Below are positions 1 to 64,000 of a DNA stretch of 64,000 nt, piece after piece. Location: contig NC_057751.1 of the NCBI RefSeq assembly GCF_004010195.1, positions 7,060,133 through 7,124,132 of the forward strand, written 5' to 3'. How positions within the stretch are numbered: the first letter of the stretch is position 1; each line of letters starts with the position of its first letter. The notes beneath the pieces are model-generated. The model had not been told where the DNA came from, searched no databases, and was given only the letters and a program-made list of their open reading frames with translations. The DNA is from Chiloscyllium plagiosum. Its lineage: Eukaryota. A program made the position numbers and the translations under genes.

Positions 1-147
1 GGAGGAAACCGGAGCACCCGGAGGAAACCCAAGCAGACACGGGGAGAACGTGCAAACTCCACACAGAGAATCGCGTGAGGCGGGAATTGAACCCGGTCTC
101 TGGCGTTGTGAGGCAGCAGTGCTAACCACTTTGCCACCGTGCCGCCC
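1..147 (-). mobile_element. HE1-type V-SINE, 5' part (cut by window edge)
   Basis: Reverse complement has tRNA-like A/B boxes (GGTGGCAAAGTGGTTAGC, GGTTCAATTCC) and the V-domain GGGTTTCCTCCGGGTGCTCCGGTTTCCTCC. Confidence 0.9.
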
Positions 148-1629
148 CTGCACCAAGCCCATAAGGTCGCTCACCACCACCTTCTCAGAGGCAACTAGAG
201 TTGGGCTAATAAAAGCTGAATTTGCCAGTCATGAAAAATGAGCAAAAATAACTTTGAAAGCTCGATTCTGCTGTGATGAGCTGCACCTTTGTAAAATTTA
301 CTCTTAAATTTGGTAAACAGCAAATCAACTAAACAATCAATTTCGAAGCAAGCTATGTAGCTGTGCAATATTTCTCTGCAATTTAAAGTAATCTGTTCAT
401 CAGCTTTCTTCTTGTGTTGTATTGGTCTTGACATAAAAGCACGAAGTTCATGGTTGCAACAGTGAATTTCAATGAGTTGGCCTGATTCCTAATTCTTCAG
501 ATTTTCAGCTTTTTCAGTGCAGTAACAGTTTAGATTATTTGTAAAATTGATAATAATTTGTTATCGACAAGAAGCTTTCCTTGGGTTGCTGTATTTTAGT
601 GAGATTGTGAATGCACAGAAACATTTCCCTTGTTATTCTATTCTAAGTGAAATTACAGGTGCATTTGGAAAGACAATGTTATAATAAGTGACCAGAGAAA
701 AGTTTCTGAGTTTTCACTAGCACTGTTTTATGTTTTTCTTCAGGCAATCTCTGATAAAAGAAACAATTATGACCTCGGAAATAACTGTTTCTGCCCAAAG
801 TGATTGCATGACACAATAATACCGTTGTTGATAAGTATTGATTGTTATCATCTGTATACAACACCTGTCACTTGAATGTTTTTAATGTCCTTTTAGGTTT
901 CTCTCTTTGCACTGTGTGACAATTTGACCTCTGAAAGGAGCAGGGCAGGTTTGAAATGTTTTGCAGCAACGCACAGCAGGACAGCTTATTGTGATGTGAC
1001 ATCTTACCAGATTTCTGTCCTTACAAGCAGCTCCTTCACCAAACAATTGCTGTTTCTGCTCCCATTGCTGACCCTGATTCCCTCCTGTTGCTCCATGCTA
1101 TGGGCATGTAGTGAGGTTGCAAAATCACCCAAAGACAAGTTGACAGTGCTGAATCATGCCCTGTCCCCTCCGTGGACCATGACACTTTGTGTGTTACTGC
1201 TCATTGTTATAAATTGTGAAAGTAGACCTTATATTTCAGGAATTGCAGGAGTATAGCACTATGCTGGGTTGACTCACACAGTTGTGATGAACAGGCTGTC
1301 GTGCTATGTTGTTACATGTTAAATCTCCAACTGCACTGAGATGACAATCTACAGCTGATCCTGATTTTTGAACTTTTAGTGGTTCAGGATCAAACTTCCA
1401 CAATTAGAATTCAGGATGGTAATCCCTCATCTCTCTGGTATTCTGCTGTGGAATGGGATGCGTCCCTGTTTCATTTAAGACTGCATGTTTATGGCTATGT
1501 TTGCACTGATACACATTGGCTAAGGTAGGCTTCTAGTCAAGAAAATAACATAGACCATTCGTGAGCATGTTGAAGTCCTGAAGCATTGAATTTCCTCCAA
1601 GAGGATATTTCTACTGCTTTGTTTTTACT

Positions 1630-2060
1630 TTGCTCATGGGCATGAACATCATTGACCGCCCAGCATTTATTGCCCGTCTCTAGTTGCCTTTGAGAAGGTG
1701 GTGGCGAGCTTCCTTCTTCAGCAACAATGTTCTTCGGGATGGAATTCCATGGTTTTGATCGAGCGAGGTTGAAAGAATGCTGATATATTTCCAAAGCAGA
1801 ATGGTTGACTGACATGGAGGAGAACCTTCGGGGGTGGTGTTTCCATCTGTTGTCTTTGTCCTTGATGATAGTGATCATGGGTTTGGAACTTGCTGTCTCA
1901 GGAACTTTGGTGAATTTCTGTGGTGCATCTTGTTGAATGTACACACTTCTGCTACTGAGCATCTGTGCTGGGGGTGAGTGGATATTTGTGGTTATGGTGC
2001 CAAACAAGCAGGTTACTTAACCTGGGTGGTGTCAAGCTGTTGGAGCTGCACTCATCCGAT
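1630..2060 (-). mobile_element. 3' fragment of the second CR1-group LINE family
   Basis: Carries the tail CATGGGCATG...CAGCATTTATTGCCC...TTGAGAAGGTGGTGG.GAGCT that recurs at 2805, 17040, 32815 and 58095. Confidence 0.7.
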
Positions 2061-2804
2061 ATGATAGTAATTGAGCTTAAGGATCAATGGGACAAACAGT
2101 CACCGGTGGAACATATGATTTTCACCAAAATAGAAAAAAGATGGTCAATGAACAACCTTCATGACAATTACCTGAAACATTGAGAACCTTTGAGAAATAC
2201 TTCACTTTGGTTCTTGCACCACAATGACCAGCGAGTTGCTCAAGTTCGTATTTACCTCAGCAGCAGCAAGTCTATCACAATGAAGCTGCGATTCTTCATT
2301 TTAGCCTGAAAGAATTTATTTAAACTACAACATGAAACACAAACTTGGACGATGATGGGTCTGCATTGATCTTTTTCTGAGCTGTCAATCCTGAGGCAAA
2401 AGAAGGAGTTCAACTTTTGATATTCGGTGTTTCTTCACAGGCAAGAAACATGTCTGTGCACCACCTTTCAATCATAATATTATATAATGGTCCATGGGAC
2501 GGATTGCTGCATTAAAGTCGCTTGTTCACGGAACAGAGAATTTGGCAATGAAGACAAACAAAAACTGCTTTAATAAATGTAATGAATGCAAACTATGTGT
2601 CCTACTGAGCTATTGGTGATAAACATAAGCAATGTCAAAAGCAGAAATATCACGAACAGCAGAATGGAAGGCTTGTTTTCTTATTTATAATGATGTACAT
2701 GGGTAGCCTAAGTTCATTTCCAGGACCAGCTGAATGCTGCATGTGTAGCCTATGCTTGAAGGTGAGGTTTTCTGAAATTGGGGATAAAATGTCTGTGCCT
2801 CTGG

Positions 2805-3380
2805 CGAGATTAACATTTGTTGCCCATCTCTTAACTCCCCTTGAGAAGATGCTCTGGTGAGCTGCCTTCTTGAACCAATGCTATCCATGAGGTCTAGTTT
2901 CACCCATCGTGATGTTCAAAAGGGGGTCTGGGGATTTTGACATTGATGCAGCGAATTAGTGTGTTCTATGTCAACACGGTGTGTGAGGCTTGGTGAGGAT
3001 CTTAGAGGTGATGGTGTTCACATGCATTTGCTGCCTTTGTCTTTCTACATGATAGGTGTAGCTGGTTTGGAAGACACTGCTGAAAGAATCACACTGAGTG
3101 CAACGTACCCAGTAGATGATATGTAATGCTGCCACTTTCTGTTGCTGGAGGGCTGAAATGTTCAGATGGTGTATTGGGTGCCAGACAGGTCAGTTGGTTA
3201 GTCCTGAATGTGTTGAGTTTCTTCAATGTTATTGAAACTATATTAATCTTGGAAAATGGATCATCTTGCATCGCACTCCTGACTTATCTTTGTAAGTGGT
3301 GGACAGGCTTGCAGAGTTGGGAGTTGTGTTATTTGCTGCTGGATTCCAAGCCTCTGACCTGCTCGTGTATCCACTGTAAC
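2805..3380 (-). mobile_element. 3' fragment of the second CR1-group LINE family
   Basis: Same tail; upstream part resembles the reverse complement of 37090-37370. Confidence 0.65.
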
Positions 3381-4622
3381 TCCCTCCAGAACCTCCAGCC
3401 TTTAAAACGGTCTGATACCCCACAAGAGCTCACTCTGCTCTTTGTGTGACCCCTTTCTCTAATGGTTTTCCAGCTGAGTTCTCAGGGACCACATCAGGGT
3501 GGGGGTGAAGAGGGGGTGTGGGGAGTGCAGAAAGACAATGGCTCAGAATATTAAGACGAAGAGCACTCCTCTTCCTGGTTCCAAAGCTTTTCTTCAATTA
3601 CAATTAAATCTACCATTAGTTGCCTTGTCCATCAATGACCCACCTTGCAGCTGGGTCTTTCGACAGGCCTTATGCGTATAGTTAACTTATTCAGGGGATC
3701 TACTGCTTATTTTGAGCATATGGCTCTCACAAATTTATTGTTGGGATCTTTGGTTGTAATGATTGGATCAAGGCTGTATCTTGGCTAAAATCGTTCGCCA
3801 CTTATCTGTTTGTACCCAAGAAACATGAAAAATGCACATCAACACCCTCTGTAGAACTTAATGAGAGTCCAACTGTGCTGTGGAGCATAGTGACCAGAGG
3901 GAATTGGCTTGCCCCAGTTTGCAGCTTTCCAATTTTACCAGTGATTAAAGTTATTGACAAAGTCTTGAAATCTACATTCCTTGACTTTAGAAGGGACAAT
4001 ATCATAGTCATGTCTATATTTTCTTTCCTTTCACAAAATATATGAACAGTTAAAAGGGAAATTGCTTTAGAAGTTAACAGGGGAGTTTCTCAGTTTCATA
4101 TATTTTATTATTTTTCATTGTGGTCCCAAATTACTGTGATTCATGCTATTTTTCTGAGCACATCAGAGGTCTGACCTGCTGTGCTTTTCCAGCACCGCAC
4201 TCTTGACTCTAATCTCCGGCAACTGCAGTATTCACTTTTGCCTTCAGAAAAGTATCTATTTTGTGCTCGAGGGTCAGTGAAGTTGTGAAACTGTCATTCA
4301 TAATTCGATTTATCATGTGGCTCAGGGATGAAACGGCTTTGTTCAGTTTACAATCCAAGTGCATAGGATCTATAATGAGTATACAGTGACTGCCAGAGTT
4401 CACTGGAGTTCAACAGTCACAGTTTCTGATTGTCTTTGAGCAGATGTGAGGTCAGGTTCACACCGCAAACTTGAAGAGCTATAAGTCATCCGTTCTGGAT
4501 GAATTCTAACTTCCTGAAGCCTTCGTCCAAACCCTGTCTACATTCAAGTGTGTGCCTGGCCAATGGATCTGTAAATCTGGATGTAATGCTCCTTCTTGAA
4601 CAGTACGTAAAAAGCAAATGGT

Positions 4623-5244
4623 TCAAAGTTTGTGCGAAGATTTGTAGCTCGGGTGCTCATTGTTGTGGTTCTGTTCACCGAGCTGGGAATTTGTGTTGAA
4701 GACATTTCGTCCCCTGTCTAGGTGACATCCTCAGTGCTTGGGAGCCTCCAGTGAAGCGCTTCTGTGATCTTTTCTCCGGCATTTATAGTGGTTTGAATCT
4801 GCTGCTTCCGGTTGTCAGTTCCAGCTGTCCGCTGCAGTGGTCGGTATATTGGGTCCAGGTCGATGTGCTTGTTGATTGAATCAATGGATGAGTGCCATGC
4901 CTCTAGGAATTCCCTGGCTGTTCTCTGTTTGGCTTGTCCTATAATAGTAGTGATGTCCCAGTCAAACTCATGTTGCTTGTCATCTGCGTGTGTGGCTACT
5001 GAGGATAGCTGGTTGTGTCGTTTCGTGGCTAGTTGGTGTTCATGGATGCGGATCGTTAGCTATCTTCCTGTTTGTCCTATGGAGTGTTTTGTGCAGTCCT
5101 TGCATGGGATTTTGTATACTATGTTGGTTTTGCTCATGCTGGCTATCGGGTCCTTTGTCCTGGTGAGTTATTGTCTGAGAGTGGCTGTTGGTTTGTGTGC
5201 TGTTATGAGTCCTAGTGGTCGTAGTAGTCTGGCTGTCAGTTCAG
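4623..5244 (-). mobile_element. Penelope-like element (Poseidon-type), 5'-truncated, GIY-YIG endonuclease remnant
   Basis: Minus strand reads ..TNIVYKIPCKDCTKHSIGQTGR*LTIRIHEH..HEFDWD..REFLEAWHS (two stops); flanked by 14-bp duplication AAAAAGCAAATGGT (4609-4622, 5245-5258). Confidence 0.9.
4697..4737 (-). ncRNA. Minimal hammerhead ribozyme-like motif (Poseidon-type family)
   Basis: Reverse complement gcaCTGAGGA t gtc...gac GAAA tgtc; core boxes intact, palindrome and stem I partly decayed. Confidence 0.6.
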
Positions 5245-5264
5245 AAAAAGCAAATGGTGGCTGT

Positions 5265-5583
5265 GGGTGGCACAGTGGCTCAGTGGTTAACACTGTTACC
5301 TTACAGTACCAGGAACCAGGGTTTGATTCCAGCCTTGGGTGACCGTGTGGAGTTTGCACATTCTCCCCATGTCTGCATGGGGTTACACTGGGTGCTCCAG
5401 TTTCTTCCCACAACCCAAAGATGTGCAAGTTGGGTGAAATGGCCGTGCTAAATGTGTAGGTTAGGTATATTAGTCAGCGGTAAACGTGGAGTAATAGGGT
5501 AGGGGAATGGGTCTGGGTGGGTTACACTTCAGAGGGTCGATGTGGACTTCATGGGCTGAAGGACCTGTTTCCACGCTGTAGGG
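5265..5583 (+). mobile_element. HE1-type V-SINE
   Basis: tRNA-like head, V-domain, CR1-derived tail GGACCTGTTTCCACGCTGTA. Confidence 0.92.
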
Positions 5584-5789
5584 GTGGAATTTTTCATTGA
5601 ACCTCAGACTGGAAACAGTGAGGAGCACATATGATTTCTTCTTTCGCCCACAAACTGCAAGGAAGCAGGCAGATTGCAGGTGAATTTTAGAAAATAACTG
5701 TTGGCTTAAAAGCTTGTCAACTTCCCTGTAATGTCTTTGCATTAAACAATGGATAAGTTCCCAACCCAGAATTGACCCAACCACTGTGT

Positions 5790-6178
5790 TGGAGGCTGAG
5801 GGGTGACCTTATAGATGTTCACAAAATCATGAGGGGTTATGGATCGGGTGAATAGTCAAAGCCTTTTCACCGGGGTAGGGAAGTCCAAAGGGAAAGGTTT
5901 AAGGTGAGAGGGGAGAGATTAGAAAGGGACTGAAGGGGCAGCTTTTTCACGCAGAGGATGGTGCTTGTATGGAATGAACTGCCAGACAAAGTGATGGAGG
6001 CTGCTGCAATTACAACAGTTAAAAAGCATCTGGATGGGTATATGAATAGGAAGGAGTTAGAGGGATAAGGGCCAAATGCTGACAAATGGGACTAGATTAG
6101 GTTAAGATACCTGGTCGGTATGGACGCATTGGGCCAAAAGGTCTATTTCCCATGCTTGAAATCTCTATGACTCCATGA
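5790..6178 (+). mobile_element. HER1/CR1 LINE 3' fragment
   Basis: GGAGGCTGAGGGGTGACCTTATAG (RLRGDL motif) through a CTCTATGACTCCATGA tail. Confidence 0.9.
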
Positions 6179-6474
6179 GACTGCATTTTTGAGTTTACTA
6201 ATGTAGGTTGGAACTATCCTGCCCCCTTACTCGTTATGAAGTTTCACTTGTAATGGACATTGAAGTCCTTTATCAATGTTACTGCCTTCTTCTTTCAACC
6301 ATTCTTGGTAATGTGTTCCATCTTCTGATAATCCATTGTTTCGAACAAGTAGTCTCATTATTCCATTGATAATCTTCTGACTACAGTCTCATATTTCATA
6401 GGCGATAACATTTATAAAAATTTATCATTTCAGTCATGTATGCTGTGATACTAAAGGTGACTTTCAATTACTAG

Positions 6475-6559
6475 GAGTCCGTTTATTGGTTCCACTGGGG
6501 GCAATTCCAGAGGGAAATTCTTGGGAAATATACATTGCAGTCAATCAAGGCGTAAACAG
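6475..6559 (+). CDS. unc5d: UNC5D-like netrin receptor, coding exon (ZU5 domain, N-terminal part)
   Basis: ctag|GAGTCC...AAACAG|gtaagg; 85 nt, phase 1 to 2; reads (G)[27 protein letters not shown], matching the UNC5 ZU5 motif GVSLLIPxGAIPE..WEIY. Not in the ORF track because it is short. Confidence 0.93.
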
Positions 6560-7224
6560 GTAAGGGATAAGACATATCAAAACTGAATATAATTTTTGTG
6601 TTCTGGACAAAAGTGTTTATTGGAATGGGGAAAGGTGCAGGTTTGCCTGCGTCGCATTCCTGTTTTCGGGTGTGTGGAGAGTATTTAAGTGGGTCAGTTG
6701 AAGTGACAAAGTGGATTCGTTTTGGATATCTGTCATGGTGTGCTGGCCTACAGACAAGGAAACAACCTGAACCATTAATTGAAGTCGCTGGTTGTTATGA
6801 ACTATCTTTTGATCTTACATTCAACTTTGTGGGCATGGCATCTGGAAAAAAAACATGAAATTATGCCATTTTGTCTGGAATATTTTTTAATAGTAAATAA
6901 TTAGAGCTTTGGGATCTAATTGCATGGTTTTTTTTGAAAAATAGTAAAACACAGTAATTATATATTCACAATGCTTCATTTCATTAGCACTTCACTGTTA
7001 AATATTCCAACTGAAATATCAGAACTATTAAGAGTATTTATTATAAATAATTTGCTTCACATCAGCTAATTATAGATTATTATTATAACACATGAATGCA
7101 CTTTTAATTATGTTGAAGTTGGGTGTATCTGTCCTAGCGATTCACCTAGTTCTTAACAAAGCCTTACTGACTGTTGTATTCCACCAACATGTGCTGTGAC
7201 GGCAATTACATATTTCAGTGCTTC

Positions 7225-7330
7225 AGTTCTGAAAAAGAGTCTTTGGACCTGAAAAGTTAACTCTGATTTCTCTGCAGAGATGCTGCCAGACCTGCTGAGC
7301 TTTTCCAGCAATTTCTGTTTTTGTTTTTTT
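7225..7330 (+). mobile_element. Penelope-like terminal repeat fragment (family 2) with decayed hammerhead core
   Basis: AGTTCTGAAAAAGAGTCTTTGGACCTGAAAAGTTAACT followed by GATGCTGCCAGACCTGCTGAGCTTTTCCAGCAATTT, shared with 21930, 23940 and 48050. Confidence 0.7.
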
Positions 7331-7471
7331 CGGTCTTTAAAATGCATTTCTTCCGTATTGAAACATGTATCCAGCACCTTTCATAATCTCATGATTTCCC
7401 AAGGCACTTTACACACCAGCCAAGTACTTTTGAGGTGTAGTCATTTTTCTCACATCGAAGCACATTTTTGC

Positions 7472-8424
7472 TGTTATGGACCAAGCCAGACCCCCTTCAA
7501 AATATTTCAAGAAAGTAGCCCAGACCCTAACTTTGCCAGTTGTTTTAAGCAGGTGTAACACAGATATTTCAGGAGCGATGCAGCTGGTCAAACCACTTAG
7601 TTTTAAACAAAACAGAATTTATTTATGAAACACAAACAAAAGATAACAGAATATAGAATAAATTAACCTATCCGAAAACCCAACAGACTATCCCAGTTTA
7701 ATCATGCTGTTCCAAATATTTGCAATAATCCCCATAAACACCCCTTGGCACAAAGGTAAAATCAAACACAGGGTCTTACTGGAGGGATGTCAGAGAAAGA
7801 GAGGAGAATTTTTGGGTCCAGCAGCTTTTACAACTGCCTGACTGCTTTCAATGAATGGCCAGACCAAACGAAACCAGAGAATGGTTGAGCTGGGAGAACT
7901 GGCCACCCTTCTTTCATTGTGCAAGTGCTTTTTATTTAACTTGAAAGCCTTTTTGCTGAGGCAGTATCTGTTAGTGATAATTAATTTGGCCCTAAAACCC
8001 ATCCAGGCCTAGACTTTTTGGAACCTGTGCTTTTATGACCGCTCTGGAAAAACACCAAGGATAACATAATGTGGGTGGCACGGTGGCACAGTGATTAGCA
8101 CTGCTGCCTCGCAGCGCCAGAGACCCGGGTTCAATTCCCGCCTCAGGCGACTGACTGTGTGGAGTTTGCACGTTCTCCCTGTGTCTGCGTGGGTTTCCTC
8201 CGGGTGCTCCGGTTTCCTCTCACAATCCAAAGATGTGCAGGTCAGGTGAATTGGCCATGCTAAATTGCCCGTAGTGTTAGGTAAGGGGCAAATGTAGGGG
8301 TATGGGTGGGTTTCGCTTCGGCGGGTCGGTGTGGACTTGTTGGGCTGAAGGGCCTGTTTCCACACTGTAGTGTAATCTAATCTAATCTAATCTAATCTAA
8401 TCATAACATTGTTAAAGGAACAGC
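7472..8424 (-). mobile_element. Solo LTR family A, interrupted by an HE1 SINE and itself inside a DeuSINE relic
   Basis: Starts TGTTATGGACC like 21189 and like the reverse complement of the 35219 end; resumes after the SINE (CATTGTTAAAGGAACAGC). Confidence 0.75.
8073..8402 (+). mobile_element. Young full-length HE1-type V-SINE with (TAATC)n tail
   Basis: Intact A/B boxes, V-domain, retained CpGs and a (TAATC)6 tail at about 8373-8402. Confidence 0.95.
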
Positions 8425-8679
8425 GCACAGCAAGGTCCCAGACTAACCAGATACAAAAGCAAAATACTCAGGATGTTGAAGATAGGAAATAAACAAACCA
8501 GAAAATTCTGGAAATAAGGAGAGAGGTAACATTTAATGTCAGTGAATCTTCCTGAGAATGATTCTGATGGAAGGTCACAGGCCTGAAATGTTAATACTGC
8601 TTCTTCGTCCACTGATATTGTCAGCCTTGCTGTTTAATTTCAGCCTTCCTTTCTCTTCGTGCTTTTCCAGAACTCGGTG

Positions 8680-9320
8680 GGATTGTCACAATTCTGGTTG
8701 ATCGCTCAAGACTGCCCTCCACTGCACCATCTCAATTCCATTTTCCACTGTTCTAACCCACCCCATCCAAACGCAATAAAGACAGGTGCACATCATCCTT
8801 AAACACTTCCACCAACTCCACTTAAACCCCACCACCAAGAACATCTTTCCCTCCCCACCCCTCTCTGCCTTCTGCAAGGACCATTCCCTTCAACACTCCT
8901 TGGTTTGTGCCACTCTCCCCACCAACCCTCCCTGAACCCCCCCAATTACCTTCTCCTGCAACTGGAAAAGATTCAAAACCTGCGGATACACCTCCCCCCC
9001 TTAACTCCATCCAGGGCCCCAAACACTCCTTCCAGGTGAGACAGAGGTTCACCTGTCCCTTCTCCAACCTAGTTTACTGCATCGGGTGCTCCCAATGTGA
9101 TCTTCTCTACATCAGGGAGACAAAGTGTAAACTTAGGGAATGGTTCGCCGAGTATCTGAGTTGGGCCCACAGGGGCCAACCAGACCTCCCAGTCACCGGC
9201 CATTTTAATTCCCCTTCCCATTCCCTTTCCGACATGACCATCCTTGGCCTCTTCCATTGCCACAACGTCCCAAACCGTAAATGGGAGGAACAACACCTCA
9301 TCTTCCGCCTGGGCAGCCTA
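8680..9320 (+). mobile_element. Penelope-like element fragment, GIY-YIG endonuclease
   Basis: ORF 8907-9368: FTCPFSNLVYCIGCSQCDLLYIRETKCKLREWFAEY...GHFNSPSH...EEQHLIFRLGSL. Confidence 0.88.
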
Positions 9321-9403
9321 AAGGTGCCCATCCTGTTGCAAACCATCTCTATTTATTGGGGCTGGTAACCTGAGCCAGTGTACGCTGACCTGCCTGCACC
9401 AGT

Positions 9404-9786
9404 GGGAGAAAGTGAGGATGACAGATGCTGGAGATTGAAGTCGAAATGTGTGGCCCTGGAAAAGCACAGCAGGTCAGGCAGCATCCGAGGAGCAGGAGAA
9501 TCAATGTTTCGGGCAAAAGCCACTGCCCTCTTAACTGTCCTACCTGTCCATCTTCCTTCCCACCTATCCGTTCCACCCTCCTCTCCGACCTATCTCTGTT
9601 ACCTCCCACCTTCATCTACCTGTCGCCTTCCCAGCTACCTTCCCCCTACCCCCACCATCATATTTATCTCTTAGCCCCCTTTCCCCACCCTCCCACATTC
9701 CTGATGAAAAAGGCTTATGCCCAAAACATCAACTCACCTGCTGCTCGGATGCTGCCTGACTTGCTGTGCTTTTCCAACGCCACACT
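9404..9786. mobile_element. Penelope-like fold-back insertion (family 1)
   Basis: Inverted terminal repeat 9404-9521 versus about 9710-9786, with 3' UTR between; decayed CTGATGA core at 9701. Confidence 0.85.
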
Positions 9787-10152
9787 GTCTGTACCAAAAG
9801 CTGGTTTGCCTGAGGACTACGATTTCTGTCATTTTCCCTGGACCTTTTGAATCAGAGGTGTGAGAACGACTGATTAAACCAGTTTAACACCCTCTCTTTT
9901 TGTGTGAAATGGATCAAATGTTCCAGTGGTATTGGATGAGGTGCATAATTGTTGGTCAGAGCACCAGGAGAGCTCTACTTACCTTGTTTGGTGCCATGGA
10001 ATCTTTTGTGTTCACCCATGAGGACAGGAATAAATAGCAGGTTCAAATAAGCAGTTTTCCAGTTTAGTCAAAGGCATAATACTAATCAGGTCACACCAAA
10101 TTTTCCCATTGCTAGAGACATCAGAACTGTTTACACACTATTAATCACACAC

Positions 10153-10907
10153 TATTACAACACAGCGGTGAACCCTTCCATTAATTAAAGCAAACACCCA
10201 GAAAAGCTCACCTCACCTTGTAATCTAAGTATGTGAGACAGAGAACTCCCAAATTCTACTACTTAAAGACAGTAATATCAATTTATTCTTTAACTCCAAA
10301 AGTGAACATTAAACAATAACGATTCACTACTCTAAACTTTCTCTGAACTGCTTATTACATGCCTCCAACTCTATAACAATATGCTGTTCCAATCAGACAC
10401 GTATTAAAATTACATCAACTTAATTTCAAAACCATACAGCTGCTGTTGAGTTTAGTGTCTTTCTTCTTCTGGCTGAAGATCTCCCTGGGTGGTCTTCTTT
10501 CTTTTTAATGCAAATAAATTTCATGTGAAAAGGTACCTTTGATAAAAAATGTTTCCTAATTTCTTGGGTCTCTCTTGATGGTAGTTGCTCTGTCTACAGT
10601 TTTCAAAAAGTGCGCATTTTTATACCCAACATCAGATTGTCTCATTGGTTTGATGTTGGCAAAACAAGAAATTCAAACACAATTGGGTTTTAGTATCCTG
10701 GGGCATAATTTAAACTGATTGGTTACGTTTGAACTATTGTCAAAACAACATCCAACTCAGGTATCCATTTTGCAGCCAAATGTTACAGATTTTCCAGTAC
10801 ACTTTGGGACTGCCACCTAGTTATATCACGGGTGCTTGGTAGCTCTCAGTTCAGAACAGCATTCACTTTGTCTTAAAGGCATAATATACGCCTTCAGCTT
10901 CATAACA
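10153..10907. mobile_element. Solo LTR family B
   Basis: TATTACAAC...CTTCATAACA, 4-bp duplication ACAC on both sides; homologous along its length to 62958-63683. Confidence 0.8.
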
Positions 10908-11193
10908 ACACCAACCCTAAAAAGGTGACCATTCACCTTTCTCGATACACAGCATCCTGAAACCAAAGAAGGAATAAATTTCAATGCTTGAGACTTAATT
11001 ATGGTGACATTCCCTGTGTCCTTGCCTTGGTAAACATATAACTCTAAAATTTCATGCAGTCATCAGTGTGATTAATACAAAACTGGACTTGCGAGAAAGA
11101 AAGAGATCAGAAACACGTGTAAGGAAGCAAGATTATGCTGAATGCATATCACATGAGTATGTGTTATAGATAACTTAAGTTGAGTATCCTAAA

Positions 11194-11290
11194 TTCTGGA
11201 TTAGAGGTGCTGGAAAAGCACAGCAGTTCAGGCAGCATCCGAGGAGCAATAAAATCGACGTTTCGGGCAAAAGCCTTTCATCAGGAATAC
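11194..11290 (-). mobile_element. Penelope-like terminal repeat (family 1) with hammerhead core
   Basis: Reverse complement attcCTGATGA a aggc tttt gccc GAAA cgtc gatt; flanked by TGAGTATCCTAAA (11181-11193, 11304-11316). Confidence 0.8.
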
Positions 11291-11449
11291 CTTAAGTATA
11301 CCCTGAGTATCCTAAAGTCTTATTTAGTTGGACATATGAGTACCCCAAGTAAAAAATGTTGAGCTTGAGCCCCAGAGCTGGGTGTTATGCAATCTTGCTT
11401 AAGTGAGTTGCTCTCTTTAACTTGTTGACAATCCTGGCAAAATGCAACT

Positions 11450-14400
11450 CATAAGTTCATAAGACAAAGAAGCAAAAAGCCCATCGATTCTGCTCTGCCA
11501 TTCAATCACAGCTGATATGCTCCTCACCCCCATTTTCCTGCCTTCTTCCAATATCCCTTCAACCCATTACCAGTTATAAATCCGTCTAACTCCTCCTTAA
11601 AATTACTCACTGTCCCAGCATCCACTGCACTTTGGGGTAGCAAATTCCGCAGATTCATAACCCTCTGGGAGAAGTAGTTTCTCCCCAACTCTGTTTTAAA
11701 TTTGCTGCCCAGATCCAAAGACTATGACCTCTCTTTCTAGAATGTCCCACAAGAGGAAGCATCCACACCTTTTATCATGTTGAATACCTCAATATGACTT
11801 CCCCTCATTCTTCTAAATTCCAGAGAGTGTAGACCTAAACTGTTCAGTCTCTCCTTATATGACAAACTCCTCATCTGGAATCAATCTAGTGAACTACTGC
11901 ATCTAAATAAGGAGATGTAAACTGTGCACAATACTCCAGGTGTGGTCTCACCAATACCATGTGTAGTTGCAACAATACTTCCTCACCTTTATATTCTATT
12001 CCCTTAGCAATAAAATCCAACATTCCATTCACTTTATTACCTGCTGTACCTGCATGCGAGTTTTCTGTGACTCATGAATAATCTCGATCCCTTCAAAACA
12101 CTTAGATCCCTCTGCACCAGAGCACCCAAAGTCTCTCCTCATTAAGATAATACATTGCCTTCCCATTTTTTCGATCCAAATGCATGACCTTACACTTATC
12201 CACATTAAATTCCATCTCCCATATTTTGGCCCACTCTCCTAACCTATCTATATCCATTTGTAAGGTTCTTATTTCCTCATTGCAATTTACCTTCCCACTT
12301 AATTTTGTGACATCTGCAAATTTGGCTATAGAGTCTTGTATTCCTGAATTCAAGTCATTAATGTCAATTGTAAATTGCTGGGGTCCAAGGACCAAACCCT
12401 GTGGCACCCCACTAGTTATATCTTGCCATCCAGAAAAACACCCATTTATCCCAACTCTCTGTCTTCTGACCATCAGCCAGTCATCTATCCAGGCTGATAA
12501 ATTACCCTTATCCCATATGATCTAACCTTGTGAATTAACCTTTTACACCTTCTCAAACACCTTCTGGAAGTGCAGATAAATGAGGTCTATAGCATCCCCA
12601 TTATCCACCTTGCTTGTTACTTCTTCGAAGAACTCTCACAAATTAGTTAAGCATGATCTGTCCTTGATAAAACCATGCTGACTCTGATTGTGTTTTGATT
12701 TTCCAAATGTCCTGATATTGCTTCTGTGATAAGTAATCCTAATAACGGAACGATTTGATAATTATTTCCCAACAGATAAATATTTTCCAACAACAGATGT
12801 TAAACTTACTGGTCTGTATTTTCCCACATTTTACCTCCCTCCGTTTTTGAATAAGGGCATTATATTAGCTGTTTTCCAATCCACTGGAACCTTTCCCGTG
12901 TCCAGGGAATTTTGGAATATTTTAACCAATGGATCTATGATCTCCATTGCAACTTTGTTTAATATCCTAGGATGTAAGCCATCAGGCCTAGGGGACCTGC
13001 CTATCCTCAATCCTAATAGTTTGCTTAGTACCTTCTCTCTATCTTTGTTGATTGTTCTACGTTCGACCTTATCTATCGTCTCTGACTTGCCTGTTCCAAA
13101 AGGAATGGTACTGTTGTCCTCCACTGAGGCAAAGTATTGATTCAGCATCTCTGCCATCTCAGTGTTCCCCACTATTAATTGTGCACTTTCATCTTCCAAG
13201 GGGCCAACATTCACATTAGCAACTCTGCTCCCTTTTGTATACCTATAGAAGCTTTTGCTATCGTTTTTAATATTTTGTGCAGGTTTTCTTTTGTAATTAA
13301 TCTTAGCTCTTCTTATTAATTTTTTATTATCCTTCTGTTTATGTTTGAAAGTTTCCCAGTCTTCCATCCTGCCACTGGCCTTTGCAATATGGTATATCTT
13401 AGTTTTTGACTTTATGTTGTTCTTGACCTCCTTGTTTAGCATGGATGTTTTTTACCTTCCTAAACATGTTTCTTCCTCACTGGGATATATTTTAGTTGTT
13501 AGGAACTGAATTGTTCCTTAAACGTCTGCCGCTGATTATCCGCTGTCTTACCATTTAGCCTTCCTGCCCAATCTACTCAGGCCAAATCTGTCCTCATGCC
13601 TACATAGTTTCCTTTGTTTAATTCCAGAACACTACTTTGGGATTCCACTTCCTCACCACCAAACTGAATTTTGAATTCTGTTATACTATGGTCACTAGCC
13701 CCCAGAGGATCCTTAACTATCATGTCATCAATTAATCTTTCCTCATTACACAAACCCAAATCCAGAGTAAAGTTGTGCTAGAAAAACACAGCAGATCAGG
13801 AAGCATCTGAGGAGCAGGAAAATCGACGTTTCGCGCAAAAGCCCTTCATCATTCCTGATGGAGGACTTTTGACCAAAACGTCGATTTTCCTGCTCCTCGG
13901 ATGCTGCCTGACCTGCTGTGCTTTTCCAGCACCACTCTAATCTTGACTCTGATCTTCAGAATCTGCAGTCCTCACTTTTGCCAAATCCAGAGTAGCCTGC
14001 TCCTTGATTGGTTCCACAACATACAGCTCCAAGAATCAATCTCTAATACATTCAGTGAACTCTGCTTCCAGGCTACCCTTGCCAATCCGATTCTTCCAAT
14101 CTATGTGCATGTTAAATCATCCAATTATTATTGCCATACCTTTCTTGCAAGCCTTTAATATTTCCTGGTTTTTACTCTGCCCCATTGTAGAACAACTGTT
14201 TGGAGACCTATAGATTACCCCGACCAAGTACTTCTTCCCTTCGCTATTTCTTGTTTCTACTCAGACTGATTCCACAACTTGATCTCCTGTGCTTAAATCA
14301 TTTCTGATTACAGCATAGATCACTTTCTTCACCAGTGAGACCACTCCACCTCCTTTTCCTTTCCGTCCATCTTTCCAAAATGCTGAGTACCCCAGGATAT

Positions 14401-15310
14401 TCAATTCCTACACCTGGTCTCCTTGTAACTATCCCTCAGTAATCGCTACTAAATGTACCCTTTGTTTCTATTTGCGCTATTATCTCACTAATTTTGTTTC
14501 AAATGCTTCATGCATTTATATACGTTAAATTTATTCCACTGTTAAATTTCGCTCTTTTTTATAATTCCTTGGTGCATAAAGATATTCATCTGTTCTGTCC
14601 CTTGCCTTTATTGTCTGGTAACCATCCACCACATCACTAACCTGCACCTTTACCTTCTCCTTTAAGTTGGGTTTTCTAATTTCCCCTATACTGAACCCTC
14701 TCCCTCTCTATTTAGATTGAAGTCCTGTCATTAGCCCGAGTTATGTGATTGGCTAGGCCTCTGGTACTAGCACAATTTAGATGAAGACTGTCCCTCGCAA
14801 CAGGTCCCTTCTCCAGTGCTGGTGCCAATGTCCCATGAATTCAAACCCATTTTTCCCACACCAATCTTTGAGCCACACATTTACCTGCTTAATCTTATTG
14901 ACCCTGTGCCAATTAACTCATGGCTCAGGTAGTAATCCAGAGATTATTACCTTTTTGGTCTGCCTTTTAATTTAGCTCCTAGCTGTTCATACTCTCCTAA
15001 CAGAACTTCTGCCCTAGTTGTTTGTATATCGTTGGTACCTACGTGGACCATGACCACTGAATCTTTACCCTCCCACTCCAGGATCCTCTGCAGCCCAGGT
15101 GAGATATCCTGAACCCGAGCACAAGGCAAGCTCTTGATCCTGATCACAGAGAGCAGTGTCTGCCCCTAACTCTACTATTCCCAGTGACAATGACATTTCC
15201 GTTCACTCCCCCCACTTGAATGTGCTGCAGTTAGCTCATCCTGCCTGCAGTCCCCATTCCTGTCCACTCACGGACCAAGACACTTGAACCTGTTGGGTAA
15301 GGCCGAGGTG
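11450..15310 (-). mobile_element. Near full-length decayed CR1 LINE (esterase ORF1, APE-RT ORF2)
   Basis: Minus ORF fragments: VVMVHVGTNDI (SGNH esterase, 14947-15147), PLGASDH (APE end, 13577-13759), SPRPDGLHPRIL..WKTANIMPLFK (12831-13442), SGVPQGLVLGP..KFADV (12102-12473), FSQRVMNLRNLLP (11524-11718). Confidence 0.92.
13770..13980. mobile_element. Penelope-like fold-back insertion (family 1) inside the CR1
   Basis: Two inverted arms meeting at about 13850; 14-bp duplication CCAAATCCAGAGTA (13756-13769, 13981-13994). Confidence 0.88.
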
Positions 15311-16779
15311 GTGGTGCATCGAGGAAATGTTAAACCTTGACAGGTTATGGATTCTCACAGAGCTTTTTCTCTCTTCTTCTGGCCTTCCATGAGAGCAAAG
15401 TGAAACCCAACAGAAAGTGAGTAACCACGAACCAAAGTCTTCGCTGAATTATTATTTTTCAAAGCAATGTGTTGATCTGTCATTTTATAGGCAAATTATA
15501 ATTCACAAAACATCAAATTGGTCTGACACTGCTACAGTGACAGTCACAGCATGACAGTAATTAAAAGCCTGCAGATTTGTCAGTGAAATAATCTGCGAGA
15601 TAGATAAAAATATAATGGATGATGAAGAGTGGAAATTCTGAGCCCAGTGGTCCATGCTGCAGAAAGACCTTGTCACTTCAGTCCTCTTGACCGCAATCTG
15701 AACTGTCTAGGTTGTTATCTCACAAGATGAAAGAAATTCATTAGCATTTGTCAACGAAGAGCTTCATTGATCGAAGTTGGGTAATGTTTCTCTGTCACTG
15801 CCTGGCTGAAATAAAATGGGGGCCCGTTGAATGCTCCCAAACTGAGTGCTTCATCCAACTCTGAAGAGGACCACCAGAAATATGGAATTATCATATTAAA
15901 CCAAGCACGTTGCTCCATTCTTGGGTTTGAAAGGTTGACAATGAATGCCCCTGCCTTGCTGAAGGTTGGTGTCTCACAGCTCCTCCTCTTTTTTTATCAT
16001 TGCATTACCTGAGGAGGATTAATTCAGATGGTCAGGAACCAAGTTACTGTTGTTCCATGCAGAAGTTTGACAGACTGCATGTCTCATTTGATGCCCACTG
16101 CCCTTGGATCCCTGATTAGCATCTTTCCTTGAAATAATATGGTGGCTTTATTTTCTGACCTCAAAAAAATCAAACAAGAATTGCTCTGGGGAGCAGATCA
16201 CGTTGCCATAACAAACCAGTTCTGTGCTGTGGAGTCCCATTATTGCCCAGACAACTGGCTGAAGACCACTTGACTCCATTTCACACACTGTAATGAACAC
16301 ATCTTAGAAAATCTAGCTAGACTGGCCCATAAACTCGTGAGTTGGGATGCGCTTGTGCATTCTAACACTCATAGTAAATAGAAAATCTTTAGTCAGAACC
16401 TGAAAACAATTTATGCAAGGTGCAGGCAGCAGAAAAGGAGCAATGATTTATTACACAAAGTGCAGGTTTGAGCTGGTTATCTCAGGTCTGTATTACAGAC
16501 AGGAAGGCAATCAAGTTACTACACATAACAGAGTTGTAAAATAGTTCATAACCAGCCTGATGCAAGCATGTAATCTCAGTCACAACATGATCTCAGTGTT
16601 CACTTCATCCTGCCTCATTAAGTTTCAGTTCAGGCTCAGGTTCCCGAGGTCGGTGTCACATGCAATGGCCCCCCCAAAACACTTTGTTTTGTAGTATCTA
16701 TCCATTCCGTTTCGATGTATTCCTGGGAAAAAAAGACAAACAGTTCTTTATTGTGAGATAAATGCATTTATTTTCTTTA

Positions 16780-17420
16780 TTCTTTCATGGGATATGGGCA
16801 TCACTAGAAAGGCAAGCATTTGTTGCCCAGCCTGTTATCCCTTGAGAGCAGTTAAGAGTCAACCACATTACTGTGGTTCTGACTTCACAGGTCGAGCAGA
16901 TCAGGTAAGGACAACACTTTTCTGTCCTTAAAAGATGTTAGTGAACCAGATGGAATGTCACACCGATCAATGGTATTTTCATGGTTGACATCACTGTACG
17001 TCACAGAGATGTACTTTTGCAAATCTGAACATCTTGTATTTACTCATGAGATGTGGGCATTGCAGACTGGCCAACATTTATTGACTATCTCCAGCTGTCC
17101 TTGAGAAGATGATGGTGAGCTGCCTTCTTGAACCACTGCAGTCCATAATGAATGAATTTAAATTCCAAGTTAAACTAAATTGTGCCAGTTTCTTAAAGAA
17201 CCAGCAGTCACCACCTTGATGTTGAATGACCAAGTGTAATTCCTTTGTTTATTAAGTGAAATATCCTTCTCAACAGTCAATATTCTCAGAGTCAACCACG
17301 TTGGTGCAGGTTTGGAATCACATATAGGCTAGACTGCGTGATTACAGCAAATTTCCTTCCTGATTGATAGATTATCAGTGGATCTGATGACTTTTACCAT
17401 GACCCAGTCATTGTACCATC
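16780..17420 (-). mobile_element. Cluster of decayed tRNA-SINE and LINE-tail fragments (second family)
   Basis: Three pieces sharing CATGGGAT.TGGGCAT...GCATTT.TTGCCC and AGAGTCAACCAC motifs with 32815-33190. Confidence 0.65.
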
Positions 17421-17862
17421 ACTACCTTTACTCAGAGCTTCCAGCTTTCTACCATTCCAGAAACATAACCACAGTGTTATTGTATACCATGTTAACATTT
17501 TGAGACATATGATAGAACCAAATATTTTCCTTTTTGCTGTCTCCAATTTTTTGCAAATTCTTTGAAGCTATTTCCCAAGTTCAACACATGCATCTCCAAG
17601 TATTGAGCACAATCGTATGGAATTAGCATTTAGCAAATTGCAAGAATAATGACTTGCATTTCTGTAGCATCTTCTATGTATGTAAAAGGCATTGAATAGC
17701 ATAAACCAGCATTTGCAGTGTTTCCTGAGGTTCAGTCACGATCATTCAATTGGATGCATTTCCAGAGCATTTACAGATTTTTCATACCATCTGTTCTCCA
17801 TTCTGCACTGACCTGCTGTGCACCTTTTTTGGTGACTTTGTGAAAAACCAAACCATGCAGAT

Positions 17863-18174
17863 GTGGCTCAGTGGTTAGCACTGCTGCCTCACAGCACCAG
17901 GGTCCCAGGTTCGATTTCAGCCTTGGGCGACTGTCTGTGTGGAGTTTGCACATTTTCTCCCCGTGTCTGCGTGGGTTCCCTCTTGGTGTTCCGGTTTCCT
18001 CCCACAGTTCAAGGATGTGCAGGTCAGGTGAATTGGCCATGCTAAATTGCCCATAGTGCTCAGTGCATTAATCAGAGGGAAATGGGTCTGGGTGGGTTAC
18101 ACTTTGGAGGGTCAGTGTGGACTGGTTGGGCCAAAGAACCTGTTTCCACATTGTAGGGAATCAAATCTAATCTG
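17863..18174 (+). mobile_element. HE1-type V-SINE
   Basis: GTGGCTCAGTGGTTAGCACTGCTGCCTCACAG...CCTGTTTCCACATTGTAGGGAATC. Confidence 0.92.
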
Positions 18175-18383
18175 ATGTTTGATAAGTACAAATCAGAAAC
18201 TATTGCTGGGAAGAGAACATTAGAATTATGAGGAGAAGCTGGGACGCTATTGGGTATTGGGCTCCTATAACCTGCTGTAGGTAAGACCGTTGAACTGTAA
18301 GAAATAGGAGGAGGCCATTTGGCCCCTCAAACCTGGTGCACTATTCCATACACTGATATTCCTCTTGTTCCCCTCAATTCGTT

Positions 18384-19175
18384 GCAGGTAAATAGGATAG
18401 TGAAGAAGGCGTTTGGTATGCTTTCCTTTATTGGGCAAGGAAGGAACTGAAGAATGGACTTACAAGAGCTAAAAGAAGGCATGAGAAAACTTTAGCGGGT
18501 AGGATTCAGGAAAATCCTAAGGCATTTGGTATGCTTTCCTTTGTTGGTCAGAGAATTGAGTATCAGAGTTGGGAAGTCATGTTGCGGCTGTGCAGGATGT
18601 TGGTTAGGAAACCTTTGGAATATTGCATGCAATCCTGGTCTCCTTCCTATTCTCCTTCCTATAGGAAGGATGTTGTGAAACATGAAAGGGTTAAGAAAAG
18701 ATTTACAAGGATGTTGCCAGGGTTGGAGGATTTGTGCTATAGGGAGCGGCTGAATAGGTTGGGACTGTTTTCCCTGGCGCGCCGGAGGCTGAGGGGTGAC
18801 CTTATAGAGATTTATAAAACCATGAGGGGCATGGTTAGGGTAAATAAATAAGGTATTTTCCCTGGGGTGGGGAGTCCAGAACTAGAGGGCATAGGTTTAG
18901 GGTGAGAGGGGAAAGATATAAAAAAAACTTAAGGGGCAACTTTTGCACACAAAGGGTGGTATGTGTATGGAATGAGCTGCCAGAGGAAGTGGTGGAGGCT
19001 GGTACAATGGCAACATTTAAAAGGCATCTGCATGGGTATATGAATAGGAAGGGTTGAGAGTGATATGGGCCAAGTGCTGGCAACTGGGACCAGATTAGGT
19101 TGGAATATCTGGTCAGCATGGACGAGTTGAACCGAAGGGTCTGTTTTTGTGCTGTACATCTCTGTGATTCTGTGA
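18384..19175 (+). mobile_element. HER1/CR1 LINE 3' fragment with rearranged 5' end
   Basis: ORF 18531-18851 LEYCMQSWSP..ERVKKRFTRMLPGL..RRRLRGDLIE; tail CTCTGTGATTCTGTGA. Confidence 0.92.
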
Positions 19176-19422
19176 TGCTTTGGTATTATTCCAGATGACC
19201 ATTACTGGTACATTTTGCAACTTGCATCCTCTCCCAATATGTAGAAACCTGAGTAAGGTTTGTTTGAGGTTGTTGACTACAACCAACTTTTCCTTTGTCT
19301 TGGGCTTATCTCCTGATTAATGGAAAAGGATACACCACCATAGCATCTGTGCAGAAGAGGCACTGTTCTTAGATAGTAATAAGATTTATTGCATGGCAGC
19401 AGGAAGTTCAACAACATTCAGC

Positions 19423-21009
19423 CAGGAGGTGCTGGATGTCTTAAAATGCATAAAGGTGGATAAATCCCCAGGACCTGATCAGGTGTACCCGAGAACTCTG
19501 TGGGAAGCTAGAGAAGTGATTGCTGGACCTCTTGCTGAGATATTTGTATCATCGATAGTCACAGGTGAGGTGCTGGAAGACTGGGGGTTGGCAAATGTGG
19601 TGCCACTATTTAAGAAAGGTGGTCAGGAAAAGCCAGGAAACTATAGAAACTATAGCTTGACATCGGTGGTGAGCAGGTTGTTGGAGGGAATCCTGAGGGA
19701 CAGGATTTACATGCATGTGGAAAGGCAGGGACTGATTAGGAATAGTCAACATAGCTTTGTGCATGGGAAATCATGTCTCATGAATTTGATTGAGTTTTTT
19801 GAAGAAGTAACAAAGAGGATTGATGAGGGCACAGCAGTGGACGTGATCTGTATGGACTTCAGTAAGGTGTTTGACAAGGTTCCTCGTGGTAGACTGGTTA
19901 GCAATGTAAGATCTCATGGAATAGAGGGAGAACTAGCCATTTGGAGACAAAACTGGCTTGAAGATGGAAGACAGTGGGTGGTGGTGGAGGTTTGTTTTTC
20001 AGACTGGAGACCTGTGACCATTGGTATGCCACAAGGATCGGTGCTGGGACCACTGTTTTTTATCATTTATACAAATGATTTGGATGTGAACATAGCAGGT
20101 AAAGTTAGTACGTTTGCAGATGACACCAAAACTGGAGGTGTAGTGGACAGTGAGGAAGTTTACTTCAGAGTACAATGGGATCCTGATCAGCTGGGCCAAT
20201 GGGCTGAGGAGTGACTGATAGAGTTTAATTTAGATAAATGTGAGGTGCTGCATTTTGGAAAGGCAAATCAGGGCAGGACTTATATACTTAATGCTAAGGT
20301 CCTTGGGAGTGTTGCTAAAAATGAGACCTTGGAGTGCAGGTTCATAGTTCCTTGAAAGTGGAGTCACAGGTAGATAGGATAGTGAAGAAGGCATTTGGCA
20401 TTTTTCCTATATTGTTCAGAGCATTGAGTACAGGAGTTGGGAGGTCATGTTGCGGATACAGGACATTAGTTTGACCACTTTTGTGCAGTTCTGGACTCTC
20501 TCCTATCAGAAGGATGTTGTTAAACTTGAAAGGGTTCAGAAACGATTGACAAGGATGTTGCTAGGGTTGAAGAATTTTACCTATCGGGACAGGCTGAACT
20601 GGCTGTGCCTGTTTTCCCTGATGCGTCGGAGGCTGCGGGGTGACCTTATGGAAGTTTATAAAATCATGAGGGGCGTGGATAGGGTAAATAGACAAGGTCT
20701 TTTCCCTGGGGTGGAGGAATCCAGAACTAGAGGGCATAAACTTTAGGTGAGAGGGTAAAAATTTAAAAAGGATCTGAGGGGCAACTTTTTCAAACAGGTG
20801 GTTGCGTGTATGGAAGGAGCTGCCAGACGAAGCAGTGGAGGCTGGTACAATTACAACATTATAAGGCATCTGGATGGGTATTTGCATTGTAAGGGTTTAG
20901 TGGGATATGGGCCAAATGTTGGCAAATGGGGACTGTATTAGTTTAGGATATCTGGTTAGCATGGACGAAGGGTCTGTTTCCGTGCTGTACATCTTTATGA
21001 CTCTATGAC
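19423..21009 (+). mobile_element. HER1/CR1 LINE, 5'-truncated, RT domain
   Basis: ORF 19393-20214 KSPGPDQVYPRTL..DFSKVFDKVP..GMPQGSVLGP..FADD; tail CTTTATGACTCTATGAC. Confidence 0.95.
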
Positions 21010-21188
21010 CCCATGAGTTGATACAGGTACATTTGCTCCAACTGGAAGCTGGAGTGGAATTTCTTGACTTAACCAACAGATTGTGTGTGACACCAGTGGA
21101 ATGGGTTAACTTAAACGTTAACCTCTTCAGAGGCTTATCTTCGCCAACAGCATCTGTCCTGTCGAGCACCTTCAGAATCTCAATGTTT

Positions 21189-21780
21189 TGTTATGGACCC
21201 GGCCAGATCTCTCAAAATATTTTGAGAAGGTAGCCTCGACCCTAATGCTTTCTTATTTTAAAGGCAGATGTGAAGTGAATATTAGGGTGTGATGCAGCTG
21301 GTCAAAATACATGGCTTTAAGCAAAACAGAATTTATTTAAACGCAACAGTTGAAACATGAACAAAACAGCATTTAGAATATCTGAACCTTTTGAAAACTC
21401 AGCCAACTCGATACCACAACTTAACTAAGGAGCTGTTCCAATTCTCACAACATCCCATAAACACACCCCTTGACAAAAGGGAAATTCAAGCACAAGTTCT
21501 GACAGGCAAGAGAGATTTCAGAGAGAAAAATCAGTCATAGATCATCTGCTGATGCATGGAACCTTTTTGCACTACTGCAGTTTCTGACTGCCTACTACCA
21601 GCAGCTTCTCTGCTACAACTAAACCAAACTAGAAAATTCCTGAACTGGGATAAGTGGCCACCCCTGCAATTTTTAAACTAGGCTCTTTACGAAACATTTT
21701 GGCACCTCTGCCTTTACAACCTCTCTTTTAAAAAAAGCCCAAGGATAAACTAACCTTGTGAAAGTGACAGCATGATCACA
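21189..21780 (-). mobile_element. Solo LTR family A
   Basis: TG...CA ends (TGTTATGG...CATGATCACA) with 4-bp duplication GTTT. Confidence 0.85.
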
Positions 21781-21927
21781 GTTTCAAGAAGATCACCTCA
21801 CATTTTTTGGACTCCAGTAGCCAGTGAATTATGAATTGTCACTACTTCACTGGTTAATTTCAATCACTCCTTCATTACTTTCACAAATTCAGCATCGTAC
21901 ATGACTTGCCCAAGAATTTCATGAAGT

Positions 21928-22127
21928 TGAAACAGAAATTGCTGGAGAAGCTCGGCAGGTCTGGCAGTGGAGACAAAACAGAGTTAATGTTTCGAGTTCT
22001 AGCAACCCTTCTTTGAAACATTTCAGACTTGAAACGTTAACTCTTTTTCTCTCTCCACAGTTGCTACCAGATGTGAGCCTCTGCAGGAATTTCTGTTTTC
22101 GTTTCAGACTTCCAGCATCCGCAGTTC
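21928..22127. mobile_element. Penelope-like fold-back insertion (family 2)
   Basis: AACAGAAATTGCTGGAGAAGCTC...GAGTTAATGTTTCG versus GAAACGTTAACTC...AATTTCTGTT inverted arms. Confidence 0.75.
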
Positions 22128-22131
22128 ATCA

Positions 22132-22339
22132 AATCATAAAATCCCAACAGTTTGGAAGCAGGCAATTCGGTTCATGGAGCCCACACCCCCTGTCCAAAGA
22201 TTATCCTACCTAGACCCACGCCCCTACCCTATCCCTGCATTTCCTCTGTGTAATCGATCAAGCCGGCACACACCCCTGGACACTATAGGCAATTTAACAT
22301 GGCTAGTCCACCTAACCTGCATATCTTTGGACTCTGGAA
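22132..22339 (-). mobile_element. HE1-type SINE 3' half
   Basis: GGCAATTTAACATGGC...CACCTAACCTGCATATCTTTGGAC. Confidence 0.8.
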
Positions 22340-23939
22340 TTCTTTGTTTATTTTCATGAAGTTGAGTAAGTTTCACATTAACTTGCCATTGAACTCACCA
22401 GCGGAAGGTAAGTTTAGCAATTATCCGTTATTTGTATGTTTTTACCAACATGACACTTAACATAGTCTGTCTCTGCTGCTCAGAAAGTAAAGATGTATGG
22501 CATTTTATGCCTTTACCTTGCAAATTCATTGAGTTGATTTTAAAATGATCTAATTTTAACTTTTTGTTTACATATTTATTTTTCTTGGTCTTTTTTTTGA
22601 AGTCTAAACTTTCTCCTCTCTCTTAAGGTCACTTTTTCCACCAGACCTGACATTTCATTTCCCAACTCTGTTTCAACTTCAGCTGAAACATTTCCTGTTT
22701 GTTTCTCAATCTTTAAATTGCGCTATTTATCCTACTGCTCACTGAGGTCACATTTTGAAGGTTACTGAAATGCTGAGGAATGTGGATTGGTGGCATAGAA
22801 AGGACCATTGAGGGTTCTGCAGCTGGGGGAATAGGCTTATGCTATGAGGTTTAGAGGGAATTTAAGGGAAGATTATTTTCATAGAAGGAGGTTCTTGCTG
22901 CTTAATAGCATAATAGACACAAGAATTCTAATGGCAAAAGATATTTGGTAAAGTGGCATCATCTATGAGGCTGCAAAACAAGAGTGAGAGAGTGGGATTC
23001 AATGGGGTGGCTACTCATTTGCCAGCACAAACCACGATGGGCCAAATGGCCCCTTCCATGCTGTAAATTTGTATTGAGTTTTGATTTCTAAGCTGCATTG
23101 CCCTCAATATGCCTTGATGCCTTAAACCTGTGGGAAGTAGTGGTCATTCTCTTTTAAATAAAAGCATCAAATATATCTGTAAACACAACATTTAAATAAA
23201 GGGGCTCCTCTTGGGCATGATGCCATGTTCTTCCACAGACTGACTGACTATCTAATCGGGACTGGGCAAAAGGTGTACGCAATGCCTTCTTTGTCTCTTA
23301 GACTTCCATTGTTTGCTCTTGGAGAAACTGGAAGCGCCTTTCAATCAGATTGGTCTCAGTCTATTTGCAAAACAATTGTTTGGAGCATTAAACACAAAGT
23401 GGAAAATGAAGGTTCAGAACTGGGCTTGAGAGCCTCCGGGCTTGATGGCAGCATTACAGTACCATCAAATGTTTCTGCATCCCAAGTCAACTCCGGTGTC
23501 TAAAGATAGATGGTTCTTCTGGCTGTGCTCATTTATATTCCGATTCATGAGAAGTTAGTCAGACGGCCACAGGGGTACATGTTTGCTATTTTTTCCCTTC
23601 CTGAGCAGAGAGAAATCTCATGCACTTTGCATGGCAAGAACAGCTCTCTGTCTTGTTATAAATAATAACCTCTCCTGGGTTTTGACCACAATGTGATGTG
23701 TTCAGCTTTGTACAGATGGTCCTGCTCCAGGCCGTATCCTTAGATTTGAGACATTATCAGAAATAAGCTCTTCATTGTATGCCATGAGAGAATTTGATCA
23801 ATGCATTTTCTATCGTTCAAACAAAATCGGCAATAGTTCCCTCATTGCACTTCCCAATGTCGTTGAAGGGAGGGGAATGTGAGAACTACGGTGCGATGTT
23901 TGGTACTGACCTTTGTTTAAGATTACTCTTAATTTAAAA

Positions 23940-24105
23940 AAAGAACGAAAGAACAGTGGATGCTGGAAATCAGAAACAGTAACAGAAATTACTGAACTGA
24001 ATTACAGAACTAAAAAATGATCACTGGACCCGAAATGTTAACTCTGATATCTCTCGAGATATGCTGCCAGACCTGCTAAAGTTTTCCGGCAATTTTTGTT
24101 TTCGT
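23940..24105. mobile_element. Penelope-like fold-back insertion (family 2)
   Basis: GATGCTGGAAATCAGAAAC...CAGAAATT inverted to AATTTTTGTTTT; TCACTGGACCCGAAATGTTAACT core remnant. Confidence 0.72.
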
Positions 24106-24347
24106 ATTCTTAACTCAAGCCTGTTTATGTATGAAGTTAAAATCCATGTGCTCATATGAAATGACTCTGACTGTTGAGAATTAGGCATTTATCAACATGT
24201 GTAGTAACAGTGACGACAACAGTTCAAATCGACCCAGACTCACAAAATTTAAATTGGACAAGCAAGTGATTCAGGGCGAATTGTGTTGACAGGGCTCACA
24301 GACACTTAAAAGTCTATGAGTCATCATCTGAGCCTCATGGTTTAGTG

Positions 24348-24534
24348 GGAGAAAATGCGGACTGCAGATGGCTGGCCATCAGAGTCAAGAGTGTGGTGCT
24401 GGAAAAGCACAGTAGGTCAGGCAGCATCCAAAGAGCGGGAGAATCGACTTTTCGGGCATAAGCCCTTTATCAGGATTCTTCTGCTCCTCGGATGCTGCCT
24501 GTCCTGCTGTGCTTTTCCAGCACCACACTCTCGA
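24348..24534. mobile_element. Penelope-like fold-back insertion (family 1)
   Basis: Inverted arms; 14-bp duplication CTCATGGTTTAGTG (24334-24347, 24535-24548). Confidence 0.88.
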
Positions 24535-25572
24535 CTCATGGTTTAGTGTGCAAACCTTGTTCAGTTCATAGTTTTCTTCATTCCTGAGTCAGAACATAGT
24601 TGGTTCAAACTCCATGCTTACTCCACTCAACCTCAATCAGGCTTGTTCAACAGATGTCCTACAAAGATTCCTAACTGGCCTATGGATGGTCTTCCAAATA
24701 CAGGAATTAAAAGTCTGAGATTCTGCAAGGATATGCTTTTCACATCAGAGGCTGTTTCTCTCCCGTGTTCACAACACAGTCTCTGATTGGAGGAGCGTTG
24801 GACAAACATTGGGAGCATCATTTAGCCTGAGGCCCGTGCACCAGAATATTTGGCGGCAGAGGCTAGCTTGCCGTGAGCAACGGTGAAAGTCATGGTTGAC
24901 AACATTCAGATCACTGTTTTTCATTGGGTTTAATGTTTTACTTACAGAGGAGATCCAGAGTTCAGGTTTCTCACATACACCAATGATATGACACCAGCAG
25001 CTCTGCAGAGAGTTCAGTCAAGCTCCGAGAGAGAGCAATGCTTAATTCATAAGTCACAGCTCTTCTTTTGAAACGTCTTCAAATTCAGTCATGAAATGAA
25101 CTTTTCATACTCCTTCAAGGAGCACTGTTGTTACCAGATAAATAACAACTGGAGGGTTTTACTCAGTGACCTGTTTGCTACTTGCACACAGTAACCTTCA
25201 TGTCATTGACTGGTTGCAGAAACCTTTCAGTCCACATACTTAAAACATTCACCAATTTCCTTTTATCCATGATATTATCAAGGCACTACCTTAGTGGAAC
25301 AAATCAGTGAGTGTGTGCGCTAATGTTGAACATGAAACAGTGAAGAGCAGTCCAGACCCTTCGGCCCTTGATGTTGTACCAACCCTTTATCCTATTCTGA
25401 AATCAAACTAACTTACATAAAGCAGGGACATATAATTGTCACACTGTTTTCACAGACCTGTTCTTATTGTATGATTCTACTGCTGCTCTCCCGTGGTCCG
25501 GTTAACCCTGGGCCAGGCTTTGGTAACTCCATGTTTTGATTGCTGTTCGCTTTGTCTCTTTTCTCTTTCCAG

Positions 25573-25741
25573 CCTGCAGCCAGAAGGAGCTGAGGTAATC
25601 TTGAGTCCCGAGGTCACCTGCGGGCCACCAGGTCTGTCCTTGTCCAGCCCCATTGCTCTGACTGTCCCTCACTGCGCAATGGTATGTTCGGAGCACTGGA
25701 GCATAAAGCTGAAGAGACAGACACTGACAGGAAAGTGGGAG
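25573..25741 (+). CDS. unc5d: UNC5D-like netrin receptor, coding exon (ZU5 domain, C-terminal part)
   Basis: Polypyrimidine tract ttctctttccag|C...TGGGAG|gtaagt; 169 nt, phase 2 to 0; (S)LQPEGAEVILSPEVTCGPPGLSLSSPIALTVPHCAMVCSEHWSIKLKRQTLTGKWE; AG+C restores Ser with the previous exon. Confidence 0.95.
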
Positions 25742-26765
25742 GTAAGTTTGGATGAGCTTATTGATTGTGTTCAATGGCCAGATTTGCATATTTGCATTCA
25801 TTCTGGGTCCCTCCGGCCCAGCTCCAGCAGAGTTACTGAAATAGGTTTTTAAAAAAAATCCCTGCTGCCTCAACTGTGCCTGCGGCATGATAGTGGGGGA
25901 TCATCAAGCTGCTAACATATCCAGTCATAACCAGCATGGGCCTCCGATGAATCTCTGTGTGATTTGGCGGAAAATAGATTTATTGTTGAACCTCAGGTCA
26001 GATACAGTGCATCACTTAAAGAGTGAGAGATTGAAAGGTTTGGTGATATGAAGTGATTTGATGAGGACAGTCTGACACTTACAAGAAAAAGATAAGCAAG
26101 AGTTGCATTATTTTGTTAGTGTGTATGTTTTGCTGGTGTGCCTATCTGCGCGTGTTGAACGGAGAGCTGTGCTGCAAAATGTATGTGGGATGAAAGCAAG
26201 TTTTGGACAGCATGTTTCATAGTTATTTTAATGTTAATGCTGCATTGATGTTCATGAAATTACTTGGCAGCAACTGAAGAATGCTTTCAATGATTTGTAA
26301 AATTGGAGTGAATGATGCATCACAAATGTTCAATTAAAGCAGAGAAATTTTACCTATATTCTGTTAAAACATATTGAATTACCCTTTCTTATGCAAAGTT
26401 GTTTGGTTCTATCATGTACACATCTAAAATTATTAAAATTTGAAGTTTCTCAAGGATTTAAGCGTCCTGTGCATACATATTCTGATATTAGTGCGATGTT
26501 GTGTTACAGGCACATTTGCGGTATAGCTGGCAAATGCTGTGTATCTATCTGTGTGTTTTCATCCATTTCTCTGCAATGAACTCTCTTTGTCTCAGTATCT
26601 GTTCATCTATCACTCCCCACAATTCTGTCTCTGCTGAAAGCCAGTCCAATCCTAGTTTGGGGTTGGCAGAATGTTGTTGTACATCTATACTTGACAATGC
26701 AGGTAAGCTTCCATGATTTTATAAAGTCAGCTTCCTCCATACTCTGAGCAAACATGACGCATACA

Positions 26766-26904
26766 AACACACAAAATGCTGGAGAACCTCAACAGGTCTT
26801 GGAAAATCTGTAGAGAAAGAAATGGAATTAACATTTTGAGTCCGGTACGACTTCTTCAAGTCTGCATACTTGAAGAAGTCGTACTGGACTCAAAACGTTA
26901 ATTC
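26766..26904. repeat. Penelope-like fold-back remnant with near-perfect 37-bp palindrome
   Basis: 26825-26861 is the reverse complement of 26868-26904 at 35 of 37 positions. Confidence 0.85.
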
Positions 26905-26971
26905 TGTATGCATCATGTTTGTTCAGCCAGAAGGACATAGAGCAGTAGAGTCATAGAATTGGCACAGAAAT

Positions 26972-27345
26972 AGATTAGAATCCATACTTAGAATTAGAAT
27001 CCATGCAGTGTGGAAACAGGCCCATCGGTCCAACAAGTCCACACTGACCCTCCAAAGAATAACCCAACCAGACCCGTTCCCTGAACCTATTACTCAACAT
27101 TTACCCCTTACTAATGGGCCAAACCTATACATCCTTGAACACTGTGGGCAATTTAGCATGATCAATTCACCTAACCTACACATCTTTGGATTGTGGGAGG
27201 AAACCGGAGCACTCAGAGGAAAACCACACAGACACGGGGAGAATGTGTAAACTCCACACAGACAGATGCCCGAGGCTGCATTCGAACCCGGGTCTCTGGT
27301 GCTGTGAGGCAGCAGTGCTAACCACTGAGCCACCATGCTGCTCCC
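26972..27345 (-). mobile_element. HE1-type V-SINE
   Basis: CAGTGTGGAAACAGGCCC...GCAGCAGTGCTAACCACTGAGCCACC. Confidence 0.92.
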
Positions 27346-28329
27346 AAAATTAATAGGTCGGTATGATGCCAATACCCACCAACTCATCGTCTCAAAACCG
27401 GAACCTGTTTCCATGCAAAAGGGTGTTTTCACCTCAATGTAAATTCAGAAAGATATTGGGAAACTCATCTCTTTGATATGCTTTCCTTCTAACAGATTAT
27501 TTTGGCAGTGAATAATATGGAGAAATACATTACACAGCAACCTGTCTGCATTGGTAGAATTTTTACCTCTCAGAGATTCAAGCTCCCAGTCCAGGATTTG
27601 AGCATCACTGTTTTCTTGCAATCTCTTGACTTTCTTAATCTCCCCAGTTTCTGTCCACATTCCCTGGAGTAATCTTGCCCCAAATAATGTATAGCACATC
27701 TGTAAAATCTCAGATTGTTAAACTCCTAGTCTTCCAATCACTCCAATTTTATTTTCTGTTCTTGATTTGCTCAATCACTTCCTCAGCCTTGATGGTTTTA
27801 TCCCACAGAGAGTCATTCAAGGGGCTGAATGGCCTCCTCCTACACTTAATTTATATGTTTGCCTGTTCCTTATACTATAATCCTCATCAGTGAACCTTCA
27901 GAACTGAGCAGATTTAGCAACCTTTGAAAGCTGCAGGACAAGTTTAGAAGACTGTAAAATAAAATTTAAAGAAGCGTCCAGATTTATAAAGTGAAAGGTT
28001 TGTGGAGAAAAAAACAAGGATATTCTGCTAAACTTTCAGAAACTTCGGCCCTCAGCATCCCTGACCCAGCCTGGCCACTGCTCTTGATGTCAGAGTTTTG
28101 GAGAGCACGCAGTAGAGACTCATCTTTTGTAGAGAGTCCAGAGCAGCTGGGATTGTTGCCCCTACAACTGAAAAATGGTGAAATGAGATTCAGTTTGCAG
28201 AGTTATGAGGGGCTTTGACAGTTTGTGACGAAGCACCTGTTTTTTATTGGCAAGAAAGCTGTGACCAAAAGACAAAAGGGGTGTAAAATATCAGGTAAGG
28301 AAGTAATAGGAAATTATTTCACATAGAGA

Positions 28330-28650
28330 GTTAAGACCAAAGGAAATCAAAACAGAGTAGGCCATTTGGCCCTTCAAGCATGTTTCTCCATTCAATCGGA
28401 TCTTGACTAATCCAATATTCCTCTGATTCACTTTCCTGTGTTTTACCCGTAACCCTTGATCCCCAAATGATCAAGAATCTATCTATTACAGTCATAAATA
28501 TACGCTTGAACTCTGGACCCCACAATTCTCTGTTGCAAGGAGTTCAAAAGAATCACAACCCTCTGTGACTGGAACTTCCTCCTCATCTCAGCCTTAAATT
28601 GGCACATGTTCACTCTGAGACTGTGCCCTGTGGTGCTCGACTCTCCCAGG
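28330..28650 (-). mobile_element. Older CR1 LINE 3' fragment
   Basis: Similar to 11450-11760 (GGCCATTTGGCCCTTC...ACCCTTGATCCCC...CACAACCCTCTG). Confidence 0.7.
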
Positions 28651-29459
28651 GTGTTGTCAGGATCTGTAATGCTATGCCTGCCACAAGTGGATTAATTGGG
28701 AACTTTTAACAGAGATTCGAGGGGCTTCAAAATGGGTGCCCCAATATGGATTTCAGAGTGATCATTAGAATTTATGCTGGGGTGGGAATTCTGTGTAAAA
28801 ACAAGTAGAATGAAGCATTGCTCTATCTGAACCTTATGTAATATAACATTTAAAAGCTCCCTCTAATCTAGGCTGCTTTGTTAACTAATGAGGCTCAAAA
28901 CCTCACAGGGTGACTCTCATGAATAGACTTTTCTCAACCTTTACTTTCGACATCATTAAAACTTCTGCTTCAGAGGCATTATGAAGATGGTTATCAATAT
29001 GGATACCAGTCTAAAGCTCATTGTGATGTTAAGTTTCATGTATTAATGCATAGATCGCGAGATGGGTTTTCTGTTGGCACTTTCTGTTGAAGTCTTTTGC
29101 CCACAAGACACTAAACTACATTCAATGCAATGATTCCTCCAGTCCCTTTATGAATAAATGTCCTTTATTACTGCAGCTTTTTGCTCTCTGCATTAATTGG
29201 CTTTTCAAGTGTGTTTGTCTTTGTGTTCCGCAAAGAAATTGCATGCAATCATCAGAGCTTCATTAACAGCAACCGAGACGACTTTTTAACACCTTCAACT
29301 TGGGGTGCAAAGTATGCAGTCAAAGTACTGATTTGTCACTGTTTCCTCTTGGAAGTCTCTTTGCCTTGCTGCTATTTTTTTCCTTTAATAATTGCAACAG
29401 TCTCTTGGTTAACTATTGAATGATTTACTCCCTTGGCCACACTTTTTTGCATTCAAAAC

Positions 29460-29770
29460 CACAGTAACGACAACATGTACACACAGCACCTTTATCATTC
29501 AAAACTGTCCCAAGCTGCTTCACAGGAATCTTATTAAATAAATTTGACAATGAGTGAAAGGACGAGACATTAAAACAAACCATCAATTTGCTTAAAAAGG
29601 TTACTTATAAGGACTATCTTCAATGAACAAAGAGAGATGGAGAAGTTCAAGGAGGGTAGTTCAGTATTGAGGTCCCAGACAGCAGAAGACACAACCACCA
29701 TTGGTGGGGGTGGAGAAAATTGGAGAAGAAGGTGCCAGAAATTAATGAGCACAGAGACCATGGGAAGTTG
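29460..29770 (-). mobile_element. Ancient L2-like LINE 3' fragment
   Basis: Decayed motif CAGCACCTTT...GTCCCAAG.TGCTTCACAGG; related pieces at 46950-47100, 56890-57300 and 62520-62890. Confidence 0.45.
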
Positions 29771-30410
29771 AAGATTAAAATGTCAAATAACATCATGTTG
29801 ATTCATGAAACCTAACCTCACAGAAGGATGTCATTCGGCCCACTTTGCCGGTGCTTCCTGTTCCTGAGAGCTGTCCAATTAATCTCACTGGCAGCTTCCT
29901 ATCCACCTGCGCCCGCAGCCCCAACTGTGTCCCGTCGCCCATCCTTCCTGGACATTCAAACTTTAATTTGTTTATGATTATTGCTTTCTGCTGGTAAGGA
30001 TTAATTGTAAACCATGAGAACTCCAAAGTATTTACATTATAATGCATTGAGGCAAGAGAAAATTCTGGTATTCATCTATCTCGTTTGAGGGCAGCACCTG
30101 TTAATCCTGCTGTCTGTGTGCTAACCTTTACCCGGCTCTCATCTCTGTGTTTGCTAATCTACACCGGCTCTTGATTAATTCTTGATTTTAAGATTTCCAC
30201 CCTTGCTTTCAAATCTTTTTGCAGTCTCACTCCTCCCCATTTCTGCAACCTCCTTCAGCCCTACATTCCTCCAAGACGTCTACACTTCCCTACTCCTGCA
30301 CCATAACGCTTTGCCAGTTGTCAAAGATACCACCAATGACCTTCGTGTCTTAAATTGCCAAGACCTTATGAATTTCCTCCCTCCTTCATTATCTCCTTCA
30401 AATTCCAACA

Positions 30411-30615
30411 ATGTACAGGTTAGATGAATTGGCCATGCTAAATTGCCCAAAGTGTCCAGGTATATGCAGGCTAGGTGGATTAGCAATGGGAAATGCAGGG
30501 TTACAGGGATGGGATAAGGTAGAGGGTGAGTCTAGTTGTGGTGCTCTTCGGAGGGTTGATGTGGAGTCAGATGGGCCAAATGACCTACTTTCATATTGTT
30601 GGATTCTATGATTCT
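30411..30615 (+). mobile_element. HE1-type SINE 3' half
   Basis: ATGTACAGGTTAGATGAATTGGCCATGCTAAATTGCCC...GATTCTATGATTCT. Confidence 0.82.
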
Positions 30616-31135
30616 CTGATTCAAGAGACTGATTGGAACTCTTGGTTGACTACACTATTTTGGGCAGCTTTACTTGTGTAAAGTTTGTTTGATAACGTTT
30701 CTCTGAAGCACCTTTGGGGATTTCACTTTGTTAAGAGTGCCACAGAAACACAAATTACTGTTGATTGTTATCATTAAACTCAGATACTTTGGAGTGGATT
30801 CATTGTTCTATGGAGAAAGTGGTAAAACATCTGGGCACGTACAGGGTTCGGAGAGGTTGAGAGGGTATGGGCCAAATGCAGGCCATTGAGATGAATTCAG
30901 TTCAGGAAACCTAATCGGATGGACATGTTGGACTGCAGGGTCAGTATCCATGTGGATGATTCCGTGGCTCTGTGTTCCCTTGCCAGAAGCCACTGCCACA
31001 CACAGACCGTGGTTGTCAGTACAGCTGGAAAGCAAAAAAGACCTGAAATGCTGACGGTCGGCAACTGACCTTGCAGCTAGGCTTTGTTGAATCTCTTTCT
31101 TTTGCCAACAGAAAAAGGCATTGTTTACATCCACT

Positions 31136-31652
31136 ATAGAAACCCTATAGTGTGGAAACAGGCCCTTCGGCCCAACAAGTCCACCTGTCCCTCTGAAGAG
31201 TTACCCACCCAGACCCATTCCCCTACCACTCTATATTTACCCAGACTAATGTGCACATCCCTGAACACTACGCGCAATTTCCCATGTCAATTCACCTATC
31301 CTCCACATCTTTGGATTGTGGGAGGAAACTGGAGCACCAGGAGGAAACCCACGCTGACAAGGGGAGAACATGCAAACTCCACAAAGACAATCACCTGAGG
31401 CTGGATTTGAACCTGGGTCCCTTGCATTTTGAGGCACCAGTGCTAACCACTGAGCATCGTGCCACTCCAACCACTGAGCCATCATGTTGCCCTGGGATCT
31501 TGTGGTGCAGTGGACTCCACAAAGACAGTCACCTGAGGCTGGATTTGAACCTGGGTCCCTTGCATTTTGAGGCACCAGTGCTAACCACTGAGCCATCGTG
31601 CCTCTCCAACCACTGAGCCATCATGTTGCCCTGGGATCTTGTGGTGCAGTGG
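31136..31652 (-). mobile_element. HE1-type V-SINE with tandemly duplicated head
   Basis: Full SINE; unit 31376-31513 is repeated at 31514-31652. Confidence 0.9.
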
Positions 31653-32174
31653 TGGAGTTCCTACCTCTGGGCGAGAAGTACTCAGTTCGCGTCCTGTCTG
31701 CTCCAGGAGTGTGTTATTACACATCAGAACAGGTTGGTGTAAAAAAAAATCTACATCCATTAAACTGGCCAACAGTGAGGCATGATTAAAATAAAACTGT
31801 GTATCTGCTACCCTTCCAACAACACAGATACAGTTGTCCTGTCAGAACCGATGCCTTTCAGAAGATATGTTAAATTGAAGCACGGCTAACTTGTTTTCCT
31901 TGTGAAAAGAAGATTAATGGCTTTATGTGACCACATAAGAGCTGAGGAAATAGTGGTGACTTCAGCAGGCTTGACTTAATTAAGCCCATGGATACAGATC
32001 TGAAGGATGCAGGTTTAATCTGAACAAACTCTGGACAGTGCCACCTCTTGCTTAATACCTTAAAAAAGGAGCTAAGTTATTGTATCTGAGAGGATTACAA
32101 AAATACAGGTGGCCCAAGTTGAACACATGCTCCCTGATTGTGAATCACTATGCTATGATGAGGGAATTGTACTG

Positions 32175-32420
32175 AAAACATAAAGTGCTGGAGGTCACAG
32201 CAGGTCAGGCAGCATCCATGGAGAGAAAGCAAGTTAACGTTTAAAGTCTGGATGGCTCTTCATCAGAGCTGAAGTGAAGTGTGGAGGGGGCAGCATCTAT
32301 GCAATAGTTTTGGGGGGTGGCTGGGGGTTGGACTACTGGGGGAGAAAGGTTGTTGGTAGTTCAGATTAAGTAATTGGAGTGTGAGAATGGAAGAACAATG
32401 TTGTGTCTAACTGCCAGACT
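32175..32420 (-). mobile_element. Penelope-like 3' end fragment (family 2-related) with hammerhead-like core
   Basis: Reverse complement agctCTGATGA a gagcc atcc agactt TAAA cgtt aact followed by GGATGCTGCCTGACCTGCTGTGACCTCCAGCAC. Confidence 0.68.
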
Positions 32421-32470
32421 GTTTGTCTTGGTTAGAAGTTCAGACTTTTGCATATGGGGATGGACAAATA

Positions 32471-32647
32471 CAGTACAACCTCAGTTACCCGAACACCGAT
32501 TATCTGAATTTCGGATTATCCGAATAAGATCTCAAGCTCCGGATGCTTGGGTAAACTGTGTTATGTGAACATTCAATTATTCAAACATTTGATTATCTGA
32601 ACAAAATACTGCCCACCCGTGTCATTTGGATAATCGAGGTTGCCCTG
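32471..32647. mobile_element. Tc1/mariner-pogo (Tigger-like) MITE
   Basis: TA|CAGTACAACCTCAGTTACCCGAAC ... ATTTGGATAATCGAGGTTGCCCTG imperfect terminal inverted repeats, with internal GATTATCTGAA sub-repeats. Confidence 0.75.
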
Positions 32648-32814
32648 TCATTAGAATGACGTTGTAGATATTTGTACTTTTCTCCGGTGGAAATTCAGGG
32701 TGAATAGAAAATCTCAATGGGCCCTATGGACATCACTTCTCTCGTTTTTTCTTATGGCCTCTCCAAGAGAAGGAAATGAAAGAAAAAGCAAGACTTATTT
32801 ATCCAACACTTGTC

Positions 32815-33190
32815 TTTTTTAATTCATTCATGGGACATGGGCGTCGCCGGCTAGCCAGCATTTATTGCCCATCCCTCGTTGACTTTGTACTGAGTGGCTT
32901 GCTAGGCCATTTCAGAGGGCAACTGAGAGTCAATCACATTGCAGTGGACCTGGAGCCACATGTGGGCCAAACCAGGTATGGATGGCAGATTTCCTTCCCT
33001 GAAGGACCTCAGTGAACCAGATAGACTTTTCCAGACAATCGACAGAGGTTTCGTGGTCACCAGGAAGGTCCTAAATTCCAGATTATTATTGATTTCAAAT
33101 TCCACCATTTGCCATTACAGGATTCCAACTCATGTCCCCAGAACGTTAGTTGAGTTTCTGGATTAATAGACTAGCGATAATTGCTTCCCC
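32815..33190 (-). mobile_element. tRNA-headed SINE of the second family (head and tail both shared with the LINE at 33945)
   Basis: Reverse complement matches 49397-49722 and the 5' end of the LINE at 33945-34185. Confidence 0.82.
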
Positions 33191-33197
33191 TTCTTTG

Positions 33198-33500
33198 TGT
33201 CCCAAGGCACTGTATAATTTTTCAAGTGTGGTCACTATTATCCTTTTGGAAATGTGGCAGACAATTTTCACATAGCAAGCTCCCATAAACAAGGTAATGA
33301 TCACATGACCTCATTTTAGGCATTGGCTGAGACATTGGAAATTCTCCCGTTTCTCAACTGAGTATCATAGGGATCTTTCATACACATGTGAGAGAAGGAT
33401 TGTTATCTAAGTTCGATAGTTTACCTGAAATTTGTGCCTCTGAAAAAGTGCAGCAGTCCCTGAGGGATTCACTGAGTGTTAGACTGGAATTTCTACTATA
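33198..33500 (-). mobile_element. DeuSINE (SacSINE1/AmnSINE-like) relic
   Basis: GTCCCAAGGCACT...TTCAAGTGTGGTCACT...CAATTTTCACATAGCAAGCTCCCA resembles the reverse-complemented Deu domain. Confidence 0.6.
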
Positions 33501-33944
33501 GCTTCTGGGTAGTGTAATTCAGGATCAGCCCAGTTTTGTTCACAGTGAGGAAAAAAGCGTAGAGGGAGAGTACATCAAATACGGCTATTAGAAAACTGGA
33601 GTTGTCAAGGAACTGGACAGTTTTGGCATCAGTTTTCATTAAGCATTTTTTTAAAAACCTACCTGGACAGTTTGACGAGGTCTTGCACATTGATGAACTG
33701 TTTATGTGCAAAGGAAATGCTGCCAGCAATCTTCTTTCTATGATTAGGTGTAAGGACCAAATTGGTTTACACTATTATAGGATCAATAACTGTTGAGTCA
33801 CAATGGGATGAGGCTGTTGTCTTAATATGCATTTTATTGCTTGATAGCAATTAATTACAAATGGCAGTAGTTTGTTAGATATCATTGCAAAGAATGTGAG
33901 GAGTTCTGTGAATAGGGTGATGCTGGGAAAGAGTGGGAATACTC

Positions 33945-34886
33945 CTGGATCACGGACCCACGGCTAATGTTCTGGGAATATTGGCCTGAATCTCATCATG
34001 ATCAGGATGGTGAAATCTGAACTCAGTAAGTATTTGGAAAAGAACCACTGACTTGAAAACCGATTTGGTTCACTCATGCCCTACGGGAAGGAAATTAGCC
34101 TTACATGGTCTGGCCTGCATGTGACACCAACCCAAAGCAATGTAGTTGACTCTCAACTGCCCTCTGAAATGACCAAGCAAGCCACTAATTTGTATCAATC
34201 ACTATCAAGTCGCTACGAAGAAATGAAGTGGATGCATCACCTGGCATTGACCGAGGTACTGGAAAAGACAATGGCAGAAATAGCCCTGTCAACCCTGCCA
34301 AGTCGTCCTTCCTAACACCTGGGTGCTAGTGTGAAAATTGGGAGAGAGCTGTCTCACAGACAGGTCAAGCAATAGCCTGACATAACCATTCTCAAGGAAT
34401 CATACCTGACAGGCAATGTCCCAGAGATGACCATCACCATCCCTGGACATGTCCTGTCCCACTAGCAGCACAGACCCAGCACAGTGGTGTACCGCTGGGA
34501 GTCCTTAACACTGACTCCGGACCCCATGAAGTGTGATGGCATCAGGCTAAACATGGGCAACGTAATCTCCTGCTGATTACCACGTACTGTGATGATGCTG
34601 CTCCTTTAACAAGGTTGTGATGTCCTTGGTTTGTTTTTCAAAAGAGTTTTACATGACAACAGGTTCTGAAATGTCTGGCTTAATCTATTTGAAGAAACTT
34701 TTAAGTTTAAAAAAACACTTGTACTATGAAAGTGGGTAGGGGGAGAATGGGTCGCCAGTTCTCCGAGCTCAGCTTTTTCTCTCGTTTGGTTTGTTTTGGC
34801 TTTTCACAGCCAGCAGTCAGTCCGTTCTGAGGCTGATGGTCAAAGAAACAGCTACATGGATGAAGGTGTCCCATGCTGAATCTCTC

Positions 34887-34923
<37 letters not shown>

Positions 34924-37375
34924 GTAAGAAGCTGTGTTTGATTTTGCCTTTTGTGCCAAGGGAGTTTGGAACAGTATCATTCAGTTAGGATAATCTGTTG
35001 GGGTTGTCGGATCGGTGACGTTATTCCGTATTCTGTTCTCTTTTGTTTGGTTTCATTCGGTAATATTGTAAATAAATTGTTTCATTTAAATCTAAGTGGT
35101 TTGACCAGTGGCATCACTCCTGGAATATCCACTATACACCTGCTCAAAACAACTAGCAAAGTTAGGGTCTGGGCTGCTTTCTTGAAATGTTTTGAGCGGG
35201 TCTAGCCTGGTCCATAACAGAACTATCATCCCTGGATTGATGAATTGGTTCTTGGAGGAAGCACTGAGGATGGAAAGGGTGCAAAATGTACTCTGGGTGG
35301 GGGATTTCAATGTCCACCACCAACAGTGGCTTGGCAGAGGCACTACTGATCAAGCTGGCCGGGTTCTAAAGGACATAGCTGCCAGTCTGGACCTGCAGTA
35401 TGCGGTGAGGGAACCCAACATGATGGAAAAACATACCTCACCTCATCATAACCAATCTGCTCGTTGGAGATGCATCTCTCCTTGACAGTGTCAGTAAGGG
35501 TGACTGCACAGTCCTTGTGGAGACGAACTCCTGCCTTCACAATGAGAACAGGTTCTATCGTGTTGTGTGGCACTGTCACCATGCTAAATGGGGTAGACTT
35601 GGAACAGATCTCGCAACTCTTGCTGTGGGCCATCAACCGCAGCAGATGTACTCCAACACCATCTGCAACTACATAACCCGACAGATCCTCCACTCAACCA
35701 TTATCATCCAGTAAGGGAATAAACCCTGGTTTTATGAAGAGTGCAGGAGGACATGCTAGGAACAGTACAGGTATCTATAGCTAAAGATGAGCTAAGTGAT
35801 CCTAGCACGAATGGATCAACTGCTACATCCAGTTGTGAATGGTGTTGGACAATTCAACAACTCACTGGAGAAGGAGGCTCCACAAATATCTCCATCCTCA
35901 ATGGTGGAAGATCTCAACACATATGTGTAAGAGATAAGGCTAAAGCATTCACTGCTATCTTCAGCCAGAAGTGCCAAGTAGATGATCTATCTCAGCCCCC
36001 TCCAGTGGTCCCCAGTATTACAAATAATAGTCTACAGTCAATTTGATTCACTCCCTGCTACCCTTATCCTAAAACTATAACATCTCCTTCAAGATTGTCC
36101 CACAAGAGGAAACATCTGCTCCACTTTATCTTACACATCTCAATTAGATCTCCTCTAATTTTCCTAAACTTGATCTCAAGAGTTGGTACTCACAGCACTG
36201 GATACTGCAAAAGGCCATGGTCCCTGGTAACGTTCCAGCAATAGTACTGAAGACTTGTGCTCAAGAGCTTGCCCTAGCCAAGCTTTTCCAGTATTGTTAC
36301 AATACTGGCATCTACCTGAGGATGTGGAAAATTGGACACAAAAAGCAGGACAAATCCAACTTGACCAATTACTGCCTTATCAGCCTACTCTTCATCAGTA
36401 AAGTGATGGAAGGTATCAACAACAGTGCTATCAAATAGTAGCTGCTCAGCAATAACTTGCTCAATGATGTCCAGTTAGGGTTTCGCCAGGGGCACTCAGC
36501 TCCTGACCTCCTTAAGCTTTGGTTCAAACATGGGCTAAAAAGCTGAATTCCAGAGATGAGGTGAGAGTGACAGTCCTTGACATCAAGTGTGGCATCAGTG
36601 AGCCCCAGCAAAACCAGAAAAATGGGCATTGGGGCACACTGTCTGCTGGTTGGAGTCATACCTGGCACATAGGAAGATGATTGTGTTATTGGAGGTCTGT
36701 CATCTCAGCTTCAGGAAATCAATACAGGAGTTCCTCAGGGTAGAGTCCTAGGCCTGACCATCTTCAGTTGCTTCATTCAATGACCTTTCCCTCCATCAAT
36801 ATGTTAGAAATGGGAACATTCACTAATGATTGCAAAATGTTCAGTGCCATTCACAATTCCTCAGATACTGAAGCAATCCATATTCAACTGCAACAAAATC
36901 TGGACGATATTCAGGCTTGGGCTACAAGTGCCAAATAATATTTGTGCTTCATGATGACCATTTCCAATAAGAGAGAATCTAAACACTGCCCCTTGACATT
37001 CAGTTATGTTACCATCAGTGAATCCCCAACAATAAACATCCAAGGGGTCACTGTTGACCAGAACCTCAACTGGACACGCCACATAAACATAGTGGCTACA
37101 AGAGCAGGACAGAGGCGAGGAACACTGTGATAAGTAACTCACCTCCTGACTCGCCAAAACCTGTCCCTCATCTACAAGGCACAAGTCAAGAGTGTGATGG
37201 GGTACACCCCACTTGGCTGGTTGAGTGTAGCTCCAGCAACACTCAAGAATCTTGTCACCATCCAGGACAAAGTAGCCCATTTGATTGGCACGACATCAAC
37301 AATCACCCACTCCCTCCACCACTGACATTCCATATCAACTGGGTGTGTTGTCCACAAGATGTACTGCACAAATTA
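33945..37375 (+). mobile_element. Decayed CR1-group LINE, second family (APE + RT, no visible ORF1)
   Basis: APE pieces (PDITILKESYL near 34380; NVLWVGDFNVHHQQWL, 35192-35485), PGNVPAIVLKTCA..NYCLISLL..SKVME (36217-36438), GVPQGRVLG near 36725. Confidence 0.88.
34588..35219 (+). mobile_element. Solo LTR family A inserted in the LINE
   Basis: TGTGATGATG...GGTCCATAACA; flanks GTAC/GAAC; AATAAA at about 35071; contains (CT)n at about 34893-34921. Confidence 0.83.
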
Positions 37376-37914
37376 ATCGTGCATTAACCAAGTATGTTTT
37401 TATGAAGGATAAGTTGTGTTTGACTCATTTGCTGAAGATTTTTAATGATACAACTCATGAAGTAGATAATCGGGATCCTGTAAATGTAGCACATCTCGAC
37501 TTCCAGATGCAGTTGATAAGGTGCTGCAAAAAAAGTTAACACACATTGTAAGATCTCATGGAATTTGGGTTAATATATGAGCTTGGATAGTGGATTGGCT
37601 AACCAACATAATTCAAGTCAGAATTAACAAGTCTTTTTGGAGTTGACAAGATTACATACTGGAGTGCACAGGCCTTGGTTCTCAGACCCCAAATATTTAC
37701 AATCTGCATAAATGACTTGGATGCTGGGAAAGAAAATACTGTGGCCAAATTTGCAGATAACACTAAAACAGATGGGAGAGCCTGAAGAAAGACAAAATTT
37801 TTCAATTGATATGAATAGGTTAGGTGAACAGGCCAAACTTTGACAGATGGATAACATGAATAAATGCAAGGTCATCCATTTTGGGTGGAAGAATAGAAAG
37901 ACCAATTAGTATCT

Positions 37915-38407
37915 TCAAGGTTTGCATAAAGAATTGTAGCTTGGGTGCTGGTTGCCATGGCGAAAATGAGGACTGCAGATGCTGGAGATCAGAGTCAAGA
38001 TTAGAGTAGTGCTGGAAAAGCACAGCAGCTCAGGCAGTATCCGAGAGGCAGGAAAGTCGACGTTTCGAGCAAAAGCCTTTCATCCTCATGAAGGGCTTAC
38101 GCCTGAAACGTCGATTTTCCTGGTCCTCGGATGCTGCCTGACATGCTGTGCATTTCCAGCACCACTCTAATCCTGCTAGTTGCCATGGTTGTGGGTAGTT
38201 CGCCGAGCTGAGAAGTTGATTTGCAGATGTTTCGTCCCATGTCTGGGTGACATCTTCAGTGCTTTGGAGCCTCCTGTGGAGCACTGTTCTACTGTGTCAA
38301 GTACTGTACAGGAGACTTCAAAGCACTGAAGATGTCATCTTGACAGGGGACGAAATATCTGCAAATCAACTTCCCAGCTCAGCAAACTTACCCACAACCA
38401 CGGCAAC
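37915..38407. mobile_element. Poseidon-type Penelope fold-back insertion with two hammerhead-like cores
   Basis: Same terminus as 4623; inverted arms about 38180-38275 and 38310-38407; duplication TTAGTATCT (37906-37914, 38408-38416); cores at 38223-38262 (-) and 38323-38362 (+). Confidence 0.85.
37961..38173. mobile_element. Family 1 Penelope fold-back nested in the Poseidon-type element
   Basis: Duplication TGCT(G/A)GTTGCCATGG (37946-37960, 38174-38188). Confidence 0.87.
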
Positions 38408-40164
38408 TTAGTATCTAAATGGAGAAAACTTTCAGACTTCTTCAGTGGAGAGGGATCTGGATGTCCTCGTGCATGAGTCACAGGTAACTAATGCAGGTAC
38501 AACAGGGAGGAAGGAAAGCAAATATAAGTTAAACATTTATTGCTAAAGGAATAGAGTATGAAAGTCTGGAAACGTTTCTGCAACTGCACAAGGCATTAGT
38601 GAGACCCCACCTGAAGTACTATGTATCATTTTGGTCCCTTTGCTTCAGGAGGGACATAGTTGTATTGGAGGCAGTTCAGAGTAGGTTCACTAGGTTGTTT
38701 CTAGAGATGAGGGGCTTCTCTTTTGAAGAGAGATTGGACAGTTCGGCCTGTACTGTCTCGAGTTTAGGAAAATGAGAGGAGATCTAATTGCGATGTGTGA
38801 GATATTGAAGTGGTTGACAAAGTGGAGCAGATATATCCCCTTGTGGGACAACCTTGAAGGAAAGGTTATAGTTTTAGGATAAGGGTCGCAGATTTCAAAC
38901 AGATGTGGAAAAATTACTTCTCTTCAAGGGTCATGAATCTGTGGAAATTAGTAAATTTAAGGAGGAGATAGATACATTTTTAATCAGTAATGGGTTGAAG
39001 GGTTATAGATAGCATAGAGGAAAGCGGAGTTGAGGCCAAGATGAGATAAGACATGATTATATTGAATGTAGGCTCCAGAGGGCTGACATGGCTTGTCCTG
39101 CTCCGAGTTCTGCTGTTCTACTATCTTCACAAACACCACTAAGGTCTCAAGTGGGTTAGAAGTAGTGACAAGCTGCCATTTGGTGACCAAAGCTCACTAG
39201 CTTGATGACAGCTGATTAAGAGTCTTCACTTCCAGCACGTGAGTGTCATTGGCACAGCTGGCATTTACTGTTTGAGGAGTTTGGTTGTGAGTCGCCTTGT
39301 TTAGTCTGTGTAGAGCTTTGTGAGGAAGAGAGTGCGAGGATTTTGACCCAGCAATAATTAGGGAGCAGCCAAGAAATAGAACCCGATGTTTAAGTGCCGC
39401 CTCAGCCTTTCAGCTCCTTTCAGGTGGTGGGGTGTTGTTCCAGCAGCCCCTGAGCTTCCCATTTTTTTGGGCGCATTTGAATTTGTGGCCTGTGGTATAA
39501 AAAACAGGGAATGAGTTCAGCTCAGCGCAACACACAGTGCAGCTTCCTGAAAAGGCACTGGGTGTTTCATGGTTCAAATGGTTCACATTGGTCACGAACG
39601 TTGCAGTCGAATGGGAAGAAATGGAAAAATATTATCTTTCACTTTTAATAAGATTCTGCTCGCCCGCTGTGCATCTGCATGTGCACAGTCTCATCTGTTT
39701 GAAGTGGATAAGGCACTTCACATGCGTCAGTGATTAAGTAGGTTCATTATGTCCTCATGTAAACAACCGCCTGGTACTGTGTAAATGAGGGCTCACTGAA
39801 GAATAGGTCTTAGTTAATTAAGACAACATTAATGTGAATTGAATCAGACTTCATGTTTAATATTTAAATTAAATCTAATCGTCATTCTTTACAAACCATC
39901 TCCAGTTTTTTTCCACATAAGTTACCACCATTTCTATACTCGTTACTGTACACTGTATTGTTCTGCTCGCAATCTTACAATGGCAGTTACAACATGTGTT
40001 CATTTTACTCCAGCTTTTTCACATCCGCAACAAGTCTTGCTCTGCTATCTCAATGTTACAAAGACATTTTGATGGTTAAGCACTGGTTAAAATTGGAGGG
40101 AAGAATTTCAATAGCTTCTGTTTCTCATCTAAAAAGGTTCTCTGAACCACTTTACGCATTTTTT

Positions 40165-41580
40165 TCAGGTCTATTGGAGTCTATTATAAAAATGTGATAA
40201 CTGGACACTTAGAAAATAGAAATAGGATGACACAATGTCATCATGGATTTATGAAAGGGAAATTATCTTTGACAAACTCACTGGAATATTTGAGGACATA
40301 ACTAGAATAGATGAGGCAGAGCCAATGCATGTTGGTGAACTTGAGTTTTCAGAAAGCTTTTGAAGACTAGATTAATTTCGGATATCTGGTCGGCATGAAT
40401 GAGTTAGACCAAAGGGTCTGTTTCTGTGCTGTACATCTCTATGATTCTAAGCCCCACTAAAAGGTTAGTGTATAAAACCACAGCACATTAGATTAGTGGT
40501 AATATACTGGCATGGACTGAGAATTGGTTAACAGATGGGAAACAAGGAGTAGGAATAAATAGATCTTTTTCAGAGTGGAAAGTGAAATGCTGGGCACCAC
40601 AAAGACCAGTTCGTAGGACCCCAGCTATTCACAATGTATAGCAAGAGTCTGGATGAGAATATCACATGTCATGTTTCCGATTTTGCTGATGGGTGAGACT
40701 GTGAAGGGTGAGAAGGATGGAATGGGGCTTCAACGTAATTTAAGCAAGTCAAGTGAGAAGATGACCTGGGGGGTGCAGTGAGAGAGGGACTCACTGAGAT
40801 CCTTGTAGAGGGAGGAGGAGCGCTTCTTCAAGGTAGGCATCCTTGCAAGAGGATTCACAGTAGGTTAAGATCAACTAGGAGAAAGTGAGGACTGCAGATG
40901 CTGGAGACCAGAGTTGAAAAGTGGGGTGCTGGAAAAGCGCAGCAGGCCAAGCAGCATCCGAGAAGCAGGAGAATTGACGTTTTGGGCATAAGCCTGAAGA
41001 AGGGCTTATGCCTGAAACGTCGATTCTCCTGCTCCTCGGATGCTGCAAGGCCTGCTGCGCTTTTCCAGCACCCCACTTTTCAACTCTGGTCTCCGGCATC
41101 TGCAGTTCTCACTTTCTCCAAGTCAAGTGAGAAGGCAGTAAGTGAGGAGGCAGTTGCACGGCGAATGTAGTGTAATGTGGATAAGTGTAAAGTAGTCCAC
41201 TCTGGATGGCAGAGTATTATTAAAATGGTGATTGATTGGGAAATGTTGACATAGAAAAGGATCTAAGAATCTTGGCACGCGGGTTGCCATCAGACTGCAG
41301 GTGCAGCAAGCAGATGGGAAGCAAATGGTATGCTGGCCTTCATCACAAAAGCGTTCAATTACAGGAGCAAAGAAGCCATACCACAGCTGTGCAGAGCCTG
41401 GGTGAGGCCCATCTTGGAATATTTTATATCGTTTTAGTTTCCTGACCTCAGAAAAGATATGCTTGCTGCAGAGAGAGTGCAGCAAAGGTTCACTGGACTG
41501 ATTCCTGGGATGGCACATTTGTTATATGAGGAAAGGTTGGGTTAACTGGAATTTAGGAGATCGAAATGGGATCTTATCGA
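40165..41580 (+). mobile_element. Decayed CR1 LINE ORF2 segment with nested insertions
   Basis: CATGGATTTATGAAAGGGAAA (HGFMKGK), TTTCAGAAAGCTTTTGA (FQKAF), GTGAGGCCCATCTTGGAATA; HER1 tail inserted at about 40365-40450. Confidence 0.8.
40761..41118. mobile_element. Family 1 Penelope fold-back with long arms and 5'-ORF remnant
   Basis: Arms about 40878-40994 and 41002-41119; 16-bp duplication CAAGTCAAGTGAGAAG (40745-40760, 41119-41134); CTGAAGA a gggc ttat gcct GAAA cgtc at 40994-41021. Confidence 0.9.
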
Positions 41581-41666
41581 AATAAGTCTTTCTCTGCTAT
41601 TTCACTACAACAAAGATATTTTGATGGTTACGCACTGGTTTGAAATTGGTGGGAAGAATTTCAATA

Positions 41667-42010
41667 AAATCCCCACAATATAGAAACAGGCCATTTGGCC
41701 CAACAAGTCTACACTAACCCTTCAAAGAGTCACCCAACTGCAGCCATTCCCCAACCGTAATACTGTATATTTCCCCTGACTAATACACCTAACCTAAACA
41801 TCCCTGAACACTACAGGCAATTTAGCATGGCCAGTTCACCTAACTTGCACATCTTTGAACTGTGGGAGGAAACTGGAGCACCCACAGGAAACCCACGCAG
41901 ACACTGGAAGAATGTGCAAACGCCGCACACAGTCACCCAAGGCTGGAATTGAACACAGGTCCCTGGCACTGTGAGGCAGCAGTGCTAACCATTGAGTCAC
42001 TGTGCTGCCC
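41667..42010 (-). mobile_element. HE1-type V-SINE
   Basis: Full length, inserted in the second copy of a local duplication. Confidence 0.92.
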
Positions 42011-43032
42011 TTAATAGCTTCTGTTTCTCATCTGAAAAGGTTTTCTGAACCATTTAATGAGCTTTATTTCAGGTCGATTGGAGTTTATCATAAAGAAAGT
42101 GATATCTGGACACTTAGAAAATAGAAATAGGATGACACACTGTCACCATGGATGTATGGAAGGGAAATTATGTTTGTCAAACTCACTGGAATATTTGATG
42201 GCTGAACAAACTGGATGCAGGAATTATATTCTCCGGGCTGGGGGTGTTCCAAGCCAAGGAGTCATGGTTTCAAGGAGTCATTGGTTCAGGAGAAGTGGGA
42301 AGCCATTTTGGATTGAGATGAGGATGGTGAACCTGCAAATTTCTCTGCCTCAGAAGACTGAGGAGATGAAGTTGCAAAAGATATTTAAGAATGAAATCGA
42401 TAGATTTCGACAGGTGAAAGATATTAAGCTGTATTGGGGAGAGCTTGGGAGTAAGGCATTGAGATAGCAGGTCAGCCATGGGTGGGTTGAAGGATCTCCT
42501 CCTGCTCTCATTTTATGTGTTTCTGAGGTAGGAACTGTTACTCCACTTTTTATAAGGATAGTGGTTTGAATGTGTCTTGCAAACCTTTAGAATGGAAGCA
42601 AAATGAATTTGAGGCAAATTTAAATTTTAGTTGCAGCTTGGTGTTTCTTAGTTTTGAATGAGACAGATATATAGTGAACAATGAAAAATCCTTGGCCCAA
42701 AATACAAGGGCTCATTTTAATCTCATGCTCGCCGCAACATCTATGAGGATTGATGGAATGAGCACCTATGTGCTGCTCAGTACGTCTATCTTAATTGCAA
42801 TGGAAAATCATTTTACTCAGTGTGGGGAGTGGAAGAGTTTCTGCAGAAAACCCAGTTCCATCAGTTTCCCAATAAATGATGCATCTTAAAATTGTGGACA
42901 TAGTTAATACTTTTCCTCTGGATATTACTTAAACATCTGGGTATTTTCTCTTTCTATTGTGGGTAATTTGATGTATTTGTTGCTGGTTGAGTTTTGAATT
43001 TCAGTTGCCAATGTTTCATTAATCCTCCTCAG

Positions 43033-43260
43033 GAAGTGATGTTGCTTGAAGACGAGACCACATCCTGTTACTGCCTATTGGATTCTCATTCCTGTCACAT
43101 CCTCTTGGACCACCTTGGCACATATGCACTCGTGGGCGAGGCAGTCACAGAGTGTGCGGAGAAGAGACTGAAGCTTGCTGTCTTTGGGCGTCTGTCCTAC
43201 AGCTCACTGGAGTACAATTTCAGAGTGTATTGCATGGACGACATTCCAAGTGTTTTGCAG
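43033..43260 (+). CDS. unc5d: UNC5D-like netrin receptor, coding exon (ZU5 to UPA junction)
   Basis: cctcctcag|GAAGTG...TTGCAG|gtattg; 228 nt, phase 0/0; [76 protein letters not shown]. Confidence 0.95.
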
Positions 43261-43804
43261 GTATTGTACTGAAGGAAGCATTTACTTGACCTAGTTTCAC
43301 TTACCGCAAGAGAGCTTGACATCTAACTCCAAGCTTTAATTTTCACTTGCTTCAGCGCAGCTCCTGTGACAAATAGATATTTTTAAACTTTTGAATATTT
43401 ACGTGATGCAATCCATTTGAATGGATTTTTACAATGCAGTCTAAGTCATCATCAAAATACGTATCAAATCCCATTTTAAAGGTTACTTTGGAGTCAGCTT
43501 TGATTGTTCTTTCAGGCAGAGAAGAGGGGAAAACAAGGGTAGTGAAGTGGTTGGAAAAATTAAAACGAGAAATGGAGGGAATGTTCATTGCATCAGTAAC
43601 TGATTGCAAGTCACTAAATTTGCATTGTAAACTAATAGTAACCCTGATAAAGCACTGCTCCCACTCATAACAAACAGCAAAGCACTTTGTTGATTGTCTT
43701 CGTCTAACCAGTAGAAAGTGAGGACTGCAGATGCTGGAGATCAGAGTTGAAAAATGAGGTGCTGGAAAAACACAGCAGGCCAGGCAGCATCCGAGGAGCA
43801 GGAG

Positions 43805-43840
43805 AATCGACGTTTCGGGCATAAGCCCTTCTTCAGGAAT
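43805..43840 (-). ncRNA. Minimal hammerhead ribozyme motif (best preserved copy)
   Basis: Reverse complement attc CTGAAGA a GGGC ttat GCCC GAAA CG TC gatt: both core boxes, perfect 4-bp stem II, ACGT palindrome, GUC site; stem I is short. Confidence 0.72.
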
Positions 43841-44301
43841 GAGGCTGGTGTGCCAAGTGGGCTGAGATAAAGGGTAGGGGGGAGGGAATTTCTGTCGCAA
43901 ATTCACCTGCACCTCCACACACATCATTTACTGTATCTGTTGCACCCAATGTGGTCTCTTCATTGGGAAGACAGGCCGCCTACTTGCGGAACGTTTCAGC
44001 AAACACCTCTGGGACACCCAATTTCTGTCGCAAATTCACCTGCACCTCCACACACATCATTTACTGTATCTGTTGCACCCAATGTGGTCTCCTCTTCATT
44101 GGGGAGACAGGCCGCCTACTTGCGGAACGTTTCAGCAAACACCTCTGGGACACCCTCACCATCCAACCCAACCGCCCTGTGGCTGAACACTTTAACCCCC
44201 CCTCCCACTCCGCCAAGGACATGCAGGCCCTTGGCCTCCTCCATCACCAGATCCTGACCATACGCCGCCTGGAGGAAGAGCCCACTTGGCACAACAGCCT
44301 C

Positions 44302-44337
44302 GTTCCTGAAGAAGGGCTTATGCCCGAAACATCGATT
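44302..44337 (+). ncRNA. Minimal hammerhead ribozyme motif on the unc5d sense strand
   Basis: gttc CTGAAGA a GGGC ttat GCCC GAAA CA TC gatt; palindrome broken by a CpG-type change. Confidence 0.6.
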
Positions 44338-47300
44338 CTCCTGCTCCTCGGATGCTGCTTGGCCTGCTGTGTTTTTCCAGCACCACATTTTTCATCTAAC
44401 CAGTACTAAGTAAGTAGCGCGTCCCTCTTATTAATTAAAAGGTGCAAATACCCAACAACATGTACTTCCATTCATATAAGCTCTGCCCAAAGGCAGATCC
44501 TTGCTTCATTGTCCATCAATGATTCATCCTTTTTAAGTTGATTCCTCGGTTGTTTTTGTTTGTAAGCTGGTGGTTTTCAATTGCCTTCTGCTGTCAGGGG
44601 TAAGAAAGCCTGACCTAAATCTCAGCCAGAATGACAACCAAACCTGCATTGTTGGCATTATGCTGAACCACTCGCTAGTTCACTAGCTAATTGCAAGAAC
44701 CAGCCCCTTCTGAAATGAGTAGTCATTGCACAAACTGTTATTCAACAGCCAGATTCTCTCCACACTAGTCAACTTGAGGTCGAGCTCCATAGTCCAAGCC
44801 ATTTTCACTGACCTGATCTTTCTCCTTATCTTGTTGTTTGTGGAGTTATCATTCTGAACCGGGACTCTTATTCAGTGTGTGGTGTTCCTGGGGAGGAAAA
44901 TGCCACCAACACACTTCTTTGCTTGACGGGGTGTATAGGCCTCTGGTTTCCAAGTGGTAGATGACCAATTACTCTTAACAAGTTAGCTTAGTGTTTGATA
45001 GCTGAGTCATAAGTGACATCAGTTTGATAGACATTGTTACGAAGACGACAGGGGGCTTCACTCCATGAGCTCTTAAGTTATTCTGCCTTCTCTTTTGTAA
45101 GAGAGTATGACATCAGGGATTGGGTATCTCTAATATTAATGCTTTCAGAATTATTACATGTGCAACAATCTGTTAAAAAAAAAACTCAGTGGTACAACCT
45201 GAACTGAACCAAACTGATAGATCACATCATTGACAGTGGACTATATTTTGGGCACATCACAATGGGTACATAATCTTCGACTCAACTTCAACTGTTCTAA
45301 ATCGTTCTGAAGTCAACCTCAAAAAAAGGAGAGTTAAAAGAACAATAGAAATTTCAGCATAAGAGGAAGCCAATATCTCCAGATGCTGGCACCACACATC
45401 AAATTCTCTTCTGTTTCAAATCTGCTATTATCCTCAGAAAAACTCTGTGTATTCCTCACCTCGCAATTACTCCACAGTTTGCAATCGCCTCTTTCTTTCC
45501 AAAGTCCTTGTTGCCTCACAAACCTGTGACCTCAGCTTCCCTGCAGCTGCATGTTTCAGACTGTATAACAAGGCTTCCAGCCTGCCACATCACTGAGGTA
45601 GCCCGAATCAAAACCACGAATGACATCCCTTAGAGGGAGCATGTGATAGTAAACTCTCCACTTTCGATTTGCTGATAAAGCAGCCATATCTCTTATTAAA
45701 GCATGATGACTCATTTTTTGATTTAATTCTCAAATCATTTCTTCTCTGCTGAGTGCACTTCATCTGTAACATTAAGATATAGCTGACCTGTCAGCGTCCT
45801 GTGTTACAACTAGCTGCCTGAAACGTCAACTCTTGCATTTCGAATGCTGCCTGACCTGCTGTATTTTTTCCAGTGTTATGCTTTGTCAACTCTGACTCTC
45901 CAGCATCTGCAGTCCTCACTTTCTGCTGGGGCTAAGTTCCCCACTTCATTGCGGTTTCAGACAGGACAACCTGAACTGTCAAGCTTTTCGGTGAGGAGAG
46001 ATGAACTTTTAGTTCACCACCTCCCTCAGTTGGCTGCAGCAAAGTTAATTAAAAAGGTTCATCTCCTTTGTGGATATCTTTCTCCCAACCTAAGTGAACT
46101 TATGCTTTGAAAGAGACCAATTTAACAACATTTCCTTGAATTAACGAAAGGGTCAGTTTGTTAGTTATTCAACCCAGGAGGAAATAATAGTGCAATACAT
46201 ACACACAGAACAGAAATGAGACATGAGTACAATAAAAGATGAATGTTAAAAGCTATTTAGATCAGTCTGACTGGATGTTTCTTGGACAGTAGATAGTGGA
46301 ACATTTTTATCTCAGTAGACAATTTCAGGATTCCTGGTTTTGTAAGTTTGCCAAAATTGATTTGTCCTGTTTGCCTTTTGACTGCTTGGTTAACGAGTCT
46401 CCAGCACTCTGAGAGAGATTCCTTTACCTGCAGTGCTGCCACAATATGAAGATTTTTTGCCTGTCACTTTCACAGCGCACTAGACTTTGATCCCAGGCTA
46501 GCTATGCATTCGTACCCCAAGTCACTCACATATACTGACCAAGGATGGAAGTCTAGTTGGACACCTACCTCTGTGTATTCATAGACTTCCCTTACCCATG
46601 TCCCTGTTGTCATTTCTCCCAACATGCTCATCGTCTGGCAGACTCACAGGGACATGAAAGTTCAGTTTATAGTGTATTTATCCCCTTCAAGCTTCCTTGA
46701 CATATTTCAGTCTGACATTCCAGAGTTCCTCTCCAGGCAGCCACTGAATTTACATGTACAGACATCTTTTGGCTGCTTCTCCTCTTTGGAAAAAAATACA
46801 TGTTGCAGTTAAAAATTCCATATGTCCGTAGGTTTTGATGTGTGGTCATGACACTTGGAAAATCTATATAAACCATACATTTAAAAGATTACACTTCCAG
46901 CTTGTTGTTCCCCGTGCTATGCCAAATCTGGCTTTTGGAGCATCTTATTTTTAACTGACCCACCACTGACAGCCATGCCTTCAGCTCTCACATAACTAAG
47001 CTCCAGGACTCCCCCCTCTCTGCCACCTTAGTCTCCTTTAAAACCTGCCTCTTTGAGAAAGCTTTTGGTCATCTGTCGTCATCATCACCTTATGAAACCC
47101 AGGGTCATGAAGATCCACAGAATGATTTTTTTAAATTTCTCGGTAGAGGGACGAGATGCTTTTCCTTTCTAAATGCTGGTTTTTAAAAGACAGTCTCCAC
47201 CGACTAAGAATTCCCAGAGGAAAATCTTTTTGCTGACTGGAAATTTCCCTTCCTCCACTCCAGGCTGTCAGTGACGAAGAAATGATCATTAGCCATAGTA

Positions 47301-48047
47301 ATTGGACATAAGTTACGGCAAAATGAACTTGCAAGATTAGTCTCATCAAAGCCAGTTCTCCCGTCACATAAGGAAATGTGAGAAATTTATCACAAACTAC
47401 TTTGCAATCAGCCCATTCCAATCACATAAATTAGATCAAACTTCATTCTCAGATGAAAAGAATTTTTTTCAAAGATCTCTGGGTGTCTTCATAACCAGAG
47501 AATGAATTATGGACAGGGCTGAGCGTTTTTATTAGGAAAGCTGAAACCTGATTTTACAACCTGCTTTGCGCTCTGTCCGTTTTCACCCTCCAGCGATTTA
47601 GGGTGGTAAGGTTAAATAAGAGGCTGCAGACTGTGACTGATTTCTCTGATCAAAGTGAGCTTTATATCTTGGGAACAGCGGTTCGTCCTGACTTTGTTTT
47701 CCCGGCAACACATGCCTCCCTCAACTTTTGGTTGTACATCGACCCAAAAACAGTTAGAATAACATTAGATAACTGGCATTGCATAGTTTCTGATTATTTT
47801 GCATTCCCTCCTTTGTGACAGTGATCGCAGCTGACCACGCGAGAACGGGACACCTGCCACTAATTTCAACCTTAAAATGTCAACCCTCATTGTTTTTTAT
47901 GGACAGTGTATTTCCCTTTTTCTTGGTGAAAGCTTTCTGAGGTAGATTGGCACTGATGTGCTTGGTGCTGTGTAGTGTGTTGCTTGAACAAAATTTTGTT
48001 CTGTCCTGTGTTTCTGTGAGCTGCATTGTACACTAATAGCGTAGGGT

Positions 48048-48270
48048 TGCAGGGAAAAAACTCAGCAGGTCTGGCAGAATCTGTGGAGAGAAAAACTGAG
48101 TAAATGTTTCGAGTGCCATAAACTCTTCAGAAGTCAACTTCAGCGTTCTGAAGAAGTCATGGGACTAGAAACATTAAGTCTGTTTCTCGCTCCACTGATG
48201 CTGCCAGACCTACTGAGCTTCAGTGGCACTTTCTGTTTTTCGGATCTCCAGCGTCTGCAGAATTTCACTT
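48048..48270. mobile_element. Penelope-like fold-back insertion (family 2)
   Basis: CTCAGCAGGTCTGGCAG...TGGAG inverted to CTCCAC...CTGCCAGACCTACTGAG; gttCTGAAGAagtcatgggactaGAAAcattaa core remnant. Confidence 0.75.
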
Positions 48271-48429
48271 TTAATTGTGTTTATGTAGCATCTTGTCAAT
48301 GCATTTTGCAGTTTTTCCAGTTCTTTTCAATTGTTTTCATTGCTGCAATGTTTTCGAAATAAAGTTTCAAATTTGATCAGCCACAAGGTCCCACCAATGG
48401 CAGTGTTTTGCATTTTGTTGGTTTAGTAC

Positions 48430-49135
48430 ATTTTGATGAGGCAAATCAGAGCAGGACATATACACTTAATGTTAGAGTCCTCAGGAGTGTTGCCAAATAC
48501 AGAGACATTGGGGTGCGGGTTCATAAATCCTTGAAGGTGGAGTCACAGGTAGACAAGGTAGTGAAGAAGGCATTCAGTATACTTGCCGTTATTGGTCAGT
48601 GCATTGAGTATAGGAGCTGGGATGTCATGTTGCACCGTACAGGACATTGGTTCAGCCACTTTTAGGGTACTGCGTTCAGTTCTGATCTCCCTGCTTTCGG
48701 AAGGATGTTGTTAAACTTGATAGGGTGCAGAAAAGATTTACAGGGATGTTGCCAGGGTTGGAGCGTTTGAGGTGAATAGACACAGGCTGTTTTCCCTGCA
48801 GCTTTGGAGGCTGAGGGTTGACCATGTAGAAGTGTATAAAATCATGAGGGTGAATAGCCAAGGTCTTTTTACCAGGGTTGGGGATTTCAAAACTAGGGGG
48901 CATAGGTTTAAGATAAGAGGGGAAAGATATAAAAGGGACTTAACAGGCAACCCTTTCATGCAGAGGGTGTTGAGTGTATGGTTTGAGCTGCCAGAGGAAG
49001 TGGTGGAGGCTGGTACAATTACAACATTTAAAAGGCATTTGGATCGGTATATGTGTTGGCAGAGTTCAGAGGGATATGGGCCAAGTGCTGGCAAATGGGA
49101 CTAGACTAATTTAAGATATCTGGTCAGCTTGGATG
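48430..49135 (+). mobile_element. HER1/CR1 LINE 3' fragment
   Basis: ORFs 48408-48665 and 48772-49104 (KTRGHRFKIRG..QRVLSVWFELPEEVVEAGT). Confidence 0.9.
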
Positions 49136-49396
49136 CCAGTCACACTTCCTGTATTGATTAGTGAATGTAAACTATTTCATGTAAAAGGAGAGGCGAAGGC
49201 TTAGTGGTGTGAGAGCTGGACTGTTAACCCAGACACCCACCTCTGATCCCCAGTTTAATTCAATGGCCAAAGAGACCCATACCCGAAAGCTGACTTTTTA
49301 ACACAGACTGGAGTGTTATTTTGGACCTGTGCTGCAGCACAGTTTATACATTCAGGAGAGGTGAGATGTAAAGACAAAGCTGAAGGTATGGTAAAA

Positions 49397-49722
49397 GGGA
49401 GGTGATGGTGTAGTGGTATTATTGCTGGGCTGTTAACACAGAGATCTAGGTTTAAATCCCACCAGGGTAGAATTTGAATCCATTTTGTTTTTAAATCTGG
49501 AATTAAGAGTCAAATGGTGATTGTCCAATGGTTGACTGTCACTATCTGGTTCACTCGTGTCCTTTCGGGAAGAAAACTGCCATCCTAACTTGGTCTGGCC
49601 TACATGTGACTCCAGATCCACAGAAACGTGGCTGACTCTTAACTGCCCTCTGGGCAATTAATGATGGGTAATAAATGCTTCCCTGGTCAGCGATGCGCTC
49701 ATCCTGTGAATGAATTTTTAAA
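49397..49722 (+). mobile_element. tRNA-headed SINE of the second family
   Basis: GGGAGGTGATGGTGTAGTGG (A box), GGTTTAAATCCC (B box-like), body GGTCTGGCCTACATGTGACTCCAG, tail GGGCAATTA..AATAAATGCT..GTGAATGAAT. Confidence 0.82.
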
Positions 49723-49932
49723 AACTGTTGTCCTTCCGTCTTCAATCACTGTCACTCTGAAGTTACGGTTTACTGTTTATTTCTTGCCATTGTATCTTCC
49801 TTCATATCCAGCAAGTTCGGGTTGCTGAGTCCCAGGAATGCCCTGTAGTTTGCTTGAACAGTAAATTTATCGGCGTGATACTGCTGCGAGAAACCAAGAG
49901 ATAAATCACAGGGACGAGAAGGAATTAGTCAT

Positions 49933-50388
49933 CGAGTCATAGAGATATACAGCACAGAAACAGACCCTTTGGTCATTGCTGACCAGATATTCTAGCCCCA
50001 ATGGCCAGCACTTGGCCTATATTCCTCTGAACCCTTCCTATTCAAATACCCATCCTTTTAAATGTTGGAATTGTACCAGCCTTCACCACTTCTTCTGGCA
50101 GCTTATTCCATACACACACCACCCTCTGCATGAAAAAGTTGCCCCTTAGATCTCTTTTATATCTTACCCCTCTCACCCTGAAACCTCTGCCCTCTAGTTC
50201 TGGACGCCCTAAGCCCAGCGAAAAGACCTTATCTATTTATCCTATCTATGCAGCTCATGATTTCATAAACCTCTATGAGGTCACCCCTTAGCCTCCGACG
50301 CTGAAAGGAAAACAGCCACAGCCTATTTAGCCTCTCCCTGGAGCTCAAACCCTCCAACCCTGGCAACATCCTTGTAAATCTTTTCTGA
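49933..50388 (-). mobile_element. HER1/CR1 LINE 3' fragment
   Basis: GAGTCATAGAGAT.TACAGCACAGAAACAGACCCTT...GAGGTCACCCCTTAGCCTCCGACG. Confidence 0.9.
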
Positions 50389-50830
50389 TTGTGGGTTTTT
50401 TTTTTGTTCAGTTTTATGTGCTTACTTTAGTTCATTGGTTGTAAAACATGGGAGACATCAGGGAGGAAAAGACTGTTTGAATTGTTGTCAAGTTACACAA
50501 TAATGATGAAGAGTCTGTTTGAAGAGTTTGATTTTTTTACAATTCCTTTTGGAATGCAAGCACGGACACATTGGGCACCTAATCTCAGGATTGCAGAAGT
50601 AAGGCATTTTGAAACACTTGCAAAGGATCTGTAGGGACTTTGGAGTGTCTCTGGCACATGTGAACAGGCAGTATCGAAATGCAAATCTTCCTAATGTATA
50701 AGCCAAACTGATTTCCACTTGAGAAATTTATACTCTTGCACAAGGTTATATGGCTTTAGGTTTACCCTGAGAAGACAAAGAATTTGATCTTCAATGGCAG
50801 GCATTAATTGCTGTGCTCTTCCATTACCAG

Positions 50831-50980
50831 GAAGTGATGTGTGAGGAGAGAAACCAGGGTGGACATCTATTGGACGAGCCCAGAACTTTACACTTCAAAG
50901 CAAACTCATACGGCCTTCAAGTTTCCGTGCTTGACGTACCCCAGTTCCTGTGGAGAATCAAACCACTGACTGTTTTTCAG
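50831..50980 (+). CDS. unc5d: UNC5D-like netrin receptor, coding exon (UPA domain)
   Basis: ccattaccag|GAAGTG...TTTCAG|gtaatt; 150 nt, phase 0/0; [50 protein letters not shown] (LWRIKP is typical of UNC5D). Confidence 0.95.
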
Positions 50981-51279
50981 GTAATTATGATTCATTTTGT
51001 GCGTGTTGCATTGCGTGTCTTATCCCAGAAGTGGCAGACGGATGAAGGCTTACCCACAAAAAATTAGCTATGACACCAGTTTTGGGGTTCTGCGTTATGA
51101 GCGAGTGATAGATGGAGTGTGTACAGCGATCAGTGTCGGCTGAAGGAGCTGGGAAGTGAGTGGCAAGAGATTTTGTTCTTAAGCTCATATCTATTTGTGG
51201 GTGCGCAAGCTGCCAAAGCAAAAACACGCATTTTAGTGGCACAGGGATAATGGAAATAATTATCCAAAGAAGACCCTAA

Positions 51280-51609
51280 TCATATGATGTGAGAGAGGAA
51301 GTAGAAAATACGGACCATCAAGTCTGTTCCACCATTTAATGACATTGGCCTGATCTGATAGCCCTCAACTGCACCTTCTTGCCTTTTCCCTAACTTGATT
51401 CCATTACTGATTAAAAATCTGTCTATCTCAATCTTGAATGAACTGAACAACACAGCCTCTACATCCTTCTGTGGTAAAGAATTCCTCAGATGCACTGCCT
51501 TCTGAGGGAAGAAGATTCTCCTTATCTCAATATTAAATGGGTGATCCCTCTTTCTCTGAGGTTAAGCTGTATGGTTCTCCACTCTCCTACAAGGGGAAAC
51601 AACCTCACA
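51280..51609 (-). mobile_element. Older CR1 LINE 3' fragment
   Basis: ORF 51280-51495 RNSLPQKDVEA..FKIEIDRFL. Confidence 0.75.
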
Positions 51610-52590
51610 GAGTCATAGTGATATACAGCATGAAAACAGACTCTTCAGTCCAACTCATTCATGCTAACCAGGCATCCGAAACTGACCGAGTGCCATTTGC
51701 TAGCATTTAGCCCATACCCCTCCAAACCCTTCCTATTCATGTACCTGCCTTGATGCCTTTTAAGTGTGAAAATTGTACCAGCATCCACCATTTCCTCTGG
51801 CAGCTCATTCCAAAGACGCACCATCCTCTGTGTGAAAAGGTTGCCTCTCAGGTCCATTTTAAATCTTTTCCCCCTCACTGTGAACTTATGCCATCCAGTT
51901 TGGGCTCCCCAGCACTGGGAAAATGACCTTGGATGTTGACCCTATCCATGCCACTCATAATTTTATAGACTTCTGTAAGGTCACCCTTCAGCCTGCAACA
52001 CTCCAGGGAAAAAAAGCCCCATTCTGATTAGATTACTTACAGTGTGGAAACAGGCCCTTTGGCGCCCAACAAGTCCACACCGACCCTCTGAAGAGCAACC
52101 CACCCAGACCCATTCCCCTACATTTACCCCTTTACCTAACACTAAGGGCAATTTAGCATGGCCAATTCACCTAATCTGCACATTTTCGGACTGTGGGAGG
52201 AAACCAGAGCACCGGAAGAAACCCACACAGACAGGGGGAGAATGTGCAAACTCCACACAGGCAGTCCCCTGAGATGGGAATTGAACCCTGGTCTCTGGCA
52301 CTGTGAGGCAGCATTGCTAACTGCTGTGCTACCGTGCCACCCATTCAGCTGTTCCCTGTAGCTCAAACACTCCAATCCGAGCAACATCCTTGTAAGTCTT
52401 TTCTGTATCCTTTCAAGTTCAACAACATCTTTCCCATGGCAGGGAGAACCATAGAAGTGAACGCACTATTCCAAAAGTGGCCTCACGAAAGTCCTGTACG
52501 GCTGCAACATGACTTCCCTTCTTTGATACTCAGTGCACTGACCAATTAATAGCAAGCATGCCAAACGCCTTCTTCATGTCTCTGTCAATC
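51610..52590 (-). mobile_element. HER1/CR1 LINE 3' fragment interrupted by a SINE
   Basis: ORF 51645-51878 FTQRMVRLWNELPEEMVDAGT. Confidence 0.9.
52025..52342 (-). mobile_element. HE1-type V-SINE inside the LINE
   Basis: GATTAGATTACTTACAGTGTGGAAACAGG...ACCGTGCCACCC; CCCATTC repeated at both ends. Confidence 0.92.
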
Positions 52591-52848
52591 GCCTTAAGGT
52601 TCTTATATGCTTCTATAGATCATCTCCCATTCTGCTAAACTCCAATGAATGCAGTTCAAGCTAATCCTCAGTGGTTGAGTTCAAGTCACATTGTTAACAT
52701 TATAAATAAAATCTACCATCAGTTGTGGTGAAGAGGAAGTTGGATTGGTGGTTTAAAACAATAAACAATGGACATCAGGAATGATTTTTCACTTTCAGGA
52801 CTTGCAAAAGTCTTAACAGTGAAGCAATAATGGTATAACAATGCATGC

Positions 52849-53806
52849 AGAAAATGTGTTGCTGGAAAAGCGCAGCAGGTCAGGCAGCATCCAAGGAGCA
52901 GGAGAATCGACGTTTCGGGCATAAGCCTCCCTTCAGGAATGGGGAAAGTGTGTCCAGCAGGCTAAGATAAAAGGTAGGGAGGAGGGACTTGGGGGAGGGG
53001 CATTGGAAATGCGATAGGTGGAAGGANNNNNNNNNNNNNNNNNNNNNNNNNNNNNNNNNNNNNNNNNNNNNNNNNNNNNNNNNNNNNNNNNNNNNNNNNN
53101 NNNNNNNNNNNNNNNNNNNNNNNNNNNNNNNNNNNNNNNNNNNNNNNNNNNNNNNNNNNNNNNNNNNNNNNNNNNNNNNNNNNNNNNNNNNNNNNNNNNN
53201 NNNNNNNNNNNNNNNNNNNNNNNNNNNNNNNNNNNNNNNNNNNNNNNNNNNNNNNNNNNNNNNNNNNNNNNNNNNNNNNNNNNNNNNNNNNNNNNNNNNN
53301 NNNNNNNNNNNNNNNNNNNNNNNNNNNNNNNNNNNNNNNNNNNNNNNNNNNNNNNNNNNNNNNNNNNNNNNNNNNNNNNNNNNNNNNNNNNNNNNNNNNN
53401 NNNNNNNNNNNNNNNNNNNNNNNNNNNNNNNNNNNNNNNNNNNNNNNNNNNNNNNNNNNNNNNNNNNNNNNNNNNNNNNNNNNNNNNNNNNNNNNNNNNN
53501 NNNNNNNNNNNNNNNNNNNNNNNNNNNNNNNNNNNNNNNNNNNNNNNNNNNNNNNNNNNNNNNNNNNNNNNNNNNNNNNAGGAGCGGTAAGTGCAGGAGA
53601 TGCGGTGGAGGGCATCGTCGACCACGTCTGGGGGGAAATTGCGGTCTTTGAAGAAGGAGGCCATCTGGGTTGTACGGTATTGGAACTGATCCTCCTGGGA
53701 GCAGATGCAGCGGAGACGAAGGAATTGAGAATATGGGATGGCGTTTTTACAGAGGGCAGGGTGGGAGGAGCTCTGATCTCCAGCATCTGCAGTCCTCACT
53801 TTCTCC
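52849..53806 (-). mobile_element. Family 1 Penelope element spanning the assembly gap
   Basis: Minus strand SSHPALCKNAIPYSQFLRLRCICS (PLE RT thumb region); flanks TATAACA(A/C)TGCATGC (52834-52848, 53807-53821). Confidence 0.88.
53027..53579. other. Assembly gap (553 N)
   Basis: Run of N. Confidence 1.
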
Positions 53807-54074
53807 TATAACACTGCATGCCAAGCATTCACAGTTGTAGTTGATATGATTTTGGTGGTACCAAAAGTATTGGGTTGAGAGTGGAATTCTATTGACTGCA
53901 ATGAAACTGAATATCGAATTCTGCAGATATCAAGCAACACTTGAATGCCTCCTGTTCTGAAACACTCAGGATGAATTCTTGCTTTGTTTCATTGCTTCAT
54001 TGACATTCTGGCAATCTTGCTTCATCCAAACAAATCTGAAACACGTACAAAGCTATCACCTTTTCTGTTTGTAA

Positions 54075-54700
54075 AGAAGCAATTTGCACCTATTTTCCAC
54101 CTTTCACGATCCTTACAGTAACTAAGTGTCTTTGAAACTGTTGTAGAAAAACATCACATTTCTCACAATAGAACAGATTTGAACATCAAAAACATTTAAT
54201 GGTCTGCACACTGCTCTGAGATGTCCTGAGGCTGCGAAAGCGATGACACTGATGCAAGCCAATCTTTCAAACATGCAAATTAATTTGTGCAGAGCATTGG
54301 CCCACCAGTGCAATGGAATAAGTGAGTGGAGATGTTACTTCAGTGGTGGTGGTGGTCTGGGAAAACTCCCCTGCTCCTCTTTAGTTCGTGGCAAAGGTAA
54401 CATTCCCTCTCAGCTGTGCTGCCGCACTGCTTCTCTGAGGGTCTGTGAACTCCAGTTGTCAAGCCAATGTTGTCCCATTCAGAAGTTGCAATGGAGAAGA
54501 ATAAAATAAGAGGAAAGATACACACAATAGGGCAAAATAAGTCTTGGTTTCCTGTCTCACATGAAAGACAGCAACATCTGCAGCATAGCATCCCCTCAGT
54601 ACTGCACAAAAAGTATCAGCCTCGATTTTGAGCTCGGGTCTTCAGAATGGAGCTTCAACCCACATTTTTCGATGTTCAAATCTGTTGGCTTCCTGAAAGC
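54075..54700 (-). mobile_element. DeuSINE (SacSINE1-like) relic
   Basis: CCTTTCACGATCC, AATTTGTGCAGAGCA, GAAAACTCCCCTGCTCCTCTT, GAAAGACAGCA...CCCTCAGTACTGCAC motifs. Confidence 0.55.
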
Positions 54701-55179
54701 CAACAGTGCTGTCTGGTGAACCAAGGCTGATATTAATATTCCATGTAAACCCATTAATTTTTATCTCATTTTGAGTGTTGGGAAATGTAATTATACATAA
54801 AATTGATTTATTCATTCTGGTGAATGCATGAGCTTTGTAAATTGCTGATGTATTTTTTAAAAATTATGTAAAAATTACCTTATTTGAATATTTCACATCA
54901 CAAATTTAAATACTACCAATAGACACAATTATTAATATTTATGTTGTTAGCTCTGTAATGGTAGTCCGCTTACATCCCAATCGTAACAGTGGCAATTGTC
55001 AGTACCTTTCGGCTAAGACTTCTTTGCAAGAGCAGGTGCAATGGCTTTATTAATGAATGACATGTTTTTGCAATTCAGTGTCTATAATTATCCAAATTTT
55101 CAATGTACTCAGAATGATGAGAATGTGGGACTTGCTCCTGCAAGGAGGAGTTGAAGCAACTCAGGAGATATCAAACTGT

Positions 55180-56200
55180 TTTGGAAGGATATTATTAAAC
55201 TGGAGAGGGTTCAGAATAGATTTGCCGGGTTGTTGTCAGGAATGGAGGGTTTGGGTGCTAAGGAGAGGCTGGGTAGGCTCGGACATTTTTCACTGGAGCG
55301 TAGGAGGTTGAAGGGGGTAACCTGATAAAGGTTTGTAGAATAATGAGGGGTATAGAAAAGGTGGATTTCAAGACTAGGTATCATATCTTCTAAGGTGAGA
55401 GGAGAAAGTTAAAAAAGGCACGAGGGACAATCTTTGTGCACCGAGAGTGGTCCGTATGTATGGAATGAACTTCCAGAGGAAGTCATGGATGCAGGTACAG
55501 TTACAATGTTTAAAAGACATTTAGATAGGTACATGTTTAAGAAGCATTTAGAGGGATATGAGCCAAGTGCAGGCAGATGGGATTTAGTTTAGTTTGGAAT
55601 TATCGTCGATATGGATTGGTTGGACTGAAAGGTCTATTTCTGTGTTGGTATGATTTTATGACTATATAATCAAGATGTCAGGAGTTACTGTATGTGAGAA
55701 ACAGTTTTAGAAGCAGCTCGGAGAAAGTTCACTTGATGAATTCCTCGGAAAAAAGGCTTGTCTTAGGAGGAAAGGTTGACAGTTTGAGACTGCATCCTTT
55801 GGAGTTTTGAATAATGGGAGGTGTTCGTATAAAAGCATATAAGAATCTGAGGGAGTTGACAGGGTGGATGCTGAGAGATTGTTTTCCTGAATGAGAGATG
55901 CTAAAATGAGAGGAAACAGGTTACAAATGGAGGGGTTTCCCTTTAAGAGAGTGATAAGGAGATTTTTTTTTTCCCTGGGAGTTCCCAGTCTGTGGAAGTT
56001 TCTTCATACGACAGCAGTGGAGGCAGTGTCATTGAATATGTTTGAAGCTGTCTAAGAGAGACTCTTGATTGGTAAAGGTTTCAGATGGTATAGTGAGTGA
56101 ATATTGGAGTGCAGTTAGGTCCAAAATCATATCAGCTGAGGCACAGCAGTCTGAAGGGGCTTGATATCCCACTCCTGCTCTTGATTCATAGTTTTATATG
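55180..56200 (+). mobile_element. Two adjacent decayed CR1 3' fragments
   Basis: 55180-55665 is HER1-type (TATGATTTTATGAC tail); 55700-56200 is the older type. Confidence 0.75.
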
Positions 56201-56389
56201 TATGTTCATTTGGCGGGAAGGGACCGACGTGCTGCTGTGGAGGTAGGAGTTGGTAATCTTGTGTCTCTAGTGGATAACGGGCTCAGAAGTACATACTCAA
56301 ATGGGACATCCAGGCTGCGTGTAGTGTGGTTCAGCAAAGCCACAGAATTACCACTGTACTCAGTAAGCATAAATATTTGATGTTGCATA

Positions 56390-56718
56390 AAATCCATACA
56401 ATGTGAAAGCAACGAGTCCACATAACCCCTCTAAAGGACATCCCACCCAGGCTCATCCTCCTACCCTATTCCTGACACCTTGCATTTCCCATTTCAAACA
56501 CACACATCTCTGAACACTATGGGCAATTTATCATGGCCAGTCTACCTAACTTGTACATCGTTGGACTGTGGGAGGAAACCAGAGTACCTGGCAGAGACCC
56601 AGGAAGACTCAGGGAGAATGTGCAAACTCCACACAGACGGTTGCCCATGAGTGGAATCGACCCTGGATCCCTGGCACTGTAAGGCAACACTGCTAACCAC
56701 TGAGCCACTGTGCCACCC
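56390..56718 (-). mobile_element. HE1-type V-SINE
   Basis: GTGCAAACTCCACACAGAC...GCTAACCACTGAGCCACTGTGCCACCC. Confidence 0.9.
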
Positions 56719-58387
56719 AGCATCCAATTTGTGTGTCACAAAATTTTCAACATTCAGCTGCCTTTTTTGTCCATGCAACCTAATTCTTTTGTAGCTTATC
56801 TCCACAAATACTACTGATCTTTAATAAATATTATAGGTTGAGGGTATCGGGATAATTTCTGACTACAATGAGTCTCAAATAATTGCTCATGTTTATCTAG
56901 TGCTCTTAGTATAATGAAATATCTGGAGGCATAACACAAGAGCGTTGTCAGAAAAGTCAATATTAGAGCAGAGAACTAAAAGCTTGATGCGAGAGGTAGG
57001 TCCTTCAGAGCATACTAAAGGAAGAGAGTATTAGAGAGAGTTAGATAAGTTTGACAGTTTATATTTCAAGACCGAAGCAGAAGCAGTGAAGGCATGTTCC
57101 CCCAATAAAATAAGAGATTCTTCTAAAGCCCAAAGCTAGATAAGTCCAGATATTCTGGAAGGTTGTAAGGCTGGAGGGGAGAATTGAAAATTGGGTTGAG
57201 AATTTTACATTGTTTGAGCAACAGCTCATGAAGGACAACGAGCACCGGAGTGGTGGGTGAATGGGATGGAACTGTGACGTGGAGGAAGGGCGAGGTGAAT
57301 CCATGGCTCTCTCTAAAAAAATTATAAACAACTTTACAGACTAATGTATACAACATTTTGCCGACAGTGAGGACGTTTATGATTCGCACAGTCTTGTCGA
57401 TCAATTTTGGGGGAACTTATTTTCCTGGAAGGCTTTCGTGGAGCTTCACATGCTTTGGAGCTCCACGACTGGGTTGACATTTCTATCATTAAAGTGGTTT
57501 GTTAGCAGCTTGAGGGGAATGCTCATGGAGTAATGGAGAAATATAGGGGGCACAATTTCAAAGTAAGGGCTCTTCAATGTAAGATGAAGACAAGGAGGAA
57601 CTTCTTCTTTCAAAGGATTGTTCGTGTGCAGAATTCTCTTCCACAGAGAGTTTTGGAAGTTCTGTTATTGGATTGTACTCAAGTCTGACTTAGGCAAAAT
57701 GTTGCTTGACAAGGCAGTCAGGACTTAAGGAGAGAGATGAAAACTTGAAGTTTGGATCGCCATTTGATCAACTATGTTTTTGCATGGAGAGGGGACTTGA
57801 CTGGCTAAGTGGTCTACTTCTGATCCTAACTTTTATGTTTTTATGTGTGAGGAGACAGATATTGTCCCCAGCAACTGATTTGTGTATCACAAAATGTTCT
57901 GAGTTTAGCTGCCATTTTTTTGTCCATTAACCAAATTCTTTTGAAGATTCTCTCCACAAATAAGGATTAGTCTGGATCTTTATTTAAATGTAATCTTCCA
58001 ACCGCCAATTGTCAGTTGACTCTTTAAACTCTTGTCTGATAGTTTCCACAGAATTAAACTCGAAGCCACTCTACATTTCCATTTGTTAGTATTTGTTCAT
58101 GGAATGTGAGCAGTGCTGGTTAGGCCAGCATTTATTGCAAATCCCTAATTGCCCTTAACAGGGTAGTGATGAGCTACCTTCTTGAATTGCTACAGTTTGG
58201 GAGGTGTACACGTACCCACAGTGCAAATAGGATGGGAGTTCAGGATTTTGACCCAGCGGCCATGGAGGAACGACGATGAGGATAGTGAATGGCTTGAACA
58301 GAAACTTGCAAGCGGGGGTGATCCCATGCATCTACTGCCGTTGTCCCTCTCAGTGGTGGAGGTTATGGGTTTGGAATGTGCCGTTGA

Positions 58388-58705
58388 AGAGTCAATAAAG
58401 TGTGGCACTGGAAAAGCACAGCTGTTCAGGCAGCATCCGATGACCAGGACAGTCAACATTTCAGGCAGGGTCCTTCATCAGGACTGATGAAGGGTCCTGC
58501 CCTAAACATCGACTCTCCTGCTCCTTGGATGCTGTCTGACCTGCTGTGCTTTTTCCAGTGCCACACCTTATCGACTCTAACTCTTCAGCATCTGCAGACC
58601 TCACTGTCTCCAGAAAGGCTTTTGCCCGAAACGTCGATTTTACTGCTCCTCGGATGCTGCCTGAACTGCTGTGCTCTTCCAGCACCACTAATCCAGAATC
58701 TGGTT
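58388..58705. mobile_element. Family 1 Penelope fold-back plus an extra terminal-repeat piece
   Basis: Back-to-back cores TCCTTCATCAGGACTGATGAAGG; the minus copy has a 4-bp stem I (AGTC/GACT); second piece 58612-58705. Confidence 0.82.
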
Positions 58706-59005
58706 TCCAGCCTTGCCACAGAAGGAGACTGTGAATTACTCTGTTTTGCTCGGTTGTTACATTTCATGGCAATACAACGTCACTTTGCTTTCAGATGTGT
58801 TATTCAGGCATTTGATCATCAAAAATATATTCACTATGTGTCCTTGCAGTGTCATCTTCAATGTCATTAAATTCTCTCCCATCCTTCAGGTCCAGGGCTG
58901 CAGCAGAAGAAAAATAACTTGGTCTACTCTTGTTAATGTCAATGTATTTGTTTCGTATTACATATTTTCCTCAGGGAGTCTGATTCTGGCTTCTGTCTCC
59001 AGCAG

Positions 59006-59170
59006 GAATTTGCCTTTTCCCATATCTGGTGCAGGAACCAGCAGCCCCTGCCGTGTGCCTTTAGAGTGGAAAGATTCAACTCAGCTACCACACACTTCTC
59101 CTGCAAGATCTGCATCCGGCAGCTGAAAGGCGATGAGCAGATCTTTCACCTCAGCACCTCCATCTTTGAG
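59006..59170 (+). CDS. unc5d: UNC5D-like netrin receptor, coding exon (UPA domain end)
   Basis: ttctgtctccagcag|GAATTT...TTTGAG|gtaaac; 165 nt, phase 0/0; [55 protein letters not shown]. Alternative start at 59003 (tandem CAGCAG). Confidence 0.94.
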
Positions 59171-61452
59171 GTAAACTTCATAACAACATTTTTCCAGTGA
59201 GCATAGATTTCAGGTTGGACTTGATTCATTGTGGTAGCCAAGTTACAGAAGTAGTCCTGCGAAGGTGCCAGTGATTCAAGGTGTAGCTTACTGTACTTCA
59301 GGGCCAAATGTTCCAGATTCGAGTCCGAGGCCCTGAAACCTGATGACGAAGGAAACTGAGTTCATTACAAGGCCACGTGGGCTCAGCATCAACCTGCAAA
59401 TCCTTTCAACAAAAGCGATTGACTGGCAGTAGAAAGGGGAGCAACTCCTGGTCGACTGCATGAAGGAAAGAAGCTGGCACCTCAACCATCACCACCCATA
59501 GCTCCAGGTGACAAAGTACAAACTAAAGTGCATGTTGCCACAACAACTTGGATTCACTAGGTGAATTTTAACACACTCACTATCAGTGCAATGGAGATGG
59601 AGGCCTGTTGACCCATCAAATTACTTTCAAAGATAATCGCCAGCCTTACTCCCTGCTACTTTTCTCTCTTAAATACTTATTTGTCACTCCATTGACAGTT
59701 ACAATCGAATTGGTCTCAACGACTGTGACAAGCAGCAGAATAGAAATCCTAATCCTTTATTGCATCAGCTTTTTTCACCTGTCACCTCTGGTGCTTCTGC
59801 CAGTTGTCTAAAATCTGTGTTCTCTCCTAATCAATCCTACAACCACTGGGGTCAATTCTTTCATATTTCCTGGGCCGATGTCTGTCGTGATTTTAAACAA
59901 ACCTGTCAGGCAGAGAAGATACGTCTCCTTAGGTTGACAGTTTGTCTTGCTTTGTTATCTGTCTGATCCATCATGCTCTGACCTTTCTACCAGGTACCTC
60001 CTGAGGAGACAACTTCCAGCCTTGAAGCTTTGGCTCTTGAGCCAATTTCAAGCCCAGCTGGCTTCCACTGTTGAGTGTGGCCGCTCCCAATTCAATCTGT
60101 AAAGGAAAAAATCTTTCCCGGACTCTGTCCCTACTTTAAGTTAATACCATTCAAAGTTACATGGTACAGGGAAACATCCTAATGAAATTGTGGTATAGGT
60201 TTTCAACCATTCAACACAAGATTGGTGTTGCAGGTTTTCTGCTAATTATATGAAAGACACAACTTGATTGTTTTATATCCAGCAGCAAGGTTAAAGTCTA
60301 CCCTGGTGCAATGCATACAGCTTTAGCTATCAGCATGCTACAACCTTGGAAAGGTCACAGAGAATGTTTGCTATCATTGTACCTGGTGCCAAGGATGAAG
60401 GAGTTCAGTTCGCTGGAGAATTCATGTGAGCAGATGAGGAGTTGTTCGTATTCTCAAAGGGTTTTTGGAAGGGTAAACAAGGAGAAAATGTTTTCAGCGG
60501 CTGAAGCGTCGAAAGCTTGAGGATACAGATGGAAGATAATTGATGCAGGAGCCCAGAGGCATGAGGAGGAGTGTCACTTCACGGTGCAGCCTGGAACACG
60601 CTACCTGAAAATGTGGTGGAAACAGACACAACAATAACTTCCAAAATGAGTTTGTATCAGTCCTTGAAAGGAAAGATCTTGCAGGATGATGGTGTGAGGA
60701 CAGGGAATTGGGGTTCATTGTAAAGGTCTTTTAAACAACCTGCCACAGGCATGATGGGCTGAATGGCCCACTTCCTGTGCTGTACCATTCTATGAAATAT
60801 GCATTTTTATTTCAGGGCGAGATATACTTTTTCATATTCCTTACAAGAAGTTCTTGCAGGTTTTACTTTGTTTTTTATTACAAAGCATGTTGTGAAGGAG
60901 TCCACAATTTCAGATCCTTTGCTCACAAGGTGAAATAGTCCCAGTTGTGATTGTGCATGAGATCAAGTACATGATGACTAATTCTTCTGAATCTCAGCTA
61001 CACTGATTCTGCATTGTGACCCTTCCCTTCGACCTTGACAGGAGCTGCCTGACAGATTCGATCAGACTTGCATATGGATTAACTCAGGTTCTGCAGTGTC
61101 ATATATTTCTGCTAACATAGATCCAGATGCTCTGTGAAAATTTTCCATTTGCAGAGGATGATGTGTGTCCAGTGGTTAAATGAAGCTCAGCTCTTTACAA
61201 TATAGCCTCCTTCAGCCACACACTCACCAATATATAGGCAATCCTCAGCTGTACTTAATGACCATTTTATCAGAATACACATTCCACAATTAGTGTTTTC
61301 CAAACTGATGCATTATAAATGATCTTTCATAAACTTTATTAACAGGATGTGGGTATTGCTGGTAAGACCAACCACATATCTACCCAGCAACAAAATTGTC
61401 TACTTCCAGTTCCGTAATGTCACTTGTTTCTGCTCTATCTCAGACTATATAT

Positions 61453-61803
61453 CATAGAATCCCTACAATGTGGAAACAGGCTATTTGGCCCAACAAGTCC
61501 ACACCGACCCTCCGAAGAGTATCCCACCCAGACTACTCCCATTCTTACTCCCACTCCCATATTACTCGACATTTCCCCTGACTAATGCATCTAGCCTATA
61601 CATCCCTGAACAATATGGGCAATTTAGCATGGCTAATTCACCTAACCTGCATGTCTGGATTGTGGGAGGAAACCGGAGCACCTAGAGGAAACCCACACAG
61701 ACACAGGACAATGTTCAAACTCCATACAGATAGTCGCCCGAGGCTGGAATCAAACCCGGGTCCTTGGTGCTGTGAGGCAGCAGTGCTAACCACTGAGCCA
61801 CCC
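61453..61803 (-). mobile_element. HE1-type V-SINE
   Basis: CATAGAATCCCTACAATGTGGAAACAGG...GCTAACCACTGAGCCACC. Confidence 0.92.
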
Positions 61804-61869
61804 CAACAGATGACCAAAGCCCAGATCTGAAATGCCTTCTAATCTTTTAGTTCTGGAACTCACACACGG

Positions 61870-62077
61870 ATCCTTCAAAGAGCGACCCACCCCACCCCTG
61901 TAACTCTGCATTTCTCATGGCTACTCAACCTCACCTGCACAACTTTGGACTGTGGGAGGAAACCAGAGCACCTGGATAGACAAGGGGAGAATGTGCAAAC
62001 TCCACTCAGACAGCCGCCTGAGGGTGGAATCAAACCCGAGGCAGCTCTGCTAACCACCAACCCACTGTGCCACTCTG
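61870..62077 (-). mobile_element. HE1-type SINE, internally deleted
   Basis: GGACTGTGGGAGGAAACC...GTGCAAACTCCAC. Confidence 0.8.
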
Positions 62078-62305
62078 CTGATATCCTAATGCATTTTATC
62101 TCCAGAAGGATTCCAGAGTTGGATGATCAGCCGTGATCATAATAAACAGGGAACAGCTCGAAGGGATGAATGGTGTTCTCCTGCACCTATTTTTATGTTT
62201 CTATGGTTGAAGTATTTTGATGCTCTCCTGACCGGCATTCCTACTTTTCATATACTTCAGCTTATCCAAATTTCTGGAGTCAGTCATCGGAACTTGCAGC
62301 AATGA

Positions 62306-62508
62306 TGTGGAGATGCCAGTGTTGGATTGGCTTGGACAAAGTCAGAAGTCACACGACACCAGCTTATCGTCCATCAGGCTTACTTGAAATCACAAGCTTT
62401 TGGAGCACTGCCGCTTCGCCAGGTGACCACCTGGAGCACTGCTCTGAAAGCTTATGATTTCAAATAAACCTGTTGGACTATAACCTGGTGTCATGTCATT
62501 TTGAACTT
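62306..62508. mobile_element. Fourth Penelope-like fold-back family
   Basis: GACACCAG.TTATCGTCCA.CAGG..TTGAAATCACAAGCTTT inverted to AAAGCTTATGATTTCAA..CCTGTTGGACTATAACCTGGTGTC; decayed core with AGCT palindrome. Confidence 0.68.
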
Positions 62509-62889
62509 AGAGCAAGTCCAGATAACCCATCATCTCATGTTCACTGACTTCTCATTGGCTCCTCAGTTTTAAAATCCTCTTCCTCCCTCAATTTCAAATT
62601 TCTCCACCCCAACCCATCCCTGTCTCCCTGATTTCTTCCAGCTGCTATTTCTCCGAGATCACTGTGGAACTCCAATTCCGGCCTTGTAGTCATTTCCAAT
62701 TTTAGGTAATCCATAATAGTGCCATTGCATTCAGCTGTCCAGGCCCAAGGTTCCAGACTGACCTCCCTAAGGCTGTCTGCCTCTCTCTCTCTGTCCCTCC
62801 CCTTACGTATATTTTGAAACCTATCATATGGACTAATCTTTCTGTCATCTGTGTCAATGTTTCCAAACCAAATCTAAGATGCTTCTGAT

Positions 62890-64000
62890 AGAGTCATAAA
62901 GATGTACAGCACAGAAACAGACTTCAGTTCATCTCGTCCATACTGACTAGATATCCTGGTTACAACACGGGGTAAACCCCTCTGCTAATTTAAATGAGCA
63001 ACACAGAAAAGATTCACCCTGTGCTGTAATCTGTTAAAATTCGAGAGGCAAAGAACTATCTCAAGAGTCACTATTTAAAGTAAAAATTAACAACTTTTTA
63101 AAAAATCTAACAGAGAATAATTAGCTGGCAACTATTTACAACTCCTTTCTCTAAACCTATCTATTACCTTCCCCTCTGTAATACTGGTCCGATAAAAAAA
63201 TCATGATTACGATTTACAAAAAATAGAATCACATTTCAAAACCAGCCAGCTTTGCCGAATATCCTCTGTAGGTTTTCCTCTGTCTTCTCTTCTCTGCTTC
63301 CCAGCTCTTTGATGGATAAAGGTACCTTTAAGCGAGCAGATCTTTCAGCAAGCAGCCTCTCCAGTTGTTGGTGCTGGCTGCTCTTTGCTGCACTGGGTAA
63401 CTGTTCAGAATGTCTGATATTTATACCCCAAAACATCAGATCATTTCATTGGTTTTAACATTATCAAAATACTAAATTCAACTTGATTGGATTTTGGTAA
63501 CTTGGGGCATAATTTGAACTGATTGGCCAAATCAAAATTTGTTATTGTATTCTAGAAACATAGCTCTTAGCTGTTTGACCAAATGTCACATTGTTACCCT
63601 GTTCCGGACTCTCTGTGCATCTCTAAGTCCTTGCTAGCTTTTCAACTCTCTTAAAGGTATATTACCCCTACATCTTCATAACATCCCAAATTAATCTAGT
63701 CCCATTTGCCAGCATTTAGCCCATATCACTGTAAATCCTTCCAAATCATAAGCCCTTCTGGATCCCTTTTAAATGTTGTAATTGTACCAGTCTCCACCAC
63801 CTCCTCTATCAGCTCATTCCATACATGCACCACTTTCTGCATGAAAACGTTACCCCTCAGGTCCCTTTTAAATCTTTTCGCTCTCACTTTTGCCTTCTAG
63901 TTTTGGACTCCCCAACCCTGGCATAAAGACCTTGTTTATTTAGCTTATTCATGCCCCTCTTGATTTTATAAACTTCTACAAGGGTACCATTCAGCCTCCG
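62890..64000 (-). mobile_element. HER1/CR1 LINE 3' fragment interrupted by a solo LTR, runs off the window
   Basis: GAGTCATAAAGATGTACAGCACAGAAACAGAC... resumes at 63684. Confidence 0.88.
62958..63683. mobile_element. Solo LTR family B
   Basis: GGTTACAACAC...CTTCATAACA; flanks TCCT/TCCC; homologous to 10153-10907. Confidence 0.8.

Follow-up and report, generated by a model that had tools for sequence, protein, structure and literature searches.

The window, that is, the whole stretch of 64,000 nt of Chiloscyllium plagiosum analyzed here (GCF_004010195.1, contig NC_057751.1), lies entirely inside a UNC5D-like gene on the + strand. Coding exons of unc5d, with approximate ends, are located at 6474..6557, 25577..25741 (ZU5 domain), 43030..43266, 50828..50980, and 59000..59170 (all +). 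A profile search identified 34 hammerhead copies (referred to as arms, with positions cited by C3) belonging to four families, F1 to F4, rather than the 13 of the original prediction; all 13 places cited there, for which no strands were given, carry a recognizable copy, most of them damaged. The arms are 18 sense and 16 antisense to unc5d, so that the anticipated presence of copies in unc5d pre-mRNA would apply to the 18. The original description missed that most copies are fold-backs, with 25 of the 34 arms forming divergent inverted pairs, and no tandem array of hammerheads was found in the window. All core positions and the palindrome are kept in 4 of the 34. An Rfam search of the window returned zero hammerhead family matches at E ≤ 10; its best matches were microRNA models on fold-backs, below the model cut-offs.

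The single complete copy in the window is an F1a hammerhead (43799..43844, −; C3 43836) with a predicted cut between 43809 and 43808. It is antisense to unc5d, which also holds for the segment 43805-43840 proposed earlier as a test copy. It lies in an F1a insertion (43714..44394) made of an inverted arm, a GIY-YIG endonuclease fragment (44029-44292, +), and a sense arm whose palindrome is lost (C3 44306, +), flanked by an 11-bp target duplication (43703-43713 and 44395-44405). A 5′-truncated F3 copy of Penelope/Poseidon type (4623..5244, −) shows the order endonuclease end (5191-4847), 3′ UTR, hammerhead, and tail within a 14-bp target duplication (4609-4622 and 5245-5258); its core (C3 4734, −) is intact, with palindrome and stem I damaged. 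Target duplications of at least 8 bp were found for two of six insertions tried. Both sense-strand copies with core and palindrome are predicted to be locked into fold-back hairpins. One belongs to an F3 fold-back pair (38180..38403), in which C3 38259(−) has lost the palindrome and C3 38326(+) passes with a 3-bp stem II, its core being predicted to pair with the antisense arm (0.93); the other (C3 40994, +), in an F1a fold-back pair (40874..41123), has an intact core, a stem I that the fold-back reduces to 1 bp, and a predicted core pairing of 0.69.

The remaining F1 loci comprise an antisense F1b solo arm (11201..11289, −; C3 11284) with intact core and broken first stem II pair; a GIY-YIG-like frame (8826-9365, +) followed by a decayed inverted pair (9450-9521, −, and 9697-9783, +; locus 8826..9783); decayed F1b fold-back pairs at 13771..13936 and 38005..38166; an F1 fold-back pair whose sense arm has no core (24391..24526); an F1-type arm without the first core box (45815..45867, +); and a pair with both arms decayed (58402..58691; C3 58481, −, and 58484, +), plus an extra sense arm without the first core box (58613-58691). 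At 52852..53808 (−), an F1a arm with one core change (52940-52852) accompanies an assembly gap (53027-53579), a reverse-transcriptase (RT) C-terminal frame (53805-53581), and an inverted tail (53771-53808). Family 2 is represented by solo arms at 7224..7312 (+; C3 7229, G8 lost) and 24009..24093 (+; 24020, decayed, first core box destroyed), by decayed fold-back pairs at 26776..26910 (26868) and 48055..48226 (48148, palindromes lost), and by three loci absent from the original prediction: a decayed solo arm (8561..8636, +), a decayed fold-back pair (21938..22090), and an F2-type solo arm lacking G12 (32187..32270, −). The F4 fold-back pair (62341..62506) has lost A6 and G12 at C3 62422(−) and carries a core deletion in its sense arm.

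A strict descriptor (CUGANGA, stem II of at least 3 bp, GAAA, Watson-Crick 15.2-16.2, UH, and stem I of at least 2 bp) matched twice in the window and in none of its 30 dinucleotide shuffles; the four unc5 genes examined (628 kb) gave 21 matches, their three shuffles 0, 0, and 1. These four genes served as discovery sample and four CUB-repeat genes as replicate; the combined eight genes provide 1.41 Mb of intron and 493 arms, of which 80 are fully intact. The CUGANGA and GAAA boxes and the NUH cut triplet are present in the family majority rows, which come from unbiased copies, and the consensuses, five in all, keep the core, the extra base between 9 and 10.1, and G10.1-C11.1. The first stem II pair in 197 descriptor matches, pattern-selected loci included, is G-C in 163, G-U in 32, and A-U in 2. 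All four families lack helix III and have a palindromic 15.1-16.1 (also numbered 15.2-16.2), namely ACGU in F1, F3, and intact F2 copies and AGCU in F4; in the F2 majority row it is eroded by CpG decay. Covariation was scored on 14 natural copies, where both sides vary in 6 of 7 pairs and the score of 0.644 was reached by none of 500 shuffles; these copies are descriptor-selected, and the three F4 rows stand one column out of register; one stem I position, not demanded by the descriptor, shows three different Watson-Crick pairs. Stems that differ yet stay paired, as originally claimed, are thus seen between families and subfamilies, with a reservation for stem I of F1, which has a full 4 bp in the third subfamily and only 2 bp, a U.U, and 1 bp in the main ones (F1a and F1b). 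A possible distal helix I was noticed by eye in F1a/F1b. Of 8 examples folded as monomers, only 1 has the target fold as its predicted minimum-energy structure. The original observation, four families of minimal type I hammerhead cores whose stems pair and covary, is confirmed.

The architecture resembles that of the min-HHR (Cervera and De la Pena 2014, PMC4209133) in its type I core without helix III, palindromic 15.2-16.2, extra base 9/10.1, G10.1-C11.1, and short helix I, and in the occurrence of several families per genome, mostly solo there, with opposite-strand pairs 100-700 bp apart. It differs in that F1 has a helix II of only 4 bp, and the portions of PMC4209133 on which we draw make no mention of sharks; they describe min-HHR monomers as inactive and dimers as weak. 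A genome-wide pattern search bears out the very large number foreseen, with 208,352 core matches versus 742 in the control, compared with ~9,000 in Xenopus and ~4,000 in coelacanth as given in those portions of PMC4209133, with differing descriptors. Exact patterns number 53,040 (F1), 382 (F2), 9,626 (F3), and 15,273 (F4), and the reversed-pattern control gives 0 for each. Extrapolation from the 493 arms in 1.41 Mb of intron yields roughly 1.2 million end-pieces. The main surprise is the ~200,000 cores in the genome, the motif itself being already known from such elements.

The assignment to Penelope-related elements is borne out by the endonuclease: 38 of 48 endonuclease fragments (1.41 Mb) have an arm on the same strand within 800 nt downstream, F1-type fragments being followed by F1 (17) or F2 (5) arms, F3-type by F3 (14), and F4-type by F4 (2). 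The motif in each family follows that family's own GIY-YIG endonuclease. One long F1a copy contains an RT frame of 674 aa with homologues that include RT plus GIY-YIG proteins, and both RT and C-terminal GIY-YIG occur within one element at F1 loci L197 and L198; for F2, F3, and F4 the link was examined at the endonuclease end only. A CX4CxxC linker precedes GIY-YIG in F1 and in one F4-type endonuclease, and the F3 frames upstream of the endonuclease have no CX2-5CxxC linker; the clade names (putatively Neptune for F1, F2, and F4; Penelope/Poseidon for F3) are based on this motif and not on phylogeny. At the cut-off chosen, searching for long F3 copies retrieved the query alone, and 22 long F1 loci, many of them interrupted by assembly gaps, showed no same-strand arm pair around an ORF, the layout of an active direct tandem copy (pLTR-ORF-pLTR). 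The RT-then-GIY-YIG order, the linker in F1 and F4 and its absence from F3, the head-to-head inverted ends, the target duplications, and the two alternative 3′ ends of F3 are all as in endonuclease-positive Neptune and Penelope/Poseidon elements, of which inverted 5′ copies are typical; unlike those elements, most copies here are reduced to ~100-250 nt (PMC8557442, PMC3846280).

Most copies are damaged, above all at CpG sites including the catalytic G12, which sits in a CpG and decays there: of 315 covered arms, 92 (29%) have it changed, 81 of them to A, and it differs between the two arms of one pair in 20 of 41. Inverted pairs hold 275 of the 493 arms, and in all seven window pairs that were folded the sense core is predicted to pair with the other arm (mean probability 0.69-0.97). 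Non-CpG core positions change less than flanks, both pooled (0.057 vs 0.096, p = 3e-12) and between the arms of one pair (0.079 vs 0.114, p = 0.035). The difference may come from the selection of covered cores in the alignment, the richness of the core in A, and subfamily variation in the flanks, or else from weak selection after insertion. Given the damage, the lack of strand bias described below, and the rarity of starts at the cut site (7/493), the copies appear to be inert insertion stubs and not a working reservoir. We consider it very probable that they are truncated Penelope-like end-pieces (pseudo-LTRs) with the known minimal type I hammerhead, likely inert in unc5d pre-mRNA.

An improbable alternative is the working reservoir, in which host pre-mRNA would be cleaved in vivo by a subset of the intact copies in introns, acting as dimers in cis or trans or with protein help. 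The 208,352 matches, the slightly better kept core, and the protein-assisted cleavage reported for an anole element (PMC11167929) speak for it, as does the ACGU common to F1-F3, through which cross-family dimers are possible in principle. The discovery sample seemed to fit selection against sense-strand intact cores, with 5 sense vs 16 antisense descriptor matches (p = 0.027) and 10 vs 20 intact arms; this candidate was rejected by the pre-registered replicate in the four CUB-repeat genes (27 vs 23 intact arms, 24 vs 16 matches). Orientation in introns is random, at 239 sense vs 254 antisense for all arms and 37 vs 43 for intact ones in the eight genes, a test that low germ-line expression of these genes, if it applies, would weaken. 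When the two arms of each pair are compared, the greater damage lies on the sense arm in 16 cases and on the antisense arm in 11 (p = 0.44). RECK-type domesticated intronic hammerheads are single, conserved, canonical ribozymes, monomer-active on the sense strand, unlike the copies here, which are multi-copy, minimal, decayed, and randomly oriented.

The loss of G12 in 29% of covered arms likewise argues against cutting of host RNA, and the usable reservoir originally envisaged in the unc5d pre-mRNA finds no counterpart in the window, where none of the 34 arms is sense, intact, and free of an antisense partner, and no same-strand intact pair able to form a dimer is present. Across the 1.41 Mb, 15 of the 80 intact arms are both solo and sense, and intact same-strand pairs within 3.5 kb number two, one of them (L222) a direct sense-strand pair 580 nt apart that would favor cutting. 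When two copies were cofolded, the intermolecular helix III had a probability no higher than 0.04 in seven of the eight examples, F2 being the exception at 0.32; this is uninformative as a dimer test, the full dimer being beyond what the method can model. Among 2,126 RNA reads on the F1a insertion there is no site where many molecules begin or end, these being family-level reads from one single-cell poly(A) sample of a related organism in which cut ends may not show; a second run gave 0 reads. The broader claim, that this shark lineage holds the largest hammerhead load yet described and that solo intact copies are cut in nascent host RNA, is a shade less probable still. It starts from the ~200,000 core matches, tens of thousands of them presumably on the sense strand of introns; if true, cutting upon Penelope protein expression or ACGU pairing would amount to genome-wide regulated intron cleavage.

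It is yet harder to credit that the short copies form non-autonomous elements in their own right, similar to retrozymes or MITEs, which spread by their own hammerhead-processed RNA. The type I hammerheads of animal non-LTR retrozymes do descend from Penelope ends, and such retrozymes occur in one chondrichthyan (bioRxiv 10.64898/2026.07.22.740005). In F1, F2, and F4 the 5′ ends are also sharp: Neptune-type copies begin directly before the core, 191 of 456 ends lying no more than 10 nt upstream of C3, and 96 of 139 pairs have their center at this cluster. Against this, the copies span the cut site, with 7 of 493 arms starting within 2 nt of it; pair centers and arm lengths vary; and copies grade continuously into long RT plus endonuclease elements with the same inverted ends. 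Retrozymes, moreover, are tandem direct arrays, whereas the copies here are dispersed, solo or inverted, and the window holds no hammerhead array. Chance resemblance of repeat ends to a hammerhead, to which the empty Rfam search, the weak F1 stem I, and the 1-in-8 target fold might point, deserves practically no weight, being already refuted by the genome-wide counts and further opposed by the recurrence of core, extra base, G-C first pair, and palindrome across families with different stems and by the three Watson-Crick pairs outside the descriptor.

For truncated end-pieces, the following course may be envisaged. Selection would keep the motif only in parent elements that are active; there, the 4-nt palindromes of two tandem copies would pair and allow cutting, perhaps aided by the element's protein. 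On uncut RNA, reverse transcriptase would start at a point ~60-130 nt 3′ of the motif and reach the motif's 5′ edge or just past, often folding back, and the resulting stub would span the cut site. Transcribed either way, an inverted pair is predicted to sequester its sense core in a long hairpin, and a lone copy to be without a stable helix III. The copy ends, which span the cut site, imply that the template RNA was uncut during copying; templating by cut RNA was rejected on the 7/493 starts. A close parallel is Poseidon PAc of Anolis carolinensis (Frangieh et al. 2024, PMC11167929), whose pseudo-LTR hammerhead likewise has copies ending shortly downstream and spanning the cut site and no RNA ends there. 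Cleavage of PAc, whose activity was tested, is protein-assisted and unneeded for insertion, with no reads ending at the site (PMC11167929).

In summary, a known motif is extended to a shark, together with its scale, and the large copy number makes this a useful natural dataset, in which the start of the element's RNA may be approached through the sharp 5′ edge of Neptune-type families. Proof of cutting by intact copies in introns would make the finding far more important. The in vivo role of Penelope hammerheads becomes testable by simple counts, and the counts here indicate that inserted copies do little to host genes.

Each of the 13 places in the window at which the original prediction had put a hammerhead core does hold a copy, and a profile search based on 15-30 genomic copies of each family raises the number of arms, that is, single copies of a family's hammerhead-bearing end-piece, to 34. 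The strict descriptor gives 2 matches in the window versus 0 in 30 shuffles; an Rfam search of the window returned no hammerhead match. Over the whole genome of 3.56 Gb, the exact family patterns occur 53,040 (F1), 382 (F2), 9,626 (F3), and 15,273 (F4) times with 0 control matches, and the generic core pattern, which imposes no stem requirement, gives 208,352 matches versus 742 in the control.

Stem sequences were taken from the majority rows of the copies recovered by the profile search. F1 combines stem II GGGC/GCCC with a stem I of UC/GA, then U.U, then A-U, and the triplet GUC, one of its subfamilies having a complete 4-bp stem I; F2 has a stem II of 5 bp, stem I AGUU/AACU and, in intact copies, the triplet GUU; F3 has a stem II of 6-7 bp and a stem I of 3 bp; F4 has stem II GGAGC/GCUCC, stem I CAC/GUG, the palindrome AGCU, and the triplet CUA. 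Stem I of F3 relatives reads GCA/UGC, UCA/UGA, or CCA/UGG; the pair that differs is one the descriptor does not demand, and the change is compensated. The stem covariation expected of the proposed ribozymes is present in 14 natural copies, where both sides changed in 6 of 7 pairs and the score was matched by 0 of 500 shuffles; since these copies were chosen by the descriptor and the F4 rows are one column out of register, the result supports the predicted pairing rather than providing a clean statistic. More F3-related subfamilies, with differing but compensated stems I and II, were seen beyond the four named families (loci L125, L130, L199, L204, L255, and L280). F1 and F2 also have in common a 30-nt block ~25-60 nt downstream of the cut site, though their hammerheads differ; this block is possibly a binding or priming signal.

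The proposed relationship to Penelope is borne out by the endonucleases. In 1.41 Mb of introns from four unc5 and four CUB-repeat genes, 38 of 48 GIY-YIG fragments precede a same-strand arm within 800 nt downstream, the other 10 having none in range, and the endonuclease type predicts the family of the arm. A reverse transcriptase frame of 674 aa is found in one long copy of F1a, an F1 subfamily. The linker CX4CxxC is present in F1 and in one F4-type endonuclease and absent from F3; as PMC8557442 reads its presence as Neptune-type and its absence as Penelope/Poseidon-type, F1 and F4-type would belong to the former and F3 to the latter. In the window, arms at 43836(−) and 44306(+) enclose an endonuclease fragment; this insertion is flanked by an 11-bp target duplication, and one of 14 bp flanks the F3 copy at 4623-5244. 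The first half of the endonuclease fragment in the window's F1a insertion is in tandem duplicate (43896-44018 and 44029-44292). Even in long F1a copies with reverse transcriptase and endonuclease (L182-L201), head-to-head inverted ends often form the boundaries, and assembly gaps occur in many of these copies, as in the window at 53027-53579.

Of the 493 arms, just 7 begin at the cut site or within 2 nt of it; the template RNA was therefore likely uncut, as PMC11167929 likewise reports for an anole element, there in vitro. In the window and L121-L283, leaving out 2 arms near locus edges, arms of F1, F2, and F4 start 0-10 nt upstream of core position C3 in 191 of 456 cases and 11-20 nt upstream in only 19, with the F1 and F2 peak at 2-5 nt; for F3 the 0-10 nt range holds only 3 of 35. 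F1, F2, and F4 copies thus show a sharp clustering of 5′ ends at the start of helix I that F3 lacks, although the edge of F2 may be overstated because its references are few. The sequence at the 5′ edge of F1a, F1b, and F2 fits the initiator consensus YYANWYY, so transcription that begins with the first helix I base is a plausible cause of the sharp edge. A polymerase stop is the alternative cause.

The host gene was correctly named as unc5d of a shark: the frame at 25580-25741 matches the ZU5 domain (Pfam E 1.6e-15) and has 96% identity to a zebra shark UNC5D-like protein, and the + strand, which carries five coding exons, is therefore the sense strand. The gene spans about C42:6,905,078 to 7,128,591, and the window is G000:C42:7060133-7124132. 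The window also contains LINE-type reverse transcriptase fragments, presumably CR1-like, at 12102-13451, 18396-18851, 19321-20211 (Pfam RVT_1), and 48724-49104, and an abundant SINE-like repeat that we take to resemble the shark HE1 SINE (1-152, 27120-27348, 31245-31611, 41665-42015, 52031-52347, 56461-56723, and 61455-62078).

Of the 34 window arms, 4 keep the palindrome and every one of the 12 core positions. Two of these, 11284 and 43836, are antisense to unc5d; the sense ones, 38326 and 40994, are each half of a fold-back, a head-to-head inverted pair of arms. Folding of 7 inverted pairs predicted the sense core to be paired to the opposite arm in all 7 (probability 0.69-0.97). Among the 493 arms in the eight genes, 275 belong to divergent inverted pairs, 315 extend over the core, and 80 remain intact. 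G12, the general base of the hammerhead according to PMC6155905, is preceded by C in every family and altered in 92 of the 315 core-covering arms, in 81 of them to A. Non-CpG core positions changed less than the flanks (0.057 vs 0.096 pooled; 0.079 vs 0.114 between the arms of 43 pairs), which speaks against a purely neutral reading, and alignment selection, base composition, or subfamily variation could explain the difference.

Cutting of the pre-mRNA by intact sense cores should deplete introns of them. In the four unc5 genes, sense and antisense counts were 5 vs 16 for descriptor matches (P =.027) and 10 vs 20 for intact arms (P =.10). The strand test had been set before the replicate data, 779 kb from four CUB-repeat genes oriented by domain matches, which gave 27 sense vs 23 antisense intact arms; with 37 vs 43 in the combined set (P =.58), depletion was dropped. 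The RNA evidence, which is weak, comes from a related organism: reads of one single-cell poly(A) sample are spread evenly across the F1a cut site, and no ends pile up there. Direct arrangements also occur. In a CUB-repeat gene, one intron has two intact solo F1b cores on its sense strand, separated by 580 nt (L222:1965 and 2545); this pair, the only one of its kind in the 1.41 Mb, is the best candidate for a natural dimer. A 122-bp direct duplication contains two F2 cores (L038/L039; G000:C1:27372538 and 27372660, − strand), and a decayed F2 variant at L040 lies in a similar direct repeat.

PMC4209133 describes the same motif and the features by which it is diagnosed. It reports several families in a genome, copies that are solo or lie on opposite strands, monomers that are inactive and dimers of weak activity, with copy numbers of ~9,000 for Xenopus and ~4,000 for coelacanth; PMC11167929 describes cleavage with protein assistance. 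A retrozyme preprint (bioRxiv 10.64898/2026.07.22.740005) covers one chondrichthyan, and the comparison also drew on PMC3846280, PMC6765202, and PMC2377424. Our literature search found no shark-specific report, and Lunse et al. or paper supplements may contain shark examples. In summary, the motif observation is confirmed and its original interpretation supported in part: most window copies are decayed, and in unc5d they are likely inert; the shark copies belong to the already described Penelope minimal hammerhead kind, their notable feature being copy number.

Follow-up and report, generated by a model that had tools for sequence, protein, structure and literature searches.

The window analysed here, a 64-kb stretch of Chiloscyllium plagiosum DNA, holds an old element of a shark or ray: a decayed LINE with one open reading frame (ORF) for endonuclease and reverse transcriptase (RT), at about 33915–37375, whose start is homologous to a very common, tRNA-headed SINE. 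The pair probably descends from an elasmobranch LINE of the CR1 group that possessed a single ORF and a tRNA-derived 5′ head, and whose internal deletion gave the SINE. Both halves of the SINE are homologous to the LINE, the linkage of the SINE body to the endonuclease is family-wide, two junction forms are abundant, and no space is left for an ORF1. The observation made in the first-pass annotation of this DNA is confirmed in substance, and its interpretation is partly supported.

The ancestral LINE would have been a compact element near Zenon, encoding APE and RT, with a 5′ UTR of ~300 bases that opened with the tRNA-derived head. The deletion would have removed nearly the whole ORF and retained the head, the 5′ UTR, the last codons and the 3′ UTR, and its product would have been a ready SINE, equipped with an internal A/B-box promoter and a 3′ signal known to the LINE protein. 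By analogy with other SINE/LINE pairs, for which trans-mobilisation through the tail is established, this signal may have enabled target-primed reverse transcription of the SINE by the LINE protein.

Anatomy of the LINE Copy

The main copy lies on the plus strand. Its first segment, 33915–33963, is a tentative candidate for the decayed start of the head; it is the best local match of the A-box region of the SINE at 49397, colinear but not significant. The 3′ part of the tRNA-like head follows at 33964–34048 (the B-box region, likewise decayed), recognised by alignment with the long SINE head and by multi-copy depth. The 5′ UTR stretch that equals the SINE body occupies 34049–34191, as indicated by alignments, loose contig ends and variant letters. 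Next come a LINE-only leader and a short N-terminal arm (34192–34300), in which position 34223 holds a candidate start codon whose frame, in this copy, differs from that of the endonuclease. The broken N-terminal part of the APE endonuclease (34301–34587) is cut short by a later, solo-LTR-like insertion at 34588–35219, which is bounded by TG...CA and flanked by an imperfect target duplication of 4 bases. The remaining APE domain and linker, also broken, resume at 35220–36054 and include a Pfam Exo_endo_phos_2 match (35222–35410, E 6.6e-06). A piece of another repeat was later inserted at 36055–36173, with further pieces at 38758–38891 and 11703–11817, and the broken RT and C-terminal region spans 36174–37375. 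Split by these two insertions and broken off near 37375, the copy has lost its 3′ end and carries no tail. A Pfam search of the RT pieces alone gave no match; their identity to shark RT fragments is 61–66%, and they are homologous to full APE+RT proteins. The order of APE, then RT, is that of an APE-type non-LTR retrotransposon.

The first strand of the APE domain begins near 34301–34330, only 115–145 bases past the SINE-like part, and ORF1 therefore has no room. This measurement bears out the gap of ~150 bp, without an ORF1, that had been noted earlier. The accompanying description of an autonomous single-ORF LINE holds as to the single ORF; autonomy fits the ancestral family only, as the present copy is dead.

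A SINE Composed of the Two Ends of the LINE

Two near-complete SINE copies are present in the window. The long form (32815–33187, minus strand) comprises a head without an A box, a body, a long junction, and a tail with AATAAA and an A-rich end; the short form (49397–49722, plus strand) comprises a head with both boxes, a body, a short junction and a tail. A 5′-truncated SINE with the short junction (16770–16954, minus strand) can be added to those listed earlier. The body aligns with the LINE in both near-complete copies: LINE 34049–34186 matches SINE 33037–32893 on the minus strand over 145 columns (75.9%, E 2e-21), and LINE 34063–34166 matches SINE 49544–49652 over 109 columns (78.9%, E 1e-18).

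The second half of the SINE is the 3′ end of the LINE. Four 5′-truncated LINE fragments, all on the minus strand, finish at the same tail: 1630–2060, the more diverged 2800–3375, 58095–58400, and 17038–17146, the last of which is additional to the first-pass annotation and consists of the last ORF codons and the tail only. Alignments tie the fragments at 1630 and 2800 to the 3′ end of the main LINE and the one at 58095 to that at 1630; the tail said to be shared between the SINEs and the fragments at 1630, 2805 and 58095 is indeed common to them. The last ORF codons inside the tail gave weak C-terminal matches (E 0.004–0.015).

On the LINE, the SINE junctions fall at 34166 in the short form and at 34186–34191 in the long form, each form being represented by 152–242 contigs per DNA run. 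The long form tracks the LINE 5′ UTR to 34191 and then passes directly into the LINE 3′ end, with zero bases between. A further deletion, inside the SINE itself, might have produced the short form, so that the existence of two junctions is no proof of separate origins. The LINE 5′ end, its last codons and its 3′ UTR account for the SINE in full, as befits a bipartite derivative, built from both termini of a single LINE family. As regards the proposal that internal deletion of the LINE produced the SINE, the composition agrees, and the direction was probably from LINE to SINE. In the opposite order, a SINE with a LINE tail would have given head and body to a LINE as its new 5′ UTR, founding a headed subfamily. 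Small-RNA additions to the 5′ ends of Tx1 LINEs are described (PMC4494074), but such a transfer predicts a switch anywhere in the SINE and a SINE-only middle; the LINE match instead ends exactly where the LINE-derived tail begins, which makes this order very unlikely.

The tRNA-Like Head

LINE 33964–34039 is colinear with the head of the SINE at 32815–33190 at a score of 54, which none of 2000 shuffles equalled. The head of the 49397 SINE did not match the LINE significantly (218 of 2000 shuffles as good; 35 of 2000 when the region was narrowed). The reported homology of the upstream LINE region to the SINE head and body is thereby upheld for the body in both SINEs and for the head in the 32815 SINE, and falls short of significance for the head of the 49397 SINE. 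The link of head to LINE is seen in the present insertion and in the orthologous copies of organisms B and C, and the head was presumably a trait of the LINE family beyond it. Read depth is single-copy up to 33943 and multi-copy from the bin 33944–33980 in all three DNA runs; the multi-copy depth over the head may stem from the SINEs alone.

A canonical A/B pair occurs only in the 49397 SINE, at 49406 and 49449, with one mismatch each and a 43-base spacing; as a control, shuffled windows were scanned at a less strict threshold, and one pair turned up in 3 of 12. Thus one of the two near-complete SINE copies displays the boxes of a SINE2 element. In the main LINE copy a box scan recognised neither box (at best 3 and 4 mismatches, respectively, of 11); of the tRNA-derived, Pol III-type 5′ end first proposed for the LINE, the boxes are recognisable in the SINE and not in this LINE copy. 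It is the box pair, with its spacing of 43 bases, that justifies the term “tRNA-derived”, because ARAGORN found no tRNA in the window and the tRNA match in Rfam is weak (13.3 bits, E 8.1), falling at 49190–49244 within an isolated fragment akin to the SINE head (49181–49244, plus strand). Folding revealed no cloverleaf in the heads, and no significant structure in heads or tails (z −1.28 to 1.20).

Family-Wide Linkage of Body and Endonuclease

Might a 3′-deleted SINE simply have come to lie beside a 5′-truncated LINE at this locus? The SINE family is very abundant, as judged by depth, and the LINE copy does carry other insertions. However, the SINE-like part at the LINE lacks a tail, with no A-rich end between body and LINE, and the body continues into the LINE in paralogous contigs of three organisms and in three of eight whale-shark gene models. 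At LINE-only positions 34206, 34214 and 34217, variant letters occur in 46, 42 and 37 contigs of X1, in 44, 41 and 40 of X12, and in 32, 33 and 27 of X20. In X12 the junction is bridged by two contigs, at 34145–34298 and 34149–34309, that show 28 differing letters; by comparison, the orthologue has 28 in 680. Among the 15 joints listed of 334, 10 connect 34171–34203 with 34343–34430, through short sides of 21–42 bases.

Of the eight whale-shark models that have this APE start, P0117, P0110 and P0109 carry body-derived sequence upstream. P0117 matches the SINE body at 66% over 38 residues (E 5e-16), and P0110 reads through the junction in one frame; body–APE adjacency is unproven in P0109 and P0117, since gene models may be spliced. 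That the N-terminus of P0117 might be a translated head was also considered and rejected: the heads fell outside its top six places in the window, and 42, 639, 617 and 605 of 1000 shuffles did as well against the four heads.

Because the body-to-LINE link is family-wide, a chance SINE insertion, the very case named at the outset as fatal to the proposal, is refuted for the body, and chance neighbourhood overall is scarcely credible. A subtler history follows the standard bipartite route of Kojima's model. The LINE would start in the “body” with its own 5′ end, a deleted derivative would later have gained a tRNA head, and the present insertion would be a template-switch chimera, from LINE RNA to SINE RNA, in the shared body. 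This route is published for RTE- and Vingi-derived SINEs (PMC5786205), template-switch chimeras are known (PMC4494074), and the family-wide evidence given above is wholly about the body, not the head; no independent copy spans head to endonuclease among the 24 pieces listed of 19441 and the 15 listed joints. Yet the route would make the window's one near-full-length copy a rare chimera, and it leaves the avoidance of T-runs along the LINE ORF, described below, unexplained. We consider it quite unlikely.

Clade and Relatives

The RT shares a clade (SH-aLRT 93) with elasmobranch pieces and with lepidopteran single-ORF proteins without family names, apart from the canonical CR1 copies of the window, in a quick tree in which the window row fills 27% of the columns. 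By sequence it appears CR1-Zenon-like, in a tree without a named Zenon reference; the Zenon label leans partly on a sequence motif and on the “CR1-Zenon like LINE” named in a whale-shark preprint (10.1101/443036). The relatives are APE+RT proteins of 930–1000 aa on contigs of 3.2–3.9 kb, and the three scanned (P0023, P0012 and L091) have no RNase H, in keeping with the compact single ORF of CR1-Zenon. Such compactness is not universal in CR1-Zenon, as bivalve consensus sequences average 5.2 kb (PMC10294476).

No match to the SINE or 5′ UTR was found among 160 relative loci (best E 0.058). An A/B-pair scan of these loci gave one poor match (L030), and ARAGORN gave one at 95% (L153), its 80% setting returning noise. 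The shark-type RT motif is present in 5 of the 160 loci; three of the five have upstream DNA, and these three invertebrate relatives show no tRNA head. As the invertebrate relatives are headless, the head must have been gained at some point, which would fit its transfer from a SINE. Pattern searches of IMG/VR and JGI metagenomes returned 10 and 1 matches, respectively, without BLAST similarity to the window; protein-based scans found no relative in viral contigs, nor, when run with the shark alignment, in metagenomes, and querying a word index with the APE start gave no match.

T-Run Poverty and the Choice of Polymerase

On the sense strand of the LINE, TT occurs at 0.74 of expectation, below all 115 of 115 relatives. 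This poverty in T-runs spans the whole LINE ORF and is absent from the three older 3′ LINE fragments. The nearest subgroup of invertebrate relatives (L091, P0008 and P0023) is likewise poor in TT. Depletion of T4 against dinucleotide-preserving shuffles is not significant (112 of 300), and therefore the signal lies in TT itself. T-runs stop RNA polymerase III, and the poverty matches a prediction of Pol III transcription, a compositional hint. Pol III could possibly have made the full-length LINE RNA; more likely, Pol II or read-through transcription did so, leaving the head as a relic, a helper or a processing signal. On a broader and more tentative reading, protein-coding LINEs of ~3.5 kb would be transcribed by Pol III from a tRNA-derived internal promoter, their ORF purged of oligo-T terminators and their uncapped RNA translated, and a single deletion would yield the SINE. 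LINE and SINE would then be a single Pol III retroposon in a long and a short version, a view we hold just as tentatively. A poly(A) single-cell run (99 reads placed, 98 of them partly, mostly on the SINE body) is uninformative on LINE expression.

In the standard account of SINE origin, a LINE tail or a deleted LINE acquires an RNA-gene head; a head-bearing LINE family would provide a one-step route. If the avoidance of T-runs reflects Pol III, it would point to a natural, multi-kilobase, protein-coding RNA made by Pol III in a vertebrate, departing from the standard picture in which LINEs are transcribed by Pol II and SINEs by Pol III (PMC10886601). Should the Pol III reading be true, cap-independent translation of a retrotransposon becomes directly testable; should it be false, the pair is a useful, modest addition to shark repeat annotation.

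Comparison with Known Pairs

Bipartite SINEs derived from RTE and Vingi, the Zenon/Persaeus pair, and RNA-headed LINEs (RTE-1_DAn and the U1/U2 Tx1 families) are already published; the T-run poverty of the LINE sense strand is new here. A CR1-group LINE with a tRNA-like head and a derived SINE was not found in combination in the literature searched. Zenon is a CR1-related LINE of Lepidoptera, and Persaeus is its internally deleted derivative, devoid of tRNA, 5S or 7SL homology and of a Pol III promoter; the study obtained no matches beyond that order (PMC6740152). Unlike Persaeus as described there, the shark derivative has A/B boxes and no variable middle, and the shark LINE copy itself bears head sequence.

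Closer in plan are the RTE/Vingi bipartite SINEs (Bov-tA, AfroSINE, SINE2-1_ACar and others), which likewise join a tRNA head to a LINE 5′ UTR and 3′ end; there, however, the head was added to a deleted element and the LINE has none, whereas here the LINE shares the head region (PMC5786205). Hagfish SINEs also belong among the bipartite tRNA-headed SINEs (PMC7245038). The 2018 Repbase survey recorded SINE middles contributed only by RTE and Vingi, as opposed to the CR1-group partner here (PMC5786205); the present pair would add the CR1 group to the sources of bipartite SINEs and identify where one SINE “body” came from. RTE-1_DAn and related elements, of the RTE clade, resemble the shark LINE in being protein-coding LINEs with small-RNA-like sequence, the position and function of which are not stated, and no derived SINE is given (PMC5786205). 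The U1- or U2-headed Tx1-Mar families share a small-RNA head between LINE and SINEs, as here, although these Tx1-clade heads hold no internal promoter, in contrast to the A/B-box head (PMC4494074).

Among chondrichthyans, the known pairs (HE1/HER1, SacSINE1, and SINEX-1_CM and SINE2-1_CM with CR1-2_CM) couple a tRNA-headed SINE to a CR1-like LINE through a common 3′ tail, as here; they are listed as tail-only (PMC3747384; PMC1845163). The present SINE may be identical with SacSINE1 or with one of the elephant-shark families. A second abundant SINE with A/B boxes and the canonical CR1 copies, also present in the window, are families separate from the pair and may be HE1 and HER1.

SINE-like 5′ end of the LINE

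The main LINE copy (~33915-37375, +) opens with sequence shared with two SINEs, a long form at 32815-33187 (-) and a short form at 49397-49722 (+), as the first-pass annotation had proposed. Its body (34049-34191) aligns over 34049-34186 with the long form at 33037-32893 (-) across 145 columns (75.9%, E 2e-21) and with segment 49544-49652 of the short form (78.9%, E 1e-18). Within its head, a tRNA-like B-box region at 33964-34048 (+), bases 33964-34039 are colinear with the long-form head, at a score reached in 0 of 2000 shuffles. The A-box region is doubtful: the best match to the short-form head, 33916-33948, lies in the expected place and was equalled by 218 of 2000 shuffles. The SINE at 49397 carries a canonical A/B pair (spacing 43 bases); the LINE copy has no recognisable box, its best candidates bearing three (A) and four (B) mismatches. 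Since neither ARAGORN nor Rfam called a tRNA, tRNA origin rests on the boxes.

Linkage across copies and species

Three DNA runs (organisms A, B and C) and one RNA run were mapped on 33500-34600 at 80% likeness. Depth stays at the single-copy level as far as 33943 and is higher downstream. One SINE form leaves the LINE at 34166 (152, 154 and 162 contigs in the three DNA runs) and another at 34186 (242, 238 and 234), both straight into the tail, the 3′ end common to SINE and LINE. Copies continuing into the LINE appear as variant letters at 34206-34217 in 27-46 contigs per run; two organism B contigs, 82% alike, bridge the junction with >31 bases on either side; and 10 of the 15 joints listed (of 334) connect body to APE start, with short sides. 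Organisms B and C carry the main insertion as well, on contigs covering 33503-34182 and 33503-34280; it is therefore old. Independent evidence comes from the 11 hits that the APE start returned in a profile-free HMMER search. Of the 10 looked up, 8 were whale-shark gene models; translated SINE-body sequence precedes the APE in three of these eight, one crossing the junction in a single frame. Had a SINE simply landed beside the main copy, other copies should have different 5′ ends; as regards the body, those in the runs and the whale-shark models continue into the LINE. Paralogous contigs and whale-shark models together indicate, on sequence grounds, that the SINE body is the LINE 5′ UTR across elasmobranchs, a real and family-wide link.

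Ten reads of a poly(A) single-cell library (X21) exit the LINE 5′ UTR at 34211, just past the SINE junction, into an A stretch; they may stem from a single paralogous locus, internal priming or a short RNA with a poly(A) tail.

Evidence joining the head to the LINE comes from the main insertion only; among the contigs listed, none from another copy spans head to APE, and depth over the head may derive from SINEs. P0117, a whale-shark gene model with the APE start, was tested for a translated head at its N-terminus and does not begin with one. That the head is a family-wide LINE trait is nonetheless likely. Of 160 loci drawn from metagenomes and from contamination in MAGs, none matched the head or body, and the three close relatives with upstream DNA (L011, L092, L169) show no tRNA head. 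The head was probably gained within elasmobranchs.

Direction of derivation

In the long SINE form, LINE 5′ UTR sequence extends as far as 34191, and the base after it is already part of the LINE 3′ end. The SINE can thus be fully explained as LINE 5′ UTR plus 3′ end, leaving no bases over. Such gapless anatomy fits the internal deletion originally suggested and would favour it over capture of a SINE by the LINE, which would give this outcome only by coincidence. The two SINE junctions may reflect separate deletions, or a single one followed by later trimming.

The pair belongs with known bipartite SINE/LINE pairs, as a variant of them. Persaeus arose from lepidopteran Zenon by deletion (PMC6740152), crocodilian Tx1 families have U1/U2 heads common to SINEs (PMC4494074), CR1-Zenon supplies bivalve SINE tails (PMC11481361), and CR1-Zenon is named among whale-shark repeats (10.1101/443036). 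Unlike the shark SINE at 49397 with its A/B boxes, Persaeus lacks both homology to tRNA and a Pol III promoter. The literature searched, with few subscription journals, described no shark LINE that pairs a tRNA head with a deletion SINE of its own; Repbase/Dfam may catalogue the family.

LINE anatomy and relatives

A broken APE + RT frame occupies 34301-37375, the 3′ end being absent, with later insertions at 34588-35219 and 36055-36173. The former, in the APE domain, is a solo-LTR-like repeat (TG...CA ends, internal (CT)n run, imperfect 4-base target duplication) with related copies at 7471-7947 and 21185-21782. As originally noted for three of them, the SINE tail terminates 5′-truncated LINE copies elsewhere in the window, four in all (1630-2060, 2800-3375, 17038-17146 and 58095-58400, all -); the first two match the main copy's 3′ end, tying the tail to the LINE family. 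The tail starts in the last ORF codons, judged by weak matches to C-termini of relatives. The first APE strand, aligning with N-termini of intact relatives, lies 115-145 bases past the SINE-like part, which indeed leaves no room for an ORF1.

Among named proteins, elasmobranch gene models with swallowed element pieces (Heptranchias, Mobula, Pristiophorus, Scyliorhinus, whale shark) come closest. Lepidopteran proteins follow, together with unnamed APE+RT proteins of 930-1000 aa whose contigs measure 3.2-3.9 kb. In-frame LINE pieces figure as apparent exons in public shark/ray models P0006, P0007, P0011, P0030, P0044, P0116 and P0118, probably through annotation error and less likely by exonisation. 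In a quick RT tree (109 rows, the window row filling only 27% of columns), the copy and the shark and ray pieces form a 10-row clade (SH-aLRT 99). This lies within a 31-row clade that also holds six lepidopteran rows (SH-aLRT 93), and two canonical CR1 copies from the window fall elsewhere. From this tree, which includes no named Zenon, we would call the LINE CR1-Zenon-like.

Eighty loci in bacterial/archaeal MAGs (L091-L170, GTDB genomes) carry genes for eukaryote-type APE+RT retrotransposon proteins. Many of these loci lie in bins called Sedimenticola or Thiodiazotropha; host contamination is the most likely source. In a close invertebrate subgroup (L091, P0008, P0023, P0028, P0034), the APE start closely resembles that of the shark LINE; L091 has a single T4 run in 2859 bases, but its sequence extends only 33 bases before the ORF.

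T-runs and the polymerase

Pol III RNA has no cap, so translation would need another route. Pol III also stops at T runs, and T-runs were therefore counted on the main copy's sense strand with the insertions taken out (2706 bases). There are 113 TT where 152.6 are expected, and 13 runs of at least three T where 27.4 are expected (0 of 2000 shuffles as low for either); T4 runs number 2 against 6.6, T5 is absent, and the opposite strand is ordinary (15 vs. 14.8). At 0.74 of expectation, TT is lower than in any of 115 related ORFs (at least 600 codons each) or of 208 other window stretches; two CR1 controls give 1.12. Phe codons TTT:TTC are 3:13, versus 25:6 and 15:11 in controls, and xTT/xTC is below other NNT/NNC (p 0.024). 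One T4 run, where shark paralogues read PWFN and the main copy PWFY, is probably a private mutation. Against this, no depletion is seen in three older 3′ fragments (1313 bases; TT 1.05), T4 depletion vanishes against dinucleotide-preserving shuffles, and CpG decay (TG 1.59) lowers TT mechanically, yet AA is 0.97. TT is likewise scarce (0.80) in L091, whose 5′ end is missing, and most relatives have a lower GC content (43% or more in 12 of 115). T-run poverty is thus a compositional hint for Pol III from one copy, not a demonstration, and a Pol III-transcribed protein-coding LINE is a tentative reading, less likely than not. A T-run argument served to exclude Pol III for SINEU (PMC4494074). With polyadenylated Pol III SINE RNAs reported (PMC12101331, PMC8466645), the tail AATAAA could be of use to either polymerase.

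Other repeats in the window

A second A/B-box SINE family, presumably the known HE1, is better preserved and unrelated to the SINE studied, with about ten copies (1-147, 5251-5583, 8070-8399, 17863-18176, 26971-27344, 31136-31465, 41664-42010, 52026-52343, 56410-56731, 61451-61802). An abundant short palindromic, MITE-like repeat, alike on both strands and often in inverted pairs, lies at 9398-9791, 13761-13990, 24348-24537, 37952-38173, 40873-41127, 43706-43890, 58388-58712 and elsewhere. A two-copy local duplication (85-89% alike) pairs 40026-40293 with 41578-41666 and 42013-42198, one copy being split by a SINE, and two near-identical tandem duplications of ~135 bases occur at 43887-44155 and 31376-31652. 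An assembly gap of 553 N spans 53027-53579.
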